Of a stretch of DNA of 64,000 nt, positions 1 through 64,000 are shown in pieces (the first letter of the stretch is position 1; the number at the start of each line of letters is the position of its first letter). The notes under the pieces are model-generated. The model did not search any database. It was not told where the DNA came from and saw only the letters and a program-made list of their open reading frames with translations. Source of the stretch: an uncultured Gemmatimonadales bacterium (GTDB lineage: Bacteria > Gemmatimonadota > Gemmatimonadetes > Gemmatimonadales > GWC2-71-9); the NCBI GenBank assembly GCA_963844035.1, contig CAWJMT010000031.1:64001-128000 (forward strand), written 5' to 3'. The position numbers were made by a program, and so were the translations under genes.

Positions 1-532
1 CTAGCCGGTCGGCAGGCTGGCGCTGCGACATGAGCGCCGGCGCGGTATGACCCCGCGTCCCGATGTCGAGCGTCATGGTGAGGGTGAGGTGGCCGGGAGT
101 GAACCCCAGACGGGCGTAGAACCCGATGTTCTCGACCGTGCGCGGCATGGTCTCGAGTCCCAGCGTCGTCACACCTTGATCCATCAGCCAGTCCGCGGCG
201 GCGCGCACGATCCGCTTGCCGATCCCGACGCCCTGCTGGTCGGGGCGCACCGCGAGCGGGCCCATCCACCCCTCGGCGCCCGAGCGGTGCGCGATGTTGA
301 ACGCGGCGATCTGGCCGGCGTCGTCACGCCACACCATGGCCCCGTCCCCCGCATCCTGCAGCGCATAGCGCCAGATCTGGGGATTGAGGTACGGGACGCG
401 CACGCCGACCAGCCCGTCGCGCCGGTAGCGGTCCGTGAACGCGTCCGCGAACACGCGGTTCAGGCCTTCGATATCGCGTTCCTGGGCGCGCTCCGGCCCG
501 GAGACGTGCCGCTCAGGCAGCCACGCCCGCAT
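1..532 (-). CDS. GNAT family N-acetyltransferase (3' end runs off the window)
   Basis: Manual translation, not in the ORF track: MRAWLPERHVSGPERA...GWMGPLAVRPDQQGVGIG...NIGFYARLGF. It has the GNAT acetyl-CoA motif A (QGxGIG) and the N...FY..LGF motif. The ATG at 532 overlaps the reconstructed sbcC end. Confidence 0.85.
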   Translation of the reverse strand, partial: MRAWLPERHVSGPERAQERDIEGLNRVFADAFTDRYRRDGLVGVRVPYLNPQIWRYALQDAGDGAMVWRDDAGQIAAFNIAHRSGAEGWMGPLAVRPDQQGVGIGKRIVRAAADWLMDQGVTTLGLETMPRTVENIGFYARLGFTPGHLTLTMTLDIGTRGHTAPALMSQRQPADRL

Positions 533-2941
533 CGGCAGCCCCCAGGGTAGCGGTATCGTCCCGGACCACGCTCGTGCCTCGGGCGGGGTCGAAGTCCACG
601 CGGATCACGCGATCGAGTCCCTCCCGTACCTGCTCGATGTGCGTGATGAGAATGACCTGCGGAAAGCGGTCGGCCAGGCGCCGCAGCAGCCGACGACGTG
701 CTGGCGGCGGCTCTCGTCGAGCGAGCCGAAGATCTCGTCCAGCACCAGCAGCGAGAGCGGCTGGCCGGCCCGCTCGGCGATCATCTGCGAGATCGCCAGG
801 CGCAGCACCAGGCTGGCCAGGTCCTCCTCGCCGCCCGAGATCACCGGCTTGGGAACGCCGTCGTCGAGAATGGTGACGTCGTAGTCCTCGTTCAGCTCCA
901 GCTCGTGGTAGCGGTCGTCGGTGAGATCGGCGAGAAAGCGCGACGCGATCTCGCTGATCTCGGGCCGCATCGCGGCGTTCAGGTCGGCGCGCAGGTCGGA
1001 GAGTCCGCGATCGAGCTCGTTGTGCAGCCGCTGCCGGGTCTTGAGGACGGCGATGTGGCGCTCCTGCGCGGCCCGCTCTTCCTCCCGGCGCCCGGCCTCG
1101 CGCACGTCGCTTTCCGCCCGCACCAGCTCGCCCCGCGCCTCCACCAGCGCCAGATCGGCCTCGCGCAGCGCGCCCAATGCCCGATCGTACGCGTCCTTGG
1201 CGAGGCGGTACTCCTTCTCGGAGTATCCCTCGGCCGCGAGCGCGTCCGCCAGCTGCTTCACGCGTCCCTCCGCCTCGGACAGGTCGCGCTCGGCCGCCTC
1301 CGCCTCGCTCACCAGGCTGCTGGCACGCGCCGCCCGCTCCTCCAACGACGCCGCTTCGAGCGCCACCGGCTCGAGCTTGAGGAGGCTGGCGCGCACCGCG
1401 TCGTGGTGGGCGACGTCGTACCCCGTGCGACGCGTCGCCTGCTGCCGCTCCACGGCGGCGGCGCGCTCGCGCGCCGTTTCCAGCTCGCGCCCGGCCCGCA
1501 CCCGCTCCTCGGCCCGCGCCCGCAGCTCGCCCGCGCGCTCACTCGCGCGCCGGCTCTCGTCGCGCAGGGCATCGCGCGCCGCCTCAGCCGCCACCACCGC
1601 GGGTGGCGCGCTCGCGAGCTGATCCAGGCGCTGACGGAAATACTTCCCGTCTTCCACGATCGCCTGCAGCTGGCGGTCGAGCACGCCGAGCACCGCGGCG
1701 TGCTCGTCGCCGAGCGGGCGGCGGCAGGTGGGACACTCACCCTGTGACCCGAGCTGTGCGATCTTGTCGCGCTGCTCCTTCACGTCGTCGTATTGCGTGA
1801 GCAGCTCGGTCCGCTTGGTCTGGGCGTACTCCTTCTCCCGAACCCACGCGGCGCGCTGCTCCTCCACGGCCCGCGCGGCGGCCTGCCGGCCCGCTTCCAG
1901 CTCGCGCGCCTCCTGCTCCGCCTGTGCCAGCGCCGCCTCCGCGTCGGCCAGCTCGCCGATGCGCTGTTCCAGGCGCTGCATGGTGCGCGCCAGCTCATCG
2001 AGCTGGGCCTGGTCCGCACGCCGCGCGGCATCGGCCTGTAACAGCAATTCGAGTTCGGCGAGCTCCGCCTTGAGGCGCGCGACGGGAGCCAGCTCCGCCT
2101 CGAGCTCTTTCAGCTGGTCGCGGGCGCGCATCGCATCGGCCATCTCTTTGTCGAGCCGTTGAAATTCGTGGCGGCGGGCCAACACCCCGTGTTCCGCCAT
2201 GCGGCGCTCGCCGTCCAGGGACAGCGTCCGCTCGCGCCGCGCCACCCAGGCGTTCCAGAGCGGCTCCTCGCGCGCGCACGATTGCTGGGCGGCGTCCCGG
2301 ACCGCGCCCGCCTGCTTGGCCGCGCGGCGCGTGGCCGCCAGGCGTTCTTCCGCGCCGCGGCGCTGCTGGGCGAGCGCCTGCGGGTCGGGCAGCGCGGTCT
2401 CGAGCCCCCGCAGCTCGGCGGTGAGCGCGTTGCGTACCTCGCGCACCCGCTCCTGCGCGATCCGCAGGCGTTCGTACCCGAGCACCTGCGAGAGGAATGC
2501 GGCACGCTCGGTCTTGCCGAGCGACGCCATCACCGCCAGCTCCTTCTGTCCGGTGAAGTACGTGTTGAAGAACTCCGCGTGCGTCATGCCCAGCGTGCGC
2601 TCGAGCTTCTCCGTTACCGCCTTGAGCGAGTTCGCGACGGGCTGGCCGTCCTGGTACAGGACGGCGTTCGAGAGCCCGCGCGTCACGCGGTACTCGTGCG
2701 CGCCGAGGCGGAACTCGAGCTCCACCTCCACGCTCGCGCGGCCTTTCGCTCCGAGCCGGCGCACCGAGTCTTTGTCGCCCCGCACGGCCTGGAGCCCGTA
2801 GATGGCCCAGGCGATCGCTTCCAGGATGGTCGTCTTGCCCGAGCCGTTGGGTCCGAAAATCCCGGTGATCCCCGGCCCGAACTCGATCTCGGTATCGGCG
2901 TGCTGCCGGAAGTTGGTCAGATGGAGGCGGCGCAGCTCCAT
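513..2941 (-). CDS. sbcC: SbcC/Rad50-like SMC-family ATPase (~800 aa; frameshift near 690)
   Basis: Walker A GPNGSGKT, long coiled coils, central zinc hook CPTC, signature ISGGE, Walker B LLVLDE with D-loop GSLD. The H-loop (VILITH) and the true stop (TGA at 513-515) are in a shifted frame. Confidence 0.92.
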
Positions 2942-4113
2942 CAGCTCGGCTCCTCCCGCCCCGCCTGCTCTACGTACTCGACCCCCAGCCGCACGAATTC
3001 CGCGCGATCGAGATCGGCGTCGAGGGGGCGACGCTCCAGGAAGTCGTGCACCGTCTCGGGGAGGGTCTGGCGCTGGCCGGAACCGCCCGTGGCCGCGACG
3101 CGATGCACCGCAGGGCGGCGGAGATCGAGATGGAAGTGCAGCGCGCGGGACTTGAACCCGCGGATGGCGGCGTGGTCCAGCTCGCGCGCCGTCGACCGCG
3201 AGACGTCGAACACGAGGAGCCGGACAACTTGATCGTCGATCGCGGGCTTCGCGGCGGCGACGGCGGCGGCGATGCGCTGGTCCAGCTCCTTGGGAGTGAG
3301 TCCCTTCCCCTGGATCGGGGGGAGGTCTACATGACGGCGCACCGGCGCAATCGGCCGGACGGTCACTCTGGCTCCCGGTAGCTCCACCAGCAGATAGCCT
3401 TTGCCGATGCGCCCCTTCTCTTCCTCATCCTGCAGCTGGCCCCAGGGGTTGGGCGGAAGGTACTCGAGGGTTCCCGAATACCAGGCGTTCGCTGCCACCT
3501 GCTGGACCTCGTGGTAATGACCGAGCGCCACATAGTCCCACTGCGCCGGAGCGAGATCCTGCAGATCGATCGGTGCGCCCCCGTATTCGGCTGTGCCGCG
3601 AGTCTCTCCAACCCCGGGGAGCTGCGCGTGAACGACGAGGACGTTGCGCGTCGTTCCCCGCTGGGGGCGCAGGGACGGACGCTCCGCCTGCATCAACGCC
3701 TGATGCGGCACTGCGAGCACCGCACAATCGAGCTTGGGGTAGGTCAGCCGTCGCGCCTGGTCCACGACGACTTCCACGCCGAGCGCTTCGTACAAGCGCA
3801 GGATCGTGCCTGTCTCGACCGAGCGCGGCGTGTCGTGGTTGCCCGCGATCATGACGACGGGCGCATCCGGCAAATCCGCGCGCAGGCGCTGCAGCTGTTG
3901 AAACAGAAACAGGATCGCGGAATTGGTGGGCCGGACGGAGTGAAAGATGTCGCCCGCCAGGACGATCAAGTCGGGACGCTGGGCGATGAGGTCGTCCACC
4001 GCGCGCCGGAATGCCTCCGCGATGTCGGCCTCGCGCTGGTTACTCCCCCGTGGCGTCTGCCGCTCGTACTGGCGGAACCCGAGGTGCAGATCGGCGAGGT
4101 GGGCGAGCTTCAC
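2941..4113 (-). CDS. sbcD: SbcD/Mre11 metallophosphoesterase nuclease
   Basis: Motifs DLHLG, AGDIFH, AGNHD and ALGHYH; its stop abuts the sbcC start. Confidence 0.92.
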   Translation of the reverse strand: MKLAHLADLHLGFRQYERQTPRGSNQREADIAEAFRRAVDDLIAQRPDLIVLAGDIFHSVRPTNSAILFLFQQLQRLRADLPDAPVVMIAGNHDTPRSVETGTILRLYEALGVEVVVDQARRLTYPKLDCAVLAVPHQALMQAERPSLRPQRGTTRNVLVVHAQLPGVGETRGTAEYGGAPIDLQDLAPAQWDYVALGHYHEVQQVAANAWYSGTLEYLPPNPWGQLQDEEEKGRIGKGYLLVELPGARVTVRPIAPVRRHVDLPPIQGKGLTPKELDQRIAAAVAAAKPAIDDQVVRLLVFDVSRSTARELDHAAIRGFKSRALHFHLDLRRPAVHRVAATGGSGQRQTLPETVHDFLERRPLDADLDRAEFVRLGVEYVEQAGREEPS

Positions 4114-4117
4114 CCGC

Positions 4118-5009
4118 TCACTTCGCCTCGCGCAGCTCGAGCGTGGTCGACTGCTTCGCGGTCACGGTCGTTCCGTCCGCCATGCCCCCCCGGATGTGGA
4201 TGCGCACGGTCCCGCTCCTCGACGAGCGCAGCACGGCACCCCGGCGCACGGAGAACCGCTGTTCCCCGGTCAGGCGTCCTGACAACTTGAGGGTGAGGAC
4301 ATGACCCTCCTGCATGACCTTGATCGGGTCGCTGGGGAACGTGGTCTCGAGTGCGACCCGCAGCGTGGTGTCGAGCTCGCTGGCTTCGATGTCCTTCACT
4401 GTGAGTTTCGTCTTCGCCTTCAAGGGGCTGCCGCCGGTCATCTCCCCGAGTGGCGCCTCGACCTCCACGGTCCACGAGTCCCCAACGCCGACGGCTCGGG
4501 TGGGCAGGGGGAACGCCGCCTCCTTCAGACTCTTGCCGAACTGCTGGGCGAGGGGCGAGGGCTGCGCGCCGGCGTTGAGCAACTCCGCCCGCACGACAGT
4601 CATGCTGGAATCGTACACCACGGCGCTCGTGAGCCCCACGATGTTGTTGAGGGCTCGCCGAGCCGGATTCGCCGCCATCAGGGGCGAGTCCAGACGGGTG
4701 GAATCCACCCTGGCGGTGACTGCGATGCCCCCTGTGGTCGGGCCATTCACCGTCTGGGTGAATTGCATGTGCATCGCCATCTGCTGCTCGGGTATCTTCG
4801 CGGTCGAGTCCCCTTCGAACGTGATGTCGAAATACTGATCCAGGTTGTAATGATAGACTGCCCCCGCCGGCGGGTGGTACGTCAGGGTCACCTTGGTCGC
4901 GTCGCCGCCGCCGCACCCCACTGGCAGCCGCGAGGGCCGGAAGGATGGCGGCGAAGAGCAGCCAGCGCGACGCGAGCGTGGAGCGGTCCCTCAGATCAGT
5001 ACGGGTCAT
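4118..5009 (-). CDS. Exported protein or lipoprotein of unknown function (frameshift near 4925)
   Basis: The ATG at 5009 overlaps the herA end and gives a signal-like N-terminus (SRWLLFAAILPALAAA). This joins ..GCGGGDATKVTLTY.. in the 4118-4921 frame, a beta-rich body. Confidence 0.65.
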
Positions 5010-6957
5010 CGCCGATCGGATTGAGCGGCGGCACGGCCTCGCGCGGCCGGTCGGGCGCCGCGGCGGCCACCCGCTGTCCCAGGGCGCGCCGGAACACACC
5101 GAGCGGATCGTCGGAGCGCGCCCGCCGGGTCGAGGCGAGCGCGCGGCGGACGTCGTCGGGCGTACGGTCCGCGATCAGGTCCTTGATCTGGTTCGGCCGC
5201 GCCCGGGAATCGAGCCGCACGAGCTGGCGCACCACGGCGTCCTCGAACGGCAGGTCGGTGGCCGGCGGAAACCGCTCCACGCCGTCCCGGCCGCGCAGCA
5301 CCGCGGGCCGCGGAAACCGCACGAAGATCGGCTGCGTGAAATGGGGATGGCGCACCATCAGCTCACCCACGGGGAGCGTGGCCAGCTTGATCTTGATCGC
5401 GGGTGACAGCACCTGGTATCCCGGCGTGGCCAGCTCGTCGTAGTCCATCCGGCCGTACACGGTCGTCGCGGCGTTGCCGACCACGCGGCGGTGGATTTGC
5501 GAGCGGAATTGCTCGGCGCCGAAGAGCACGAGGCCAAGGTAACGTCCGCGCTCAGAGATATCGAGCAACATCTTTTTCACGTACGTCTCCGGTCCGTCCG
5601 CCGATGCGTACTTGTTGAGCTCGTCCACAAACACCACCACCGCATCGACTCCCAGGTCGCGCCGCTCGAGGTGCTCGCGCAGTTTGGAGACGACGCGCGC
5701 AAACACGAGGTCCTGGCCGAGCAGATCCACGTTCGCCACGTCCACCACGTACACGGTGCGGTCCTCGAGCGAGCCCCAAGGCAGATCGTTCGACGGCCCG
5801 TCGTCGGCAACGAGACCCTTGCAACGCGTCGAGATGTTCGAGAGGCGGTTCCGCACCTTGCGGATCGTCGCGATATGGTGGGTGCGCCACATGTCGCCGC
5901 GCCCCGCCGACTCGAGCCCGTCGAAGATGGCGCGAAACAGCGCGTCGAGATCGGCGAACGTCTGCACCCGGTGGGTGCCGCCGAAGCCGTCGGCGAAGTC
6001 CTTGTTGAGCACGCGGTCGGAGAGAAAGTCGATGAACGCGTCGGCCTTCGCGTCGATGTCGTCTCGATTCAACAGCACTTCGGCAAAATCGAGCACTTCC
6101 TGGAGGCCCCACACCAGCGGCTCGACATCACCCACCAGCTCGGGGTGGGTGCGCAGCGTATTGAGGTTCACGCCGTCGGCCTTGAAGGGCGCGTAGTAGC
6201 GCACGCCGGCAAACGGCTGTGGCGCGATGCCGAGCCGTTCGTAGCGGCGCCGATCGGCATCGTCGAGGCTGCCCGGCTGGTCGAGAAAACAGAGGTCGGG
6301 CCCTTTGACGTTGAAACAGACCGCGGCGACCTTGCCCTTGTGCGCCGGGAAGTGCTGAAAGATGGAAGAGAGCAGGAACTCGACCGCACTCGTCTTGGTC
6401 GCGAGCCCCGACACACCGGAGATGTTCAGGTGCGCCGCTTCGGGACCGAGCAGGAAGTCCGCATCGAGATAAACGGGAGCCTCGAGCCCCCCGGATGTGT
6501 AGAGGCCGAGCGGAATCCCGGTGGGCGTGGCGGAGGTGAGATACGCGTCCATGCGGAGCGCTTGCGCGACGTCTGCGTCCGTCGCCACGAACACCTGCCC
6601 CAGCGGCACGGGTTGCAGCGGCTCTTCCGGCTGCTGGCGCAGCACCGCGGCGGTCCACAGGCGGATTTCCTGGCGCATCGTGGGATTCTCGGCAGCGCGG
6701 GCGGGGTCCCCCTCCGCGCCGATCACGTCGTGCAGCGGGGTCGCCAGATCCGAATACGCGAACCCGTCAGTCACCACACCGTGCACCACACGTTCCCCGT
6801 TGCCCGTTCCCCGTTCCCCGTCTTCGACGCGGACGATGGCCCCGATGCCGATCGTGGTCTCGGTCGCGGTCCAGAAATGGAATTGATGCGGCGTGGCGGG
6901 CTTGAGCTCGGTTGCCACGACGCGGCCGATCGGGACGGCACTGCTGCGCTGGATCAC
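4996..6957 (-). CDS. herA: HerA-family hexameric ATPase/DNA translocase
   Basis: N-terminal HAS-barrel-like region, variant Walker A HLNISGVSGLATKTS, Walker B VVFVDE, arginine-finger region ERGRYLG, and A-E-Q motif; directly follows a NurA-like gene. Confidence 0.88.
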   Translation of the reverse strand: MIQRSSAVPIGRVVATELKPATPHQFHFWTATETTIGIGAIVRVEDGERGTGNGERVVHGVVTDGFAYSDLATPLHDVIGAEGDPARAAENPTMRQEIRLWTAAVLRQQPEEPLQPVPLGQVFVATDADVAQALRMDAYLTSATPTGIPLGLYTSGGLEAPVYLDADFLLGPEAAHLNISGVSGLATKTSAVEFLLSSIFQHFPAHKGKVAAVCFNVKGPDLCFLDQPGSLDDADRRRYERLGIAPQPFAGVRYYAPFKADGVNLNTLRTHPELVGDVEPLVWGLQEVLDFAEVLLNRDDIDAKADAFIDFLSDRVLNKDFADGFGGTHRVQTFADLDALFRAIFDGLESAGRGDMWRTHHIATIRKVRNRLSNISTRCKGLVADDGPSNDLPWGSLEDRTVYVVDVANVDLLGQDLVFARVVSKLREHLERRDLGVDAVVVFVDELNKYASADGPETYVKKMLLDISERGRYLGLVLFGAEQFRSQIHRRVVGNAATTVYGRMDYDELATPGYQVLSPAIKIKLATLPVGELMVRHPHFTQPIFVRFPRPAVLRGRDGVERFPPATDLPFEDAVVRQLVRLDSRARPNQIKDLIADRTPDDVRRALASTRRARSDDPLGVFRRALGQRVAAAAPDRPREAVPPLNPIGDDPY

Positions 6958-7958
6958 GTGCCCGTCTTCGGAAGGCGGGAGGTGGACCGCGGGAGCAGAT
7001 CCCGGGGGGCGCGGGTCTTCAGATACGTCTCCACATCATGAATGGGGTAAAGTAGCCGGTCCCAGCGCGGGTCGGGGGTGGAGATCGGCGCGCGCTCGCG
7101 CACCAGCCAGCCGCTCGCCCGGGACGCGGCGGCCACGCCCTCGTCGCGCGCGCACGCTTCGATCCGCAGCAGGCCGAAGAGCAGGTCATTCCCTTCCCAC
7201 GGCCACAGCCGCAGGTACCAGGAGAAGACCTGGTGCCGCGCCCGGCCGCGCGGCCGAAACACGCTCGTGCGGTGCAGCGCCGGAAGGGTGAGCGCGCGGG
7301 TCAGATCGTCGCCCTCGAAGTACTGCGCTCCGTGGCTCTTGATCACACCGAGCGCGCGGGGGTGATCGGCCAGGACGGCGGACTCGGAGAGCACGCCATC
7401 CACCACCAGCCACTCTTCCGGCGCGAGCGAGCGCACGTGCCGCTCGCCCACGCTCTTCTCGACGGCGACGCGGATGTTCTCGACCGCGCGCCGCGCCGCT
7501 TCGAGGGCGCGTCCCGGTTGCGCCGCCTCCTCCGCAACATCCACCAGCTCGATCCCGCTGGCGTCGAGCGCGGCCCGCACGCCGGGGCGCAGCGCCTGGA
7601 GTGAGGCGACGTGGAATTCGCGCGTCGCTTCCACCACGGTGCGGAGCCGCCGTCCGGCGGCGCGGCGCCGCACCGCTGCGGCCACGTGGGCCCGCACGAT
7701 CGGCACGACGCCGTCGTAGTAGGTCACCTTCCAGCGCTGGATACCGTCGAGGAACGACACGACCGGAGGAGGCGATGCCGCCGTGTCGACGGCGTGCACC
7801 CGGAGCTCGGCGTCCTCCACCAGCTCGGCCCCCGCGACCTCTGTCAGATCGGTCCGCCCCAGGCTCTCGTCCGGGACGTGCGACGCCGGCACCGCACCCG
7901 CCGCCACTAACGCGTCGGTCCAGCGCGCGGCCAGGGTCAGCGGGTCCTCAGGGCCCAA
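6954..7958 (-). CDS. nurA: NurA-family 5'-3' nuclease
   Basis: Acidic motifs FLDGIQR and VVDG plus GVIKSH, SWYLRL and C-terminal YPIHDVE; 4-bp overlap with herA. Start position uncertain. Confidence 0.75.
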   Translation of the reverse strand: MGPEDPLTLAARWTDALVAAGAVPASHVPDESLGRTDLTEVAGAELVEDAELRVHAVDTAASPPPVVSFLDGIQRWKVTYYDGVVPIVRAHVAAAVRRRAAGRRLRTVVEATREFHVASLQALRPGVRAALDASGIELVDVAEEAAQPGRALEAARRAVENIRVAVEKSVGERHVRSLAPEEWLVVDGVLSESAVLADHPRALGVIKSHGAQYFEGDDLTRALTLPALHRTSVFRPRGRARHQVFSWYLRLWPWEGNDLLFGLLRIEACARDEGVAAASRASGWLVRERAPISTPDPRWDRLLYPIHDVETYLKTRAPRDLLPRSTSRLPKTGT

Positions 7959-8665
7959 CCGATGTAGGTGACCGTCGTGTCGTCGATGAGGGATCGACTG
8001 CCGTCGCCCGCGCGCCCCACCCCGCTCATCTCCTGCACCACCATGCCGTGACGCGCGAGCTGTTCGGTCAGATCGGCGGGCGGGATGAAGCGGGCGAAAT
8101 CATGGAAACCCTCGGGCATGGTGTGCTCCACGTATTCCTCTTCCCAGATCAGCCGCAGGAACGCGGCGATCGTGCGGTTGTGCGTCAGGAAGCCGAGTCC
8201 GCCCCCGGGGGCCAGCACCGTGGCGATGGCGGCCAGGGTGCGGTCCAGGTTGTCCACGTGCTCCAGCACGTCCACGGCGAAGACGAGGTCGAAGGTGCCT
8301 TCGATCCCCGTGCCCGTCAGGTCCTCGCCGGTACCCCGGTAGTATTCGATCGACAGTCCGGTCTGTGCGGCGTGGTCCCGCGCGGCCGCCAGCGATTTCT
8401 CCGACGGGTCGACCCCGGTCACCACCGCGCCTTCGCGGGCGAGGGCCTCCGACAAGATCCCGCCGCCGCAGCCGACATCCAAGACCCGTTTACCGCCGAA
8501 CCCGCCGAAGGCGTGGCGAAAGTACTCCACGCGGATGGCATTGAGCTGATGCAGTCCCGCGAACGGGCCCTCGCTGCTCCACCATACGCCGGGCGTGCGC
8601 TCCACCAGCCGCTCGTACTTGGCCGCCTCCGGGAGCCCGCCCAACCGCGGTAGGGGATCGCTCAT
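7937..8665 (-). CDS. UbiG-like class I SAM-dependent O-methyltransferase
   Basis: WW..EGPFAGLHQLNAIR, VLDVGCGGGILSEALA and FDLV..DVLEHV motifs are typical of the UbiG family; substrate uncertain. Confidence 0.8.
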   Translation of the reverse strand: MSDPLPRLGGLPEAAKYERLVERTPGVWWSSEGPFAGLHQLNAIRVEYFRHAFGGFGGKRVLDVGCGGGILSEALAREGAVVTGVDPSEKSLAAARDHAAQTGLSIEYYRGTGEDLTGTGIEGTFDLVFAVDVLEHVDNLDRTLAAIATVLAPGGGLGFLTHNRTIAAFLRLIWEEEYVEHTMPEGFHDFARFIPPADLTEQLARHGMVVQEMSGVGRAGDGSRSLIDDTTVTYIGWALRTR

Positions 8666-9294
8666 GAGCCCACCTTCACCGCGACCACCACGCCGTCACG
8701 GATCGGCACGACGGACGAAACGAGCCGCGGGTCGGAGGCGGCGAGCAGGTTGAACGCGCGGACACCCGCCGTGTCGGGAGACTGGTCCGCGGGATCCACC
8801 ACGGCGCCGTGGAAAAACGCGTTGTCGCACAACAGCAGTCCGCCGGCGCGCAGCAGCTTGAGGCTCCACTCGAAATACTGAGGAAGGTTCGCCTTGTCGG
8901 CATCCAGGAAAATGGCGTCGAATCCGGGCTTTAGCGTGGGCAGCACGTCGAGCGCCGCCCCTTCGAGCACCTGGACCTGCGCGCTCAACCCGGCCTCAGC
9001 GAACGCCTGGCGGGCGAGCGATGCGTGGCGCGGGTCTTTCTCGATGGTGGTCAGGCGGCCGCCCGCCGGTAGCGCGCGTGCCAGCCAGACGCCGCTGTAC
9101 CCGGCAAGCGATCCGACTTCGAGCACCGTGGTCGCCCGCACGGCGCGCAGCAGCACGTGCAGCAGTTTGCCTTCGTCCGCGGAGATGTGAATCGGGGGGA
9201 GCTTGAGCCCGGCCTGGCGCGCGCGGATGGTGGTGAGAATCGCGTCTTCGACGGCAAACAGCTCGGTGGCGTAGCGCTCGAGCCGTTCGTCCAC
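8662..9294 (-). CDS. Cation-dependent O-methyltransferase (Methyltransf_3/COMT-like)
   Basis: VLEVGSLAGYS, FDAIFLDADK and GGLLLCDN motifs. Confidence 0.88.
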   Translation of the reverse strand: MDERLERYATELFAVEDAILTTIRARQAGLKLPPIHISADEGKLLHVLLRAVRATTVLEVGSLAGYSGVWLARALPAGGRLTTIEKDPRHASLARQAFAEAGLSAQVQVLEGAALDVLPTLKPGFDAIFLDADKANLPQYFEWSLKLLRAGGLLLCDNAFFHGAVVDPADQSPDTAGVRAFNLLAASDPRLVSSVVPIRDGVVVAVKVGS

Positions 9295-9296
9295 GT

Positions 9297-9812
9297 TCAG
9301 GCGGTGGCCTCAAGGTTGGGGAATGGCGGCACCTCCGCGAGCCACAGCCCGGCGATGCGGGCCTGTTTGTCGACTTCGACCAGGAGGTGGTCGGCCACCC
9401 GTACGACGCTGACCGGACGCGGGCGCCCGAACCGCAGGTGGAAGACGGTTTCGCCGGCGTTCTTCTCGACCGTGAGCGCCGTGTCCACCTCGACGGCCGC
9501 CACGCCGGGCTGCGATTTGCGGCTGGGGAACACCACGCGGCCGTCCTTCGCGGCGGCGGGCGTCGCCAGGTCGGGCATGGTCCGCACCTCGTCGGGCCAG
9601 GCCACCACATCCACGCCGCGCAAGCTGCCGCCCGCGACGTCGATGACCACGAACGAGCCGTCGGCGCCCGACAGGTCCACGGTGCCGTTGAGCCCCTTGG
9701 TGGTCGCGCCACCCTTGCAGGCGACCGAGAGGATGTCGGTTTCCGGGTCCCAGCGGTAGGTCACCTTGGGAAGGGCTCCGGACAGTGGCTCAATGCGCGC
9801 TTCGAGGTTCAT
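9297..9812 (-). CDS. Hypothetical protein with two DUF2283-like repeats
   Basis: MNLEARIEP... in the 9297-10919 frame; YRWDPETDILSV...VVIDV and ...VADHLLVEVDKQARIAGLWL. Confidence 0.65.
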   Translation of the reverse strand: MNLEARIEPLSGALPKVTYRWDPETDILSVACKGGATTKGLNGTVDLSGADGSFVVIDVAGGSLRGVDVVAWPDEVRTMPDLATPAAAKDGRVVFPSRKSQPGVAAVEVDTALTVEKNAGETVFHLRFGRPRPVSVVRVADHLLVEVDKQARIAGLWLAEVPPFPNLEATA

Positions 9813-9854
9813 ATAAGGGGCGGGTAATATAGCGCCAGACTCGGGAGGAGCGCG

Positions 9855-11090
9855 ATGCAACGGCGGGAGTTTGTGACGGCGGCAGGAGCGGCGCTGGTGT
9901 CTGGGCGGGAAGGCGGGAAGGCGGGAAGGCGGGTGAATGATCCCGGCCTCCCGCCTTCCCGCCTTCCCGCCGTTCTTCCTCAAGAGCCCACGCTCGGCCC
10001 GGCGATATTCGCTCAACGCATCGCGCGCGCGCAGGCCGAGCTCACGACGCGCAAGTGGGACATGCTCATCGTCGTGCCCAGTGCCAACTATCGCTACTTC
10101 ACCGGTGACCACCCGGGTACGAGCGAGCGCCTGATCGCGCTGATCGTGCCGGCGGCGGGCGATCCCGCCATCGTGTGCCCGGCATTCGAAGTGGACCGCA
10201 TCAAGGCGCATGCGGGCATTCGCGACATCCGCGGCTGGGAGGAGCACGACAACCCGTACGACCTGGTGAAAAAAGTCCTCCGGGCCCGGAAGCCGCGCGG
10301 CACCGGGACGATCGCCCTCGAGGCATCCACCGCGTTCAGCACATTCGTCGGATTGAAGGATGCGCTCGACGGCTGGAAGTTCGAGGACGCGACGGGCGTG
10401 ACGACGCGGCTGCGGCTGATCAAGACTCCGGAGGAAATCGCCTTGATCCGGCGCGCCATCGCCATCACCGAAGAGGCGCTGGCGGCCACGTTCGCACAGC
10501 TCGCGGTCGGGATGAGCGAGCAAGACACGGCGCGGTTGCTTGCGAATGAGATGGAAAAGCGCGGCGCCGAGGGCGACGGCCTGGTGCAGTTCGGCGCGTC
10601 GAGCGCCTTGCCCCATGGCGGACCGGCCGGCGCCACCCTCGAGCGGGAGTCGCCCGTCCTCATCGACTGCGGCTGCCGGGTGGCGGGCTACACCTCCGAC
10701 ATCACCCGCACGATCTGGTTCGGGGAGCACCCCACCCTCGAGTTCACGAAGGTCTACAACCTGGTCCACGACGCCCAGACCGCCGCGATCCAGCTTGGGA
10801 AGCCGCTGTTTACACCCTGCCAGGAGATGGACCGGGCCGCACGCCGGGTGATCACGGAAGGCGGGTTCGGGCCCCAGTTCACCCACCGTCTGGGCCACGG
10901 CATCGGCCTCGACATCCACGAGCCGCCGTATCTGGTCGAAGGAAACGAAACCCGCCTCGAGCCCGGGATGGTGTTCACCGTGGAACCCGGGATCTATCAG
11001 GCGGGGAAGTTCGGTGTGAGGATCGAGGACGACTGCGTGATGACCGAGAGCGGCGTGGTGGTGCTCAGTCAGCGACCGGCGAAGCTCTAA
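9855..11090 (+). CDS. Xaa-Pro peptidase (M24) with twin-arginine signal
   Basis: MQRREFV Tat motif; metal-binding motifs DCG, SDITRT, HRLGHGIGLDIHE, TVEPG and GVRIED; GGAGG RBS upstream. Confidence 0.92.
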   Translation: MQRREFVTAAGAALVSGREGGKAGRRVNDPGLPPSRLPAVLPQEPTLGPAIFAQRIARAQAELTTRKWDMLIVVPSANYRYFTGDHPGTSERLIALIVPAAGDPAIVCPAFEVDRIKAHAGIRDIRGWEEHDNPYDLVKKVLRARKPRGTGTIALEASTAFSTFVGLKDALDGWKFEDATGVTTRLRLIKTPEEIALIRRAIAITEEALAATFAQLAVGMSEQDTARLLANEMEKRGAEGDGLVQFGASSALPHGGPAGATLERESPVLIDCGCRVAGYTSDITRTIWFGEHPTLEFTKVYNLVHDAQTAAIQLGKPLFTPCQEMDRAARRVITEGGFGPQFTHRLGHGIGLDIHEPPYLVEGNETRLEPGMVFTVEPGIYQAGKFGVRIEDDCVMTESGVVVLSQRPAKL

Positions 11091-11099
11091 CCTGGAAGA

Positions 11100-12287
11100 T
11101 CAGTCCCTGAGTTTCTTCGCAAACTCCACGATCTTGCCAAGCGCCCGTTCAACGTCGTTTGTCGCTGCGGCATAGGACATCCGCACGTAGCGATCGTCTC
11201 CAAAAGCGGCGCCCGGAACCATCGCTACACCGGTGGTGGTAATGAGCCGCGTACAGAACTCCGTCCCGCTGATGCCCCCGAACGAGTCCACTCGAAAGAA
11301 GAAGTAGAAGGCGCCCAACGGATCGACGAACTCCACGCCGGGGAGGTCACGTCGGAAGCGCCCGACGACGATATCGCGGCGCTTGCGGAATTCGGCGACC
11401 ATCCGTAACACGTCTTGCTCCACCCGCTCGTCGGCGAGCGCGGCCGCGGCGGCGTATTGCGCCGGATGATTGGCACCGGTCGTCGTGTGCGACTGCAGCG
11501 CCGCCATCGTCTTGGCCACCTTCGACGGGGCGAGCGCCAGCCCGATGCGCCATCCCGTCATCGCGTACGCCTTGCTCACGCCGTAAATCACGATCACGCG
11601 CTCGAGCATCTCGTCGGGCAGATCCAGGAACGACGGCGCCGGGCCGGGGCCGTAATGGATCCGCCGATAGATCTCGTCGGCGATCACCCAGACCTTCTTC
11701 TCCATGGCCCACTGCGCGATCGCCTTGATCTCGCCGTGCGTGTAGACGCCGCCGGTCGGGTTGCAGGGAGAGCACAGGATCAGTCCCTGCGTGCCGGGCA
11801 CCACCCGATCGAGGTCGCGCACGCCGACCTTGAGACTCCACTCCGGGTCCCCCGGCACGAGCACGGGACGGGCGCGCGCGAGGTGGACGATCTGCGGATA
11901 CGACACCCAGGCCGGCGCCGGAATCGCCACGACGTCGCTCGGGCCGAACAGGGTGAAGCAGACGTTGAAGAGCGACTGCTTGGAGCCGTTCGAGACGACG
12001 ATGTTGTCGGCGTTGACGGGGCGGCCGCCCGAGAGCACGGAGAGATGCTTGGCGGCTGCGGCACGCAGCTCGAGGATCCCCTCGTTCGCGGGATAGTGCG
12101 TCTTGCCGTCGCGGATCGCCCGCATCCCCGCCTCGGTGGGAATCGACGGCGTGGGAAAGTCGGGCTCGCCCGCGCCCAGGTCGATCACGTCCTCCCCGGC
12201 GGCGCGCCGCCGCTTGGCTTCCTGGGAGATCGCGATCGTTGCCGAGGTTTCGAGGTGCTGCAGGTTGGGTGAGAACCCTTGGCTCAT
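11100..12287 (-). CDS. PLP-dependent class I/II (aspartate-type) aminotransferase
   Basis: GEPDF, SPCNPTG, DEIY and SKAYAMTGWRIG (PLP lysine) motifs. Confidence 0.93.
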   Translation of the reverse strand: MSQGFSPNLQHLETSATIAISQEAKRRRAAGEDVIDLGAGEPDFPTPSIPTEAGMRAIRDGKTHYPANEGILELRAAAAKHLSVLSGGRPVNADNIVVSNGSKQSLFNVCFTLFGPSDVVAIPAPAWVSYPQIVHLARARPVLVPGDPEWSLKVGVRDLDRVVPGTQGLILCSPCNPTGGVYTHGEIKAIAQWAMEKKVWVIADEIYRRIHYGPGPAPSFLDLPDEMLERVIVIYGVSKAYAMTGWRIGLALAPSKVAKTMAALQSHTTTGANHPAQYAAAAALADERVEQDVLRMVAEFRKRRDIVVGRFRRDLPGVEFVDPLGAFYFFFRVDSFGGISGTEFCTRLITTTGVAMVPGAAFGDDRYVRMSYAAATNDVERALGKIVEFAKKLRD

Positions 12288-12316
12288 GCGTCAATATCCC
12301 CACGCGCAATGTGTGC

Positions 12317-12340
12317 GGGCAAGGCATGCCTTGCCCCTAC
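12317..12340 (-). repeat. GTAG-type REP-like palindrome
   Basis: Perfect 20-bp palindrome GGGCAAGGCATGCCTTGCCC (12317-12336) followed by CTAC (GTAG on the minus strand), in a divergent intergenic region. Confidence 0.65.
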
Positions 12341-12400
12341 CCCGCCCGGACGCTAGCATCCCGCCAGCACAAGAACCGCCCTTTGACAATCGAGGATCGT

Positions 12401-13691
12401 GTGACGACGGTAGATGAGGCCCGGGCCGCGCTCGAGCGCGGCCGCCCGGTGGTATTGGTGACGCCCCCCGCGCCGGATCAGGCGGGAGCACTCTGGGACC
12501 TGGTGGGCGCGCCGGGGGAAACCCCCAAGGGAAGTCCCGCGCTGGTCATCGTGTGCGCTGGCGAGGGTTTGCCCGCCGAGTGGGCCGCCGCGGCACCCAG
12601 CGACCGTCGGCTCCACGCCGTCACCGGCCTGCGCCGCAGTGAGCGCTGTCTCCGCGACCTCCCCATCGGCGCGCTCGCCGGCACCGTCGCCGATCTCTCG
12701 GCGCTGCTCTCCCGTTCCGCGCTCAAACTCGACACCGTTTCGACCATCGTGGTCGCCTGGCCCGAGCTGCTCATCACCACCGAGCAGGCGGGCGCGCTCG
12801 ACACGCTCCTGAGCGCCGCCACGAACGCCCGGCGTGTGGTGCTGAGCTGGAATCCCGGCATGCTCAGCGACTTCCTGGAGCGGCACGCCCGCCGCGCCGA
12901 GGTGGTGGGAGGGGCGCCGACGTACGACGGCGCGCCCCTGTCGCCCATCGGACCGGCGCGCTACGTGGTCGCGTCCCGTTCCCGCCACGCCGCGTTGCTC
13001 CAGGACGCACTCGATCTGCTCGATCCGAAGCACCCCTTTCGTCTGGGACGGAGGTCCCTGCGATGCGGGCGATGCTCCCGACGCCGTGTTCTGCCTCCGG
13101 CTGCCCACCCGCGAGCAATTCGCGCTCTTGTCGCAGCGGGGCGAGCCGATCGTGTTCCTGGACGCCTCCCAGCTCCCATACCTCCGTTCGATTGCGGCGC
13201 CGCTCACGCCGGCGCGGCTGCCGTCCGCGGCCGATCGGGCCCAGGACCGCGCGCAGGCTATGCGCACGCGGATCGCACAGCTGCTCGAGACGCGGCAGCC
13301 CGACGGCGAGCTCGCGGTGCTGGCGCCGCTGTTCGAGCGTTTCGATCCCGCCGAGGTCGCGGCGGCTCTCCTCGCGATACTGGGGGACGAGGGACGGGGG
13401 AAGGGGGAAGAGGGCGTTCCCGCCGCCGCACCAGCCACCGGTGGCTCAGTGCGGGTGTTCGTCAACGTCGGCACGAAGGACCGCGCCAGCGCCAAGGACC
13501 TGGTCGGCGCGCTCATCAAGGAAGTAAAGATCGGCAAAGGAGAGATCGGCCACATCGACGTGCGGGAGACGTTCAGCGTCGTCGAGGTCGCCGCGGGGGT
13601 GGCGGAGCGCGTGGTGCGGGACCTGTCGGGCGTGACCATCCGCGGGCGCCGCGCGATGGCGCGTCTGGATCGCTACAACTCGCCCGCGTGA
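12401..13691 (+). CDS. Degenerate DEAD-box-like protein with C-terminal DbpA RNA-binding domain (frameshift near 13040)
   Basis: The C-terminus VRVFVNVGTKDRASAKDLVGALIKE..IGHIDVRETFSVVEV..IRGR is DbpA-like. The N-terminal region echoes a helicase domain 1 layout but lacks GKT, DEAD and HRIGR. Confidence 0.7.
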
Positions 13692-13710
13692 TTCGAGTCC
13701 CCAAACACTG

Positions 13711-13736
13711 ACGGGCCGCCCAGCGGGGCGGCCCGT
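13711..13736. terminator. Hairpin between convergent genes (probable terminator)
   Basis: ACGGGCCGCCC-AGCG-GGGCGGCCCGT, a perfect 11-bp stem. Confidence 0.65.
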
Positions 13737-13770
13737 AATCAGCGCAACCGACGTCTGATGTCTGACGTCT

Positions 13771-14061
13771 CTACTTCTTGTTGTTCACCGCCATCTTGAG
13801 CTGCTTGCCCGCACGAAATGCCGGAGCGATGGACGCCTTGATCTGAATCGCGCCACCGGTCTTGGGATTCCGTCCCATGCGAGCGGCGCGCTTGCGGGCC
13901 TCAAAGTTTCCGAATCCGGTGATCTGCACCTTCGCACCCTTCTTCAACTCGACAGCAATGATGCCCTTGTCATCGAATAGGGCTTCGATTGTCCGACTCG
14001 CGTCGGCCTTGGACATCTTGGTCCGCATCGCCAGCGCCGAGGTCAGCTCAGCTTTGTTCAC
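13771..14061 (-). CDS. hup: DNA-binding protein HU
   Basis: MNKAEL...VQITGFGNF..RAARMGRNPKTG..I.I.A...PAFRAGK. Confidence 0.95.
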   Translation of the reverse strand: MNKAELTSALAMRTKMSKADASRTIEALFDDKGIIAVELKKGAKVQITGFGNFEARKRAARMGRNPKTGGAIQIKASIAPAFRAGKQLKMAVNNKK

Positions 14062-14201
14062 AGAAGGTCTCCTTGATGAGAGTGGGGCGAGAAACCGCAG
14101 GCCCCACGGCCACTATCTGATGGGTACAGCGGAAAAGCCTCATAACTTGGGCACAATATGGGGATATCCCCCGAGAATCCGCAAGATACGGGCACTCTTG
14201 G

Positions 14202-14271
14202 GGGTCAGGTGTCGGGTGTCAGGTGTCAGGTGTCAGGAAGGCAACCCTAGCACCTGACACCTGACACCTGA
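14202..14271. repeat. Inverted heptamer tandem repeat element (TGTCAGG)n / (CCTGACA)n
   Basis: About 5 TGTCAGG units, a spacer ending in CCTAGCA, then about 3 CCTGACA units. Confidence 0.9.
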
Positions 14272-14286
14272 GCACCTTGTCCCCCC

Positions 14287-15279
14287 ATGCTCAACGTCGC
14301 CCTGACCGGAAACATCGCCGCCGGCAAGTCCACCGTGGTCGGGTTCTTTCGCCGCTGGGGCGCAACGATCATCGACGCCGACCAGCTGGCGCGGGAGGCG
14401 CAGGCGCCGGGCACCGAGGTCCTGGCGGCGATCGTTCGGCGCTTCAGCCAGGGTGTGCTGGCGAGCGACGGCTCGCTCGACCGCGCCGCCCTGCGTTCCA
14501 AGGTGATGGGGGATGAGGCGGCCCTGAGCGACCTGAACGCGATCGTCCATCCGGCGGTGCAGCGGCGGCGCGAGGAGCTGCAGCAGGACGCCGCACGGCG
14601 CGGCGACTTGCTGGTCGTGAACGACATTCCACTCTTGTTCGAAGTCCTCGACCCCACCGAGTTCGACGTGGTCATTCTGGTGGATGCGCCCGTCGCGGTG
14701 CGCCGCACCCGCCTGCGCAACATGCGGGGGCTCTCCCATGAGGATGCCGACCGGATGATCGCCGCCCAGATGCCCGCGGCCCGCAAGCGGCCGCTCAGCC
14801 AGTTCGTGATCGAAGACGCGGGCACGCTTCCGGAGCTCGAGGCGCAGGCCCGCACCGTCCTGCGGGAGCTGCGGCGCCGCGCCGCTACGGAGGCTCTGGG
14901 ACGGCCCGCGCAGACCCTGCTCCTGGTCGCGGCCGACGGCAAGGAGAAACCCCCGGCGTTCGCGGAAATCGGGGCACGCTACGTGGAAGCGGGACTCACG
15001 GTGGAACGGGCCGCCGCCAAGGACGCAGCCGCGCTGACGGCCCGCCTGCGTCCCGACGCCATCGTCGCGACGTCAGGGGCAGCGGCGGCAGCGCGCGCGG
15101 CGTGGGAAGGGATCGGGCGGCCGGGAGCGCTGCTCTACCTGAGCGAGGACCCCGACCCGGTGGCCGTGCGGTTGGATCTGCGCCTGTGGGGCGGCGAGCG
15201 CGTCACGCTCGTCGAAGAGGGTGCCGCCGGTCTGGCGCCGCGGTCCGACCTGTTCCCGGCACCCGACGGATCGGCTTGA
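14287..15279 (+). CDS. coaE: Dephospho-CoA kinase with ~130-aa C-terminal extension
   Basis: ALTGNIAAGKSTV, IIDAD, LNAIVHP, DIPLLFE and RMIAAQMP motifs. Confidence 0.9.
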   Translation: MLNVALTGNIAAGKSTVVGFFRRWGATIIDADQLAREAQAPGTEVLAAIVRRFSQGVLASDGSLDRAALRSKVMGDEAALSDLNAIVHPAVQRRREELQQDAARRGDLLVVNDIPLLFEVLDPTEFDVVILVDAPVAVRRTRLRNMRGLSHEDADRMIAAQMPAARKRPLSQFVIEDAGTLPELEAQARTVLRELRRRAATEALGRPAQTLLLVAADGKEKPPAFAEIGARYVEAGLTVERAAAKDAAALTARLRPDAIVATSGAAAAARAAWEGIGRPGALLYLSEDPDPVAVRLDLRLWGGERVTLVEEGAAGLAPRSDLFPAPDGSA

Positions 15280-15304
15280 CACCCATTCTTGGCCCCGGTA
15301 ACCT
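15276..15304 (+). promoter_or_regulatory. Sigma70-type promoter for gcvH-gcvP
   Basis: TTGACA (15276-81), 17-bp spacer, TAACCT (15299-304). Confidence 0.7.
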
Positions 15305-15350
15305 TCCGCGCTCACCGCACACCCCAGACGCGAGCCCTCGGCGACCCTGA

Positions 15351-15740
15351 ATGTCGAAGATTCCCGACGATCTCCGTTACACCGAGGACCACGAGTACGT
15401 CAAAACGTCCGCCGACGCGAACGTCGTGCACGTGGGGATCACCGACCACGCGCAGAGCGAGTTGGGCGACGTCGTGTACGTCGAGCTCCCCAAGGTCGGT
15501 GCCACCCTCGCCGGCGGCGAAGCGTTCGGAACCATCGAGGCGGTGAAGGCGGTTTCGGATTTGCTCACGCCGGTCGCCGGAACCGTCACGGCGGTCAACG
15601 ATGCGATCGCGGGCGACCCCGCGGTGGTGAATCGCGATCCGTACGGCGCTGGCTGGATGATCAAGCTCCGGGTCAAAGATCCGGCGGAGCTCAAAACCCT
15701 GCTCGGCAGCGCGGAGTACAAGAAGCACGTTGGAGAGTAG
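15351..15740 (+). CDS. gcvH: Glycine cleavage system H protein
   Basis: YTEDHEY, GITDHAQSELGDVVYVELP, lipoyl-Lys motif IEAVKAVSD, NRDPYGAGW. Confidence 0.96.
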   Translation: MSKIPDDLRYTEDHEYVKTSADANVVHVGITDHAQSELGDVVYVELPKVGATLAGGEAFGTIEAVKAVSDLLTPVAGTVTAVNDAIAGDPAVVNRDPYGAGWMIKLRVKDPAELKTLLGSAEYKKHVGE

Positions 15741-15775
15741 GTCCCTCCTGATGCCTCGCCACGAGGTCTAGTCGT

Positions 15776-18676
15776 ATGCCCACAGCACACGCATCCCTGC
15801 TGGCTGCTGATTCGTTCGAGCTCCGTCACCTAGGGCCCCGTCCCAGCGACGTGGACGAGATGGTCCGCACGCTCGGCCATAACACGCTCGACGAGTTCAT
15901 CGCGGCGGTGGTGCCGGAGGACATCCGGCTGAAGCAGCCGCTTGCCCTGCCCCCGGGCCGGGGTGAGGGCGAGGTGCTCCAGGCGCTGCGCGGGATGGCG
16001 TCGCAGAACAAGGTGTTCCGGTCGTTCATCGGGATGGGCTATTACCCCTGCTTCACGCCGCAGGTGATCCAGCGCAACGTGATGGAAAACGCCGGCTGGT
16101 ACACGGCCTATACGCCGTACCAGGCAGAGATCGCGCAGGGGCGGCTCGAGGCGTTGCTCAACTACCAGACGATGGTGTCCGACCTGACGGGCCTGGAAAT
16201 CGCCAACGCCTCGCTGCTCGATGAGTCCACGGCGGCTGCCGAGGCGATGCATCTCACCGAAGCGGCGACCAAGCACGACGGGGATCTTGTGTACCTCGTG
16301 TCCGCAGGATGCCACCCCCAGACGATCGCTGTGGTGCGCACCCGCGCCGAGGTGCGCGGGATCAAGGTGGTGGTCGCCGACCCGGCGACGTTCACGTTCG
16401 GTCCCGGTGTGATGGGCGCGCTGTTGCAGTATCCCGCGACCGACGGCAAGGTCTCGGACTACCGCAAGTTGTGCGAGGCGGCGCACGCGGCAGGCGCGCT
16501 CGTGGCAGTCGCCACCGACCTGCTGGCGCTCACGCTGCTCATGCCTCCCGGAGAATGGGGAGCCGACATCGCGGTGGGGTCGAGCCAGCGGTTCGGCGTA
16601 CAGATGGAATACGGCGGCCCGCACGCGGCGTTCTTCGCCACGCGGGACGCGTACAAGCGCCACCTCCCCGGCCGCATCATCGGCGTGTCGAAAGATCCGG
16701 AAGGGCGGCCGGCGCTCCGCATGGCGCTGCAGACGCGGGAGCAGCACATCCGCCGCGAGAAGGCGACGAGCAATGTCTGCACGGCGCAGGTGCTGCTGGC
16801 GGTGATGGCGAGCATGTACGCGGTGTACCACGGCCCGGAGGGGTTGCTGCGCATCGCGCAGCGCGTTCACACGCTGACGGTCCTGCTCGCCACGGCGCTG
16901 AAGCGCCTGGGCTACCGGATCGTGCACACGGCGTACTTCGATACGCTGTGCGTTGAAGTCGAGCGGTGGGCCTTGCCCCGGTTGCTCGACGCGGCGCGCG
17001 CGCGCGGCATCAACCTGCGTACCATCGACGCCACGCACCTCGGCATCGCCCTGGACGAGCCCACCACCCTGGGCGATCTGGCGGACCTCGTCACCGTGTT
17101 CTCGCTGAACGAGGTGCTGCCGTTCATGGTGGAGGACCTGGGCGCCAAGGCGAGCACGGCGATCCCCGAGGTGTTGCGGCGGACGTCGCCCTACCTGACG
17201 CATCCGGTGTTCCACAAGCACCGCTCGGAAACGCAGATGCTGCGCTACATCGAGCAGCTGGAAGCCCGGGACCTCTCGCTCACGGTCGCGATGATCCCGC
17301 TCGGCTCCTGCACCATGAAGCTCAACGCCACGTTCGAGATGGCGCCGGTCTCGTGGCGCGAGTGGAACCAGCTGCATCCGTTCGCGCCCCGCGAGCAGGC
17401 GCAGGGCTACCAGATGCTGTTCCACCAGCTCGAGGACCAGCTCTCCGAGATCACCGGGTTCCCCAAGGTGTCGCTGCAGCCCAACTCGGGCGCCCAGGGA
17501 GAGTTCGCCGGGCTGCTGGTGCTGCGCGCCTACCACGCGTCGCGCGGCGAGGCGCATCGCAACACCTGCCTGATCCCCGTGTCGGCCCACGGCACCAACC
17601 CCGCGAGCGCCGTGATGGCGGGGCTCAAGGTGGTGCCGGTGCAATCGGACGAGCACGGCAACATCGACGTCGCCGATTTGCGCGCCAAGGCCGCGAAGCA
17701 CCGCGACACGCTGGCGGCGCTGATGGTGACCTATCCGTCCACCCACGGGGTGTTCGAGTCCACGATCCGGGACATTTGCGCCATCGTGCATTCACACGGC
17801 GGCCAGGTGTACATGGACGGCGCCAACATGAATGCGCAGGTGGGACTGTGCCGCCCCGCTGACTTCGGCGCCGACGTCTGCCATCTGAACCTGCACAAGA
17901 CGTTCTGTATCCCGCACGGCGGCGGGGGCCCGGGGATGGGGCCGATCTGCGTGGCCGAGCATCTCGGGCCGTTCCTGCCCGACCACCCGGTCGTGCCGCT
18001 GGGGCATGCGCAGTCGTGCGGCACGGTGTCCGCCGCCCCGTGGGGCAGCGCCGCGATCCTGCCGATCTCCTGGGCCTACATCGCCGCGATGGGACGCGGC
18101 GGGCTGGCGCAGGCGACCAAGGTCGCGATTCTCAACGCCAACTACATCGCGCGCCGGCTCGCCGGTCATTACAACCTGCTCTACTCCGGCCAGCACGGGT
18201 TCGTGGCGCACGAGTGCATCATCGACACGCGTCCGTTCAAGCAATCGGCCGGCGTGGAGGTAGAGGACATCGCGAAACGCATCATCGACTACGGCTTCCA
18301 CCCGCCGACCGTGTCGTTCCCGGAGGCCGGAACCCTGATGATCGAGCCGACCGAGAGCGAGTCGCGGGAAGAGCTCGACCGGTTCTGCGACGCCATGATC
18401 GCGATCCGCGAGGAGATCCGCGAAATCGAAGAAGGACGGATGCCGCGCGGCAACAACGTCCTCACTCACGCGCCGCACACCCTCGAAGACCTGGTCAGGG
18501 ACCAGTGGGACCGGCCCTACTCGCGGGAGCGAGCCGGCTTCCCGGCACCTCACAATCGCCGCCACAAGGTGTGGCCGGCGGTCGGCCGCGTGGACGCCGC
18601 GTCGGGCGACCGGAATCTCGTGTGTGTGTGTCCGCCGATGGAGACGTATACGGAAGAAGCGGCGGTAGGAGACTAG
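15776..18676 (+). CDS. gcvP: Glycine dehydrogenase (decarboxylating), single-chain P protein
   Basis: [49 protein letters not shown] and HLNLHKTF (PLP lysine). Confidence 0.97.
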
Positions 18677-18709
18677 GCGGGCAGGCGGGCGGGCGGGAAG
18701 GCGGGAAGC

Positions 18710-19486
18710 ATGGCGCAGCAGGTTCTCACCGCAGCACAATGGCAAGTCGTCATCGACCCTGCCGGCCGTTCGGGCGCCGAGAACATGGCGATCGATCAAT
18801 CTCTGCTCGACGAGGCCGAGAGATCCGGCTCCGCCACGCTGCGCCTGTACCGCTGGGACCCGCCCTGCCTTTCCTTCGGTCGCAACGACGCCGCGACCGC
18901 CCTCTACGACCGCACCAAAATAGAAGAGCTCGGGATCGACGTAGTGCGGCGGCCCACCGGCGGCAGCGCCGTGTGGCACGAGCACGAAGTCACCTATGCC
19001 GTAGCGGCCCCGATTGATGCGTTCGGCTCGCTACGCGACGCCTACCTCGCGATTCACCGGCGGCTCGCCGCCGCGCTGCAATCCCTGGGCGCCGACGTCA
19101 CGCTCGCACCGAAGGCACGACCCGCCCTCCCGCCTACCCGCCCTCCCGCCTGCTTCGCCTCACCCGTCGGCGGCGAAATCCTGGTCCGCGGCCGCAAGCT
19201 GGTCGGCTCCGCGCAGGTCCGGCAACGCGGCGCGTTCCTGCAGCATGGGTCGATTCTGCTGGATGGATCGCAGGAAATGCTTAAAGCCGTCAGCCTTCAG
19301 ACGTCAGACGTCAGCGGCGCCGTAACGCTGTCTGAGGCGCTTGGCCGAGAGATCACGTTTCAAGAGGTCGCGGAGGCGGTCGTCGCGGCATTTTCCGACC
19401 GCCTGACCGCCGCCTCATCCGACCGCCGCTCCACGCGACCGCCGCATGGCCCCTTTCTCGACCCCTCCTGGACCTGGCGCCGCTAG
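18710..19486 (+). CDS. Lipoate-protein ligase/octanoyltransferase (LplA/LipM-like, catalytic domain only)
   Basis: NMAID, LRLYRW, VVRRPTGG, CF, KLVGSAQ and LQHGSI motifs; adjacent to gcvHP. Confidence 0.88.
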   Translation: MAQQVLTAAQWQVVIDPAGRSGAENMAIDQSLLDEAERSGSATLRLYRWDPPCLSFGRNDAATALYDRTKIEELGIDVVRRPTGGSAVWHEHEVTYAVAAPIDAFGSLRDAYLAIHRRLAAALQSLGADVTLAPKARPALPPTRPPACFASPVGGEILVRGRKLVGSAQVRQRGAFLQHGSILLDGSQEMLKAVSLQTSDVSGAVTLSEALGREITFQEVAEAVVAAFSDRLTAASSDRRSTRPPHGPFLDPSWTWRR

Positions 19487-19510
19487 AGCGGCGGCACAAT
19501 CTTAGGCGCC

Positions 19511-21169
19511 ATGCCACAACGTGGGGGCGCCGCACTGCTGGGCTTGCTCGCCCTGGTCCTCGCCGGATGCGAGCGCAAGGCCGGCTGCACCGGTGAATAC
19601 TGCGGCACGCTGGTGTTCGCCTCGATTGGCGAGCCCGAAGCACTGCTCCCGCCGGTGGTGCAAACGAGCTCGGGCCGCGACGTCAGCGACCAGCTGTTCC
19701 TGAAGCTGGCTGACTTGGGGCTACTCACCAACACGGTCGGCGACGAGGATTTCACGCCGCAGCTCTCCGATCGCTGGGAGTGGGAAGGCCCCCTGACGCT
19801 GGCGTTTCACATCGACCCGCGGGCGCGCTGGCACGACGGCCGGCGGGTGACCGCGGCGGACGTCGTCTTCACCTACGACGCCTACGTCGATCCGCGCGTC
19901 GGCTCCCCATTCCGCACATCGCTGCGCTGGATCAGCGCCGTGACGCTGCGCGACTCGCTCACCGCCGTGTTCCGCTTCCGGCGGCGCTACCCGGAAATGT
20001 TCTACGATGCCGTGTACCACATGCGCATCCTCCCCGGGCACCTGCTGCGCAACCTGCCACGGGACCAGTGGCAGACGGCGCCGTTCGGACGCGCCCCGGT
20101 CGGAGACGGCCCGTATCGCTTCGCGGCGTGGAAGGCGGGTGAAAGCCTGGAGCTCGTGGCCGACTCGACTTTCTATCTGGGGCGGCCGTACATCCCGCGC
20201 CTGATCTGGCGGTTCACGCCCGACCTCCAGGTGGCGGTCACCCAGCTCGTCGCCGGCGAGGCGGACGCGATCGAAGTGCTGGTGTCGCCCGACAACGTCG
20301 CCCGGGTGAAAGCGGCGCCGCATCTCGCCACCTATCCCTACAAAGGCGCGGCGTACGGCTACCTGGGATTCAACCTGGCGGCGAACGGCGACTCGACCAA
20401 GCCGCATCCGTTGTTCAGCGACCGGGATGTCCGGCGGGCGCTGACCATGGCGACCGATCGCGGGCGGCTGCTCAAGAGCGTGTTCGCGGACAACGCCAAG
20501 GTGCCCCCCGGCCCGATGTCGCAGCTGTGGTCGATCTGGGACCCCGAGATCCGCGAGCTCCCGTACGACACGTCGCAGGCAGGTCGCGTGCTCGCGACGA
20601 AGGGGTGGATCGACTCCGATGGCGACGGGATCCGGGATCGCAACGGTGCGAAGCTCACGTTCCGCCTGCTCGTACCCACGAGCAGCGCGGTACGGCGCGG
20701 GTACGCCCGGCTGGTTCAGGAAGAGTTCCGCCGCATCGGGGTCGAGGTACAGATCGACGAGGTGGAGTTCAGCGTGTTCGCGCAGCGCGCGCAGGCGGGC
20801 CAGTTCGACGCGCTGATCCAGACGTGGAACACCGACCCGACGCCGTCATCCGGCATTAACCAGACCTGGACCCAGGGCGGGATCGGGAAGTCCAACTACC
20901 TGCGATACGCCAGCGCCCAGTTCGACCGGCTGGTCGAGGAAGCGGGCACGACCTTCGACCGGGCCGCGGCGCAGCGCAGCTGGCGCGAGGCGATGGAGCT
21001 GATCAACCAGGATGCCCCGGCGATCTTCCTGTTTGCCGTACAGAATGTGGCCGCGGTTCACCAGCGGGTCAGCAACGTGACGATCCGTCCCGACTCGTGG
21101 TGGGCCCTGGTGCGCACCTGGCGGATCCCCCCCGACCGCCGGATCGACCGCGACCGCGTGGAGCGTTAG
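19511..21169 (+). CDS. Peptide ABC transporter substrate-binding lipoprotein (family 5)
   Basis: Lipobox LAGC, WHDGRRVTAADVVFT, PVGDGPYRF, DVRRAL. Confidence 0.92.
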   Translation: MPQRGGAALLGLLALVLAGCERKAGCTGEYCGTLVFASIGEPEALLPPVVQTSSGRDVSDQLFLKLADLGLLTNTVGDEDFTPQLSDRWEWEGPLTLAFHIDPRARWHDGRRVTAADVVFTYDAYVDPRVGSPFRTSLRWISAVTLRDSLTAVFRFRRRYPEMFYDAVYHMRILPGHLLRNLPRDQWQTAPFGRAPVGDGPYRFAAWKAGESLELVADSTFYLGRPYIPRLIWRFTPDLQVAVTQLVAGEADAIEVLVSPDNVARVKAAPHLATYPYKGAAYGYLGFNLAANGDSTKPHPLFSDRDVRRALTMATDRGRLLKSVFADNAKVPPGPMSQLWSIWDPEIRELPYDTSQAGRVLATKGWIDSDGDGIRDRNGAKLTFRLLVPTSSAVRRGYARLVQEEFRRIGVEVQIDEVEFSVFAQRAQAGQFDALIQTWNTDPTPSSGINQTWTQGGIGKSNYLRYASAQFDRLVEEAGTTFDRAAAQRSWREAMELINQDAPAIFLFAVQNVAAVHQRVSNVTIRPDSWWALVRTWRIPPDRRIDRDRVER

Positions 21170-22144
21170 GTGAGCACGTGGCTGCTGCGGCGCGTCGCCG
21201 CGTCGTTGGCCATCGTGTTCGCGGTCGTCACCCTCACCTTCGTCCTGGTTCATCTCGCACCGGGGAAGCCGTTCCTGCCCGGCGCCGAGACGCCGATCGA
21301 CCCCGAAGTGGTGGCGCACCTGGACACCCTGTACGGACTCCACCAACGGATCCCGGTGCAGTACGCCAAGTACCTCGCCGCGCTCGCGCGTGGCCAGATG
21401 GGCCAGTCGTTCGCGCTGCACCGCCCCGTCGCCGATGCGCTCGCCGACGCGATCCCGAATACGCTCGCGCTGACCGGCGTCGCGCTCGCCATCGATCTGC
21501 TGCTCGGTCTCGCGCTCGGTGTGTACCAGGCGGTGCGTGCCCGCCGCCTCCCCGATGCGGCGCTCGGATACGCCACGCTGTTTCTGAACTCGGTGCCGAC
21601 ATTCTGGCTCGGGCTGCTGGTCCTGCTGGTGTTCGGCGAGTGGCTGCACTGGTTTCCCGTGGGGGGCGTGGTCGACCCGGTGCTGCACAGCTCGCTCCCG
21701 TGGGGGGGCCGGGTGGCCGACCGGCTCTGGCACCTCGCGCTCCCCGCGCTCACGCTGGGGTGCGTCGGCGCCGCCGGCACCGCGCGCTATCAGCGCGCCG
21801 CGGTCCTCGAGGTCATCGCGCAGGACTACGTGCGCACCGCGCGCGCCAAGGGCCTGCGCGAGCGCCGGGTGGTGCTGGTCCACGCGCTCCGCAACGCACT
21901 GCTGCCGCTCGTCACGTTGTTCGGACTGTCGTTCCCGTTCCTGTTGACGGGTGCGGTGCTGGTGGAAACGGTGTTCGCGTGGCCGGGGATGGGGAAGCTG
22001 GCGGCGGACGCCATCTTCCGGCGCGATTATCCGGTGGTCATGGCGGCCGCGATCTGCGCCAGCTGCCTGGTCGTCCTGGGCAACCTCCTGGCTGATGTGC
22101 TGTACGCCGTCGCGGACCCCCGCATCCGGGTGCAAGACGGGTGA
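21170..22144 (+). CDS. Peptide ABC transporter permease (OppB/DppB-like)
   Basis: DYVRTARAKGL EAA loop, ETVFAWPGMG, DPRIR. Confidence 0.93.
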   Translation: MSTWLLRRVAASLAIVFAVVTLTFVLVHLAPGKPFLPGAETPIDPEVVAHLDTLYGLHQRIPVQYAKYLAALARGQMGQSFALHRPVADALADAIPNTLALTGVALAIDLLLGLALGVYQAVRARRLPDAALGYATLFLNSVPTFWLGLLVLLVFGEWLHWFPVGGVVDPVLHSSLPWGGRVADRLWHLALPALTLGCVGAAGTARYQRAAVLEVIAQDYVRTARAKGLRERRVVLVHALRNALLPLVTLFGLSFPFLLTGAVLVETVFAWPGMGKLAADAIFRRDYPVVMAAAICASCLVVLGNLLADVLYAVADPRIRVQDG

Positions 22145-23067
22145 GCACCCGCTCCATGATGGCACTGCTCGGTGCCATCGCGCTCGCATTCTTCGTGGTG
22201 GGGACGGTGCGGCGTCGCACCGCGGCCAGCTCCGCCGGGCGGCGCTTCTTCAATAACACGCCCGCCGCGTGGGGCCTGTTCGTCTTGACGTTCTTCACCG
22301 CCGTGGCACTCGCCGCCCCGTGGGTGGCGCCCTACAACCCCTCGGTCCAGCTCGAGATCGTGACGCTCAAGAACCAGGCCCCTTCCCTGCTCCACCCCCT
22401 CGGCACCGATCTCTACAGCCGCGACGTGTGGAGCCGGCTCGCCTACGGCGCGCGCGTCTCGCTCGGCATCGCGGCGCTCGCCATGCTCGTGGCCATCACG
22501 CTCGGCGCGCTCGTCGGCGCGGTCGCCGGGTACGTGCGCAGCTGGGTGGACACCGTATTGATGCGCGCGGTGGACGTGGGGCTCGCGATCCCCCGCATCT
22601 TCCTCTTGTTGATGGCGATCGCGTTGTGGGAGCGGCTGCCGCTCTGGTTGCTGGTGCTCGTCATCGGCGTAACCGGCTGGTTCGGCACCAGCCGGCTGGT
22701 GCGGGCCGAAGTGCTCACGCTGCGCGAGCGCGACTTCGTCGCCGCCGCGCGCGCGCTCGGCGCCGGGCCGATGCGCATCATCATGCGGCACGTGCTCCCC
22801 AACGTCGCGGCGCCGATCATCGTTTCGGCGGCGCTCGGGATCGGCAACGTGATGTTGCTCGAGGCCGGTCTCTCATTCCTCGGCATCGGCGTCCAGCCCC
22901 CGCTGCCGAGCTGGGGCAACATGATCGCCGACGGCGCGCCCCAGCTCTCCACCGCGTGGTGGACCACCCTGTTCCCCGGGGTCACGATCGCGTTGGTCGT
23001 GATGTCGCTCCACGCCGTGGGTGACGCGCTGCGCGACGCCTTGGACCCGCGCCGGGCTGCCGCGTGA
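22141..23067 (+). CDS. Peptide ABC transporter permease (OppC/DppC-like)
   Basis: [46 protein letters not shown]. Confidence 0.93.
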
Positions 23068-24086
23068 GCGAACCGCTGCTCCGCGTGCGCGACCTCAAGA
23101 CCTACTTCGTCACCGACCGCGGGGGCGGCACCGCGCGCGCCGTCGACGGAGTGTCGTTCGACCTGTATCCCGGCGAGACCCTCGGGATCGTGGGCGAATC
23201 GGGGTGCGGCAAGACGGTCACGTCGCTGTCGATCTTGCGGCTCATCCCTGAGCCCCCCGGACACATCCGCCCGGGCAGCTTGATCGAGCTGGAAGGCCGT
23301 CACCTGCTGACGCTCGCGCCCAAGGACCTGCGCGCCGTGCGCGGCAACGAGATCGCGATGGTGTTCCAGGAGCCGATGACCTCGCTGAACCCGGTGTTCA
23401 CGATCGGCGATCAGATCGCCGAGGTCGCGATTGTGCACCAGCATCTGTCCCGCAAGGCGGCCCGCGCGCGCGCGATCGAAATGCTCACCCTCGTCGGCAT
23501 GCCCGAGCCGGAGACGCGGGTGGACTACTACCCCCACCAGATGTCGGGCGGGATGCGGCAGCGCGCCATGATTGCGATGGCGCTGGTGTGCCACCCCAAG
23601 GTATTGATCGCCGACGAACCGACCACCGCGCTCGACGTGACGATCCAGGCGCAGATCCTCGAGCTGCTCGACCGGTTGCAGGCCGAGCTGGGCATGGGGG
23701 TGCTGCTGATCGCGCACGATCTCGGCGTGGTGGCGGGCACCGCCGACCGCGTGCTCGTGATGTACGCCGGGCAAGTCGTCGAGACGGCGTCTACCATCGA
23801 GCTGTTCGCGCGTCCCAAGCATCCCTACACCGAGGGGTTGCTGGCGTCGATTCCGCGGCTCGACACGCCGCGCGGCCGCCTCAAGAGCATTCCCGGGCAG
23901 GTGCCCGCCGCGACCGACTGGCCGGCCGGCTGCCGGTTCCATCCGCGCTGCCCGTATGCCTGGGATCGCTGCACCACCGAGCAACCGCCGCTGCTCGATG
24001 CCGGCACCGGCGAGCCCGCGAGCCACATGGTGCGCTGCTGGCTGCTGGCAGAGCCGCAACGGCGCGACGTGAGTGTCCGCCGGTGA
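23064..24086 (+). CDS. Peptide ABC transporter ATP-binding protein (OppD-like)
   Basis: [30 protein letters not shown] and C-terminal CRFHPRC. Confidence 0.94.
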
Positions 24087-25078
24087 GCGAAGCGGCACCG
24101 CTCGTCGTCGTCGAGGATCTGGTGAAGGAGTTTCCCGCCACGCGTGGGCTGTGGGGCTTCGGCCGGCCCCGCGGGACGGTGCGCGCCGTGGACCACGTCT
24201 CGTTCCGGATCGCACCAGGCCAAACGCTCGGCCTGGTGGGCGAATCGGGGTGCGGCAAATCCACGGTGGCGCGCACCGTGCTGCGGTTGCTCGAGCCCGA
24301 CTCGGGCCGCGTGGTGGTGGACGGCGCCGACGTGCTCGCGCTGCGGCCCGCGGAGCTGCGGGCGCTGCGGCGGCGGATGCAGATCGTGTTCCAGGATCCC
24401 TACGGGTCGCTCAATCCACGCATGACCGTACGCCAGACCTTGGTCGAGCCGCTCGTGATCCACGGGCTGGCGAGCGGCCGCGGACGCCAGGCACGGGTGG
24501 CGGCGCTGCTCGAGGAGGTGGGTCTGGACCGCCAGCTCGCCGACAGCTACCCGCATGAGCTGTCGGGCGGGCAACGCCAGCGTGTCGGGATCGCGCGCGC
24601 CCTGTCGGTGCAGCCCAAGTTTCTCGTGCTGGACGAGCCGGTGAGCGCGCTCGACGTGTCGGTGCAAGCGCAGGTCTTGAACCTGCTCTCGGACCTGCAG
24701 CAACGCCACCATCTCACCTATCTCTTCATCGCGCACGACCTCGCGGTGGTGAAATACAGCGCCGACCACGTGGCCGTGATGTATCTCGGCAAGATCGTCG
24801 AGCAGGCGCCGGCGCCGGTGTTGTACAAGGCCCCGCGCCATCCGTACACGAAATCGCTGCTCTCGGCAGTCCCGATCCCCGACCCGCGCGTCGAGCGCCA
24901 GCGCATCGTGCTCACGGGCGACGTGCCGTCTCCGTCGAACCCGCCGCCGGGATGCGCATTTCATCCCCGCTGCCCCCATCCGAAAAAGGACGCGCGCTGC
25001 AGTACGGAGGTACCAGCGTTGCGGCAGGTCGCACCGGGGCAGGTGGCGGCGTGTCATTTTGCTGAGAGTCCGATGTAA
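24083..25078 (+). CDS. Peptide ABC transporter ATP-binding protein (OppF-like)
   Basis: GTG start overlaps the previous stop; [32 protein letters not shown]. Confidence 0.93.
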
Positions 25079-25126
25079 GCAGGCGGGTGGGCGGGCAGGC
25101 GGGCAGAGAATTCCGAGGATGGTGAT

Positions 25127-25234
25127 ATGGGACTACCTGCACAGCGATTCGCTGCGATGCTCCGGGACCCGCAATTCTGGGTTCCCGTCGTCGTACTCGT
25201 CGCCGGTCTTCTGGTGCTGCAGTGGATCCGGTAG
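25127..25234 (+). CDS. Small single-TM membrane peptide (35 aa; alternative start 25157)
   Basis: Manual translation MGLPAQRFAAMLRDPQFWVPVVVLVAGLLVLQWIR; GAGG upstream; overlaps the transporter start. Confidence 0.55.
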   Translation: MGLPAQRFAAMLRDPQFWVPVVVLVAGLLVLQWIR

Positions 25235-26507
25235 CGGCCGTTCCGGTCGACGCAGCGCGGCTGCGACGGCTGCAGCTCGTCGGATTGGCGAGCGGGTTCA
25301 CCGCGGGCGCCTGGCTCGGCGCCGCCGAGGCGCCCACCAAGATGGTCACGCTCGGCATTTCGCCGGTCGTCATTTCGCTCATGATGGTGGTCGGCGTGTT
25401 TCTCGCCCGCTGGAGCGTGCCCGCACTGCTGCGCGGCACGGCCGCGATCGGCGCGACGTGCGCCAGGCGCCGCACCTCGTGGTGTGGGCGGTGTTGGCGG
25501 GCTGTCTCTGGGCGGTGGCCAACACGCTCACGATCTTCGCGATCAAGGACATCGGACTGTCGATCGCGTTTCCGCTGTGGAACGCCAACAGCCTGCTCGG
25601 CATCCTGTGGGGGTTCGTGTTTTTCAACGAGCTGCGGGGTGCGGGGCGGGCGCGCTGGGCGGGAGTGCTGGGTGGTGCGCTCGTGATGTTCGCGGGCGCG
25701 TGGCTGCTCGCGACCGCATCGTCGGCGCATGCGACCGGTGGTCATGCGGCGCGCGGGGTGGCGGCGGCGCTCGCGGCCGGCGTGATGTGGGGGACGATGT
25801 ACATCCCCTACCGCAAAGCCTACCTCACCGGCATGAACCCGCTTTCGTTCGTCACGTTTTTCACGTTCGGCGAGCTGGGGATGATGGGCGCCATCGCCGT
25901 GGCCGACCGCGGCGGCGTGGCGCCGCTCGTCGCCGAGCTGGTGCGGGCGCGCGACGTGCTGTTCTGGCTGTTGTGCGGCGGGTTCGTGTGGGTCGTGGGC
26001 GATCTGTTTCAACAATACGCCGCCAAGTATGTCGGGATCAGCCGCGGCATTCCCCTTTCCAACACCAACCAGCTCTGGGGCCTCGCCTGGGGCGTGCTGG
26101 TGTTCGGCGAGCTGCAGGGGACGGGCACGGCCCTGCCGCAGGTGATCGGCGGCTCGCTGCTCATGGCGGCGGGGGCGGCGGCGATCGCGTTCGCCACCGC
26201 GACGGCCGGCGAGCACCGCCGTTGGCAGGATGCCGCGAGCCGTGAGGGCGCGCGCTACGCGATCGATCCTGCGTTCACCCGCGCCGCGCTCTCCGGTGAG
26301 GCGAGCGGTGGACCCCGCCACAAGCGTAGCTGGCTCGATTGGAGCATCATGCTCGCTGCCACCGCGGTGTTTGTCGGATTCGCGCTGGTGGCTCGGGTGC
26401 CCGAGCTGGCGGTCCACGGTGGGCCGCTCATCGCGCTCGTGGTGGCGTCGGTCGCGTTGCTCGCAGGGGCGGGATACGGGTTGTGGAAGGTGACGGGATT
26501 CAACTGA
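25222..26507 (+). CDS. DMT-superfamily (GRP/GlcU-like) sugar transporter (frameshift near 25455)
   Basis: About 12 TM helices; GLSIAFPLWNANSLLGILWG..FNE and GISRGIPLSNTNQLWGLAWG..FGE internal repeat. Confidence 0.8.
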
Positions 26508-27788
26508 TGAAATTCCTCTTCGTCTCGATCGACGGCTTGATTGCCGACATCGCCTGGCAGGTCGTCAAGGAAGACCATTCCGTCAAGCTCTTCATCGAAT
26601 CGGAGAGCCAGCGCGAGATCGCCGACGGCTTCGTCCCTAAGTCCCTCGACTGGGAGCGCGACGTGGCGTGGGCCGACGTGGTGGTGTTCGACGATGTGCT
26701 GGGCCATGGGACCAAAGCGGCCCGGGTGCGCGCGACCGGAAAGCTCGTGGTCGGCGGCACGCCCTATAGTGATAAACTCGAAGATGACCGGGCGTTCGGG
26801 CAGCAGGAGCTGAAAAACGCCGGTGTCAGCATCATTCCGCAAGACAACTTCACCTCGTTCGCCGACGCCATCGCCTTTGTGAAGGCCAACCCGCAGCGCT
26901 ACGTGATCAAGCCGAGCGGCGAGGCACAGAATCTCAAGCAGCTGCTGTTCGTGGGCGAGGACGAAGACGGCAAGGACGTGATTCAGGTACTGGAAGACTA
27001 CCAGCGCGCCTGGGCGGATCGCATCAAGGCGTTCCAGCTGCAGCGCCGCATTGTGGGCGTCGAGGTGGCGGCGGGCGCGTTCTTCAACGGCACGGAATTC
27101 GTGCTGCCGATCAGCATCAACTTCGAGCACAAGAAGCTGTTCCCGGGCGACATCGGACCGTCCACCGGGGAGATGGGCACGACGATGTTCTGGAGCGCAC
27201 CCACCCGCATCTTCAACGCGACGCTCAAGAAGATGGAAAGCCGGCTGCGGGAGGAGCACTACGTCGGCTACATCGATGTGAACTGCATCGTCAACTCGAA
27301 CGGGATCTATCCGCTCGAGTTCACCGCGCGGTTCGGCTATCCCACGATCAGCATCCAGCAGGAAGCGATGCTGACGCCGATGGGAGAATTCCTGCACGGG
27401 CTGGCCGAGGGCTCGCTCAAGACCTTCAAGCCCCGCAGCGGGTTCCAGGTCGGCGTGCGCATCGTGGTCCCGCCGTTCCCGTTCAACGACCGCGAGACGT
27501 TCGAGAAGAACTCGAAGGACGCGGTGATCATCTTCAAGAAGCCCGGCCGCGACGGCGTCCACATCGAAGATGTGAAAGCGGTGAACGACGAGTGGGTCGT
27601 GACCGGGAACGTCGGGGGTGGTGCTGGTCGTGGTGGGCCTGGGTTCAACGATGAAAGCCGCGCAGCGCCAGGCCTACAGCCGGATCGACAACATCATGAT
27701 CCCGAACATGTACTATCGCAAGGATATCGGGGACCGGTGGTTCGAGGACTTCGACCGCCTGCACACCTGGGGGTATCTGCGCGACTAG
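26507..27788 (+). CDS. PurD-like (phosphoribosylamine-glycine ligase-type) ATP-grasp protein (frameshift near 27610)
   Basis: LEDDR.FGQ, YVIKP, FEHKKLF.GD.GP.TGEMG, LEFTARFGYP; the C-terminal MYYRKDIG is in a shifted frame ending at TAG 27786-88. Confidence 0.8.
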
Positions 27789-27832
27789 AGACAGCGGCAA
27801 TGAACTGGCGCACAACCTTCCGGAGGTGATAC

Positions 27833-28282
27833 GTGGGGGACGGCTTCCGCTCGACCGTGCTGCGTTGGATCCTGGTTGGAATTCCGGCCGTGCTCCTCGG
27901 CATCCAGTTTGTGCCCGTGAACCGAACCAATCCGCCGGTCGAGGCCGAGGTTCCCGCGCCGGAGAACGTGCGAACCATCTTACGGCGGGCCTGCTATGAT
28001 TGCCACTCCAATGAAACGACCTGGCCTTGGTACAGTCGGGTCGCCCCCTTCTCTTGGCTGGTCGCGCGGGACGTCATCGAGGGGCGTGAGGAGCTGAACT
28101 ACTCCACCTGGAATCGCGTCAGCACGCAGGAGCAGGTCAAGAAACTGAAAGAGAGCTGGGATGAAGTCGCGGAGGGGGAAATGCCCCCTTGGACCTACTT
28201 GATCATCCACCGCGACGCAACGCTGTCGGCCGAGGATCGCACAGCGCTGCGCCTGTGGGCGTCGGGGCCGATGGCCAAGTAG
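27833..28282 (+). CDS. Haem-binding domain (mono-haem c-type) protein
   Basis: N-terminal TM, ACYDCH (CxxCH), WPWYS and EMPP. Confidence 0.85.
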   Translation: MGDGFRSTVLRWILVGIPAVLLGIQFVPVNRTNPPVEAEVPAPENVRTILRRACYDCHSNETTWPWYSRVAPFSWLVARDVIEGREELNYSTWNRVSTQEQVKKLKESWDEVAEGEMPPWTYLIIHRDATLSAEDRTALRLWASGPMAK

Positions 28283-28425
28283 CGCGGATGGCGCCGATTC
28301 CATGCTTTCCCCTCCGGATGGACTGGCCGAACGCCCCCTTGAGATTGGCTTGAGAGCCAGGGGCGACCGTGGTCCTGAGCCCAAAGCAGGTACTGCCGGC
28401 CCATGGACCCCGGAGGAAAGAGCCA

Positions 28426-29071
28426 ATGAAGCGGACGATCACCTTCCTCGCCTCGACCCCCTTCCTGCTCGCCGCGTGCGGCTTGGCGACGAAGGGACCG
28501 CCGGCGGGACACGAGAAGATGATGACGGGGTTCTCGTGTACTGAGAGCATGGCGGCTCCAATACTCGATCTGCTGGGCGGCTTGGCCGGCATCTGGGTCG
28601 TGGGAGAGGCCGAAAAGCTCGACGAAGGCTATCCGAAGTCCGACGCGGGGACGTACTGGTCCATCGCCTTTGGCGGAATCTATGGAGTCTCTGCCGTCGT
28701 CGGTTTCGATCGGGTAACGAGATGCCGCGAGGCCAAGCGAGACCTCAGGGCACGGCAGGCCGAGGCAGCCGCCGCTGTGGCCGCCCGCAGGCGCAGCGCG
28801 GACCTCATCGCCGTTCAGAAGGTGCTGATCACGGGCGGCCGCGACACGATGACGGTGGGAGAGCGGACGCAGCTCGTCGCGACCGCGTACGACTCGACCG
28901 GCGCCGTGATCGTCGACAAGATGTTCGCGTGGTCGTCCTCGAACGACACGATCGCCTCCGTCACCACCGACGGGCGTCGTGCGGGCGCTGGAAGTCGGCA
29001 CCGCGGTGATCACGGCGAACGCGGGCAACGTGACCGGGACGGCGAAAGTCGTTGTGGTGCCGGACCGATGA
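28426..29071 (+). CDS. Lipoprotein with C-terminal Ig-like (Big_2) domain, copy 1 (frameshift near 28972)
   Basis: GGAGG RBS, MKRTITFLASTPFLLAAC lipobox, WSSSN..IASV. The shifted frame gives DGVVRALEVGTAVITA..., ending at TGA 29069-71. Confidence 0.7.
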
Positions 29072-29688
29072 AGCGCACGATCGTCTTCCTCGCCTCGACC
29101 CCCTTCCTGCTCGGCGCGTGCGGCCTGGCGATGACGCAGGGCCCGCCGGCAGGACACGAGAGCATGCCATCGTTCCAATGTACTGAGGACCGGAGGGGCC
29201 CCGCGCTCGACATCGTTCTCGTCGTGTGGAACACCCTTCTTCTTACCAGCAGCGCCGCAAGGAACCAGCTCGGTTCTGGTGAACAGGCCGCGTTGGCTAT
29301 CGGGACGGCCATTGCCGCAATCTCCGCCGGCGTAGGCTTCGACCGGACACGTCGATGCATCAAGGCTAAGGGACAGCTCGCGGTACGGCAGGCCGAGGTG
29401 GCCGCCGCCCGCAGGCGCGCCCTCGACCTTATAGCCGTTCAGAGAGTCCTGATCACGGGCGCCCGGGACACAATGACGGTGGGAGAGTGGACGCAGCTCG
29501 TCGCGACCGCGTACGACTCGAGCGGCGCCGCAATCGTCGACAAGACATTCACCTGGTCGTCCTCGAACGACACGGTTGCTTTCGTCCGCCCCGACGGCAT
29601 CCTGGAGGCGGAGGGACCTGGCACCGCGGTGATCACGGCGCAGGCGGCCAACGGCCTTGGCACGGCGAGTCTCGTGGTACTGCCATGA
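29068..29688 (+). CDS. Lipoprotein with C-terminal Ig-like (Big_2) domain, copy 2
   Basis: MKRTIVFLASTPFLLGAC; paralog of the previous gene; WSSSNDTVA.V..DG..GTAVITA. Confidence 0.75.
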   Translation: MKRTIVFLASTPFLLGACGLAMTQGPPAGHESMPSFQCTEDRRGPALDIVLVVWNTLLLTSSAARNQLGSGEQAALAIGTAIAAISAGVGFDRTRRCIKAKGQLAVRQAEVAAARRRALDLIAVQRVLITGARDTMTVGEWTQLVATAYDSSGAAIVDKTFTWSSSNDTVAFVRPDGILEAEGPGTAVITAQAANGLGTASLVVLP

Positions 29689-29729
29689 AGCGAACGCCAA
29701 CGGGTGAAACCACCAACAAGGAGCTCCAC

Positions 29730-30267
29730 GTGGCATCGATCACACGTTTCCTCTACGCAGCGTTGGTCGTCCCGACCCTAGCCTTCGCCCAGGGGAAGCC
29801 AGTTGTGGAGATTGGCACCGACCTTGGTCTCACGATCCTGAGCAGCGGCGGCGAGTCGTATACCCTCTTTAACATCCCGGGCCAAGGAATCCTCGGCCAG
29901 CCCACGATTCGTGCTACGTTTTTTGCCGGTCGGTCCCTCACCATAGAGCCGCAGCTCGCGCTCACATGGCTTTCGGGCGACGGCGGGACCCAGACACGAG
30001 TGGGCCTGGGCGGACAGATCGGCTATCTCTTCAACGGCTCTACCGCAAAGTCGTTTTATTTGGCTGGATCTCTGGCTTATTACTCAATCTCCGACGAGAT
30101 CACCGACGGCGACTTTGGGGTTGGGTGGCAAGCTAGGGGTTCGCGTACCGTGGGGCTCCAGTGTTGGCGTGCGGTTCGAGGGCGGCTACCGCCGATGGTT
30201 CGATCACGAAATCAATGAGATCACACTCGGCGTTGGAGTGGGGGGCATCGTCCATCGCACTAACTGA
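29730..30267 (+). CDS. Small outer-membrane beta-barrel protein (frameshift near 30125)
   Basis: AAGGAG RBS, GTG start, signal peptide (AFA-Q), alternating Gly/aromatic beta strands, VRFEGGYRRWF. Confidence 0.65.
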
Positions 30268-30333
30268 AGCGCCGCGCCCTCGACAGGCGCGGGAATCCTC
30301 GACATGATCACTGGGCGAGAAGGGAGGGTACCG

Positions 30334-30813
30334 ATGCAGATCGAGGCACGCCTGGCCGCCGCGGGACTCACGCTCCCGAGGCCAGTAGTGCAGCCGGGCC
30401 CCACGAAGGTGCCGGTGGCCTGGGTCCGCCTGGCGGGCCATCGGGCCCACGCATCCGGCCATGGTCCGCTCGCCCCCGACGGATCCCTTGCGCTACCGCT
30501 CGGGCGGGTCGGCGCGGAGGTCACGCTCGAACAGGCGCAGCACGCCGCCGAGCTCGCGCTCCTCGCGCTGCTCGGCAGCCTGCAGCGGTGCATCGGCGAC
30601 CTGGATCGGGTGACGGCCTGGTTGACTATCTCGGCCTTCGTCCGCGTCGCGCCGGGGTTTACTGAAACGCCGGCGGTGCTGAACGGTGCGTCGGCCCTGC
30701 TGCTGCAGCTCTTCGGGCCGAAGGCCGGCGGCCACACCCGCACTGCCATCGGCGTGGCCGACCTGCCGCTCGGTGTGCCGGTGGTGGTCGCTGCCGAGGT
30801 AGAGATCGCCTAA
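30334..30813 (+). CDS. RidA/YjgF-family protein
   Basis: SGHGP, GRVGAEVT, NGAS.LL..LFG, GHTRTAIGVA.LP. Confidence 0.88.
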   Translation: MQIEARLAAAGLTLPRPVVQPGPTKVPVAWVRLAGHRAHASGHGPLAPDGSLALPLGRVGAEVTLEQAQHAAELALLALLGSLQRCIGDLDRVTAWLTISAFVRVAPGFTETPAVLNGASALLLQLFGPKAGGHTRTAIGVADLPLGVPVVVAAEVEIA

Positions 30814-31220
30814 CGAGCAGGGGTCGGCGCCGTCCTTCAACACATCTCCCAGCACCCGCACCAACGCCGCCAGCGTAAACGGCTTGACCAGCACCGGAGT
30901 CGCCGGTGAGGCCGGCACCCGGGCCAGGACCACCGGATCCGTGTACCCCGACATGTAAATCACCTCTGGATGGAGCCCGCGGACGGCCAGGCGCTTGATC
31001 AACCCTGGGCCGTCCAGCTCCGGCATGACCACGTCGGTGAGAACCAGGTCGATTCGCTGCGGGCAGGTGTCGACCACCGCGAGCGCCTCCAGACCGTTTT
31101 CCGCGGTCAGCACGGAAAAGCCGATACTGAGAAGCAAGCGCGCGATTGCGGGCCGTAACGTATCGTCGTCCTCCACGACGAGGATCAATCTCGCCGTGTC
31201 CCGGAAGGACCGGGGACACG
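30810..31220 (-). CDS. Stand-alone response regulator receiver (ends approximate; probable frameshifts)
   Basis: ILVVEDD, LVLTDVVMP, YMSGY and KPFT; the upstream PGHGE segment is in an adjacent frame. Confidence 0.75.
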
Positions 31221-31387
31221 GGGGCGCCCCCCTCTGGCGGTGTCGTCGGTCGGGGCCTATGGTCTGTCAACAGGGGACCTCCCAGCGATGATGCTGCGTT
31301 GTTGTAAGGGCTTCTAGCTGGGACACTAGCGAGCACGCCGCAAGCGATGCCAATACCGATTAGCTGGGGTTCCCATGCGCGACGCGC

Positions 31388-33315
31388 ATGGCAGAAAATG
31401 GAGCGTCCGTCTCGGTGGACTTGCGGGATCTGCAGTATTTCGTCGCGGTTGCGATCACGGGGAACTTGAGTCGCGCGGCCCGCGAAGCGCGCGTCGCACA
31501 GCCGGCGCTCTCCCGTCACGTCCGACGGCTCGAGCGCGAGTTGGGCGTCACCCTGCTCACCCGCCATCCCAAAGGCGTCACGCTGACTCCCGCCGGCGCG
31601 TCGTTCGCGCAGGGAGCCCAGGAGTTGCTGCACGGCGCGGCGGCATCGCTCGACCGTGCCGCCGCGACGGCCGCAGGGCACCGCGGCAGGGTGGTCCTGA
31701 GCGCCACGCTGGCGGCGATCGCGCGCGGGTTCCCCACGGCGGTGCAGGACTCGCTGCGCCAGGATCATCCCGAAATCACCGTCGCCATCCAGGACTTCGA
31801 CCCGCCGGACTCGTGGGAAACGGTCGCGGATGGAAGAGCGGACATCGCGGTCTGCCTGGAGCATGGGCGCGCTACGCCGGGCTCATCGCCGAGCCGCTCT
31901 GGGTCGAGACGCTGGATCGCGCCATCGTGCCCCGTGACCATCCCCTGGCGACTCGCGGCACCGTGTCGCTCCCCGAATTCGGAACCCTGCCCTTCATTTT
32001 CGCCCGCAGCACCATCAATCCCGGGACGTTCGATCGCGGGGCCGACGCGATGCGCAACGCCGGAATGCAGTCCCCCGTGGTGGCGCTCGAGGGCGATCTG
32101 CGCGCCGTCCATCTCGCGGTCGCCGCCGGCCGCGGCTGGACGTTGATGTCGCGCGCACGCGCCAGCGCGCCACCCGAAGGAACCGCCGTGTTGACGGTCG
32201 AAGGCTTCCACCTGGCTGCAACGCATGATGGTGGAGTGGCGCCGGGGTGAACGGCGTCCCGTGGTCCACACGGTGTTGCGCGGATGCTCGAGGTGGCCGG
32301 CAGCTATCCCGAAACGCAGGTGCGCGCGACCCCGGCCCTGCCCCCGCCGTCTCGCGCCCACCCGCCCGCGCCGCCCGCCGGGCACGGTGCCGCCTGGCGT
32401 GGACCTGCGGCACCTGCGCGCGCTCTTGACCGTCGGCGCCGCGCAAACCATCGGGCGCGCGGCGGCGCATCTCGGCCTTACTCAGCCCGCCCTCTCGCGT
32501 CAGCTGCGCGAGATGGAGCATGCGCTCGGCTTCACCCTGCTCGAACGCTCGGCGCGCGGCGTGGCGCTGACGCCCGCGGGAATCTCCCTCACCAGCGACA
32601 TCCCGGTGTTGCTCGCCGCGGGGGAGCGCCTGCAGCGCGAAGCGACGCGCGCCAGGCGCGGCAACGAGGGACAGTGCGTCATCGGCGCGGTGGCGACCGC
32701 GGCGTCGAGCGAGCTGCTGGCGCGCGTCACCGCCCAGTGCGCTGCCACGCCACCCCGCCGTCACGCTGGTCATCCAGGAAATGACCACGCCCGCTCAGTG
32801 GGCCGCGCTCACCCGCGCCGAGATCGATCTGGGGCTCGCCAACGCGCTCCCCACCGCGCGACGCACGCCGGCCGGTGCCATCGTCGCCACGCGCGTCCAC
32901 CACGATCGACTCGATACGGCGCTGTTGGCGCGGGACCACCCGCTCGCGGGGCGCCGCCGGATCGACGCGCGCGAGCTGGCGGACGTGCCCTTCCTGTTCA
33001 TGGACCGCGCGTTCCATCCGGCGTTCTACGATCGGCTCTATGCCGCGTTTGCCGCGTTGGGGCTGCGGCCGCGCGTCGATTCGACCTATGACGGGCTGCA
33101 AACCGTCTGGGCCCTCGCGGCGCAGGGCCAGGGATGGGCGGTCGGCTTCCACTCCCAGCTCGCTCGCCCCCCGGCCGGGACCGTGGCGGTCCGGATCGCG
33201 AAGTTCAGCCTGCCCTTTGGACTCGACCTGTTGTCACGGCGGGGGGAGACCAGCCCGACGGTGCGCGCGGTGACCGCCGTATTTCGGAAGCTCGGGCGGA
33301 AGGCGACGACGCTAG
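31388..33315 (+). CDS. Tandem double LysR-type transcriptional regulator (several frameshifts)
   Basis: Two LysR HTHs (DLRDLQYF..QPALSRHVRRLE and DLRHLRAL..QPALSRQLREME), each followed by a substrate-binding domain; no stop or restart at the junction. Confidence 0.75.
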
Positions 33316-33331
33316 CTACATTCCTCCACCT

Positions 33332-33626
33332 ATGCGCCCACTCACGGAATGGTCCGATGCCTCGCGTCGTCACCACGGCGTGGGGCTGGGTCGCCTGCAT
33401 CCTCGTGATCGCGTTCCTCACGCCCACCGGACGGTTTCTGCTCCGCCTGAACGCGATGCTGCGGGAGTCGGGAAACGCACAGGTCGATCTGCCGATCGCC
33501 GCCCTGCGCGTGTGGTTCGTGCTCACGCCGCTGTGCGCGTTCGTGCCCCCATTTGTGCTGCTGTTTGTCTGGTGGCGGACGCAGAAGTCGAAGCCGCCAG
33601 GCGGAAGGCCTTCGGCAGCGCGCTGA
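33332..33626 (+). CDS. Small two-TM membrane protein
   Basis: Two hydrophobic helices; start at 33332 (with frameshift) or 33357. Confidence 0.5.
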
Positions 33627-33653
33627 GCGGTTTGAAGGGGGGGGCCGGGCCGG

Positions 33654-34655
33654 GTGCTGCTGCTCATCAAGAATCTGATCTTCACCATACTCGTCCCGGG
33701 TACGGTCGCGGGATTCCTCCCCTACCTCATCTCGGCGCGGGCGACTCCGTCCATGCTCGCGGTACCTGGTCGGTTGTGGCTGGGCGGGCTCCTGGCGCTG
33801 GCCGGCGGGGCGGTGTATGGCTGGTGCCTGTGGGACTTCGCGACCCATGGCCGAGGCACTCCGGCGCCGATCGATCCACCGAAAGAGCTGGTAGTCCGGG
33901 GCCTGTACCGCACCATGCGGAATCCGATGTACGTGGGCGTGCTGCTCATCATCGCAGCCTGGCTCGCGCTGCGGCCGTCGTGGGCCTTACTCGGGTACGC
34001 CGCAACCGTGGGGCTGCTGTTCCATGGGTTCGTGATCGCCGTGGAGGAGCCGATGCTGCGGCGGCGGTTTGGCGCGGCGTACGACACGTATTGCCGCAAG
34101 GTGCGGCGCTGGTGGCCGGGGCGGCCGCGGCACCTGTCGCGCCGCGAGCGCGCCGCCCGCGAATTCGGGCTCCCCGCGTGGGCCCAGGTCGGCCGGAGGC
34201 GGCGGGAGCACATCGAGCGCGTCGTGGCGCTGCTCGAAGAGTGGGCCGACGACATGGACGTATCGGACCGCGAGCGCGACCGCTGGGTCAAGGCGGCGTG
34301 GCTGCACGATGCGTTGCGCGACGCGCGTCTTCAGGGCGCCGCGCACGGCGAGGCTGCGGCCGACCGGGCTGCCAAGGACGGCGAAACCGACCGCGGTGTG
34401 CTCGATGCGGTCCGCTACCACAGCTCGGGCTACGCCGGCTGGGACGATGTGGGCAAGATGCTCTACCTGGCCGACTACCTCGAGCCCGGTCGTAATGACA
34501 ACCGCAAGGAGCGCGCGAGCCTCGCCACGCGCGTGCCGCGGCAGCGCGACCGGGTGTTGCGGAAGATCGTGGCGTACGAAATCCGCTGGCGGGTGCGCGC
34601 CGGCCGCCCGGTTAATCCCCACCTGATCGCCTTCTGGAACGCGCTCGCCGGCTGA
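33654..34655 (+). CDS. ICMT/PEMT-like membrane methyltransferase fused to YqeK-like HD hydrolase
   Basis: N-half GTPAPIDPP..LVVRGLY...RNPMYVG..EE..L...FG..Y..Y; C-half WLHDA, HG, RYH and YLADYLEPGR. Confidence 0.75.
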   Translation: MLLLIKNLIFTILVPGTVAGFLPYLISARATPSMLAVPGRLWLGGLLALAGGAVYGWCLWDFATHGRGTPAPIDPPKELVVRGLYRTMRNPMYVGVLLIIAAWLALRPSWALLGYAATVGLLFHGFVIAVEEPMLRRRFGAAYDTYCRKVRRWWPGRPRHLSRRERAAREFGLPAWAQVGRRRREHIERVVALLEEWADDMDVSDRERDRWVKAAWLHDALRDARLQGAAHGEAAADRAAKDGETDRGVLDAVRYHSSGYAGWDDVGKMLYLADYLEPGRNDNRKERASLATRVPRQRDRVLRKIVAYEIRWRVRAGRPVNPHLIAFWNALAG

Positions 34656-34700
34656 ACGGTCATCCCAGTCATCACTTCCTGCTCAAGTTCGAATAGGATG

Positions 34701-34745
34701 AAAACGCGACCGCGTCGCCGGGCCGAACACCCAGACGACGCGGTC
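34701..34745 (-). terminator. Intrinsic terminator
   Basis: GACCGCGTCG...CGACGCGGTC stem (34708-17/34736-45) followed by GCGTTTT on the minus strand. Confidence 0.65.
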
Positions 34746-34818
34746 ACTTGTCCAGCGCGAGCCCGGCACGATCGTCTGCCGGCTCTTACCTGTGGCGCAA
34801 ATCGCGATTCGGTACCGG

Positions 34819-34881
34819 TCAGCTACCGATCAGGCGATCGCTTGCCCATGCCAGGTCGCGCGGGGATCTGTGGCTAGACAA
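34819..34881 (-). CDS. Putative 20-aa small ORF (MSSHRSPRDLAWASDRLIGS) on a short transcript
   Basis: TTG start immediately after AAGGAGGTGATCCA; flanked by a promoter and a terminator. Confidence 0.45.
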   Translation of the reverse strand: MSSHRSPRDLAWASDRLIGS

Positions 34882-34929
34882 TGGATCACCTCCTTGGTTG
34901 ATGTGGTGGTTGGGGCGGAGAACTCGCCT

Positions 34930-34958
34930 ATAGTAGAACCGATCGCTCGCCGATGCAA
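34930..34958 (-). promoter_or_regulatory. Sigma70-type promoter
   Basis: TTGCAT (34958-53), 17-bp spacer, TACTAT (34935-30) on the minus strand. Confidence 0.65.
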
Positions 34959-35002
34959 CGGGCGTGCTGGCGCGGTTCTATCTGTGACGTAGGATTCCCC
35001 TC

Positions 35003-35401
35003 ATGGCGAACGATCCCACGGTGCGAATTGAACAAACGCCCGACTGCCTGCTCGTGTCCGCCCGCGGAACCATGAGCGTGGCCTGGTTCATCGCTCTGGT
35101 CGGCCGGATCGCGCAGGTGGTACGCGACACTCCCACAAAGAGCGCCCTGATAGACGTGCGCGAGGTGGTGGGATCGCTGTCCGACATGGACCGCTACGAC
35201 ATCGGCGTGGGCGCCGCGTCGTTCGGGATCAGAGTGCCGGTCGGGATCGTGGGAACGGAGCCCCTGATCGAACCCGATCACCTCGGCGAGGTGGTCGCCC
35301 GCAACCGCGGCATGAACGTGCGCGCCTTCACGGATTACGACGCGGCGTCCAGGTGGCTCCATGAGGAGCGAGCGCACGCGTCCTCGCGCGAACCCGCCTA
35401 G
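35003..35401 (+). CDS. Hypothetical protein (STAS/SpoIIAA-like alpha/beta fold)
   Basis: ALIDVR, VARNRGMNVRAFTD..AA.RWL pattern. Confidence 0.65.
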   Translation: MANDPTVRIEQTPDCLLVSARGTMSVAWFIALVGRIAQVVRDTPTKSALIDVREVVGSLSDMDRYDIGVGAASFGIRVPVGIVGTEPLIEPDHLGEVVARNRGMNVRAFTDYDAASRWLHEERAHASSREPA

Positions 35402-36066
35402 GGCGCGACGACGATCGTGGCGTGCTTGACGTAGTCGAGCTTGGGAAAGTCCTTCGTCAGATAGGCGTTCCCCTCACTCTGGATGCGGCCCTGATCGGGG
35501 CCGCGCCCGCGCGGCGCGCCCTCGCCGTAGTCGGCATACAGCTTGTCCACGACCTCCATCCCCTCGATCACCTTGCCGAACGGCGCGAAGCCCATGCCGT
35601 CGAGCGAGCTGTTGTCGCCGTAGTTGATGAACACCTGGGTCGTGCGGGTATTGGGGCCCGCCGTGGCGAAGCTCACCATGCCGCGGGTGTTGCTCTGCCG
35701 TACGGGATCGTCGAGGATGTTTCGGGAGCGCCAGGTGGCCGCGACCTTGGGATCGCCGTGAATGCCGAACTGCGCCATGAAGCCCGCCAGCACCCGGAAG
35801 AACCGCTGGCCGTCATAGTAGCCGCTCGACACCAGCTCGTGGAACCGATCCGCACCCTGCGGAGCCCAGGCGCGTGTCACCTCGATCACGAAGGTGCCCG
35901 CGCTCGTTTCGAAGCGGGCGCGATACGTCGGCGGGCCCCCGTAGGTCGCGGCGGTGCTCGAGGGATCGGCGGTCGCGGCCGCGGCCGTGGCGGGCCGCTC
36001 CCGGCTGCAGGAGGCGAGCAGGGCGAGGGCGATCAGCGAAGCGGGGTTCCAGAGACGTGTGCGCAT
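35398..36066 (-). CDS. Cyclophilin-type peptidyl-prolyl isomerase, lipoprotein
   Basis: Lipobox LASC; FFRVLAGFMAQFG, NTRG, RTTQVFIN and FAPFGKV. Confidence 0.9.
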   Translation of the reverse strand: MRTRLWNPASLIALALLASCSRERPATAAAATADPSSTAATYGGPPTYRARFETSAGTFVIEVTRAWAPQGADRFHELVSSGYYDGQRFFRVLAGFMAQFGIHGDPKVAATWRSRNILDDPVRQSNTRGMVSFATAGPNTRTTQVFINYGDNSSLDGMGFAPFGKVIEGMEVVDKLYADYGEGAPRGRGPDQGRIQSEGNAYLTKDFPKLDYVKHATIVVAP

Positions 36067-36159
36067 CGGTCCGTCCGTCATGAAGTGGAGCAGAAACATA
36101 ACCGGGAATGGTGAGCCAGCGCACTGTGGACCGGCGGCGCACCCGGTTATTCTCCGCGG

Positions 36160-36645
36160 GTGGACAAGACCATGGAAAAACTTCGCGCCCTGCTCGCAGA
36201 CTTTTCCAAGCGCACCGCGAGCGCCCCCACCCCCTCTAAAACCGGCCAGCGCGCGGGCGATCGTAAGCGCCTTGCCTGCGCCGAATGCTTCCAGAACGTC
36301 GTGCGGCCCGTGCTGGAGAAGTTCATGGCCGAGCTCAAGGAAGCGGGCCACGACGCCTCGACCCGGGACAACACCGCCCGGGACGACGCCTATCCGAGCG
36401 TCGCCTTGTCGTTCACGCCCCGCGCCGGCGACGCCGAGCCGGCGCTCGCCTCCGCACTCCTGTTCAAGTACGATCCGCGGCGCGGGGTGCTGGTGCAGCG
36501 CGACGTCAAACCGTCACCCACCAAGGGACGAGCCGTGACCGCCACGAGCGACCGTCTCGGGACGATCGGCGTGGACGCCCTCTCGACCCAATGGGTCGAG
36601 ACCAAGACTCTGACGTTCGTCGAGGATGTCCTCAAGGTGAACTGA
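36160..36645 (+). CDS. Hypothetical protein
   Basis: Plausible codon usage; TATTCT -10 box 6 bp upstream of the GTG. Confidence 0.65.
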   Translation: MDKTMEKLRALLADFSKRTASAPTPSKTGQRAGDRKRLACAECFQNVVRPVLEKFMAELKEAGHDASTRDNTARDDAYPSVALSFTPRAGDAEPALASALLFKYDPRRGVLVQRDVKPSPTKGRAVTATSDRLGTIGVDALSTQWVETKTLTFVEDVLKVN

Positions 36646-37017
36646 TGAAGACACCGGTCGGTGTCGGTGGCCGCCGCGACCGTGAACTACTCGGGCAAGG
36701 ACGTCCCCGCCGGTGCCGGTCACCGCTACGTCCTCGTGGACTGCCGGATCGAAGCGCCGGTCGACAGCGTGGATTTCGAAGACTTCCAGCTCGTGCGCGA
36801 CCGCGCTGTCCTGGGATACGAGACCAACGTGGGCGACCACGAGGACGACGACTATTTCTATTGGTCCTACCTCGATGGGTCGGGTCGTCCCACCAGCACG
36901 GTTCCCATCGGCACCGGCCCAGTGGCGGCCCGGCTGGCGTTCAAGGTTCCGGTCGACGCGGCGCGCGGCTACCTGTTCTATTGGGGCCTCTACTGGGGCC
37001 CGTTCGACTTCCGCTAG
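36645..37017 (+). CDS. Hypothetical protein (DUF4352-like beta sandwich; probable 5' frameshift)
   Basis: TGATG overlap with the previous gene; GHRYVLVD..DFQL..RLAFKVP pattern. Confidence 0.55.
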
Positions 37018-37081
37018 TCTGGACAGCCCGCCACCGCCCTGCAGATTTGTCCGATCAACCTTCCACTGCCAGAGGTGTGCG

Positions 37082-37742
37082 ATGGCTCTCTCACTTGGCG
37101 ATATCGCCCCCGATTTCGAGGCCCAGACCACCGAGGGCCCGATGCGCTTCCACCAATGGATCGGCGACTCCTGGGCGGTGCTGTTCTCCCACCCCAAGGA
37201 CTTCACGCCCGTCTGCACCACCGAGCTCGGCTACATGGCGAAGCTCAAGCCGGAGTTCGACCGGCGGAACACGAAGATCATCGGCTTGAGCGTGGACGCC
37301 GTGGACAACCACAAGCGCTGGGCGCAGGACATCAAGGAGACGCAGGGGCACGCGCCGAACTATCCGATGATCGGCGACACGGACCTGAAGATCTCGAAAC
37401 TGTACGGCATGCTGCCGGCGACCCTCGAAGGAAGCTGCGAAGGGCGAACCCCGGCGGACAATCAGACGGTGCGCAACGTGTTCGTGATCGGCCCTGACAA
37501 GAAGATCAAGCTCATCTTTATTTACCCGATGACCACCGGCACGGAACTTCGACGAGGTGCTGCGGGTGATCGACTCGCTGCAGCTCACCGCCAAGCACAA
37601 GGTCTCGACGCCCGTCAACTGGAATCAGGGGGACGAGGTGATCATCGCGGGCTCGGTGTCCGACGACGACGCCAAGAAGATCTACCCGCAGGGGTGGAAG
37701 GCACCGCGGCCGTACATCCGCATCGTGCCCCAGCCCAAGTGA
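37082..37742 (+). CDS. 1-Cys peroxiredoxin (Prx6) (frameshift near 37540)
   Basis: FSHPKDFTPVCTTEL, YPMTTG(R)NFDEVLRVIDSLQL and TPVNW. Confidence 0.93.
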
Positions 37743-37767
37743 TTCAACTGGTTCACGGGAGGACCCG

Positions 37768-38176
37768 ATGCCCCCTCGCATGCGTAGGCTGCTCTCGACC
37801 TTGAGCGTGACGTGTCTGCTGCTGGCCGTGCTCCCGATCTACCGGGAATTGTCGCGGCCGGAGCGACATCTGGTGGACGCCATTCGCCATGCTGGTTCCG
37901 TTCACCGATGCCACGGATCGAGTGGAGGTCTACGTGCGCGGCGAGCCGCTGACGGCGCTGCTTCACGTCGGACGCCTGCGGCTCCTGGAGGACGGTAGGG
38001 CCAGCGTGGTGGCGGCGAGTGACGTCGGCGTGCGGTTCGACAATTCGGACCGGGTGAGGGCCGGACGCCTCCCCCTTCTGCTCGCATGCGCCGCAGTGGC
38101 CGGCGCAACCGCGCTCGCGTTGCTACTGGTACTGACGGGACGACTCGCCTACCGGGACGAGGCGACGCGCTCGTAG
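37768..38176 (+). CDS. Hypothetical membrane protein (frameshift near 37860)
   Basis: GGAGG RBS; N- and C-terminal TM segments in two frames. Confidence 0.55.
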
Positions 38177-41111
38177 GCGACCCGCGCACTGTCGAGCAGC
38201 GGCCGGAACTCCGGATCGCAGTCTTTCCACAGCTTGAGAAAGCGCTCGTAGTGCGTCGCCGCGGCGGGCGTATCGCCGAGCCGCTCGAATAGCTGGGCGC
38301 GCCGCAAGTGGGAGGGCGCGGCGTAGATCAGCGCGTACCCTGAGAACCCCTCGAATCCGCTGAACAGCGCGAGCGCCTGCCGCGCCTCCCCGTGGGCCGC
38401 TTCCAAACCGGCCCGGCGATAGCGTTCGCGCGACCCCGCCAGGAACGGAGACGAAAAGTGGTACTCGTACCACGTCTCGCCGACCGTCTGCCGCAGCGGG
38501 GCCAGCGCCAGTGCGGGCGCGCCCTGCACGATCGCCGCTTCGGCCCGGATCTCGAGCGCCAGGTCGCGGGGCAGCGTGGCCGCCGCGGATGGGCCGGTCT
38601 CGCGCGCCAGCGCGGCCGCATACCGCTCCGCCGCGACAAGATCTCCCAGGCGCGCGTTGACCAGCCCCAGCAGGTAGGGACGCAGCAGGTGATGGAACCC
38701 GTCGTGCGCGCTGAAATACACCGCGGAGTGGGCGCTGGGAGGGACGTCGGCGACGGTGAGCCGCTCGAGCGCCCGGCGCGCCTTCTCGAGCACCGGACGC
38801 GACGGCTCGAGGAACGGCGTCACCTCGAGCAGCGTGCCGTACTCGAGCGCACGTACCGAATCCTTCAGAGCCGCGCGCGCGAGCTCGCCCCGGGCCGTGG
38901 CCAGCTTCCCCTGCGCCAGGGCGAGGTACGCAAGCGTCACGTGCCCGGCCGCCTGTGCATCAACTGAGCGAGTCGGGTCGGTCAGGAGGCGGGCAACCGT
39001 CTGGGCTCCCTCCAGGTCACCGGCAAATACCGCCACGTCCCAGACCGGCAACGTGAGCGTCGCCTCGGACGCGTGCGGGAGCTCGGCCAGGACCTTCCGC
39101 TGTGCCTGCACATCGCCGCGCGCGAAGGCGCGCAGCACCCGCATCTCGAGCTCGCGATCGCTCGACGGGCTCAGCTTCTCGATCAGACCTACGATCGAGT
39201 CCAGGTCGGCGCCGCGGCCTTCCAGCGCCGCGATCCGCGCGAGGTGCACCAGGGAGCTGACGTACCCAGGATCGAAGTACAGCACCCGTTCGAACGGGCC
39301 GCGCGACTCCGCGATCGAGCGTCCCTGCTCCGGGCCGTAGTGAAACAGCACCTCACCGAGCTGACTCCACGCCTCGATGTCGTCCGGGTAAGTGCCGAGG
39401 ATCTGGCGGTACAGTCCTTCCGCCTCGGCGACCGCGCCGCGGCGCGTCGCCAGCAGCGCCCGCAACAGCAGGCGGTCGTGATCGGTAAGCCGGGCGCTAT
39501 GGCGCACCGCCTGCTCCGCGGTGCGCGCGATAAACGACCCCGAGAGCGTGGCCCACTCGGACGCGACGCTGAGGCGGTAATAGGCGAGCGCGAATACGGT
39601 ATCGAGGCTCACCGCCCGCTCGAACGCCGTGACCGCGGAGTCGGCCCGGCCGGCGCGGAACGCCGCTTCGCCGTCCAGATAGGCCTTGTACGCCGCGAGC
39701 GACGACGTCGTCACCGACGCGACCAGCGTGACCCGGCCCGTGGGACCGCGCGTGGTTCCGGCGAGCAGCTGCGTCGCCAGCGCATCCACCAGCGAGAACA
39801 CCTGTCCGCCGCTCCCGTCCACTGTGCCGCGCGCGAGCGGTACGGCGCGATGATCGCGATCGAACAGCGACGCGGTGATCTGCACGCGTCCAGCCGCCTC
39901 GACCACGTCGCCGAGCACGTACAGCCCGGCCCCGAGCCGCTCCGGCGACCTCGGCCGCGCTGGCCGGGTCGAGCAGCCCGGACCCGCGGCGTTGCACCAC
40001 GCTGAACACGGCATGCGGATCCACGGCGCGCAGCGCCCCCGCTCCGTCGAGACTGGTGCTCAACAGGCTCACCAGCCCTTCGCCCATGTACGTCACGTCG
40101 CCGCTGCCGCGCACCGCGAACGGCAGCACGGCCACGAGCGTCGGCGATCCGGCGCCGGGCGCGCGCCCGCGCCACTGCGTCCACCCGGCGACGAGCCCGC
40201 CCGCCACGAGCAGCGCCGCCACCGCCGTGCGCCAGCGGGGCGCGCCCCAAGCCCGCGGCGCCGCCGCCCCGCCGGTCGACGCGCCTTCGATCACGCGTTT
40301 CAGGTCGTCCGCCGACTGCCAGCGGTCCGCCGGGTCCTTTTCCAGACAGCGCATCACGCTCGACGCCAGCAGCGCCGGCACCTCGGGGCGGAGGCGCGCG
40401 ACCGACTCGGGACGATTCATCACCTGTGCCGCGAGCACCCGCTGCACGCCCCCGCTGAACGGGGGCCGGCCGCCGAGCATCTCGTAGGCCAGGACGCCCG
40501 CGGCGTAGACATCGGAGCGATGATCGACGGTGGGGTCACCGGACGCCTGCTCCGGCGCCATGTACGCGGGTGTCCCGAGCGCGATCCCAGCGGAGGTGAG
40601 GTTCCCTTCCCCTGTCGCCTGCGTCAGTGCTTTGGCCACCCCGAAGTCCAGCACCAGCGCGTGATCATCGACGAGCAACACGTTCTCCGGCTTGATGTCG
40701 CGATGCACGACGCCCCGCCGGTGCGCGTACGACAGCGCATCCAGCACGTCGCGCAGCACGCGCATCGCATCGGGGACTTTCAGCTGGCCGTCGCGGGAGA
40801 GCCGCGCGCGCAGCGTTTCGCCGTCGATGAACGGCATCGTGTAGTACAGCAGGCCGTCCGCTTCGCCGGCCGTCAGCAGCGGCACGATGTGGGGGTGCTG
40901 TAGCGACGCCGCGAGCTGCACTTCGCGGCGGAACCGCTCAACGCTCAGTGCGGCGGCGAGATCGGGCGGCAGCACCTTGACCGCCACGCGCCGCTCGAGC
41001 CCGCGCTCGAGCGCGACAAACACGCGGCTCATCCCGCCCCCGCCCAGCTCCCGCTCGACCGTGTAACGGTCGCCCAGATGCTGTCTGCAAGCGCTGGAGG
41101 AGATCGGTCAT
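38149..41111 (-). CDS. Ser/Thr protein kinase with TM, TolB-like segment and TPR repeats (frameshifts near 41078, 41035, 39945)
   Basis: ERELG.GGM, VAVK, HRDIKPEN, DFG, GTPAYMAPE, TM helix, VAVLPF and TPR-rich C-terminus. Confidence 0.9.
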
Positions 41112-41164
41112 GGAGGGAGATAAGATACTGCGGACGCGAGACGTCAGACATCAGACATCTCCTA

Positions 41165-43653
41165 TCACCATCCCGCCTGCACCGCCAGCATGATCGTCCT
41201 GCCCGGCAACACCGTGACGTTGTCCGGCTCACCGGTCTGCACGTTCAGAAGGTTGTCGCCCCGTGCCGTGAGCGTGAGGCGGGGACCCAACGTCCAGGAC
41301 GCCGTCGCCCGCAGGTGCGTGACGCCAGGATAGGTCACCCAGTAGGACCGCAGTGCGGGTCCGACCAGATCACCACCGTTCCCGGCCTGGAAAGCCTGCG
41401 CGAGTGCCAGGCGGTCGTAGTAAATCCAGTCCTCGGCGCGGTACGCGGTCACCGAGCTCGCCCAGCGTGCTCCCGACCACGCCGCCGTAAGACTCATCAT
41501 GCGCGCCGGGACCTGGAGCATACGGTCCCCCGGCGCGAGGTCCCCGGTGTAGCCGGTGGCGAGCTGGTGCACCCGGCTGTCCACCAACGAAAAAGTCCCA
41601 ATGACGGAGAGACGGCCGCGCCCGAGCGCGCCTTGAAGCTCCCAGCCGCTGTTCCCGATCTCACCGACGTTCTGAAATTCATAGCCGATGCGGCGGCCTG
41701 GCGCCCGCCTCCGCCTCCTGGCCCTGGTCCACCGCCGCTCGAGTCCCCGGGGACGCTGACCCACTGAATCAGGCCCGACGCCGTCTGGTCGAAGCGCGTG
41801 ACTTGAAGCGTCAGCGCGCGGCCGACGAGCAGATCGAAACCCCCTTCAACACCGGACTGCCGCTCCGGAGTGAGCCCGCCAGTGAGAGTCCCAGGACGAA
41901 CCTCGGCGACAAATGCCTGGCGTGGCGTCGTCTGGGGCCAACGTATGCCGTCGCCGTAGGCGGCCCGCAGCTTGAGAGTGGCAGCGCCGCGCGAGATGGC
42001 CCACGCTCCCCCCACCATCGGGATCGTCGTGGTCCCGGCTGCGGTCGCGCCCTCGAACCGCAGGCCGCCGCTCACAAACAAGCGTTTGAGCAGCGTGGCG
42101 GTCGCCAGCGCGCTTACGCCGCTGGTACTGCGCCACTGCGCCTCGTTGGGGCGCTGGCCCTCGGCCAACGGCGCCGAGTGGGCAACCGTGATTTGGCGCA
42201 ACACCGACTGCTCGGCGAGGACCGTCAGGTCCGCGGAGGCACGTGCGCCCAGCCCGACGCGCGCGCTGCTGCTCAGGCGCAGTGTCCCGCGGGTGGCGTC
42301 GCCACGCGCGGCGCGCAACGCGGAGTCCGCCGCCGCGGGGATCGGTGTCCGATCGTCCGGCACGCCGTCGAGCGAATAGCCGTCGATCCCGGCAACGATG
42401 GTGTGGGTCCAGCGATCGTCGGGCACGCTCTTGTACGTGCCGCCGACCGTGTATTCGACCACCGACTGCGTCCCCGGCGCGCGTTGGAGCGCTGCCGGGC
42501 CTCCTGAATCGGCCAGGGAAAGTGAATCGATGAGGATCGGACTCAGGGGCGATGCGGCGCGCGCGGCGTACAATCGCCCGGTACCGGTGACGATGCTGTG
42601 CGCGGCTACGCTGCGAGCGCTGCCGGCGACATCGAGTCGGCGGGCATAGGCACCCGGGATGAATGCTCCGTCACTTTCGCCAACCACGGTGAGACCTGCC
42701 GACTGGGTGTTCGTACCCGACCGCAGCGCGAGCCGGTAGCTCTGGGCCAGCACCGGATCGGTGGAGAAGTCGCTCGACGAGAGACCCAGCCCGGTCTCGA
42801 ACCGGACTCGCGACCCGGTGCCATCCGGCGCCCCGATGCGGGTGATGATGTTCGTGACGCCACTGATCGCGTCTGCGCCGTACAGGGCCGCGCCCTGCGG
42901 ACCGCGGATGACTTCGACGCGCTCGATGGCGTCAGGGTCAATGTGGGTGAGGAGCAGCGGGTTGGCGACTTCGATGCCATCGATGTAGACCTTGGGATAG
43001 CTCAATCCGAACGAGCTCGCGCCGCGGATGCTGCCGTATCCGGCGACCAGGTTCGATGGCGACTGCTCCCAGAGCCAGATCCCCGGCACGGCGGCGTTGA
43101 TTCCCTGACTCATCGTGCCCACCGAGCGGGCCGCGAGATCCCGCCCATCCATGACATCGATCGCGACGGGCAGGGGCCGTTGGGCGGCGCCCGACGCGCT
43201 GCCGGTGACAACGATGCGGTCGAGGACGATCGGTGAGTCGCTATCGGGCGGCATGTCGGACCGGGGCGGCGCCAGTACCACATGATCTGCCCCCGCAATC
43301 ACCGGGGTGACCGTCGCGCCCTCGAGCACCCGGGCCAGCGCTTCGCCGAGCGGGACGGAGTCGAGGGTGACGCACACGGCGCGGTCCAGGGGAAGGGACT
43401 CGGGACTGTACGACAGACGCACCTTCCCCACTGCGGCCAGCCGGTCGAGCGCTTCGCGCAGCGAGATGTCCCGGACGTGAAAGGTGACGATGCGATCGAG
43501 CGGCGGCTCCCAACCGGTGGAGACCGCGAGGGCGCGGGCGGCCGTGACGCACGTCGGTGCGCCGCTCGCCGCCGCCGGGGCTCCGAGCCAGAGGACGCCG
43601 AGCGCAAACAGGAGCGAGCAGAGCGCCGACCGTGAGCCGGCGGCGGCGCTCAC
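41165..43653 (-). CDS. TonB-dependent receptor with N-terminal STN signalling domain (frameshift near 41700)
   Basis: Signal peptide, STN-like SLREALDRLA, TonB box LDRIVVTG, plug IERVEVIRGPQGAALYG, GDNLLN and terminal W. Confidence 0.88.
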
Positions 43654-44728
43654 CGGCGCGGGACGTGCCTCGGCGTTGCGTGGATCACGGCGGTATCTCC
43701 CCCGGCGCGTAGCTCGATGGTCACCCCGAGCGCGAGCGCGATGACGTCCAGGACCTGCTTTGCGGACTCGCCCGCGAACGATGCCGTCAGGTGCCGGCTC
43801 GCGACGGTCGAATCGTCGATCTGCAGCTCGATGCCGTACCAGCGGCGCAGCTCGGCACGCACCCGTTCGAGCGTCGCATCGGTAAACACCAGGCGGCCCT
43901 GCGTCCACGCGAGGTCCTCCTCGGTCGCGACGCCGCGGTCGGCCAGCACCCGACCGTCGGTATGTAGCGTACCCCGGTCGCCGCGCTCGAGCAGCACCCC
44001 GCGATCGGCCGGCGCGTTCGCGCTGCGCAGCAGAACGGCACCCGACATCACGACGACGTGCACGGCATCGGCTGGATCGCTGCGCACGGTAAACGTGGTG
44101 CCAACGTCGGAGATCGTGGCGGAGCCGGCTCGCACATGGAACGGCTGCCGCTCGTCGTGGCGCACCTCAAACAGCGCCTGGCCCAGGAGCTCCACGTCGC
44201 GGCGCCCATCACCGTAATGCGCCGCGACGCGTCAGCTCGCTCCCCGGCCCGAGCAGCACCCGGGTCCCGTCTCGCAGCACGAGGGAGTCGCTCCGTCCCA
44301 CCGGCGACCGATAGGTCTGCGCGGCAAGGTTGGTCGAGCCGCCGCTCATCGCGCGCCACAACAGCGGCGCCGCCGATCAGCAGCGCGACCGTGGCCGCCG
44401 CCGGAAGCGCGAGTCTCCGCCACGGAGTCCAGACCGTGTCCCGGAAGCGGGAGGACGCATCCGGCGCCGGGAGCGCATCGCGCCGCGCGGACACCTGCCG
44501 CAAGGCGGCCTCGACGTCCAAGTCGCGTGGCGGGGTGAACGCGAGTCGCCCCGTGGTGCGCGCCAGGACGGCCATCAGCTCCGCTCGGTTGGGATCGCGC
44601 GCCAGCCATTGACGCACCGCATTCAGCTCGGCGGGTGGACATTCGTCCGCGATGTAGCGCGCGAGCACCTCCCAGGAGGGAGGAGACGATTCGAACGGGG
44701 CGGGACCGTTTGCGGGTTCGTGGGGCAT
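43650..44728 (-). CDS. FecR-family anti-sigma factor (frameshifts)
   Basis: N-terminal LARYIA.E..V.QW, TM helix, V.L.GQALFEV.HD..PF.V, DVGTTF and AWTQGRLVF..L.RWYG. Confidence 0.88.
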
Positions 44729-44738
44729 ATCAATACTC

Positions 44739-44764
44739 AGACACGCGAGACGGGCGATCCCCTA
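44739..44764 (-). promoter_or_regulatory. Putative ECF-sigma promoter upstream of fecR
   Basis: TAGGGG-N12-GCGTGTCT; matches a second copy at 45408-45434. Confidence 0.6.
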
Positions 44765-44841
44765 TCCTCGTTGCCGGGCACCGCACCCACGGGTACTTTG
44801 ACCGATCCCCATACCGTCATGCCGCGCAGAGCGTTAGATCC

Positions 44842-45390
44842 TTGGACGATAGCGAGATCCTACAGCGGTTTCGCGCCCGGGACGAGGGTGCCTTCGACAC
44901 CGTATTCCGGGCCTACTACGCCCAGCTCGTCGGGATCGGCGTGGGGCTGCTGGGGGAACGCGCCGCCGCCGAAGACGTCGCGCAGGACGTACTGCTCGAG
45001 CTGTGGCGCCGGCGGGAAAATATAGTGCTCGAAACGTCCCTCCGCGCTTACCTCATCCGGGCCACCCGCAACCGCGCGCTGAACCAGCTTCGTCACGAGC
45101 GCGTGGCCCGCGCGGCCGATCCCGAAGCGCTGGAGCGGGTCGAAGCACCCGTGGCCGATCGGGACCTGATCGAGCAGGAAATGGACGCCGCGATGCGGCG
45201 CACCGTGAGCGAGCTTCCCGCACGGTGCCGCGAGGTGTTCGAGCTGAGCCGCGTCCACGGGCTCCCGTACGCGGAGATCGCACAGGTGCTCCAGATCTCC
45301 ATCAAGACCGTGGAAGCGCACATGGGTAAGGCGCTGCGCGCGCTGCGGGAGGGGCTCGCTCCCTGGATTCGGGACGGCGGCGGGATTTAG
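44842..45390 (+). CDS. ECF RNA polymerase sigma-70 factor (FecI-like)
   Basis: AEDVAQDV..LW, SLRAYL..NRALN, LP.RCREVFELSR..GL.Y.EIA..L.IS.KTVE. Confidence 0.92.
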   Translation: MDDSEILQRFRARDEGAFDTVFRAYYAQLVGIGVGLLGERAAAEDVAQDVLLELWRRRENIVLETSLRAYLIRATRNRALNQLRHERVARAADPEALERVEAPVADRDLIEQEMDAAMRRTVSELPARCREVFELSRVHGLPYAEIAQVLQISIKTVEAHMGKALRALREGLAPWIRDGGGI

Positions 45391-45407
45391 GGTCGCACTC
45401 AGCAACG

Positions 45408-45434
45408 TAGGGGTGCCGGACGCTTGGCGTGTCT
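45408..45434 (+). promoter_or_regulatory. Putative ECF-sigma promoter upstream of lipoprotein gene
   Basis: TAGGGG-N13-GCGTGTCT. Confidence 0.6.
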
Positions 45435-45501
45435 CTAGGATTGACGTCGGCGGGCTGGTCGAACGGTTCGCCCCCCCCGGCCACACACGGAGGACCTGTT
45501 C

Positions 45502-46472
45502 ATGAAACGCACGATCTCCCTCGCAGCAGTCCTCGCCTTGGGCCTAGTCGCATGTATGGATTTCGGGGCGCCGTCCGGGTCGTCGCTCTCGAGTGCCTTT
45601 TCGTCGCTGCCCCTCGGCTTCCAGTTCGTGCCAAGTACGTTTGCCGGCGGCTCGGCCGCCGATTCGAACGGCTGGGCACCTGGGGACGGCCAGGGCTTTG
45701 GACGATTCGGTGAGGGCGAAGGCCACGGTGGGCCCGGCATGCCGGGGCGCGGTGGGCCTGGCGACGGGTCGATGATGTGCGGCGGCATGGGCGGCGCATT
45801 TCACGGCGACGGGAAGGGCTTCGGATTCGGGCCCGGGTTCGACCGCGGGCTGTTCGGAGGCATCTTCGCGGGCACTTCGCTCCCCGGCACCTGCGCGTAC
45901 GACGCGGGCTCGGGGCGCGTGGTATGCGATCCGGCCACGCACAACGGCCTCACCATCGTGCGCTCGGCTGCCTACACGGACGCGGGCGGCAACGCCCAGA
46001 CGGCGTTCGACAGCCTGACCACGAACGCGATCAACATCCGCGTGCGCGGTGAGCGGCACGCGGGTACGCCGGGATAACGACACGAGCGTCGTCGAGCACC
46101 ACAGCGACCGCACGGTCACGGGGCTCGCGCCCGGGAGCACGCAGCGCACCGTGAACGGCACGTCGGCGGGAACGGAGAACATCACCGGCTCGAACACGAC
46201 CGGCGCCTTCACCGCCCTGCGCACCATCGGCGACACGATCACGGGCGTCATCATCCCGGTCGTCGTCGACCGGCAAGCCGTTCCCGACGGCAGGAACGGT
46301 GATTCGGTCAGCGCAAGTCACGGTCACCTACGCGGGACAGACACCCACCACCTCCTCGCGCCGTGAAGTCATCACGTACAGCGGGTCGGGCAACGCGACC
46401 GTCACGATCACCCGGGACGGCGTGACGCAGACCTGCACCCTCGCGCCGCAAGCGATGCCGGTGTGCCAGTAG
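45502..46472 (+). CDS. Gly-rich lipoprotein of unknown function (frameshifts near 46045, 46275)
   Basis: GGAGG RBS, lipobox LVAC, Gly/Pro-rich region, Thr-rich beta region and terminal Cys pair. Confidence 0.7.
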
Positions 46473-47182
46473 TCGCTTCCCTCACACGGCGCGAGCTGCT
46501 GGCCCGCACCGCGAGCGTGGTGGTGTCCCAGGCGCTGTTCGGGTGCGGCGACGACACGATCGCAGCGGCCAGCGCAAGCGGAGCCTGTGTGCTGACCGCC
46601 GCGCTGACCGAGGGTCCCTTCTTCGTAGACGAAATGCTCAACCGGTCGGACATCCGGAGCGATCCGACAAGCGGCGTGGTATCCGCGGCGTGCCCCTGCT
46701 CCTCACCTTCAATGTGTTCCGGGTGGCGAGCGGCGGGTGCACACCGCTCACCGGGGCCTACATCGATGTCTGGCATTGCGACTCGGGAGGCGCGTACTCG
46801 GATGTCTCGGGTGCGGGCAGCGGACAGCGCTTCCTGCGGGGCTATCAGATGACCGACGCCGAATGGTATCGCCCGGTTCACGACGGTGTATCCCGGCTGG
46901 TACCAGGGGCGCGCCGTGCACATCCACTTCAAGCTGCGGCTGTTCGCCGGCGCGACCAAGACCTACGAGTTCACGTCGCAGTTCTTTTTCGAGGATTCAC
47001 TCACGGACACGGTGTACGGGCAGAGCCCGTACAGCTCCCGCGGGACGCGGAGCACGCGCAATTCGTCAGACGGGATCTACGACTCGCTCTCGAACGCGGC
47101 GAAGGGCGCGCTGACGCTGCAGACCACGGTTGACGGCAGCGGCTACGCCGGCGTGATCAATCTGGATGTGAATGTGGGATGA
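46463..47182 (+). CDS. Intradiol ring-cleavage dioxygenase-like protein with Tat signal (frameshifts)
   Basis: TRRELL, TEGPF, IDVWHCD..G.YS, FLRGYQ and YPGWY.GRAVHIH. Confidence 0.82.
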
Positions 47183-47184
47183 GA

Positions 47185-47256
47185 CAGGTGTCAGGTGTCA
47201 GGTGCCAGGTGTCAGGTGAACGATCCTAGCACCTGACACCCGACACCTGACACCTG
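47185..47256. repeat. Inverted heptamer tandem repeat element (CAGGTGT)n / (CACCTGA)n
   Basis: About 5 forward units, spacer AACGATCCTAG, about 4 inverted units, between convergent genes; same family as 14202-14271. Confidence 0.9.
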
Positions 47257-47263
47257 CTTCACG

Positions 47264-48576
<1,313 letters not shown>

Positions 48577-48577
<1 letters not shown>

Positions 48578-48972
48578 CAGTCGAACAGCTCGTTTTGGGC
48601 GACGGTCTCGGTCGCCTGCGGGGACCGCAGGATTTCCCCCAGGCGCTGCTCCCAGCGGTCGATGTCGAAATGGTGCTCATGGAGCAGGGCCCGCCGCAGC
48701 ACCGGGGACAGCTCGTGGAACGCGCCGAGCAGCTCGGTGATCGCTTCGCGTAACGCCTGCGCCTGGAACCCGGACTCCGTGGCGCCCATGTCCTCGAGGA
48801 TGCTCTGCTCGGTGCGCGACGCGACGATCGCCTCCGCGCGCCCGTGGACGAACACGTTGGTGCGGCGTTTGGGCCCGCGATCGTCCTCGATCGGCATCAG
48901 GCCGACGATGCCGTCCGACCGCCAGTACTTGCCGTAGCCGAGAAAGACCATGCGGTCGTGCTTGATTTCCAT
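48577..48972 (-). CDS. Hypothetical protein
   Basis: GGAGG RBS before MEIKHDRMVFLGYGKYWRSD...; translationally coupled to the transporter. Confidence 0.7.
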
Positions 48973-49058
48973 CGTGCCTCCAGAGCGCCGCGCGCCGTCC
49001 GCTGCCCGTGCCTCTCCGTACGCGTCGCGGAACCAGCCCATCACACGTTCGACGACGC

Positions 49059-50052
49059 TCACGGGTTCCGCCGCGCAAAGATGTCGTCGAGCACCACCTT
49101 GTCGATCTTCCCATCCATGCGCACGCGCACGTCGTAGTTCTCCCAGTACATGAAGTTCGCGAGCGCGTTCAAGAATTTCGGGTTCGCCACGCCCTGAGGC
49201 GCGTCGAGCCACTTCTCAGGCTGATTGAGCGGCTCGCGCAGCAGGATCGGCTCGAGCCGCTTCACGATGGCCGGCGTGATGGGAAGCAGGTCCTCGGGCC
49301 GGCTCGTGAAGAAATAGAGCCGGTGCAGCTGGTAGAGGCGGGACAGCTCGCGCAGCGGATTGGTGTCGTCGTACACCCGGATGTCGATGTAGCGGTCGTT
49401 CAGGCCGAGGTAGCCCGCCGTTCGGGCGCACCACCAGTAGCGCGGCGGACTCCATTCCGCGCTTATCCCCGCCGCCCGCCTGTCCCGCCACAAGCGCCGC
49501 CATCAGGCGGTCCGCGAGCGCGCCGGGCGTGCGCTGGAACGCCTCCGCCATGTTCTTCACGGTCTGGTCCGACACCATGATGTTCGCCTGCGCGGCGAAA
49601 TATTTGCCGGCGATCAGGGCGCCCTTCCCGCCTGCCCGCCCTCCCGCCTGCCCGCCTACTCTCCCTCCCGCCCAATCAAAGCACGAGTCTCCCGTCCAGC
49701 TCGCCGCGTTGCCCCGGGCGTCCACCATCCCCACCTGGCGTTGCGCCGGCCGCGGATCGCCGCGCATCACGATCGCCATCACCTCCGGGGCGGTGGCGCC
49801 GCGCGCCATGAGATCGAGACCCTTTTCGCCGTAGTCGGTGTTGCCGAGTGACTGGGTGGCGACCGCCCCGACGCCCGATCGGGCCCAGGGGACAATGCCG
49901 CCGACGTTGGGGAATTTCGACTGCACCGCGACGCCCAGGTCGCCGGTGGCGGAATCGTAGGCGACGATGCTGTAGGTGTGCGCGCGCTTGAGCAGATCCG
50001 GCGGGCGGGCGGACGGGTGCTGCACCATGAGTGCGGCGAGCAGGATGAGCAC
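49059..50052 (-). CDS. DUF1028 (Ntn-hydrolase-like) protein, exported (frameshift near 49420)
   Basis: HTYSIVAYD..TGDLGVAVQS, GVGAVATQS, RQVGMVD and GGDKRG.ESAAL. Confidence 0.85.
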
Positions 50053-50054
50053 CG

Positions 50055-50624
50055 CTACTCCTTCTTCACACGCTCTTTGAGATCCTTCAGCTGTCGCTCC
50101 GCAGCCGCGTCCCGCGCCTTGGCGTCCAGGTCGGCCCGCAGCAAGTCCCCCTGGAGGTCGGTCCCGGGACGCTCGCCCCCGCCCGCCTGTCGCAGATCGC
50201 TCCACGCCCGCGCCGCACTGCGCTCGGCTTCGGTCGCGGGCTGATCGCGCTCGGCACGACCCAGGTCGGCCCGCATCTCCGCGCGATCGCGCTCCGCCAG
50301 CGCCAGCTCGTCGCGCTGCGCCGCGAGCTTCCGCTCGAGCACGCCCACGCGCTCGCGATGCTTGGCCGCGAACCGCTGGGCGACGTCCACCGTCTCGGCA
50401 TCCTGGATCTCTGCGGCGAGGCGGCCGCGCCGCTCCGCGTCGGCCAGCCGCTGCCGCTCCGCCGCGAGCTCGCGCTCCGTGCGCAGCGCCCCCTCGCGCA
50501 TCTCCTGCACCGCCGCTCCGGCTTCGATCACCGCCTCGCGCATGCGGCGCGCCAGCTCGCGCAAGTCCCCCGGTGACGCCGCGTCCAGGGCGGCGCGCAT
50601 TGCTTCGCGCAGACGATCGAACAC
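50055..50624 (-). CDS. PspA/IM30-like coiled-coil protein
   Basis: All-helical; FDRL..., AERRGRLA, AAERQLKDLK. Confidence 0.6.
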   Translation of the reverse strand: MFDRLREAMRAALDAASPGDLRELARRMREAVIEAGAAVQEMREGALRTERELAAERQRLADAERRGRLAAEIQDAETVDVAQRFAAKHRERVGVLERKLAAQRDELALAERDRAEMRADLGRAERDQPATEAERSAARAWSDLRQAGGGERPGTDLQGDLLRADLDAKARDAAAERQLKDLKERVKKE

Positions 50625-50743
50625 GTGCTGGCTCCCTCCGACGCGCCGGTCCCGGTCGCAAGTCTTCGTAACGCCGTCAACGCTATCCCCGGCGTTTGGG
50701 GGGGTCAAGTTGACGCCGCGAGCTTGAGTCACAGATTGGCGTC

Positions 50744-51262
50744 ATGCGCGCACGTCGGTGGAACGCGATCGCCGCAGGTTTGGGCGCCGCGCTGGCCTGC
50801 AACGGAGGTCTGCAACCGACTCCGGCGCCGACGAGCTGCCCCACCGGGTTCGTCGGGATCTGCGGCACCGTGACGTTCCGCGGAGCGATCCCCGACAGCA
50901 CCGCGGGCGTCTACATCGTCGCCTACGCGCACTTCCCTCAACAGGTGAGCGATCTGCTCACCTTCATCCCGTTCCCGCCATCACCACTCCCGCTGCCGGG
51001 CGACTCGACAACGTTCTACATGGTGCCACTCCCCAACGGGCGCTACGAGTGGGTCGTTGCCGCCTGGCGGAAGCAGGGCACGTTCAATCCCAGCGGCAGC
51101 AACGCGGATTCGCTGTTCCGCGAAGCCGGGTTCTATCACGACGGCGCCGACACCACCACGCACGGCTCCGGCATCGTGGTGGTGAACGGTACCGGCACCG
51201 ACTCGATCGATATCGTGGTCGACTTCGACAACATGCATCGGATCTCGGACTACTTCCCGTGA
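50744..51262 (+). CDS. Lipoprotein of unknown function
   Basis: Lipobox ALAC; overlaps the TonB receptor start. Confidence 0.7.
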   Translation: MRARRWNAIAAGLGAALACNGGLQPTPAPTSCPTGFVGICGTVTFRGAIPDSTAGVYIVAYAHFPQQVSDLLTFIPFPPSPLPLPGDSTTFYMVPLPNGRYEWVVAAWRKQGTFNPSGSNADSLFREAGFYHDGADTTTHGSGIVVVNGTGTDSIDIVVDFDNMHRISDYFP

Positions 51263-53427
51263 TCAATCGCGCCATGGCCGGTCTCGGCACCGCGCTCGCG
51301 CTCATGCTGGCGCCGGGCCTCGCGGCCCAAGGCACCGCCGTCGTGCACGGCACCGTGCGCGACTCGGCGACCGGGGGCCCGCTGCAGGGGGCGCAGGTCA
51401 CCTTGGGTCCCACGCTCGCAGCCACCGACGCCGCCGGGCACTACATCTTCAAACGCGTACCTGCCGGGAAGGTCGTGATCGCGGTTCGGCGCCTGGGCTA
51501 CGACTCGGCCTCCGCGCTGCTGACGCTCGCTGCGGGGGACTCGATCCGCCGGGACTTCACGCTGGCGCCCCACTCGGTCTCGCTCGAGCCGGTGGTCGTG
51601 ACCGCGGGAAAGCGCTCCCAATTGCTCGATCAGGTGGTCACGAGCATCGCGATCGTCTCGGACACCGCGATCGCCCGCCGCGCCGTGAACACCGTGGACG
51701 AGGCCGTGGACAAGGCGCCCGGCGTGCAGATGCTGAATGGCCAGATCAATATCCGAGGTTCGAGCGGATACGTCCTGGGGTTCGGCTCGCGCGTGCTGCT
51801 GCTCGTGGACGGTGTGCCCGCGAACCAGGGCGACCGGGGCGGCATCGATTGGGACTTGATCCCGCTCGAAGAGATCGAGCGTGTCGAGATCGTCAAAGGC
51901 GCGGGCTCCTCGCTGTACGGCTCGGCCGCCCTGGGCGGCGTCGCCAACCTCATTACGCGCGAGATCCCGAGGGGCATGCACGCGCGGGTGCGCGCCACGG
52001 GCGGAGCGTTCGCCAACCCGGCGGATGCCATCTGGGCGTTCCGCGACAAGACCGGAGCGCAGGGAGGCGTACAGGTCAACGGGTCTTACGGCGGCCGGGC
52101 GTTACGGGGCAGCCTTTCGGGCGGCGCCCGCCACTCGGACGGCTATCGCGAACAAGACCGCAACGACAGCTGGAATGTCGTTGGGAAGGCCGAGTGGCTC
52201 CAGTCCGCAGCCACCCGGCTGGCGCTGACGGGCTCGCATGTCGACCGCGAATACCAGACGCCGCTGCTGTGGTGCGAACAGGGTGGCTGCGACGATCGCG
52301 GTCTCGCGTACCAGCCGTACAGGATCGACACTGCGCAGGCGGGCGCATACACGCGCTCGGACAAGACGTTTGTCGCCGCCACCCTGCAGCATGCCGCGTC
52401 GCCGCGGATGACGTGGCTGGGCCGGGGCTCCTGGCTGCGGACCGATTTTACCAATCACCGGCCCGCGAGTGGAGAGTTCAGCGTGACGGATCGCTACGGG
52501 CTCGAGCTGCGCGGGGAGGCACGCCGCGCGGACGCGCGCGTCGTCGTGGTCGGGGCCGAGGGCGCGCGCACCGCCCTCACGAGCGACATTTTCGGCATCC
52601 ACACCGAAACCGCGTTCGCCGGGTTCGCCGAGGCCGAGCAGCCGCTCGAGCTCCGCCCGGCTCACGGCCGGCGCGCGGCTCGACTACGTGGAGACGGATG
52701 GCGGCGGGCTGAGCGCGGTCGTGAGCCCGCGCATCGGCGTGGTGCTGCCGCGTAGCTCGGTGGTGTGGCGCGCGTCCGTGGGCCGCGGGTTCCGCGCTCC
52801 GTCGCTCGCCGAACGGTTCGTGCAAACGTCGATCTCGGGCGTAACTGCCGTCCCGAACCCCGACCTCGAGCCCGAAACAGGGTGGACGGCCGAGCTGGGC
52901 ACCGGGATCTCGACGCCCTCCGCCATCCACGTCGACGCCGCGCTGTTCTGGACCGAGGCCAGCAACTACATCGAGCCGGCCGTGGATCCCGCGACGCTGC
53001 TGATCCAGTTTCGCAACGTGCAGCGGGCCCGTCTGATGGGACTGGACCTCTCGGTCAGGTCGGCCCCCATCGGATCGCCGCTCAGCCTCTCGCTCGCCTA
53101 TACCTTCCTCTCGACGCGCCGCCTCGACACCATGCCGAGCCAGCCCCTCCCGTTCCGCCCCACCCACCTCCTCACGTTGGGGGCGGACTACGGCCGGGGA
53201 CCGGTTTCGGTCGGGGCCGACTTCCGGTTCATGAGCCGGTACGAGGCGCCGCCCCACCGGCCCCCTCGTGTCTCCCAAGGTCCTCGACCTGCGCGCCAGC
53301 CTCCACCGCGGGACCGGTCGCCGCACAGCTGCTTTTCACCAACGCGCTGAACTACGTCTACAACCTCGCACCACGGACCCTCGCACCGGTGCGGACTTTC
53401 ACGCTTGCGGTGTCGTGGAAGTATTAG
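51259..53427 (+). CDS. TonB-dependent receptor with carboxypeptidase-regulatory-like N-domain (frameshifts near 52650, 53250-53310)
   Basis: GTVRDSATG.PL.GA, LEPVVVTA, IERVEIVKGAGSSLYG, GRGFRAPS..E, NPDLEPE and terminal Y. Confidence 0.9.
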
Positions 53428-53436
53428 ATTGGCGCC

Positions 53437-53967
53437 ATGCTTCGTCACGTTCCCCTGCCCCTGACCCTCCTGTTCGGAGCGGCAACCGGCTGGGCGGGGT
53501 GCGCGGGAGACCGCAACCGGTCCCCGATGTGCGGCATCGCGCAGCTCGCGGGGCCGGCCCTGATCCAGCAGCAGCTCGTCAACCTGCCGTCCGTGCTCAC
53601 CGAGGCACCCCGGGGACTGCCGACCTCCTTGCCTGCGCGGGTGGTGTTCGTAGGGGAAGGCCCGAAGCCAGCGCCGGGCGAGGTGCTGACCGCCTACAAC
53701 GGACCCCAGCTGGTGATGGGGTACCAGGGCGACGGGTTTCCGGCCGCGCCCGGCGGGTACGGCCTGCTGGTGGTGGACGACTCGACCCGGCGGGCGCAGG
53801 GCGTCCTGGTCTACGAGTCCACGGTCCCGAAGAACTATCCCGAGCTCGGGACCATCAGTGGCGCCGACCGCAGCATTCCCTTGTTCGGCGTGCGGGTGAA
53901 CTGGGCCGGCGTGAACAACCCACGCTGCCCGTTACTCGGACCCGCCACACCGGATGCGGCCCCATGA
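53437..53967 (+). CDS. Hypothetical exported protein/lipoprotein
   Basis: Signal ending in WAGC; TAGATT 6 bp before the ATG. Confidence 0.65.
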   Translation: MLRHVPLPLTLLFGAATGWAGCAGDRNRSPMCGIAQLAGPALIQQQLVNLPSVLTEAPRGLPTSLPARVVFVGEGPKPAPGEVLTAYNGPQLVMGYQGDGFPAAPGGYGLLVVDDSTRRAQGVLVYESTVPKNYPELGTISGADRSIPLFGVRVNWAGVNNPRCPLLGPATPDAAP

Positions 53968-54648
53968 GCGCGATCGTCGCCGTGTCGTCCCCCCGGCGGA
54001 CCGACGAGGGCCGCGAGCGGGTGGCGTTGAACAGCGCGTACGTCGTGGCCCTGGTGCGCGCGGGACTGGTGCCCGTTATCGTCCCGCCGCTGCTCGAGCC
54101 GGACCGGGCGCCCGAAGTTCTGGACCACGTCGCCGGCCTGGTGCTGACCGGGGGCAATGACGTCGATCCCGCGCGCTACCACGCCGCCCCCCATCCCAGG
54201 TTGGGCGAGACCGACTCCGGCGCGCGACGCCGTCGAGCTGGCGCTGCTCGCCGGAGCAGAGGCGCGCGGCCTGCCGACCCTCGCCATCTGTCGCGGGATT
54301 CAGCTCCTGAACGTGGCGCTGGGTGGCACGCTGTACCAGGATCTTCCGAGCGAGCACCCCAGCGCGATCGACCACGTCGGCCCGGGCGCGCGTCACCCGC
54401 TGCGGGTGCAGCCCGGCTCTCAGATCTCGCGCGCGGTCGGGGCCGGGTCACAGCCCGTGATCAGCCGGCACCATCAGGCGATCCGTGATCTCGCGCCGGG
54501 CCTGCGGGCGACCGCGTGGGCCTCGGACGAGGTGATCGAAGGTGTCGAACGCGCCAACGGCGGACCGTGGACGCTGGCCGTGCAGTGGCACCCGGAGGAT
54601 GACGTCGAGACCGGGTTGTTCGCGATGTTCGCGGAGGTGGTGCGATGA
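53964..54648 (+). CDS. Peptidase C26 / gamma-glutamyl-gamma-aminobutyrate hydrolase family (frameshift near 54220)
   Basis: GLVLTGG.DVDP..Y, LAICRGIQLLNVALGG, S.HHQA and VQWHPE. Confidence 0.9.
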
Positions 54649-55067
54649 ACCTGGCATTTCCGTCGTCCGAGTGGATCGCGGCGTACCGCGACCAGATCAA
54701 CGCGAGTACGACCTACCGCCAGGCGTCCACCGAATGGACCCACGGCGCCGTCGCCCTGGTGGTGAACCCGCAGCCGGCGATCGGGCTGGCCGAGGCAGTC
54801 GGGATATGGCTCGACCTGGAGCGCGGCGTCTGCCGCGCGGCGAACGTGGTGACGGCCAGTGAGGCACTGACGGCGCCGTTCGTCCTCACCAGCGACTACG
54901 GCCGCTGGAAGGAGGTCATCCGCAAGGAGCTCGCGCCGGTCGCCGGCATCATGCAGCGGAAGATCGTTCTCCAGGGCTCGCTCGCCATCGTGGTGCGGTT
55001 CATCAAGTCCGCCGAAGCGCTGGTGGAAGCAGCGACGCAGGTGCCGACGCGATTTCTGGACGAGTGA
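54645..55067 (+). CDS. SCP2 sterol-carrier-like lipid-binding protein
   Basis: FPSSEW..., WLDL..G.C, W..V...L.PV.GIMQ.K..L.G. Confidence 0.75.
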   Translation: MNLAFPSSEWIAAYRDQINASTTYRQASTEWTHGAVALVVNPQPAIGLAEAVGIWLDLERGVCRAANVVTASEALTAPFVLTSDYGRWKEVIRKELAPVAGIMQRKIVLQGSLAIVVRFIKSAEALVEAATQVPTRFLDE

Positions 55068-55080
55068 GAGCTACAACGGC

Positions 55081-55108
55081 GGTGTCAGGTGTCAGGTGTC
55101 AGGTGTCA
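55081..55108. repeat. Heptamer tandem repeat (GGTGTCA)x4
   Basis: Single arm of the 14.2-kb/47.2-kb element, between convergent genes. Confidence 0.85.
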
Positions 55109-55116
55109 GAGACGAC

Positions 55117-55824
55117 TTACATGCTCCGCAGGATCTTGTCCGGCGTCGTGACGTTCGGGAAGAACACGCGGTCGCTCAGCCGGTTGAACGCGACCCGCAG
55201 CGCCGGGAAGCGATCCGCCGCGGCGCGGAAGATGGCGGCGACGCCGAAGTGGTCCGCGAGCCGGTGACGCGACGCCAGGTCGTAGCCGTGGCGCCCCAGC
55301 TCGTCATAGTAGGGAAGATCGGGACCGCCGGCGCGGCTGCGCCGTGCCGCGATGTAGTCCGGGAAAAGTCCCGCGAGCCACAAGGCGTAGTTCCCGAGGT
55401 GCATCTGGAGCAGGAATCCCCGCTCGCCGCCTTCACCGGACTCAGCCAGGCCCGCCACGATGTCCACCAGATAGTGGTAGGACGCGTCGTCGGCCTGTCG
55501 AATCCGGGCATGCCGGTCGTGGCTGCCGAACTCGAGCAGCAGCGCCGCGAGGTAGTCCGCGAGGTCGCGATCGTCCACGCCCCCGGCGAGCAGCGTGTGC
55601 CGCACCGCCACGTACGCGAACAACGGCGGCGACGGCTGAACGAGGGAGCGCACCGCCAGCAGCGCGGCGAGCAGCGCCGGGTCGTCGAGCAGGCGATCCG
55701 GGCCCTCCTCCAGGAGCAGGCGCTCGCAGCGCGCGCGCCGCGCGGCGTCGCCGCGCCCGAGCGCAAGTACGACCAGCCGCAGGTCCACGGCCCGCAAACG
55801 GCTGCGCAGGTTCGCTAGAATCAT
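55117..55824 (-). CDS. Conserved hypothetical protein
   Basis: [10 protein letters not shown]...ADYLA.LL.EF..HLGNYALWLAGLFPD; typical codon usage. Confidence 0.75.
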   Translation of the reverse strand: MILANLRSRLRAVDLRLVVLALGRGDAARRARCERLLLEEGPDRLLDDPALLAALLAVRSLVQPSPPLFAYVAVRHTLLAGGVDDRDLADYLAALLLEFGSHDRHARIRQADDASYHYLVDIVAGLAESGEGGERGFLLQMHLGNYALWLAGLFPDYIAARRSRAGGPDLPYYDELGRHGYDLASRHRLADHFGVAAIFRAAADRFPALRVAFNRLSDRVFFPNVTTPDKILRSM

Positions 55825-57776
55825 GACCACTCCTTCCACCGGTTCAGCACCGCGCGACAGCTCAGCCCTGCTGACGCTCCTCACCACGCTGTCCCAGGAG
55901 CTCACGGGCGCCTACCGCCCGGCGACCGCCGTGGAGCTGGCGGCGCGCACCCTGGTCGAGGTCCTCGCTCCCAGCCGCATCACGATCGTGTTGCTCGATG
56001 CGGAGACCAACAAGCTAGCGGTCGCCTACGATTCGGCGCCCGAGCCCGCCGCCGTCGACGATCCCCTGCTCCAAATGGCCCTCCGGCGCGGGCCGCTGCT
56101 GCTCGCCCGCAACGTCGCCGCCGAGGCCCGCAAGGTCGGGGTGGCGCTCGGCCCCGACGCGCCGGACTCGTGGATCGGCGCACCGCGTCGTCGCCGCGGG
56201 ACAACTCATCGGCGCCGTGTCGGTGTCCGCGGGGCGAGTCCCACGCATTCACCCAGCGCGACTTGCTCATCGTCGGCGCGGTCGCCGCCCAGGTCGCTAT
56301 CGGGCTCGAGAACGCCCGGCTCGTCGAGCTGCTCTCGAGCGCCAAGCGCGAGTGGGAGCAGACGGTCGACGCCATCACCCAGGGCATCTGCATCATCGAC
56401 GCGGAGGGACTCGTGCGCCGCGCCAACCGCGTGTTCGCCGAGCTCGTGCAGACGCCCGTCACCGCGATTCCCGGCCGCCCCTGGCTCGCCCTGCTGCCAC
56501 CAGGGTGGGCCGATCCGGTGGGCCGCGCGGTGATGGAGCGCACCCCGAGCACCGTTGAGCTGCGGGCGGGCGACCGTCCGCTCATGCTTTCGACCATTCC
56601 GCTCGCCGACCGCAGCGCCGTCCTCGTCTTCGAGGACCAGACCGACAAGCGCCGGCTGCAGGATCAGCTCATACAGTCTGAGAAGATGTCCGCGATCGGT
56701 CAACTCATCGCCGGCGTGGCCCACGACCTCAACAACCCGCTCGCGTCGGTGGTGGGGTTCTCGGACTTCCTCATGGACGCGCGGCGAGGTTCCCCCCGCG
56801 CTCGTCGAGCCGCTGCAGGTGATCCGCCAGGAGGCCGAGCGCGCCGCCACGATCGTCAAGAACCTGCTGTCGTTCGCGCGCAGCCAGGAGGGCGAGCGGA
56901 AGGTCCAGCCGATCGGACCGATCCTCGAGTCCACGCTGGCCCTGCTGCGCAACCAGCTCATGGCCCACAAGGTCGAGGCGACGCTCGAGATCGAGCCCGA
57001 CCTGCCCGAGCTGGAAGTGAGCGCGAATCAGATCAAGCAGGTGTTCGTGAACATCATCAACAACGCCGCGCAGGCGATCGCCAGCGACCAAGCGCAGCGG
57101 CCGGATCTGGATCACCGCCAAACGCTGGCTCGACGGCGTGGCCATCGCCATCGCCGACAACGGCCCCGGCATCCCGGAGGCGATCTCGCAGCACGTGTTC
57201 GAGCCGTTCTTCACCACCAAGCAAGAAGGCGAAGGCACGGGCCTCGGCCTCTCGATCTGTCAGGGCATCGTGAAGGAGCACGGAGGCAGGATGACGCTCG
57301 ACACGCGGCCGGGCGCGGGAGTGACGTTCACGGTCGAGCTGCCGGGCGGGTTCGACCACGCCGCGCCCCTCCCAGGCGATCGAGACCCTCGTCGACACGC
57401 CGCCCGCTGCGCGTGCTGGTCGTGGACGACGAGCCGCACATCCTCTACTACATGCGCTCGACGCTGGAGAGCTGGGGCCACACGGTGGAGGTGGCCACCG
57501 ATGGGGCGTACGCGCTCGAGCGGATCCTGGCCGATCCGTTCGACGCGATCATCTGCGACCTGCGCATGCCCCACCTCGGCGGCCGCGAGATGTATCACCG
57601 GCTGGCCCAGCAGAACCCGCAAGCGGCCACAACGGATCATCTTCGCCACCGGCGACACGGTCCGCGGCGATACCCTGCATTTCCTCGAGGCCCTGGGACG
57701 GCCCTACCTCCATAAGCCGTTCACCCTCGCCGAGCTCCGCCACATGCTCGGGCGGGTGGTGGCCCAGCCGCACTGA
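55823..57776 (+). CDS. Hybrid sensor histidine kinase GAF-PAS-HisKA-HATPase-REC (several frameshifts)
   Basis: GAF end [15 protein letters not shown]-box [12 protein letters not shown]-box NIINNA, DNGPG, FFTTK, GTGLGL; REC VLVVDDE, CDLRMP and KPFT. Confidence 0.88.
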
Positions 57777-58835
57777 GCGACCTCTGCGGGTTCTCCAGAT
57801 CGACTCCGGCCGCCAATGGCGCGGCGGACAGAACCAGGTGCGATTGCTCGCGCGCGCCCTCCGGCAGGAGCATGGGATCGAGCAGCGGCTGGTCACGCGG
57901 CGGGGCAGCGAGCTCGCCCGCCGCGCCGCGCAGGACGGCGTCGCCGTCCGGGAAATCGCGTGGGCGATGGGGCTCGACCCGCGCGCCTGGTGGCACCTCG
58001 TAACGGAAGGCCGCGACTTCCGGCCCGACGTGATCCACGCGCACAACAACCACGCTCTCTCGCTCGCGCTCTGGGCCAGGACCGCCCTCCGCCGCCGGCC
58101 GGCCGCCGCACCTCGTCGTCACGCGCCGCGTCCTGTTCCCCGTGCGGCCCGGAAGCGCCCTGTTCCGCGCCGATCGCATCATCGCGATCTCGGAAGCGGT
58201 ACGGGTCGCGCTCGTCGCCGCCGGGATACCGCCGGCGCGTATCGCGCTCGTCCCCTCCGGCATCGACCCGGACGATGTGCGGCGCGCCGCCGCCTACCCA
58301 CTCGGGATCCGCGAGCGGCTCGGCCTCCCCGCGGCGACGCCGCTGGCCGCGAACATCGCGGCGCTCGAACACGCCAAGGACCAGGCCACGCTCATCCGCG
58401 CCGCGGCGCTCGCCCATGAGCACCGCGCCGATCTTCATTGGGTGATCGCGGGTACAGGACCGCTGCGGCCGGCGCTGCTGGCCGAGGCGGAGCGGCTGGG
58501 CCTGACGGACCGGATGCACTTCATCGGCTGGACCGATCACCCGGAGGCATTGATGCGAGAGGCCGATGTCTTTGTGATGTCGTCCCGCACGGAGGGTCTG
58601 GGGACGATCGTGCTCGACGCGCTGGCACTCGGCAAGCCGGTGGTCGCGACGAGCGGAGGCGGCCTGTCGGAAATCGTCCCGGCGGAGTGGCTCGTCGGCG
58701 TGGGCGACGCCGCGGCCCTGGCGCAGAAGGTCGTTCGTGCGCTGGAGCGACCCTTCCCCCTTCCCCCTTCCCTCGCAGTACACCGCCACGGCGATGGCGC
58801 AGGGCGTGTTGGCCACGTATCGCGCCCTCGCCTAG
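57775..58835 (+). CDS. Glycosyltransferase family 4 (frameshifts; start approximate)
   Basis: LRVLQIDSGRQWRGGQ, PDVIHAH, SGID, KDQ.TLI and SSRTEGLG..LDAL..GKPVVAT. Confidence 0.87.
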
Positions 58836-58851
58836 CTAGATTGCAAGCCTC

Positions 58852-59570
58852 ATGATCTACGTCTGCGTTCCGGTCCACAACGAAGCCCGTACCGCGGGAC
58901 TCGTCCTGTGGAAGGTGCGACAGGTCTTCACGACCTACCCGCGTGAATACCACCTCCTGGTGTGCGACGACGGATCGACCGACGCCACCGCCCAGGTGCT
59001 CGCCGCGTATGCCAAGGTGCTGCCGATGAGCATCGTGACGCATCGAGAGCGCCGCGGCTACGCCAAGAGCCTCGAAGAGCTGCTGCGCCTCGCGCTCCAG
59101 CGCACCGACCGGCCCAAACGGGATTGCGCCATCACGCTCCACGCCGATTTCAGCCATCCGCCGGACGTGATGGTAGAGATGGTACGACGCCTCGAGTCGG
59201 GGTGCGACGTGATCGTCGCGGAGCTGACCGACGAGGGGAAGCACGTCCAATCGCATGTTTCGCTGGGTGCGGCGCTGGGCGCCCCGGCTCCTGTCGGTGC
59301 CGGGGGTGCGTGACACCCTGTCGGGCTACATCGCCCTGCGGCTGATCGTGTGGCGCCACGCGCAGCGCGCCGGACGGGACCCCGCTGCTCACCACCGACG
59401 GCTGGAGCGCGAATGCCGAGCTGTTGGCGCGGCTGCTGCCGCACGCCCGCCGCACGGAGACGGTGGCAGCGGCGGCGCGCTTCGATCTGGCGCAGCGCCC
59501 GCCGCGCACCACCCCGTGGCAACAGCTGGTCGGCGCCTGGCGGTCCCGCGCCGCGATCCGCGCGGCGCGG
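58852..59570 (+). CDS. Glycosyltransferase family 2-like domain (frameshifts; possibly fused to the downstream domain)
   Basis: IYVCVPVHNE, VCDDGSTD and TLHADFSH. Confidence 0.75.
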
Positions 59571-60314
59571 CGCACCGTCGCGCTGTTGCTCCTCTGCGCC
59601 CTGCCGCGGTTCGGCGGTGCGCAGGACGGCACGCCCCCGCTCCATCCCGTGCCATTTCCCGTGGGGGAGCGCCTGGTGTACGCCGCCCGGTTGGGGGTGT
59701 TCAGCGTGGGCGAGGCCACCATGGAGGTGGCGGGGCTCGATACCGTGCGCGGCGCCGAGAACGGTGCACCTCCGCTTCCACATCGCGGGGGCGCCCTGTG
59801 GTACCATCTCGACCAGACGCTCGAGTCGTGGGTGGGAAAGGCCGATTTCCGGTCCCGCCGCTTCGTGAACCACACCGAGGAGAAGGACAAGAAGTGGGAC
59901 CGCACGTTCGACATCTTCCCCGACTCAGGGTTCTATCGGGAAGCCGGGAAGGACTCGACGAAGCCGACCGTCCCTGATCCGCTCGACGATGCGGCGTTCC
60001 TCTACTGGATCCGCACCGTGCCGCTCAAGGTCGGTCAGAAGTACGAGTACCGGCGCTACTTCCGGATGGAGCGCAATCCGGTGATCGTCGAAGTGCTGGG
60101 ACGCGACAAGGTGAACGTGGCGGGGCGAAAGTGGGATGCGATCATCCTGCGACCGAGGATTCCCAACGGCGGCGGCATCTTCGCCGAGAAATCGGAGGCC
60201 CGAATGTGGCTCTCCGATGATGCCGACCGCTTGGTGCTGGGGTTGCAGTCGAAGTTCTCGTTCGGCATGATGACGCTGAAGCTCAAGGAGTACTCCGTCC
60301 CGGGGCGTCCATGA
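59571..60314 (+). CDS. DUF3108-like periplasmic domain
   Basis: Hydrophobic segment, then PFPVGERLVY, DPLD.AAFLYWIR..PL and MWLSDD. Confidence 0.7.
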   Translation, partial: RTVALLLLCALPRFGGAQDGTPPLHPVPFPVGERLVYAARLGVFSVGEATMEVAGLDTVRGAENGAPPLPHRGGALWYHLDQTLESWVGKADFRSRRFVNHTEEKDKKWDRTFDIFPDSGFYREAGKDSTKPTVPDPLDDAAFLYWIRTVPLKVGQKYEYRRYFRMERNPVIVEVLGRDKVNVAGRKWDAIILRPRIPNGGGIFAEKSEARMWLSDDADRLVLGLQSKFSFGMMTLKLKEYSVPGRP

Positions 60315-61267
60315 CCGACTACCGCGAAGCGGACCTGTCGCGCCTCAAGACCGTTCCGATTTCGCGGCGGCCCAGCAAGGTCGAGCCCTCCCTCCTCGCC
60401 CACCCTCCCGGCTCGGACGCGACCTTCAAAGCGTTCCTGCAATCACTCCCCGACATCCTGGCGGCGCGGGACCTGCACTTCGTCGTCGATCAGCTGGTGC
60501 GCGCCGGCGGCCGGCGCGCGGTCGTGGCGATGCTCGGCGGGCACGTGATCAAGGTCGGCCTCGGACCGCTGCTGATCGAGCTGATGCGGCGCCGCGTGAT
60601 CACCCACGTCGCGATGAACGGCAGCGCCGCGATCCACGACTTCGAGCTGGCCGCCTACGGCGGGACGAGCGAGGACGTCGTGGCCGGTCTGGCGGACGGG
60701 TCGTTCGGCATGGTCGAGGAAACCGGCCGCGACATGAATGCGGCGATCGTCGAGGGCGCGCGCGACGGGCGCGGCATGGGCGAAGCGCTGGCGGAGCAGC
60801 TGCGGCGGCGCCGCACGCTCGTCGCCCCGCAGGTGTCGGTCCTGCTGTCGTGCGCGACGCTCGGCGTCCCCGTCACGGTGCACACCGCGATCGGCGCCGA
60901 GATCATCCACATGCATCCCACCGCCGACGGTGCCGCCATCGGCGCCACGAGCCAGCGCGACTTCCTGCGCCTCGCCGAGGCGCTCCCCGCGCTCGACGAC
61001 GGCGGCGTGGTGCTGAACCTGGGAAGCGCGGTGATCATGCCCGAGGTGTTCGTGAAGGCGCTGAGCATCGCCCGCAACCTGCACGGCGGCAAGCCGACGA
61101 ACTTCACCGCGTGCGACTGCGACATGCAGCGGCACTATCGTCCGCGGGTGAATGTCGTGGAACGGCCGACCCTCGCGGGCGGCCGCGGGGTGCAGCTCAC
61201 CGGCCATCACGAGCTGCTGATCCCGCTGCTCTGCTGGGCGGTGCTCAATCGGCTGGACGAGCGGTAG
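60311..61267 (+). CDS. Conserved protein with deoxyhypusine-synthase-like fold
   Basis: GGHVIKVG, AMNGSAAIHD.E, PVTVH..IG.EI.H, GSAVIMPE.F.K and GHHE. Confidence 0.65.
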   Translation: MTDYREADLSRLKTVPISRRPSKVEPSLLAHPPGSDATFKAFLQSLPDILAARDLHFVVDQLVRAGGRRAVVAMLGGHVIKVGLGPLLIELMRRRVITHVAMNGSAAIHDFELAAYGGTSEDVVAGLADGSFGMVEETGRDMNAAIVEGARDGRGMGEALAEQLRRRRTLVAPQVSVLLSCATLGVPVTVHTAIGAEIIHMHPTADGAAIGATSQRDFLRLAEALPALDDGGVVLNLGSAVIMPEVFVKALSIARNLHGGKPTNFTACDCDMQRHYRPRVNVVERPTLAGGRGVQLTGHHELLIPLLCWAVLNRLDER

Positions 61268-61499
61268 GCGTGCGCGCTACGTACGGTCCGCCTGGACGAC
61301 CGAGGATCAACTCGCGCACCTTGGCGGCGGTCCCGGGACTGATCAGGCGCAGACCGAGATAAATGATAAAGCCGAAGGCGGCCCACACCAGCACCGTCAT
61401 CGCCACGCCGATCACGATACCGAACAGTGCGAAGAACAGCTTGATCGCCACGAGGGCCACGACGGCGAAAATCGCGAACCCGAATATGCTCCGGAACAT
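61245..61499 (-). CDS. Small membrane protein
   Basis: AAGGAG RBS; MFRSIFGFAIF... with two TM helices. Confidence 0.75.
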   Translation of the reverse strand: MFRSIFGFAIFAVVALVAIKLFFALFGIVIGVAMTVLVWAAFGFIIYLGLRLISPGTAAKVRELILGRPGGPYVARTPTARPAD

Positions 61500-61563
61500 G
61501 GTCTTCTCCTTGAAACCCCGGTGTTGGGGCGTACGTGGCAATCTAGTAGCGGGTTTCAACCCG

Positions 61564-62689
61564 GTGCCAGCACGTGCGCACGGTGTGACGTCGCGGTGAT
61601 CGGCGGCGGCGTGGTGGGCGCGGCGTGCGCCCGCGCCGCCGCGTTGCACGGGCTCGCCGTCGCCGTGTTCGAGCCCGGTCCCACCCCGGGCGCCGCGTCG
61701 CCCGCGTCGGCGGGCATGCTGGCCGCGCAGATCGAGCCGACCGACGCCGACACCTTCAGCCTCGCCGTCCGCGCGCGCGACCTGTACGAGCCGCTCGCGC
61801 CCCAGCTGCGTGACAGCCACGGGCATCGACATCGGATTCTGGCGGCCCGGCATCGCGTCGCTCGCGTTCGACGACGCGCGCGCGGGAGCGGCTCAGGAAC
61901 GAAGTCGGCGCGCAACGCCAGGCCGGGCCTGCGGTGCGACTGGCTCGAGCCGGACGACGTGCGCGAGCGCTGGCCCGGAACAGCCGCGGAATGCCGGGGC
62001 GCGTTGTTCGCCTCGGAGGACGGCGCGCTCGATCCCCAGGCGCTCGCGCGCGCCTGCCTGGCCGATGCGCGCCGCCTGGGCGCGACGCTCGTCCCCGAAA
62101 CAGGTCGAGTCGGTCACGGTCGCGGGCGGGAAGGCGACCGGCGTGACGACGGCGCAGGGCCCGACGAGCGCCGGGCACGTCGTGATCGCCGCCGGGGCGT
62201 GGTCTCCCACGATCGGCGCGCTGCCGCGCGCGCTCCCGGTCGAGCCGGTCCGCGGGCAGATGGCGGCCACGCCGTGGCCCGCCGGTACGCCCGCCGCCAT
62301 TCTGTACGACGGCGAGGGCTACGTGTTGGCGCGCGGGGACGAAGCGCTGCTGGGCAGCACGATGGAGCACTCGGGGTTCGACTGCCACGTCACCAACGAA
62401 GGCCTCGCCCAGATCTTCCGCGGCGCGGCCCGGCTGCTGCCGGCGCTGATGCCGGCGGTGGTGCTGCGCACCTGGGCGGGACTGCGCCCCCTCACACCGG
62501 ACGGCCGGCCCGTGGTGGGCCGCGATCCCGAAGCTCGATCACCTGTGGTACGCGACCGGACACGGACGCAACGGCGTGTTGCTCGCCGCGCTGACGGGAG
62601 AGGTGATCGGCGACCTGCTGAGCACGGGCAAGACCAGCGTCGACGTGGCCGGCTGGCAGCCGGGCCGCCTGCGCGCGGGCGAGGCGTAG
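61564..62689 (+). CDS. FAD-dependent glycine/D-amino-acid oxidase (ThiO-like) (frameshifts)
   Basis: VAVIGGGVVG, ASPASAGML, PVRGQ, GSTME, WAGLRP.TPD and TGH.RNG.LLA. Confidence 0.85.
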
Positions 62690-62693
62690 CGCC

Positions 62694-63706
62694 ATGTACC
62701 GCACCTGCGCGTTCTGCAATGCGGCGCTGCGCGGCGACGGCGGTCCGTCAGGCCTCGGCGTCGGGCGGCGCATCGCGTTCGACGAGTGGCGCAGCCGGCT
62801 CTGGGTGGTGTGCCCCGCCTGCGCCCGCTGGAACCTCGCGCCGCTCGACGATCGGCTGGACCGGATCGAAGCGGTCGCCCGGGCCGCGCGGGACGGCCAG
62901 GTGCTCGCGGCCTCGCCCGCAGGTCGCGCTGATCCGCTGGCAGCACTACGACCTGGTGCGGGTGGGCCAGCCGCCGCGCGTGGAGCTTGCCGGGTGGCGC
63001 TACGGCGAGCGACTCAAAGCGCGGGAGCAGGAGCGCGCGCGGGTCGTGGTGCCGCTCACGGTCGCCGCGGTGGGTCTCGGGCATCGCCGCCAACGTCGCA
63101 GTGGGCGGCTCGTTCGGCGTCGTGATCTGGAATTTCGGGCGGGTGGCCGACGCCGCGTACGTCGCACTGCTGGGGAATCGACGCGTGGCGTTGTCGGAGC
63201 CGCTGCTGTGCGAGGCGTGCGGCACGCGTCATGCCGCTGCGCGCGCGCCACGTCCAGCACGGGCGGCTCACGCAGGAGACGGGGGCCGACGTCGCGTTGC
63301 TGCTGCGCTGCCCGAGCTGCGCGCGGAGGGCGCGCTGCTCACGGGAGCGGACGCGGCGCTCGCCCTGCGCCGTGGGCTGACGTTCCTCAACGCGAGGCGC
63401 GCCGCGCGGCGACGGGCGGAAGCCGGCGGCGGGCGAGGTGGACCGCGCGGGCGGTCCCGAAGGCCTGATCCGGGACACGTCGCGCGGCGCGGCGTCACGC
63501 TGCAGCTCGCTCCGCCCGGACCGGCGTCTGGCGCTCGAGATCGCCGTTGACGAGGTCGCGGAGAGTCGCCGAGCTCGAGCGGCAGTGGAGTCGACGCCGA
63601 GCAGATCGCAGAGATCGCCGACGGGATGCTGTCGACGACCCCTGAGCTGGACGACCATTTGCGGCGGCTCAAAGCCCAAGCGCGGGGCGATCAACCGGAC
63701 GGTTGA
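62694..63706 (+). CDS. Hypothetical Cys-rich (zinc-ribbon) membrane protein (frameshifts)
   Basis: CAFC, CPAC.RWNL, CEAC and CPSC; central TM segment. Confidence 0.65.
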
Positions 63707-63771
63707 GTTGTCGCGCCGCGCTGCTACCCCGCCTCCTCCTTCGCGGCTATCTTCCTGTTGCGCCGACCTCT

Positions 63772-64000
63772 ATGCCCTCATCCCTCGTCCAGCTCGCACC
63801 GCGCATCGGGCGCGACGCCCTCCCCGGCACCCCGGCGCCGGCCGCAAACCGGCGTGGCTCAGGGTCCAGGCGCCGGGCGGCCCGAACTACGTGGCCCTGA
63901 AGCAGATGATGCGGGAGCTCGGGCTGCACACGGTGTGCGAGGAAGCGCACTGCCCGAACGTCGGGGAGTGCTGGGAGCACAAGGCCGCGACGTTCATGAT
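63772..64000 (+). CDS. lipA: Lipoyl synthase (5' part; frameshift near 63840)
   Basis: [24 protein letters not shown] (auxiliary-cluster CX4CX5C) and ATFM. Confidence 0.92.

Follow-up and report, generated by a model that had tools for sequence, protein, structure and literature searches.

We describe, in a window of 64,000 nucleotides from an uncultured Gemmatimonadales bacterium, a block of genes for NurA, HerA, SbcD (Mre11) and SbcC (Rad50), and we judge, with a modest preference, that it is an inherited chromosomal gene set for the processing of broken DNA ends, a helper that is always on and works alongside RecJ, in an order where AddAB and RecBCD are mostly missing. This judgement draws on gene identities, catalytic residues, linkage, co-inheritance, the scarcity of RecB-type domains and the absence of a LexA box, all of which were observed. 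A constitutive, partly dispensable end-processing module is the best reading of the locus, and the block likely helps to repair broken DNA.

Table 1. Features of the nurA-herA-sbcD-sbcC locus in the window.
Feature	Position	Strand	Description	Basis
GNAT acetyltransferase gene	1..532	-	overlaps sbcC end; runs beyond window edge	
sbcC/rad50	513..2941	-	Walker A, CPTC zinc hook, ISGGE signature, Walker B; frame break	
sbcD/mre11	2941..4113	-	metallophosphoesterase nuclease, 390 aa	all motif residues kept
Lipoprotein-like passenger, DUF6263	4118..5009	-	start uncertain; frame break near 4915-4930	Pfam
herA	4996..6957	-	Deinococcus-type (bacterial) HerA ATPase, 653 aa	PDB match, residue survey
nurA	6954..7958	-	bacterial-type NurA nuclease, 334 aa	relatives' profile, AF2 fold, catalytic residues
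UbiG-like methyltransferase	7937-8665	-	upstream, co-oriented; 22-nt overlap with nurA	
O-methyltransferase	8662-9294	-	upstream of nurA, co-oriented	
Unknown protein	9297-9812	-	upstream of nurA, co-oriented	
CTATATT, likely -10 promoter element	9826..9832	-	heads whole co-oriented unit	

A check of the open reading frames in the 64-kb window found nurA, herA, the lipoprotein gene, sbcD and sbcC as five minus-strand frames in the order that an earlier note on this DNA had claimed, and their coordinates confirm the overlapping or near-abutting junctions: nurA and herA overlap by 4 nt, sbcD and sbcC by 1 nt, and the lipoprotein stop codon lies 4 nt ahead of sbcD. The lipoprotein matches Pfam DUF6263 (E 1.9e-6); the gap between herA and sbcD is shorter than 300 nt, and hence too short for such a gene, in 26 of 69 related loci and in 39 of 96 genomes. 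The GNAT gene, identified by Pfam on the orthologue in one relative's locus, follows sbcC in almost all relatives, including those without nurA and herA, and both upstream methyltransferase genes are variably present. Labels of 'pepP' near the locus were discarded as antisense matches, the gene matched by pepP lying on the opposite strand. The sbcC frame is open for 778 codons (605-2941) and slips by one base near 688-691, directly past Walker B, with the last ~58 residues, H-loop included, in a shifted frame that ends at 513. Because close relatives' contigs carry an extra base at 688/689 in four of four soil runs (one study), the SbcC C-terminus is intact in six of six relatives inspected and further genes of the same assembly (recQ-like, uvrD-like) are split, this break is likely, if not proven, to be an assembly error. 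A second frame break affects the lipoprotein gene, and the completeness of the source genome is only 83.7%.

The product of nurA was recognised neither by Pfam, where PF09376 gave no match, nor by NCBIfam or a single-sequence PDB search. A profile built on 101 relatives matches D. radiodurans NurA (drNurA, 7f6d; E 7.6e-19) and T. maritima TM1739 (E 7.6e-11). An AF2 model reached a pLDDT of 89.9 and a pTM of 0.88 (a single-sequence run, with a pLDDT of 35, was useless), and in Foldseek ranks 1-4 of its matches are all NurA structures (E 1e-12 to 8e-6, TM 0.43-0.57), the top matches including 7f6d_G, 1zup and 2ygk. Residues D71, K207 and R298 align with the catalytic D53, K201 and R309 of drNurA and the second DG motif is present as D187-G188, the residues having been mapped via the profile alignment, whose numbering is shifted by 20 residues (369-aa chain versus 349-aa protein). 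Fold, profile and three catalytic residues thus agree in identifying the protein as a NurA with an RNase H-like fold, on which the earlier note had made its proposal depend. PF09376 weakly matches the NurA of 7 of the 101 relatives (best E 1.5e-4) and, given the fold and profile evidence, its miss reflects a limit of the model. Whereas E167, D187 and R298 never vary among the 93 clade sequences, the first catalytic Asp is replaced by Asn or Ala in 14 of the 93, one NurA clade being affected. The region of W8 and the pin of drNurA has no clear counterpart in the clade alignment: a strand is predicted at 23-27, a candidate for the dimerising N-terminal strand of bacterial-type NurA, but no aromatic residue matches W8, and W13, found in 67 of 93 sequences, lies in an extra N-terminal helix and is distinct from W8.

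HerA was likewise unrecognised by Pfam and NCBIfam; its sole PDB match is D. radiodurans HerA (drHerA; E 4.4e-42), and phmmer returned no archaeal HerA at all. Cluster look-ups assigned no taxon to any of 10 distant HerA homologues. The variant Walker A that had been noticed, GVSGLATKTS, is present at residues 181-190 and is not special, as D. radiodurans HerA has GISGVATKTS. In a survey of 140 clade sequences, with some genomes counted twice, K188, T189, K218, D221, D445, E446 and R472 are invariant, a set which covers the positions of the Walker A K/T, K217, D220, the Walker B DE and the trans-acting R513. At the pore, A453 and T511 replace R495 and R552 of drHerA, and none of the 140 sequences has R or K at either column, columns that are basic in 20 of 64 and 6 of 64 members of the wider HerA family. 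Since R495 and R552 are required for translocation on dsDNA and their mutation abolishes 5' resection by drHerA, the missing arginines count against a 5'-resecting function; the conserved K449, K461, R490, R491, K522 and K524 nearby might substitute for them. A complex prediction for HerA(5-570) with SbcD scored 0.00 in two runs and speaks neither for nor against a contact.

All SbcD motif residues (D8, H10, D55, N92, H93, H162, H199 and H201) are present; D8, H10, D55, H93 and H162 are invariant in 72 of 72 sequences, and N92, H199 and H201 occur in 48, 65 and 71 of them. SbcC has a split ABC ATPase head, a coiled coil and a CPTC (CxxC) hook, and across relatives hook and signature are found in 91 of 91 sequences and Walker B in 90 of 91. 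The description of a compact SbcC of ~800 aa with a CPTC hook is borne out, relatives' proteins ranging from 779 to 836 aa with a median of 809. SbcD scored 70.6 bits on the canonical bacterial model TIGR00619 (cut-off 77.65) and 83.7 on Mre11_Sulfo, and SbcC scored 82.8 on canonical TIGR00618 versus 165.2 on the Rad50 model PRK03918, all archaeal HMM scores being far under curated cut-offs. In profile comparisons, M. jannaschii Mre11 (E 9e-26) ranked ahead of E. coli SbcD (7e-9), and the M. jannaschii Rad50 head (E 2e-23) ahead of E. coli SbcC (3e-5); the SbcD proteins of three relatives reach similar scores with canonical and archaeal models. By profile score, both proteins thus appear to lean towards archaeal Mre11/Rad50 rather than canonical SbcCD. 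In the ESM Atlas, which provides a lead only, the SbcC head lies nearest an archaeal fragment cluster with viral ones next, and SbcD lies nearest Gemmatimonadota clusters. The label 'archaeal-style' may therefore suit SbcD and SbcC, by profile score, and not NurA and HerA, which are of the bacterial Deinococcus/Thermotoga type.

Among 107 genomes of the order, which has been sampled in soil and water metagenomes, sbcD was detected in 106, herA in 97 and nurA in 83. Linkage in relatives, the other point on which the earlier note had hung its proposal, is conserved: nurA, herA and sbcD are linked (in steps of 5 kb) in 77 genomes, herA and sbcD lie no more than 5 kb apart in 95 of the 96 having both, and all four genes keep the same order in 48 of the 49 relatives' loci that span enough sequence, so that linkage exceeds chance. 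The block occupies the same chromosomal site across families, with aspC on one side and the GNAT gene on the other. Over 72 loci, distances in HerA are correlated with those in SbcD (r 0.91; none of 500 permutations reached this value), a result to be expected for any pair of genes under vertical inheritance. Undetected in 24 genomes, nurA is the most labile member: at least nine state changes of NurA are forced on a quick SbcD tree, whose careful search was unfinished; this tree and a FastTree tree with long branches and mostly unnamed rows comprise bacterial or unnamed sequences only. As nurA, or nurA together with herA, was repeatedly lost while sbcD and sbcC stayed, an obligate four-part machine is unsupported.

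These losses bear on a rather unlikely alternative, in which sbcD-sbcC would be an old core pair doing ordinary SbcCD work on hairpins and blocked ends, nurA-herA would have settled alongside in a long run of co-oriented genes, and RecJ with a RecQ-like helicase would resect. Such a history would fit the wider occurrence of sbcD than of nurA, a site that has cleanly lost nurA-herA in eight of eight inspected genomes without both, the passengers (lipoprotein, methyltransferases, GNAT) in the same run, the gap of up to 4.5 kb between herA and sbcD in some genomes, and the presence of RecJ in 105 of 107 genomes and of RecQ-like matches, each under the curated cut-off, in five of five. However, herA still adjoins sbcD after nurA loss in 15 genomes, and the same four genes have also come together with other HerA clades and with canonical SbcCD, a pattern that suggests that the partnership is under selection. 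The carriers of these other clusters (nurA-herA-sbcD-sbcC or herA-sbcD-sbcC-nurA) are family f7 of the same class, a Ca. Chlorohelix (Chloroflexota) plasmid (NZ_CP128402) and a Streptomyces plasmid (NZ_CP134205). They link the same four families and differ from the block in a separate HerA clade (~32% identity), where the two pore arginines are mostly kept (in f7, by 7 of 8), in canonical SbcD/SbcC (TIGR00619 E 1e-36 to 1e-55; SbcC 925-1130 aa) and in a patchy or plasmid-borne distribution, all f7 hosts retaining PF12705.

It is highly improbable, in our estimate, that HerA mainly works free of NurA and serves Mre11-Rad50 or RecJ as an ATP-driven partner in fork remodelling or loading, with NurA as a decaying accessory. 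That herA occurs without nurA in 15 of 107 genomes and the reverse in only one, that the HerA ATPase residues are invariant in those 15 genomes too, that one NurA clade lacks the catalytic Asp, that the pore loops are altered and that HerA-RecJ and HerA-Mre11 contacts are reported in other organisms would all agree with such a role, but 82 of 107 genomes keep both genes, 73 of these 82 within 300 nt, and the NurA residues named above as invariant remain so in every clade sequence.

As to the enzymes that usually resect ends in bacteria, PF12705, the nuclease domain of RecB/AddA/AdnA type, is absent from 73 of 107 order genomes and from 0 of 43 outside the order. The source genome (83.7% complete) gave no match to PF12705 or AddB and only UvrD-like matches in AddA searches, and RecC was absent from five of five genomes searched. 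The lack of these enzymes that had been presumed thus holds for the source genome and, across the order, for two thirds of the genomes, and the frequency of RecJ argues against incompleteness as the cause of missing PF12705. A strict replacement of AddAB by the block was rejected, as 13 of 107 genomes have neither NurA nor PF12705. Of 82 genomes, 14 combine the full set with an AddAB-like pair, as classified by hand; such pairs occur in 8 of 24 NurA-less and 14 of 83 NurA-bearing genomes (Fisher p 0.09), and with kin that are not independent we claim no tie between NurA loss and such a pair. A bolder proposal, which we consider unlikely, is that the main resection route of the whole order is a hybrid in which archaeal-like Mre11-Rad50 hands over to a Deinococcus-type HerA-NurA with rewired pore, that AddAB was thereby shed, and that the same Mre11-Rad50 decayed in the sister family that keeps AddAB.

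The CTATATT element recurs in the upstream regions of 54 of 59 relatives. A box scan found no LexA-type box beside it, and hence there is no sign of damage induction; SOS control was rejected for the promoter, the sole near-match in 1-14500 lying inside a methyltransferase gene with a GC-rich spacer. A consensus sigma-70 scan gave no match, and less than a tenth of words were present in two RNA runs. Overlapping junctions and a shared -10 element are seen, and homologues suggest that the genes may be co-transcribed and constitutively expressed.

An absent LexA box would also fit an always-on surveillance nuclease, and we have weighed, as distinctly unlikely, a module that destroys or restrains ends, either degrading linear foreign DNA (phage, incoming fragments) like a Chi-less RecBCD or limiting recombination. 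The order is mostly without the AddAB nuclease, which elsewhere degrades unprotected DNA ends, and nurA has been lost repeatedly. Deletion of nurA-herA increases damage resistance in Deinococcus, HerA-NurA of T. kodakarensis, for which an antiviral function is proposed, cuts both strands (PMC12977600), and bacterial NurA-HerA is said in a 2026 review to act in defence (PMC13748450). On the other hand, defence models left NurA and HerA unmatched save for a weak MADS match (E 3e-5), and their matches to SbcC reflect a generic ATPase. The block sits at a fixed housekeeping site in one copy per genome, its GC content is similar to that of the remaining window, and no close plasmid homologue was found, 6 of 72,556 records matching, all below 35% identity. 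The SIR2-HerA and DUF4297-HerA anti-phage systems also place a HerA motor beside a nuclease; here the partner is NurA, the location is a housekeeping one and PADLOC gave no HerA-system match. The defence machine that the earlier note had offered as an option therefore finds little support.

Among known systems, NurA-HerA of Deinococcus radiodurans (PDB 7F6D, 7WRW, 7WRX; PMC9960219) matches both proteins best in sequence, profile and fold, with a GxSGxATKTS Walker A and ATPase and nuclease residues in common, in a host that is also without AddAB/RecBCD and with RecJ. In contrast to it, the present block is linked to sbcD-sbcC, its HerA lacks R495/R552, and its NurA has the extra helix and no clear W8/pin motif. 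The archaeal herA-mre11-rad50-nurA operon (Sulfolobus, Pyrococcus, Thermococcus; PMC2288612, PMC12977600) joins the same four families in one conserved block, and SbcD and the compact SbcC (~810 aa) score best with its Mre11/Rad50, whereas NurA and HerA are closest to bacterial structures; nurA and herA, dispensable in this order, are reported as essential in Sulfolobus islandicus (PMC4351679). Contrary to the suggestion that the layout is unusual for bacteria, it has precedents in family f7, on the two plasmids and in Oceanithermus profundus, where nurA-hepA(herA)-sbcD-sbcC holds the same four genes with sbcD and sbcC 3' of herA (Blesa et al., 2017; PMC5448004). That cluster, compared here by its description, is mentioned in passing for one genome with a proposed function like ours; the four-gene layout is thus already published for a bacterium, and the block adds another case, inherited across an order.

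In the end-processing module that we prefer, SbcD-SbcC would bind a DNA end and clean it, after which the duplex would be drawn into a ring of HerA joined to a NurA dimer and its 5' strand trimmed, SbcDC being the core and HerA, above all NurA, optional add-ons. The 6:2 assembly of HerA hexamer and NurA dimer is assumed from 7F6D, and translocation-coupled 5' cutting is likewise suggested by D. radiodurans, whose NurA-HerA yields 3' tails in vitro (PMC9960219); a hand-over from Mre11-Rad50 to HerA would follow archaea, Sulfolobus HerA co-precipitating with Rad50-Mre11 (PMC2288612). Counting against end processing are, besides the pore of HerA, the catalytic Asp missing from some clade NurAs, the lack of a clear W8/pin counterpart, the NurA losses, the co-occurrence of AddAB-like pairs with the full set, the absence of a LexA box, the incompleteness of the source genome, the raised rather than lowered UV resistance of nurA-herA mutants of D. 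radiodurans and T. thermophilus, and the cutting of both strands in T. kodakarensis (PMC12977600).

The block was overlooked because all four families are unnamed or half-named by Pfam and NCBIfam. It reveals a bacterial order with an inherited four-gene set in which AddAB is mostly absent. Strand-specific resection by HerA-NurA with Mre11-Rad50 is still disputed for archaea (PMC12977600), and this non-thermophilic-looking set of four proteins offers a way to ask if HerA-NurA becomes strand-specific in resection through the action of Mre11-Rad50, with genomes lacking nurA, both nurA and herA, or the catalytic Asp as natural controls.

As the earlier note had described, nurA, herA, a lipoprotein-like gene, sbcD (Mre11) and sbcC (Rad50) follow each other on the minus strand, and the junctions within the four-gene block are overlapping or 4 nt in the window sequence. 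No Pfam or NCBIfam name matched NurA (334 aa), and its listed homologues (at least 120) had no annotation or were called 'hypothetical'. A profile of 101 relatives had no PDB matches other than D. radiodurans NurA (E 7.6e-19) and TM1739 of T. maritima (E 7.6e-11), an AF2 model (pLDDT 89.9) had 7f6d, 1zup and Sulfolobus NurA 2ygk as top structural matches, and D71, K207 and R298 align in the profile alignment with the essential D53, K201 and R309 of drNurA, the Deinococcus radiodurans protein. The product is a bacterial-type NurA, and the proposed identity holds for its fold, model and profile both matching NurA structures. The first catalytic Asp is replaced by Asn or Ala in 14/93 clade sequences (relatives' loci L043, L044, L047, L051, L054, L055, L060, L063, L066, L067, L069, L070, L072 and L074), the remaining site residues being kept; three of these, tested by tree, fall together in one clade.

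The sole PDB match of HerA was D. radiodurans HerA (drHerA; E 4.4e-42), with which it shares the Walker A variant, and seven ATPase residues are unchanged in 140/140 clade sequences. The pore arginines R495 and R552 of drHerA, needed for translocation (PMC9960219), correspond to A453 and T511 in the window HerA. None of the 140 clade sequences has a basic residue at these columns, which are variable in the wider HerA family too.

SbcD possesses every nuclease motif and SbcC its hook, signature and Walker motifs. For both, archaeal Mre11/Rad50 outscore canonical SbcCD (NCBIfam and PDB), all archaeal-model scores being far below cut-offs, and SbcD of three relatives scores nearly equally with archaeal and bacterial models. 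These scores indicate a distinct subfamily and do not imply an archaeal origin. The label 'archaeal-style' stands for the leaning of SbcD and SbcC but not for NurA and HerA, which match bacterial structures. In f7, another family of the same class, SbcD and SbcC adjoining herA are canonical by score (6/6 proteins tested). Four f7 loci (L167-L170) contain decayed orthologues of the window-type pair, in which GARD or GPRD replaces the GNHD motif and the Rad50 partner, though devoid of its ATPase head motifs, retains the CxxC hook region; their hosts still carry AddAB-like genes.

The open frame of sbcC comprises 778 codons and is interrupted by a one-base slip near 688-691, the remainder, including the H-loop, lying in a shifted frame that ends at 513. 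Since the extra base occurs in close relatives' contigs from 4/4 soil runs (all from one study), full-length relatives have 779-836 aa (n=91) and further genes are split in this assembly (83.7% complete), an assembly error is likely. A second frame break lies in the lipoprotein-like gene.

Coordinates of the block and of other features
Feature	Position	Strand	Remark
nurA	6954-7958	minus	334 aa
herA	4996-6957	minus	between nurA and lipoprotein-like gene
lipoprotein-like gene	between herA and sbcD	minus	frame break near 4915-4930
sbcD	2941-4113	minus	next to sbcC
GNAT gene	1-532
Gene heading co-oriented run	9297-9812		conserved protein without Pfam match; 64/80 related loci, ~70% identity
Frame-broken gene	12239-13711	plus	DbpA RNA-binding domain at its end, apparently without helicase core
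Putative LexA boxes, same assembly	C12:98608, C2:41247, C1:37169, C1:41056		outside window
Putative LexA boxes, relatives	L176-L180, L182-L201		outside window
Plasmid cassette L151 (NZ_CP128402)	2841-12155		sigma factor, ImmA/IrrE protease, NurA-like, HerA, SbcD, SbcC

Of 520 confirmed HerA loci, the 80 best are labelled as Gemmatimonadota (one just as 'uncultured bacterium'), mostly Gemmatimonadales, and 48/49 sufficiently long loci among them have all four genes in order. Because herA lies within 300 nt of sbcD in 26/69 related loci, the lipoprotein-like gene is a passenger. In an even phylum sample of 150 genomes (completeness at least 90%), the 107 Gemmatimonadales genomes yielded orthologues of sbcD (106), herA (97), nurA (83) and nurA plus herA (82), and in 77 of them nurA, herA and sbcD form a chain with steps of at most 5 kb, so that the linkage on which the earlier reading depended is conserved; sbcC, read from loci, follows sbcD in 50/50 long ones and also in the further stretches inspected. 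The location of the block is fixed, with aspC on one side and the GNAT gene on the other. In both large families of Gemmatimonadales, the GNAT gene accompanies sbcC more consistently than do nurA and herA. Across 72 loci, HerA distances track SbcD distances (r 0.91), as expected from vertical descent. Mere neighbourhood of nurA-herA and sbcD-sbcC, with no joint machine, is a rival reading that we consider unlikely, though not negligible.

Losses are nested: herA occurs without nurA in 15 genomes, nurA without herA in 1 and neither in 9, in 8 of which inspection of the site found both cleanly missing. A quick SbcD tree (68 rows, picked to include losses) requires 13 changes, of which well-supported branches make 9 unavoidable. 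That HerA works independently of NurA would suit the 15 genomes, but with both genes kept in 82 it appears very improbable. Loci L139, L141-L145, L147, L148, L154 and L161-L165, near-closed genomes among them, retain herA-sbcD-sbcC with intact HerA ATPase motifs where a genome-wide search found no nurA.

In the recBCD/addAB/adnAB check proposed earlier, the RecB/AddA/AddB/AdnA nuclease domain PF12705, detected in 11/14 control genomes, was not found in this assembly, AddB-like queries from relatives had no match there, AddA-like queries matched UvrD-like genes only, and RecC was absent in 5/5 genomes checked. PF12705 was not found in 73/107 order genomes and was present in 43/43 from outside Gemmatimonadales (17 further weak matches lie outside those listed); 22 of the 34 positive order genomes were classified by hand as AddAB-like. 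The domain is missing in 55/77 linked-block genomes and likewise in 13/24 NurA-less ones, hence the block is not a strict AddAB/RecBCD-type substitute. RecJ (105/107 order genomes) offers an alternative resection route, as in Deinococcus (PMC9960219). Ku and RecQ-like genes, the latter scoring below cut-off, occur in 5/5 genomes checked.

The co-oriented run begins at 9812, downstream of a conserved CTATATT (54/59 relatives). A direct repeat, TTCGG-N6-TTCGG with AT-rich spacer, is likely the LexA box of Gemmatimonadales, for which our literature search found no paper. It precedes lexA in 5/5 genomes and occurs five times in this assembly, before lexA, recA and twice ahead of the imuB-like/dnaE2 region; overall, putative boxes precede lexA (twice), recA, this region, a dinB-like gene and helicases. 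Scanning five relatives gave 20 matches (0 with a reversed control), 8 of them before recA-like or lexA genes. As no such box was found at the run's promoter and 0/20 lie near the relatives' four-gene clusters, the block is probably outside SOS control.

Most likely, SbcDC would bind and clean DNA ends and HerA-NurA would then trim the 5' strand. Such trimming was demonstrated for D. radiodurans NurA-HerA, separately from SbcDC coupling (PMC9960219), which we infer here; in Sulfolobus, HerA co-precipitates with Rad50-Mre11 (PMC2288612). Against this model speak the missing pore arginines, the frequent loss of nurA, two-strand cutting by Thermococcus HerA-NurA (PMC12977600) and the finding that mutants of Deinococcus and Thermus withstand damage better (PMC9960219, PMC12977600). 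Destruction of DNA ends, or defence, could accommodate the latter two observations; we judge it quite improbable for a block with even base composition, single-copy genes, housekeeping neighbours, only distant plasmid homologues and no specific PADLOC defence-system match.

Our literature search, whose cover leaves out most subscription journals, found no paper on the block in Gemmatimonadota. Gene neighbourhoods in bacteria may be treated in Constantinesco 2004, Iyer 2004 and Cheng 2015. The same layout was already published for Oceanithermus profundus (PMC5448004). It also occurs with another HerA clade in f7 (herA, sbcD and nurA in 8/8 stretches inspected) as well as on two plasmids, one from Chloroflexota and one from Streptomyces. 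A 2026 review denies such synteny (PMC13748450). On the Streptomyces plasmid (L152), an ImmA/IrrE gene also adjoins herA-sbcD-sbcC-nurA. In summary, the block is real and conserved, and its families and arrangement are known; distinctive are its order-wide inheritance, the scarcity of AddAB, the archaeal-leaning Mre11-Rad50 and the altered HerA pore.

Follow-up and report, generated by a model that had tools for sequence, protein, structure and literature searches.

The window analyzed here, a stretch of 64,000 nucleotides from the soil Gemmatimonadales genome G000 (84%-complete assembly, 69% G+C; other G numbers, such as G001, G002, and G006, denote relatives), carries short tandem arrays of 7- or 8-nt units at gene junctions and within genes. 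Pfam confirms an M24 peptidase, a DbpA domain, HU, CoaE, GcvP, a lipoyl ligase, POT, DUF1028, and GT4 among the window genes; the ORF at 4996-6957, labeled herA in the original prediction, matched no Pfam family. No Rfam model, the Gut-1 RNA motif (RF01706) included, matched the 64-kb window at its gathering score. The arrays, and one empty junction, are as follows.

6791-6821, minus strand: GGGAACG-type 7-mer array, 4.4 copies, in frame in ORF 4996-6957
9904-9933, plus strand: left arm of an inverted pair, GGCGGGAA x3.8, in frame in the M24 peptidase N terminus
9941-9971, minus strand: right arm of the M24 peptidase pair; pairs or arms of other units in G006, G002, G009, and G015
11088-11102, no strand: empty junction between two convergent stop codons; a whole cassette in G002 and G006
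13384-13414, plus strand: in-frame array of GGGA[A/C][G]R-type 7-mers within the linker that precedes the DbpA domain
13750-13770, minus strand: 7-mer array, GAC[G/A]TCA type, 3 copies, beginning at the HU stop codon
14200-14237, plus strand: left arm of an inverted pair, GGTGTCA x4.9, upstream of coaE
14251-14277, minus strand: right arm of the pair upstream of coaE, inverted relative to the 14200 arm
18675-18705, plus strand: 8-mer array, GGCGGG[A/C][A/G], beginning within the gcvP stop codon
19121-19150, minus strand: in-frame 8-mer array within a loop of the lipoyl ligase, where G006, G009, and G002 carry other units
19285-19315, plus strand: in-frame array of G[A/C]CGTCA-type 7-mers within a second loop of the lipoyl ligase, where G002 and G009 carry other units
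25079-25106, plus strand: 8-mer array beginning directly past the stop codon of a gene for an oligopeptide ABC ATPase; not in G006, G004, or G003
41133-41159, minus strand: degenerate 7-mer array past the stop of a TonB-dependent receptor ORF
47185-47218, plus strand: left arm, GGTGTCA x4.9, past the stop of ORF 46886-47182
47230-47256, minus strand: right arm, past the stop of the convergent POT gene
48543-48574, minus strand: array of GCCATCA-type 7-mers, very degenerate, in the N-terminal part of POT; not listed by Tandem Repeats Finder
49620-49672, minus strand: in-frame 8-mer array within a loop of DUF1028; G001, G002, and G006 have related arrays
55081-55109, plus strand: solo GGTGTCA x4.1 array between convergent genes
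58751-58772, minus strand: 7-mer x3 in a Pro-rich GT4 loop, the weakest case; the loop has equal length, and the peptide is partly shared, in eight orthologs

All 15 arrays that had been predicted are present with their units and at their coordinates, and Tandem Repeats Finder lists 14 of them at a score of ≥30. Counted at period 7 or 8, a score of ≥35, and ≥2.9 copies, 16 arrays fall in the window, whereas 54 chunks of sequence simulated with a 5th-order Markov model average 0.35 and never exceed 2; rows at periods 5, 6, 9, 10, and 11 number 0, 1, 1, 0, and 2. Within called genes, 7 rows compare with a mean of 1.14 and a maximum of 3 in 50 codon shuffles. The claim of a single class far above chance is supported, and the genome-wide scan agrees: at a score of ≥45, there are 100 period-7 and 113 period-8 rows, compared to none of either in the simulation, and strong enrichment is restricted to these two periods. 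In total, G000 has 262 period-7/8 arrays. At least eight unit families coexist, with 8-mers as common as 7-mers, and several units lack a three-G tract. Arrays of different families are not stacked above chance level (3 observed versus 1.7 to 7.7 expected in this genome).

The arrays have a defined shape. Four full units are found in 140 of 227, and these four-unit arrays are preceded by the expected purine in 98 of 140 cases and followed by G in 105 of 140, with background beyond. Seventy-nine of 262 begin at a stop codon, where ∼8 are expected. In 56 of the 59 close pairs, the two arrays are oriented inward; 150 of 262 have no close partner. Gene interiors are under-represented, with 55 arrays against ∼171 expected, and the coding arrays lie on mixed strands (36 and 19). 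The gene caller covers 75% of the genome, so that the class "other" (83/262) is inflated and the start-codon classes are rough. Inverted pairs, not noticed in the original prediction, occur at three window sites (9904-9971, 14200-14277, and 47185-47256), with folding z-scores of −8 to −10, and the inverted arrays at 18675-18705 and 19121-19150 flank 414 nt of host coding DNA.

Slippage, or low-complexity codons in a 69% G+C genome, could account for the GT4 case with its Pro-rich loop and partly shared peptide, and 29 of the 55 interior arrays come from one G-rich family that has no cassette (see below) in the assembly. As an account of the whole class this origin is contradicted, and we regard it as extremely improbable: no period besides 7 and 8 shows strong enrichment, the codon-shuffle control is exceeded, and slippage does not give the match of arrays to cassettes. 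Copy number, the stop-codon start, and inward pairing show that the arrays are not microsatellites, although single weak ones may be. Arrays are in frame in several proteins, as had been claimed, but that at 58751 shifts the GT4 frame in this assembly. The C at 58754 is missing from a close relative's contigs in three of four runs of one study and is probably an assembly error; because of this, and because the assembly has many indel-like breaks (13, versus 0 to 2 in five relatives), the perfect x3 is partly an assembly artifact.

The arrays are tied to a gene family. The 11088-11102 junction, empty in our genome and in G015, holds ∼460 to 490 nt extra in G002 and G006: an arm, a gene matching PF05635/TIGR02436, and an inverted arm. 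In such cassettes, a four-helix-bundle (Avd-like) gene is bracketed by inverted arms, and each cassette has its own unit. Among 97 PF05635 loci, 87 have an inverted flank match at a score of ≥30 and 5 a direct one, versus 22 of 765 mismatched control pairs; in further sets, inverted flanks were found at 37 of 39 loci and, in a third set that shares a few loci with the earlier ones, at 71 of 76. In G000, seven of eight PF05635 matches pass the Pfam cutoff, and inverted arrays surround 7/7 loci by eye (6/7 by the score cutoff), all lying between protein-coding genes and not in an rRNA gene. Cassette proteins score 109, 58, and 88 bits with TIGR02436 (cutoff, 24) and 25 to 32 bits with the Avd model NF033474 (cutoff, 80). 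The 7-mer units of 86 cassettes share the pattern R-Y-N-R-G-N-N, with G in 97%, and R-C-G-G-N-N-R-G units are mostly retained in one protein clade of 49 to 67% identity. PF05635 matches are patchy (0 to 18 per genome), and array density rises with their number (Spearman 0.70 over 20 genomes that are kin and not independent).

Of the partners that had been suggested, the four-helix-bundle family is thus the associated one. A transposase/RAYT or reverse transcriptase partner found no support: no array lies within 800 nt of any of the four Y1-transposase places, which sets the arrays apart from REP/RAYT systems, and no PF00078 match exists in the 84%-complete assembly. The window encodes no candidate enzyme, as had been noted; its associated PF05635 genes lie elsewhere in the genome. 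Besides host genes, no other cargo was found between arms within 2 kb in G000, a GxxExxY gene was found in one of five relatives and not in the 84%-complete G000 assembly, and we found no catalytic or polymerase domain in the cassette protein and no helper enzyme. A sigma-70 promoter between the left arm and the gene was sought and rejected (6/136 versus 10/136 in shuffled sequence). The protein is homologous to the pentamer Xcc0516 (PDB 2GSC, five chains; E value of 4e-26), and by homology to Xcc0516 and Avd we infer a five-subunit ring; a single-sequence structure model was of low confidence (pLDDT 56) and was not used.

Comparison with relatives reveals turnover, in line with the original prediction: from one genome to another, a given stop codon or protein loop can carry a different unit. 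Directly before coaE, G016, G006, G002, G009, G017, G020, and G028 have pairs of other units; the DbpA linker holds related units in several relatives; and the POT N terminus is a same-length stretch without an array in G006 and G002, and upstream of it G017 has a pair with a different unit. The solo site at 55081 has ∼23 to 36 nt extra relative to four array-free relatives and is occupied by a pair of another unit in G009. No counterpart of the 47230 arm was found within 160 nt beyond the POT stop in 10 relatives. A junction that holds a cassette in one relative can hold a partly deleted cassette, a different one, or none in another. One junction (G009 and G004 are excluded from this series because the left anchor failed) shows a cassette, a cassette with another unit, an internally deleted cassette with 22 C-terminal codons (blastx, 2e-5), and a short remnant. 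No consistent target-site duplication was seen across the junctions compared; at one filled site, the 4 nt in which the stop codons overlap are present twice, which is not the case at three other junctions.

Units often match those of resident cassettes. The GGCGGGAA unit of the 9904 arm is that of a cassette on contig C27, and the GGTGTCA unit of the 14200 arm is also that of a resident cassette. Genome wide, 128 of 262 arrays have at most one mismatch to the unit of a resident cassette, 106 belong to families for which the assembly contains no cassette, and 28 could be placed in no family. Across orthologous regions, 24 of 69 arrays match arms of their own genome versus 3.4 expected, a number reached in 0 of 5,000 label permutations; 45 have no matching resident arm. 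When four units were counted in 21 genomes, ≥11 matches were found for 11 of the 12 combinations of genome and unit that have a cognate cassette, and 8 of the 72 that lack one reach 10, in overlapping counts that include the cassettes' own arms and use cognates assigned by eye. G018 has 100 matches to a unit carried by none of its four PF05635 loci. Because the same sites carry different units, often matching own-genome cassettes, the cassette protein likely recognizes the runs. We sought a residue-to-base code in 69 nonredundant 7-mer cassettes (76 of 86 were complete; one distant clade and truncated rows were excluded), but nothing distinct emerged under within-clade permutation: the best z was 4.05 among 666 column-by-position tests, and the column of highest raw information, in helix 3 (z of 3.3), is inseparable from shared descent. 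The coupling of protein and unit could therefore reflect shared descent.

In proteins, arrays mostly replace loops of similar length. The array loops of lipoyl ligase, DUF1028, POT, and GT4 are about as long as those of array-free orthologs, and the repeat-free DUF1028 loop of G015 and G016 is one residue longer. A clear gain is seen only at 6791, where related arrays occur in G006 and G002 and most array-free orthologs are ∼4 to 7 residues shorter; MnmE, outside the window, gains 0 to 8. The proposal that arrays create new protein segments is thus not borne out as stated, given the four loops of unchanged length and the depletion in gene interiors.

Could the arrays be sites of a host nucleic-acid-binding regulator that arise and retune by point mutation and selection, with no writing step? 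Equal loop lengths would fit, as would persistence of sites across a genus while both arms switch unit together and position-specific variation that resembles a binding logo: the first G is kept in 244 of 244 cases, and T>C occurs 26 times at one T and once at the other. Regulator sites have also been proposed for Geobacter arrays in the part of that report cited (PMC2700814). However, this explanation, which we consider distinctly unlikely, requires many coordinated, often nonsynonymous changes at hundreds of sites. In addition, an intergenic array lengthens its spacer by roughly one array (as at 55081), coding arrays lie on either strand, and PF05635 genes are patchy and change places.

Nor does the proposed "non-autonomous element" fit the arrays. 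Spacers between paired arms are all different in the 56 compared, and some are conserved host DNA; as cassette leftovers they were rejected, with one weak match to cassette-interior sequence among 19 spacers of ≥20 nt. Because the inverted arms in MnmE enclose its conserved TKAD motif, they are not leftovers of one inserted cassette. Most arrays are also distinct strings (39 of 53 and 41 of 42). A simple conversion model predicts copies of master arms in unit order, whereas the unit order of arrays does not reproduce the cassette arms.

A rival that would fit these features is protein-guided writing, in which the ring would direct a host polymerase, at a DNA end or gap, to make four units de novo. 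It has no nucleic-acid donor, so that each array would be a fresh draw of permitted unit variants. This would yield the fixed copy number, the sharp ends, nearly always distinct strings of a few variants without any cassette flank, and inverted arms around host DNA such as the TKAD motif, and the homolog Avd is the required partner of a reverse transcriptase. Yet the 84%-complete assembly offers no reverse transcriptase and the protein no polymerase domain, and purifying selection on binding sites yields the same logo; we consider such writing unlikely.

Transcripts could be the level of action instead: arms might pair in RNA, like the RNase III-cut intervening sequence (IVS) of 23S rRNA, or form G-quadruplexes, leaving solo arrays as decay products. 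Array pairs do fold into long stems; the Coxiella IVS combines the same protein family with 28-bp terminal repeats, heptamers, and RNase III cutting (parts of PMC4990558); and Xanthomonas repeats make G-quadruplexes in vitro (parts of PMC4692102). Selection on RNA pairing would leave a sense-strand G-U excess over A-C; none is seen in cassette stems (245 versus 257), and 31 gene-less pairs show a deficit (11 versus 33). Moreover, the majority of arrays are unpaired, many units lack a G-tract, and cutting within housekeeping ORFs would be harmful. We therefore judge RNA hairpins quite improbable.

We favor the reading, for which belief and doubt are evenly balanced, that the arrays, which are four-unit runs of the same type as the mirror-image arms around PF05635 genes, are putative binding-site arrays of PF05635 proteins, laid repeatedly over tolerant host DNA. 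The position-specific, logo-like variation and the many distinct strings count for this reading as well. The pentamer ring would hold one invariant G at each subunit interface, an arrangement in keeping with the four full units and a fifth purine-G anchor. The least secure part is how an array is laid down: once bound, the ring would promote short-homology conversion or template switching by host repair enzymes, with an arm as the donor. A new arm would thereby replace a stretch of DNA roughly as long as itself, and if an event covered both arms, the cassette gene would move too. Selection would retain only events past stop codons, in spacers, or in flexible loops with the frame preserved.

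Four-unit arrays as such are already published, in Xanthomonas and Geobacter. According to sections of the report by Rehm et al. (2015, PMC4692102), heptamer repeats of Xanthomonas (GGGAATC) and Nostoc prefer four units, form 70 to 75 convergent inverted pairs per genome, and place the G-rich strand <50 bp past the stop on the sense strand, with a minority inside genes. The Geobacter metallireducens elements of four heptanucleotides or octanucleotides lie between and inside genes, often as opposite-strand pairs at variable distance (Aklujkar et al. 2009, sections of PMC2700814). Our arrays share 7/8-nt units and the four-copy mode with both, and the post-stop G-rich strand and inward pairs with Xanthomonas. 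The Xanthomonas and Nostoc repeats, with one unit family per species, were read as G-quadruplexes, whereas at least eight families coexist here and units are tied to cassettes; the main text of that report contains neither "xcc0516" nor "transposase." In the same sections, the Geobacter elements are proposed as regulatory RNAs or global-regulator sites, with no cognate protein named. Beggiatoaceae TAACTGA repeats are dispersed sets of 2 to 6 heptamers, almost exclusively direct, with no known mechanism, according to parts of PMC4679880, whose main text lacks "helix bundle," "S23," and "intervening sequence."

Other known systems share single traits. The 23S rRNA IVS with an S23p ORF (Coxiella, Leptospira) places PF05635 between complementary heptamer-bearing termini (parts of PMC4990558), as our cassettes do; unlike it, the cassettes lie between protein genes, most arrays are gene-less, and there is no sign of sense-strand RNA-pairing selection. 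The cassette protein is a four-helix homolog of Avd, whose features include a pentamer and nucleic-acid binding; in the available part of 10.1101/2023.10.23.563531, RNA is contacted by five of five protomers, with flipped-out bases between them. In contrast to diversity-generating retroelements, there is no reverse transcriptase in the assembly, and the Avd model scores below its cutoff. Rickettsia palindromic elements add ∼150-bp palindromes with a conserved peptide in frame to housekeeping genes (parts of PMC10969869); unlike these or MITEs, our arrays have no shared internal sequence or constant peptide and mostly bring no length gain.

In searches of mostly open-access main texts, supplements aside, we found no work joining the PF05635 family to dispersed repeat arrays. 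To our knowledge, its structure is solved and its function is not known. The parts of the Xanthomonas, Nostoc, Geobacter, and Beggiatoaceae reports cited above give no mechanism for four-unit heptamer or octamer arrays, and the cassette protein may explain this long-unexplained class of bacterial repeats. More broadly, and conceivable though on the doubtful side, these would be transposase-free selfish systems in which an Avd-like pentamer specifies and writes its own four-unit array, in pairs, over stop-codon spacers and protein loops; each incoming cassette would retune hundreds of sites and rewrite housekeeping loops (MnmE, lipoyl ligase), and such systems would be the source of both bacterial four-unit heptamer repeats and ORF-bearing rRNA intervening sequences. 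This genome unites the repeat class with PF05635 and makes protein-unit pairs available, with five different units in one genome and >100 in relatives. For annotation, the arrays account for odd Gly/Arg/Glu-rich and Pro/Ser-rich stretches in Gemmatimonadales proteins. Same-site turnover in housekeeping genes amounts to loop change driven by a DNA signal, in which the peptide is swapped wholesale and the length is approximately kept.

All 15 repeat stretches of the original prediction were found at their positions in the window, and TRF reports 14 of them. There are 16 period-7/8 rows in the window, whereas 54 simulated chunks of 64 kb have a mean of 0.35 and a maximum of 2; called genes contain 7, compared with 1.14 in 50 codon shuffles. 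Across the 3.47-Mb assembly containing the window (G000), the excess is strong for periods 7 and 8 only. A fixed-length scan gave 109 and 111 runs, respectively, and sequence simulated from a 5th-order Markov model gave 1 and 0; TRF at score 45 gave 100 and 113 versus 0 and 0 simulated. The genome set comprises 262 arrays with scores of 40 or more.

The arrays follow rules of placement. Seventy-nine of the 262 start, on the G-rich strand, at or just past a stop codon (∼8 expected), and called-gene interiors hold 55 (∼171 expected). Among neighboring arrays <150 nt apart, 56/59 are inward facing, with the G-rich arm first; inward-facing pairs occur at three window sites, and 150 of the 262 arrays have no close partner. 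Four full units are present in 140 of 227 parsed arrays. Since these usually have a flanking purine and G (the expected purine before in 98/140 and G after in 105/140, with matches at background beyond), the usual array amounts to five purine-G anchors. Variation is position specific. The first G of the GGTGTCA family is invariant (244/244), and T-to-C changes number 26 at one T and 1 at the other; position 7 of the GGCGGG family is A in 81 cases, C in 49, T in 20, and G in 3. Built from these few variants, the arrays of the two families are nearly all different from one another (39/53 and 41/42 strings are distinct). The spacers between paired arms share no common sequence and include terminators and coding DNA; 1/19 resembles, weakly, the interior of a cassette, i.e., a PF05635/TIGR02436 four-helix-bundle (Avd-like) gene between inverted arms. 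Copy number, variation, and spacers fit neither copy-paste elements nor slippage, and the latter, at odds with a fixed copy number and position-specific variation, is very improbable as the source of the arrays.

At two G000 sites (C27:46328-46430 and C3:405366-405480), convergent genes are separated by the hairpin of an ordinary intrinsic terminator that has an arm on each side, one case involving two families. A+T-rich 8-mer arrays on small G000 contigs (C20:13732-13860 and C22:757; one is an inverted pair) are unlike other families and are possibly foreign DNA or contamination. In relatives, three adjacent arrays each have a different unit (G018, L018:6005-6197), and a single array shifts gradually from one unit to another (G020, L011:10933-10993).

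The original prediction proposed looking for a small gene family that co-occurs with the arrays, and PF05635 is such a family. G000 has eight PF05635 matches at seven loci, and by eye, inverted arrays with five different units bracket all seven. Cassette unit types, with relatives included, are exemplified by GGCGGGAA, GGCGGTTA, GACGCTAA, and GGGACGR. At a flank match score of 30 or more, with one contig-end locus left out, 87/97 PF05635 loci in relatives have an inverted flank match and 5/97 a direct match, compared with 22/765 for mismatched-pair controls. Inverted flanks were also found at 37/39 further loci (one dropped) and at 71/76 loci of a third set (four dropped) that partly overlaps the others. 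PF05635 is present in 128/151 genomes sampled from the taxonomic family, at 0 to 18 matches per genome, and 79 of the best 80 relatives of one cassette protein are in Gemmatimonadota. The cassette proteins belong to TIGR02436; by the Avd model they are only distantly related to Avd, and they have homology to the five-chain structure 2GSC. Across 86 cassettes, the 7-mer units have the consensus R-Y-N-R-G-N-N, with G in 97%, and one protein clade (49 to 67% identity) mostly retains R-C-G-G-N-N-R-G units; no residue-to-base code stood out when protein columns and unit positions were compared among the 7-mer cassettes. On L057, L061, L062, L054, and L078, all stretches from relatives, the arms of some cassettes are long, with units of 10 to 15 nt and interruptions that are mirrored in part. 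In G018 (L152:1340-1930), a GxxExxY gene (TIGR04256) lies between inverted repeats of a longer ATCTGCGG-type unit, which suggests a second cargo family of the same build.

The link between arrays and cassettes acts in trans. In G000, 128/262 arrays match a resident cassette unit with ≤1 mismatch, 106 belong to families without a cassette in the assembly, and 28 are unassigned. One orphan family, GGGAC/AGR, has the unit of a G002/G006 cassette whose junction is empty at window positions 11090 to 11100. In regions orthologous to the window plus mnmE from 14 relatives, 24/69 arrays match cassette arms of their own genome (3.4 expected from other genomes), a number reached by 0/5,000 label permutations. 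For four unit patterns in 21 genomes, at least 11 matches were found in 11/12 genome-unit pairs for which the genome has a cognate cassette, and at least 10 in 8/72 pairs without one. Genomes with more PF05635 matches also have denser arrays (Spearman, 0.70; 20 genomes), although all these coupling figures are overstated because kin genomes are not independent. Five genomes lacking PF05635 have 1 array in 93 kb, although one of the five, G022, has 17 matches to one unit pattern elsewhere in the genome. Against coupling, 45/69 arrays of the orthologous regions lack a resident arm match, and G018 has 100 matches to a unit that its four cassettes do not carry.

Ortholog alignment, as originally proposed, revealed that units switch at the same site and that cassettes are present, absent, or replaced between relatives. 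Pairs of seven other units lie upstream of coaE in seven relatives, the M24 peptidase N terminus has other units in four, and the lipoyl ligase unit differs between genomes at both loops. Three G000 cassette junctions are, in relatives, empty or occupied by an other-unit pair, an other-unit cassette, or an older remnant with a newer pair; G002 has an internally deleted cassette with 22 C-terminal codons left. Intergenic arrays are net insertions, as at 55081 (89 nt versus 53 to 66 nt in relatives). Between HU and coaE, L001, L002, L005, L008, and L009 have ∼600 to 800 nt extra, with one more gene in it, absent at window positions 14130 to 14200 and in G001 to G005.

Arrays inside proteins mostly replace sequence rather than add it. 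In four genomes with an array in lipoyl ligase loop 1, the anchors are 58 to 62 nt apart, compared with 48 to 68 nt in others; two array-less orthologs have a DUF1028 loop that is longer by one residue, lengths at the POT and GT4 sites are unchanged, and the 6791 site gained about 4 to 7 residues. The original idea of a template-like process is right in part; its creation of new protein segments is not borne out, since loop lengths are mostly kept, and "rewritten loops" fits better. Outside the window, MnmE has two inverted in-frame arms, in the loops that flank the conserved TKAD motif. Their unit is GGGGAAG in G000 and G001, GGGGACG in G006, and GCGGGAA in G004 and G005; G009, G015, and G016 have other 8-mers in the second loop, and the orthologs from G003, G008, G010, G012, and G014 have no arms. 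The G006 and G004 units are those of each genome's own cassettes. Conserved host DNA between the arms rules out leftovers of one inserted, collapsed cassette; therefore, the arms were placed, or had their units changed, independently of the gene. De novo, protein-guided writing of arrays is an unlikely source, and point mutation under selection slightly less likely again. The weakest case is GT4 (58751), with equal length in eight orthologs and a partly shared peptide; an extra C at 58754, where the frame breaks, is missing from a close relative's contigs in 3/4 runs of one study.

The G000 assembly is 84% complete, with indel errors, and in it we found no reverse transcriptase, no GxxExxY gene, and no Y1 transposases flanked by arrays. 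Frameshift-like breaks number 13 (some counted twice in overlapping frames) in 21.8 thousand aligned residues, versus 0 to 2 in five relatives. Those in the window, against a relative's proteins (13036, 25451, 39944, 49415, 52698, 54218, 56185-56783, and 59383), are consistent with uncorrected long-read indels, and ORF ends call for care. Three of seven G000 cassette loci look frameshifted, which fits this high error rate. Three cassettes are diverged copies of one junction on separate contigs; each is on a short contig or close to the end of one, and a strain mixture in the assembly is the probable cause:

C9:145127-145438, copy of the cassette junction
C30:5309-5620, copy of the same junction
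C1:103422-103583, copy of the same junction

Beside the observed anatomy, cassette coupling, and turnover of the arrays, we infer that the cassette protein binds them. Four units and a fifth anchor would suit a pentamer in which each subunit interface has one base pocket; in the Avd structure, all five protomers touch RNA, with flipped-out bases in inter-protomer crevices (10.1101/2023.10.23.563531). On the sense strand, cassette stems have 245 G-U and 257 A-C mismatches; this lack of a G-U excess speaks against selected pairing of an mRNA duplex and in favor of each arm being recognized, probably in DNA. An RNA-hairpin function of the arms is improbable. On the inferred sense strand, 31 gene-less G000 pairs have 33 A-C and 11 G-U mismatches. 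A new arm would be made by protein-assisted short-homology conversion or template switching, and we give the favored model, with this step and the rest taken jointly, about an even chance.

Four-unit heptamer arrays are known from Xanthomonas and Nostoc, with stop-codon and pairing rules like those of G000 (PMC4692102), and four-unit 7- and 8-mer elements, intergenic and intragenic, from Geobacter (PMC2700814). A PF05635-family protein is flanked by inverted termini with heptamers in the Coxiella 23S IVS (PMC4990558), and Rickettsia RPEs are in-frame palindromes (PMC10969869). In the passages of this literature that were covered, and in literature searches, we found no link of dispersed arrays to a PF05635 protein. 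The arrays are real and belong to a known four-unit repeat class, and the tests here tie them to an undescribed cassette system.

Follow-up and report, generated by a model that had tools for sequence, protein, structure and literature searches.

A candidate rre-like mini-mRNA with an extended Shine-Dalgarno sequence and a predicted masking switch in Gemmatimonadota

The window analysed here is a 64,000-nt stretch of a contig from an uncultured Gemmatimonadales bacterium, and our analysis concerns an apparently empty gap within it. The gap is flanked by a convergent PEMT-HD gene (33654-34655, plus strand) and a divergent 132-aa ORF (35003-35401, plus strand), and a cyclophilin gene ends at 35398 on the minus strand. 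A first-pass annotation had placed a hidden transcription unit on the minus strand of this gap, and its positions for the promoter, leader, 14-mer, TTG-started ORF and hairpin were all verified. In the direction of transcription, the unit begins with a predicted sigma-70-type promoter at 34958-34930 (TTGCAT at 34958-34953, a 17-nt spacer, and TACTAT at 34935-34930), and the transcription start is predicted near 34923. An A/C-rich leader (34923-34896), with a 5' GCCC (34916-34913) that is conserved in the alignment, leads to an extended Shine-Dalgarno (SD) sequence, AAGGAGGTGATCCA (34895-34882). This is a 14-nt perfect complement of the 16S rRNA 3' tail and directly abuts the TTG start codon at 34881. 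The ORF (34881-34819) has 20 codons, with Ser at codon 2 and a TGA stop, and no Pfam match to it was found.

Two further elements lie inside the ORF: strand X of a long-range helix, here called helix B (codons 7-11, 34861-34849), which shows compensatory changes with 34768-34755, and an in-frame anti-SD/anti-start element, GGGCAA-GC-GAUCGCC, at codons 12-17 (34847-34832), which was located by the RNAalifold consensus. Beyond the stop codon come CCGAAU (34812-34807), which may form a kissing contact with the loop of the terminal hairpin and occurs in one subfamily only, then strand Z (34774-34755), which is predicted to capture strand X and the anti-SD in fold B, and last a 3'-terminal hairpin with a short U-tract (34745-34701), a likely terminator. 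The region between stop and hairpin, previously put at about 75 nt, measures 73 nt; far from being a mere spacer, it shows conservation and base-pairs with the ORF. Both the anti-SD within the ORF and the helix between ORF and 3' region had been missed in the first reading.

The promoter hexamers are as proposed, but they match the sigma-70 consensus at only 7/12 positions and were missed by our strict promoter scan, which returned 0 sites on either strand and likewise saw no promoter for an antisense antitoxin. The support for the promoter is comparative: TANNNT is found at the right distance in 41/65 family loci, and is combined with TTG 22-24 nt upstream in 35/65 (control window, 5/65). The terminal hairpin (34745-34708) consists of a 12-bp stem (34745-34734 with 34719-34708) and a conserved loop, GUUCGG (34728-34723), and four U follow at 34704-34701. 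In the stem, 9/12 pairs have changed on both sides with 95% of cells paired, and the pair 34741-34712 exceeds a tree-aware null (E<0.05). The hairpin is certain, but intrinsic termination, as originally proposed, is less so because the U-tract is short, is displaced by 3 nt from the stem and is weak across the family.

We considered 24 sequencing runs, of which 14 were left out for containing under a fifth of the query words, and compared four metatranscriptome runs. Contigs cover the element in 4/4 of these, with 0-9 differences (34735-34964 with 3 differences; 34755-34848 and 34820-34903 with 0; 34701-34835 with 0; 34750-34963 with 9). These contigs, which carry neither strand, ends nor level, weakly suggest that the element is expressed. 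Two of them (X1 and X6) extend past the predicted start by about 40 nt on its upstream side, and one continues into the cyclophilin gene. No RNA contig covered the HD gene in these runs, which we do not read as silence. In the close relative represented by run X6 (contig on 34750-34963 and 35409-35529), the cyclophilin gene abuts the RNA promoter and the 132-aa ORF at 35003-35401 is missing.

Several observations concern the surroundings of the gap. The flanking ORF at 33654-34655 (plus strand) carries both a phospholipid methyltransferase domain (PF04191) and an HD domain (PF01966), which may be a real fusion or the result of a lost stop. At 31388-33626 (plus strand) lie what we take to be two tandem copies of a LysR-like regulator, broken over several frames, with a 60-nt repeat at 72%. 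The segment 36713-41032 presumably holds a peroxiredoxin-like ORF and an ORF for a Ser/Thr kinase with a repeat domain. The ORFs in this segment appear frameshifted and, taken with the breaks in the LysR-like copies, suggest indel errors in the assembly. Another ORF (28369-29688, plus strand) comprises two similar lipoprotein-like modules in tandem. Elsewhere in the genome, extra 16S fragments lie at a contig end (G000:C5:46-519) besides the full 16S gene on C3, and there is a selenocysteine tRNA call.

The reported identity of the 14-mer with the exact complement of the 16S 3' end holds for this genome's own 16S tail. A search outside rRNA loci, which had been suggested as a check, found one non-16S copy: the 14-mer occurs twice in the 3.47-Mb genome, at this locus and in the 16S gene, against an expectation of 0.031 copies per genome (order-5 Markov). 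The duplex of SD and 16S tail is computed at -25.3 kcal/mol. Elsewhere in the genome, 5/858 long ORFs have at least seven matches to the SD core upstream of their first ATG, given a rough choice of start. The complement is 13-17 nt long in 64/67 family loci (13-15 nt in 59 and 16-17 nt in 5/67), and the start codons among 71 family matches are TTG (65), GTG (5) and CTG (1).

BLAST with the element gave matches in 26/61 genomes, this one included; several matches were weak, and the strong ones start at the SD. In this search 2/6 congeners had no match. A diagnostic 18-nt pattern (SD, start codon and TC) matched 70/151 family genomes, as a single copy in 69/70, and a reversed-pattern control gave 0 matches. 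The exact pattern was absent from 81/151 family genomes, in which the element would be either divergent or dispensable. Among the 71 family matches, 67 carry a reading frame 11-25 codons long (46 of them with 20 codons and 11 with 19); the other 4 lie inside long ORFs and were dropped from the element set, and 2 more were dropped from the switch test for duplication or short flank. When codon 2 was left free, the pattern matched 94/251 phylum genomes, an upper bound because some matches are chance. About 75/99 rows of this search read TTG/GTG-TCN (hand count), with a few Pro, Thr or Ile exceptions, across four families of the class. The proposal of a hidden transcription unit built on a maximal SD and a tiny ORF is supported, with conservation among relatives.

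Beyond the phylum, a wider scan listed at least 120 matches (80 titled), and among the titled ones most were from Alphaproteobacteria, followed by Gemmatimonadota/Gemmatimonadales, with single records from Gammaproteobacteria and Planctomycetaceae. Nearly all elements among the matches listed have short ORFs, and the closest sequence types, again among the matches listed, are Gemmatimonadota records. Elements of the same build occur in records labelled Pseudohongiella (Gammaproteobacteria; L050) and Planctomycetaceae (L059); the Rfam model CC2171 scores 38.9 bits for L059 and gives no match for L050. Viral contigs yielded 34 pattern matches, of which 7 were distinct, had a short ORF and had sufficient flanking sequence, and the 20-codon type was not found among those 7 (ORFs of 9-30 codons with enough flank were used in the viral-contig/duplex and frame analyses). 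The viral-contig loci L307, L310 and L328 carry rreB-type elements of 14-16 codons, possibly host DNA beside a prophage site.

The RNA gene appears to stand alone. Its neighbours vary, with the window's three flanking proteins matched at 1/50 other loci (one PEMT match) and unrelated flanks around the gene in two congeners, and the gene downstream of it here is convergent. A shared context was observed in L013 and in about 10-17/51 loci, with a divergent KDO transferase gene upstream and co-directional Rce1-like and convergent thioredoxin-fold genes downstream; this is probably the ancestral site.

The reading frame and the peptide have had different fates. The distance from the start codon to the internal GGGCAA is 31, 34 or 37 in 150/152 distinct elements of the 20-codon type, i.e., indels come in threes, unlike in the flanking non-coding spacers, which vary base by base. 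The stop codons of 120 ORFs of exactly 20 codons interchange (TGA in 88, TAA in 18, TAG in 14), and the first stops in the other two frames fall at scattered positions. The indels in threes and the interchanging stops show that the frame is under selection. In L356 and L357, one base has been lost in the anti-SD and the C-terminal residues have changed, with the stop still at codon 20. By comparison, pN/pS computed pairwise for 110 distinct ORFs lies at 0.91-1.04, and at 0.81-0.91 in shifted frames; these values need to be read with caution considering that the pairs are not independent, that the 120 metagenome loci were picked via an internal motif and that RNA structure pushes pN/pS upward by constraining synonymous sites. 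The near-invariant ASDR codons occupy the same positions as the anti-SD, and across 120 sequences they show zero synonymous change. The anti-SD motif is present in 59/67 loci not selected on it, and an anti-SD-like word, from a list drawn up after inspecting the sequences, is present in 66/67 of them. The peptides are hydrophilic (median GRAVY -0.74, maximum 0.80). An exact look-up of the peptide in a protein collection returned nothing, a weak result in view of the start residue and the short length, and BLASTP of the 20-codon peptide against the 14-codon type gave no match. Judged from these comparisons, the frame is conserved and the peptide sequence drifts neutrally, which indicates that selection acts on initiation and a ribosome pass of fixed length rather than on the peptide. 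The earlier suggestion of a small peptide gene is hence unsupported as the main point, and the proposed comparison of ORF and structure conservation came out with frame and folds conserved and the peptide drifting.

Structural conservation was assessed with RNAalifold on an alignment of 40/69 non-redundant members of one subfamily, which gave a 13-bp hairpin masking the SD and start codon (fold A) plus the terminal hairpin. In minimum free energy (MFE) predictions for nascent RNA, fold A with the SD paired to the ORF appeared in 40/45, 37/45 and 14/14 elements of three Gemmatimonadota groups (45 were sampled per large group), with on average 6.3-7.2 SD nucleotides paired vs. 1.6-2.2 in shuffled sequences. 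Fold A is without covariation because its pairing is invariant. Helix B joins codons 7-11 to 34768-34755 and extends as pairing of the anti-SD with 34774-34769. Changes on both sides of helix B were counted in 46 cells, vs. 20.8+/-5.0 in shuffled alignments and 3-18 in slid registers, and four pairs alternate (A-U 22/G-C 14; C-G 20/U-A 15; G-C 23/C-G 7; C-G 35/U-A 3), counts that are inflated by the relatedness of the sequences. Under the tree-aware null with 69 members, the 1 pair with E<0.05 is that of the terminal hairpin, and helix-B pairs rank 2nd and 4th (E=0.13 and 0.33). Opposite the anti-SD, the UCG of the 3' strand never varies and is paired in all members (40/40). The 20-, 19- and 14-codon subfamilies all retain helix B in unrelated sequence, and a whole-region duplex test of it was noisy (z below -2 in 56%, 28% and 50% of the three Gemmatimonadota groups).

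Other contacts were considered as well. The leader GCCC could pair with the GGGC of the ORF once the latter is freed in fold B; in the subfamily alignment 97.5% of cells are paired there, with zero compensatory change. The post-stop CCGAA co-occurs with UUCGG of the terminal loop (TTCGG is found in the 3' part of 76/79 sequences that carry the motif vs. 10/79 that lack it), and a per-sequence test found a kissing pair of at least 6 bp in 76/77 vs. 27/75. Zero compensatory change was found for the kissing pair, and its helix in the window's register is 44.6% paired, which is uninformative, the register being one column off in most rows. A helix between the post-stop region and strand Z, proposed for fold A, was weak (73% paired) and was rejected.

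A switch of the SD between the nascent and the finished RNA is predicted from these folds, all computed with pseudoknots and proteins excluded. The window's two ensembles lie within 0.4 kcal/mol of each other (A -102.7, B -102.3 kcal/mol), and the probability of fold A, p(A), is at least 0.95 until 34765, 0.24 at 34750 and 0.44-0.50 at full length, so that unmasking is not clearly predicted for the window's own full-length copy. The computed cost of opening the RNA from the SD to +15 drops from 14.8 to 8.9 kcal/mol, vs. -25.3 kcal/mol gained on 16S pairing. Across 65 family loci, the median p(A) drops from 0.85 in nascent RNA to 0.02 at full length and is 0.62 when the 3' part is shuffled, the real value lying below the shuffled one in 59/65; full-length p(A) is at least 0.5 in 15/65 loci, and nascent p(A) is at most 0.8 in 20/65. 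The 14-codon type is predicted to follow the same masking and capture logic in unrelated sequence, and in the 11-codon and one 19-codon example the SD is still masked in the full-length MFE. Specifically for 45 mostly alphaproteobacterial elements, anti-SD capture was 0.43 vs. 0.43 in shuffled sequences, so the predicted switch may not extend to the whole class.

The closest known precedents are rreB of Bradyrhizobiaceae and rreR of Rhodobacterales, small mRNAs described by Hahn et al. (RNA Biol 14:1353, PMC5711450). In the accessible portion of that paper, rreB measures 165 nt; it has a 17-nt 16S complement, a GTG start and 14 codons, and its SD is predicted to be folded into a hairpin that leaves a 5' seed exposed. 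The RNA sediments together with 30S, is translated only weakly and causes no phenotype when overexpressed, and changing its start to a stop codon raises its half-life from 10 to 37 min; the look-alikes reported there were found only in Alphaproteobacteria.

Our preferred explanation, which we consider reasonably probable, is a free-standing single-copy gene for a structured mini-mRNA of ~225 nt, likely of the rre/CC2171 kind, that would dock tightly on 30S, be poorly translated, pass from an SD-masked to an SD-open state and be gated by the ribosome. In the nascent RNA, according to the fold models, the in-frame anti-SD would pair with the SD and start codon and leave a few 5' SD bases free. 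When strand Z (34774-34755) emerges, it would capture codons 7-11 and the anti-SD and thereby free the SD. The rest of the ORF would then be locked in a helix predicted to start at about +18 to +21 here, just past the footprint of an initiating ribosome; in the family loci pairing of the ORF with the 3' part sets in anywhere from +7 to +24 (with one at +66), so this fit is loose. By analogy with rreB, a ribosome may bind through the long SD duplex, leave slowly and unwind helix B to reach the stop codon, and its passage may free the anti-SD, upon which the RNA would be masked again or degraded. The RNA would in this way act as a switch gated by the ribosome, with free initiation capacity read out in its fold or lifetime. 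Binding or sequestration of 30S had been offered at first reading as an alternative to a peptide: binding is plausible by the same analogy, and bulk sequestration is doubtful because 20-fold overexpression of rreB left growth unchanged. A more speculative extension, which we think unlikely, would unite rre/CC2171, the Gemmatimonadota family and the look-alikes in other phyla as one ancient class that uses its own translation as a clock and serves as a sensor or quality check of initiation-competent 30S. Such an RNA would be unmasked only when complete, would trap one initiating ribosome across the 16S tail, and would be reset or destroyed by its passage.

The same RNA could also do its work without any switch output, by holding or testing 30S as a store, a decoy or a check on 16S 3'-end maturity. 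The long complement, which spans the free 16S tail down to its base and persists across the family, the strength of its duplex and the prevalence of TTG starts all suit such a role, as does the report, in the part available of PMC5711450, that rreB stays on 30S and binds ribosomes even without a start codon. We nonetheless judge it unlikely, since the same text describes 20-fold rreB overexpression without growth effect and ribosomes far outnumbering rreB, and since a pure decoy would need neither a conserved stop nor indels in threes. Instead of two alternating folds, there might be one fixed tertiary fold, an X:Z pseudoknot formed inside the loop of the SD-masking hairpin, together with the kissing pair, and opened by the ribosome alone. 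Strand X does lie wholly within the loop of hairpin A, the covarying pairs of helix B sit in X:Z with none in the anti-SD part, and folding programs cannot model pseudoknots. What makes this fold improbable to us is the invariant 3' UCG opposite the anti-SD, paired throughout the alignment, together with the 14-codon type (L014), whose anti-SD lies inside the helix of ORF and 3' region and so excludes A; moreover, a 13-bp helix in a closed 28-nt loop would be topologically strained.

Neutral drift also bears on the idea that the gene acts through its 20-aa peptide, with the RNA structure merely holding expression low. Length, start and stop are conserved, the residues MSS and ASDR are near invariant, and Hahn et al. 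(PMC5711450, available text) treat RreB and RreR as conserved small proteins; against this, pN/pS does not fall below that of shifted frames, the ASDR codons lack synonymous change, coincide with the anti-SD and are crossed by a natural frameshift, and the 11-, 14-, 20- and 25-codon types share no peptide similarity, so we hold a peptide function to be very unlikely. Still less probable is a toxin RNA, be it a CreT-like RNA that sequesters tRNA or a type I toxin mRNA silenced by its fold. The strong SD, mini-ORF and stable structure resemble CreT, and the co-transcriptional SD masking resembles aapA1 (PMC5416894), as far as the accessible parts of those reports go, and codons 2-3 (TCT, AGT) are among the genome's ten rarest. 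However, AGA, AGG, ATA, CTA or TTA stands at codons 2-3 in just 2/67 loci, the Ser tRNAs GGA and GCT are present and also read the common TCC and AGC, the peptides are hydrophilic, the gene is a single chromosomal copy, and no CRISPR-like repeat was found within 30000-40000. Hardly any weight is left for three further readings, in which the locus would be a 16S fragment, the remains of a gene start, or a leader or attenuator of the gene downstream; all are already largely refuted here. An Rce1-like gene follows on the same strand in about 10/51 loci, but the next gene here is convergent and the context differs among congeners; the 16S match is antisense and ends at 14 nt; and decay is excluded by conservation and compensatory changes. 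Rfam at gathering thresholds gave 0 matches in the window.

The rre RNAs were described once, in Alphaproteobacteria, as small-protein genes of unexplained function. A version from a distant phylum reveals which features persist, namely the long 16S complement, weak start, Ser at codon 2, short frame, anti-SD and helix between ORF and 3' region. With 110 distinct ORFs indicating that the peptide is not the selected thing, the question moves to the encounter of RNA and ribosome. If it is true that the class senses or checks initiation-ready 30S, translational control would gain a new general layer. The element also lends itself to structural work on a maximal SD helix, and it is overlooked by annotation pipelines and Rfam. 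In the open-access literature we found no paper on the Gemmatimonadota version, the peptide neutrality or the two-fold switch, and a full-text search for the motif had 16S primer papers among the matches listed.

Comparisons with other systems place the element near several of them. Like CreT (bioRxiv 10.1101/2024.01.05.574328), as presented in the available text, it is a mini-ORF RNA that may act as RNA after translation initiation, but it differs in being without tandem rare-tRNA codons and CRISPR-like repeats nearby. Folding that masks the SD during synthesis and a long-range rearrangement that controls translation are shared, as predictions here, with aapA1 of H. pylori. In the accessible part of that work (PMC5416894), the finished RNA is silent and encodes a toxic peptide, whereas here the full-length RNA is predicted to be open and the peptide is hydrophilic and apparently neutral; no type I antitoxin for this RNA was found in the strict promoter scan of either strand. 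For S. aureus ribosomes, start-proximal extended SD helices are reported to form and to help weak start codons; the available text of that study (PMC13009471) concerns ordinary mRNAs with a few extra pairs, in contrast to a dedicated self-masking 14-nt RNA.

Among Rfam families, RF01867 (CC2171) gave 19.1 bits against the window (E=0.07, cut-off 75), matched only in the 5' block, and RF02471 (Ms_IGR-5) was not among the 2 covariance-model matches with E up to 10. CC2171 is a Caulobacter sRNA detected by Northern blot, with no function given in the accessible part of bioRxiv 10.1101/2022.01.24.477521, and also appears as a table entry in what is available of PMC11701678. Its model positions 1-33 (leader, SD, start and UCU) match our element almost letter for letter, and its consensus likewise has a helix of ORF and 3' region that closes just before a terminal hairpin, but the remainder aligns poorly. 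Named Gemmatimonadota records score 25.7-35.6 bits in 5/6 cases, with no match in one; the model covers the alphaproteobacterial forms, and 2/20 test loci exceed the cut-off. The genome's best CC2171 match (19.8 bits, before the rRNA promoter) proved to be a terminator-like hairpin and not a second copy. The family had been thought possibly undescribed, which holds only in part: its class is published for Alphaproteobacteria (rreB/rreR) and catalogued in Rfam as CC2171, but the Gemmatimonadota form lies below the Rfam cut-off and was absent from the literature that we searched.

The resemblance to rreB and rreR, as they appear in the available text of Hahn et al., extends to a small gene in a lineage-variable context, a match to the 16S 3' tail that continues beyond the canonical SD as far as a non-AUG start codon, an ORF of 14-20 codons, and an SD and start predicted in a hairpin with the 5' seed free. 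The rre genes stand alone with a promoter and terminator of their own; here, a promoter pattern and the terminal hairpin are conserved. Codon 2 is Ser (UCU) as in rreB, whose primers show the same block of SD, start and TCT. Measured against the features given by Hahn et al., the element has a complement up to the start codon, a short ORF with a weak start and a predicted SD/start hairpin, with 14 nt of 16S complement where their search asked for at least 16 nt. Unlike rreB, it occurs in Gemmatimonadota, starts with UUG and not GUG, has 14 and not 16-17 nt of complement and is about 225 and not 165 nt long, and the first base of its start codon, unlike that of the GTG of rreB, is not complementary to 16S. 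The peptide is unrelated to those of rreB and rreR, the masking element lies at codons 12-17 and not directly after the start, and the A-to-B switch and kissing pair predicted here are not described for rre in the portion of the paper available. By its anatomy, the element appears to work like an rre RNA yet falls outside the Rfam CC2171 family. Convergence is an alternative, but a common origin with rre is likely because Ser at codon 2 is shared and yet lies outside the 16S complement.
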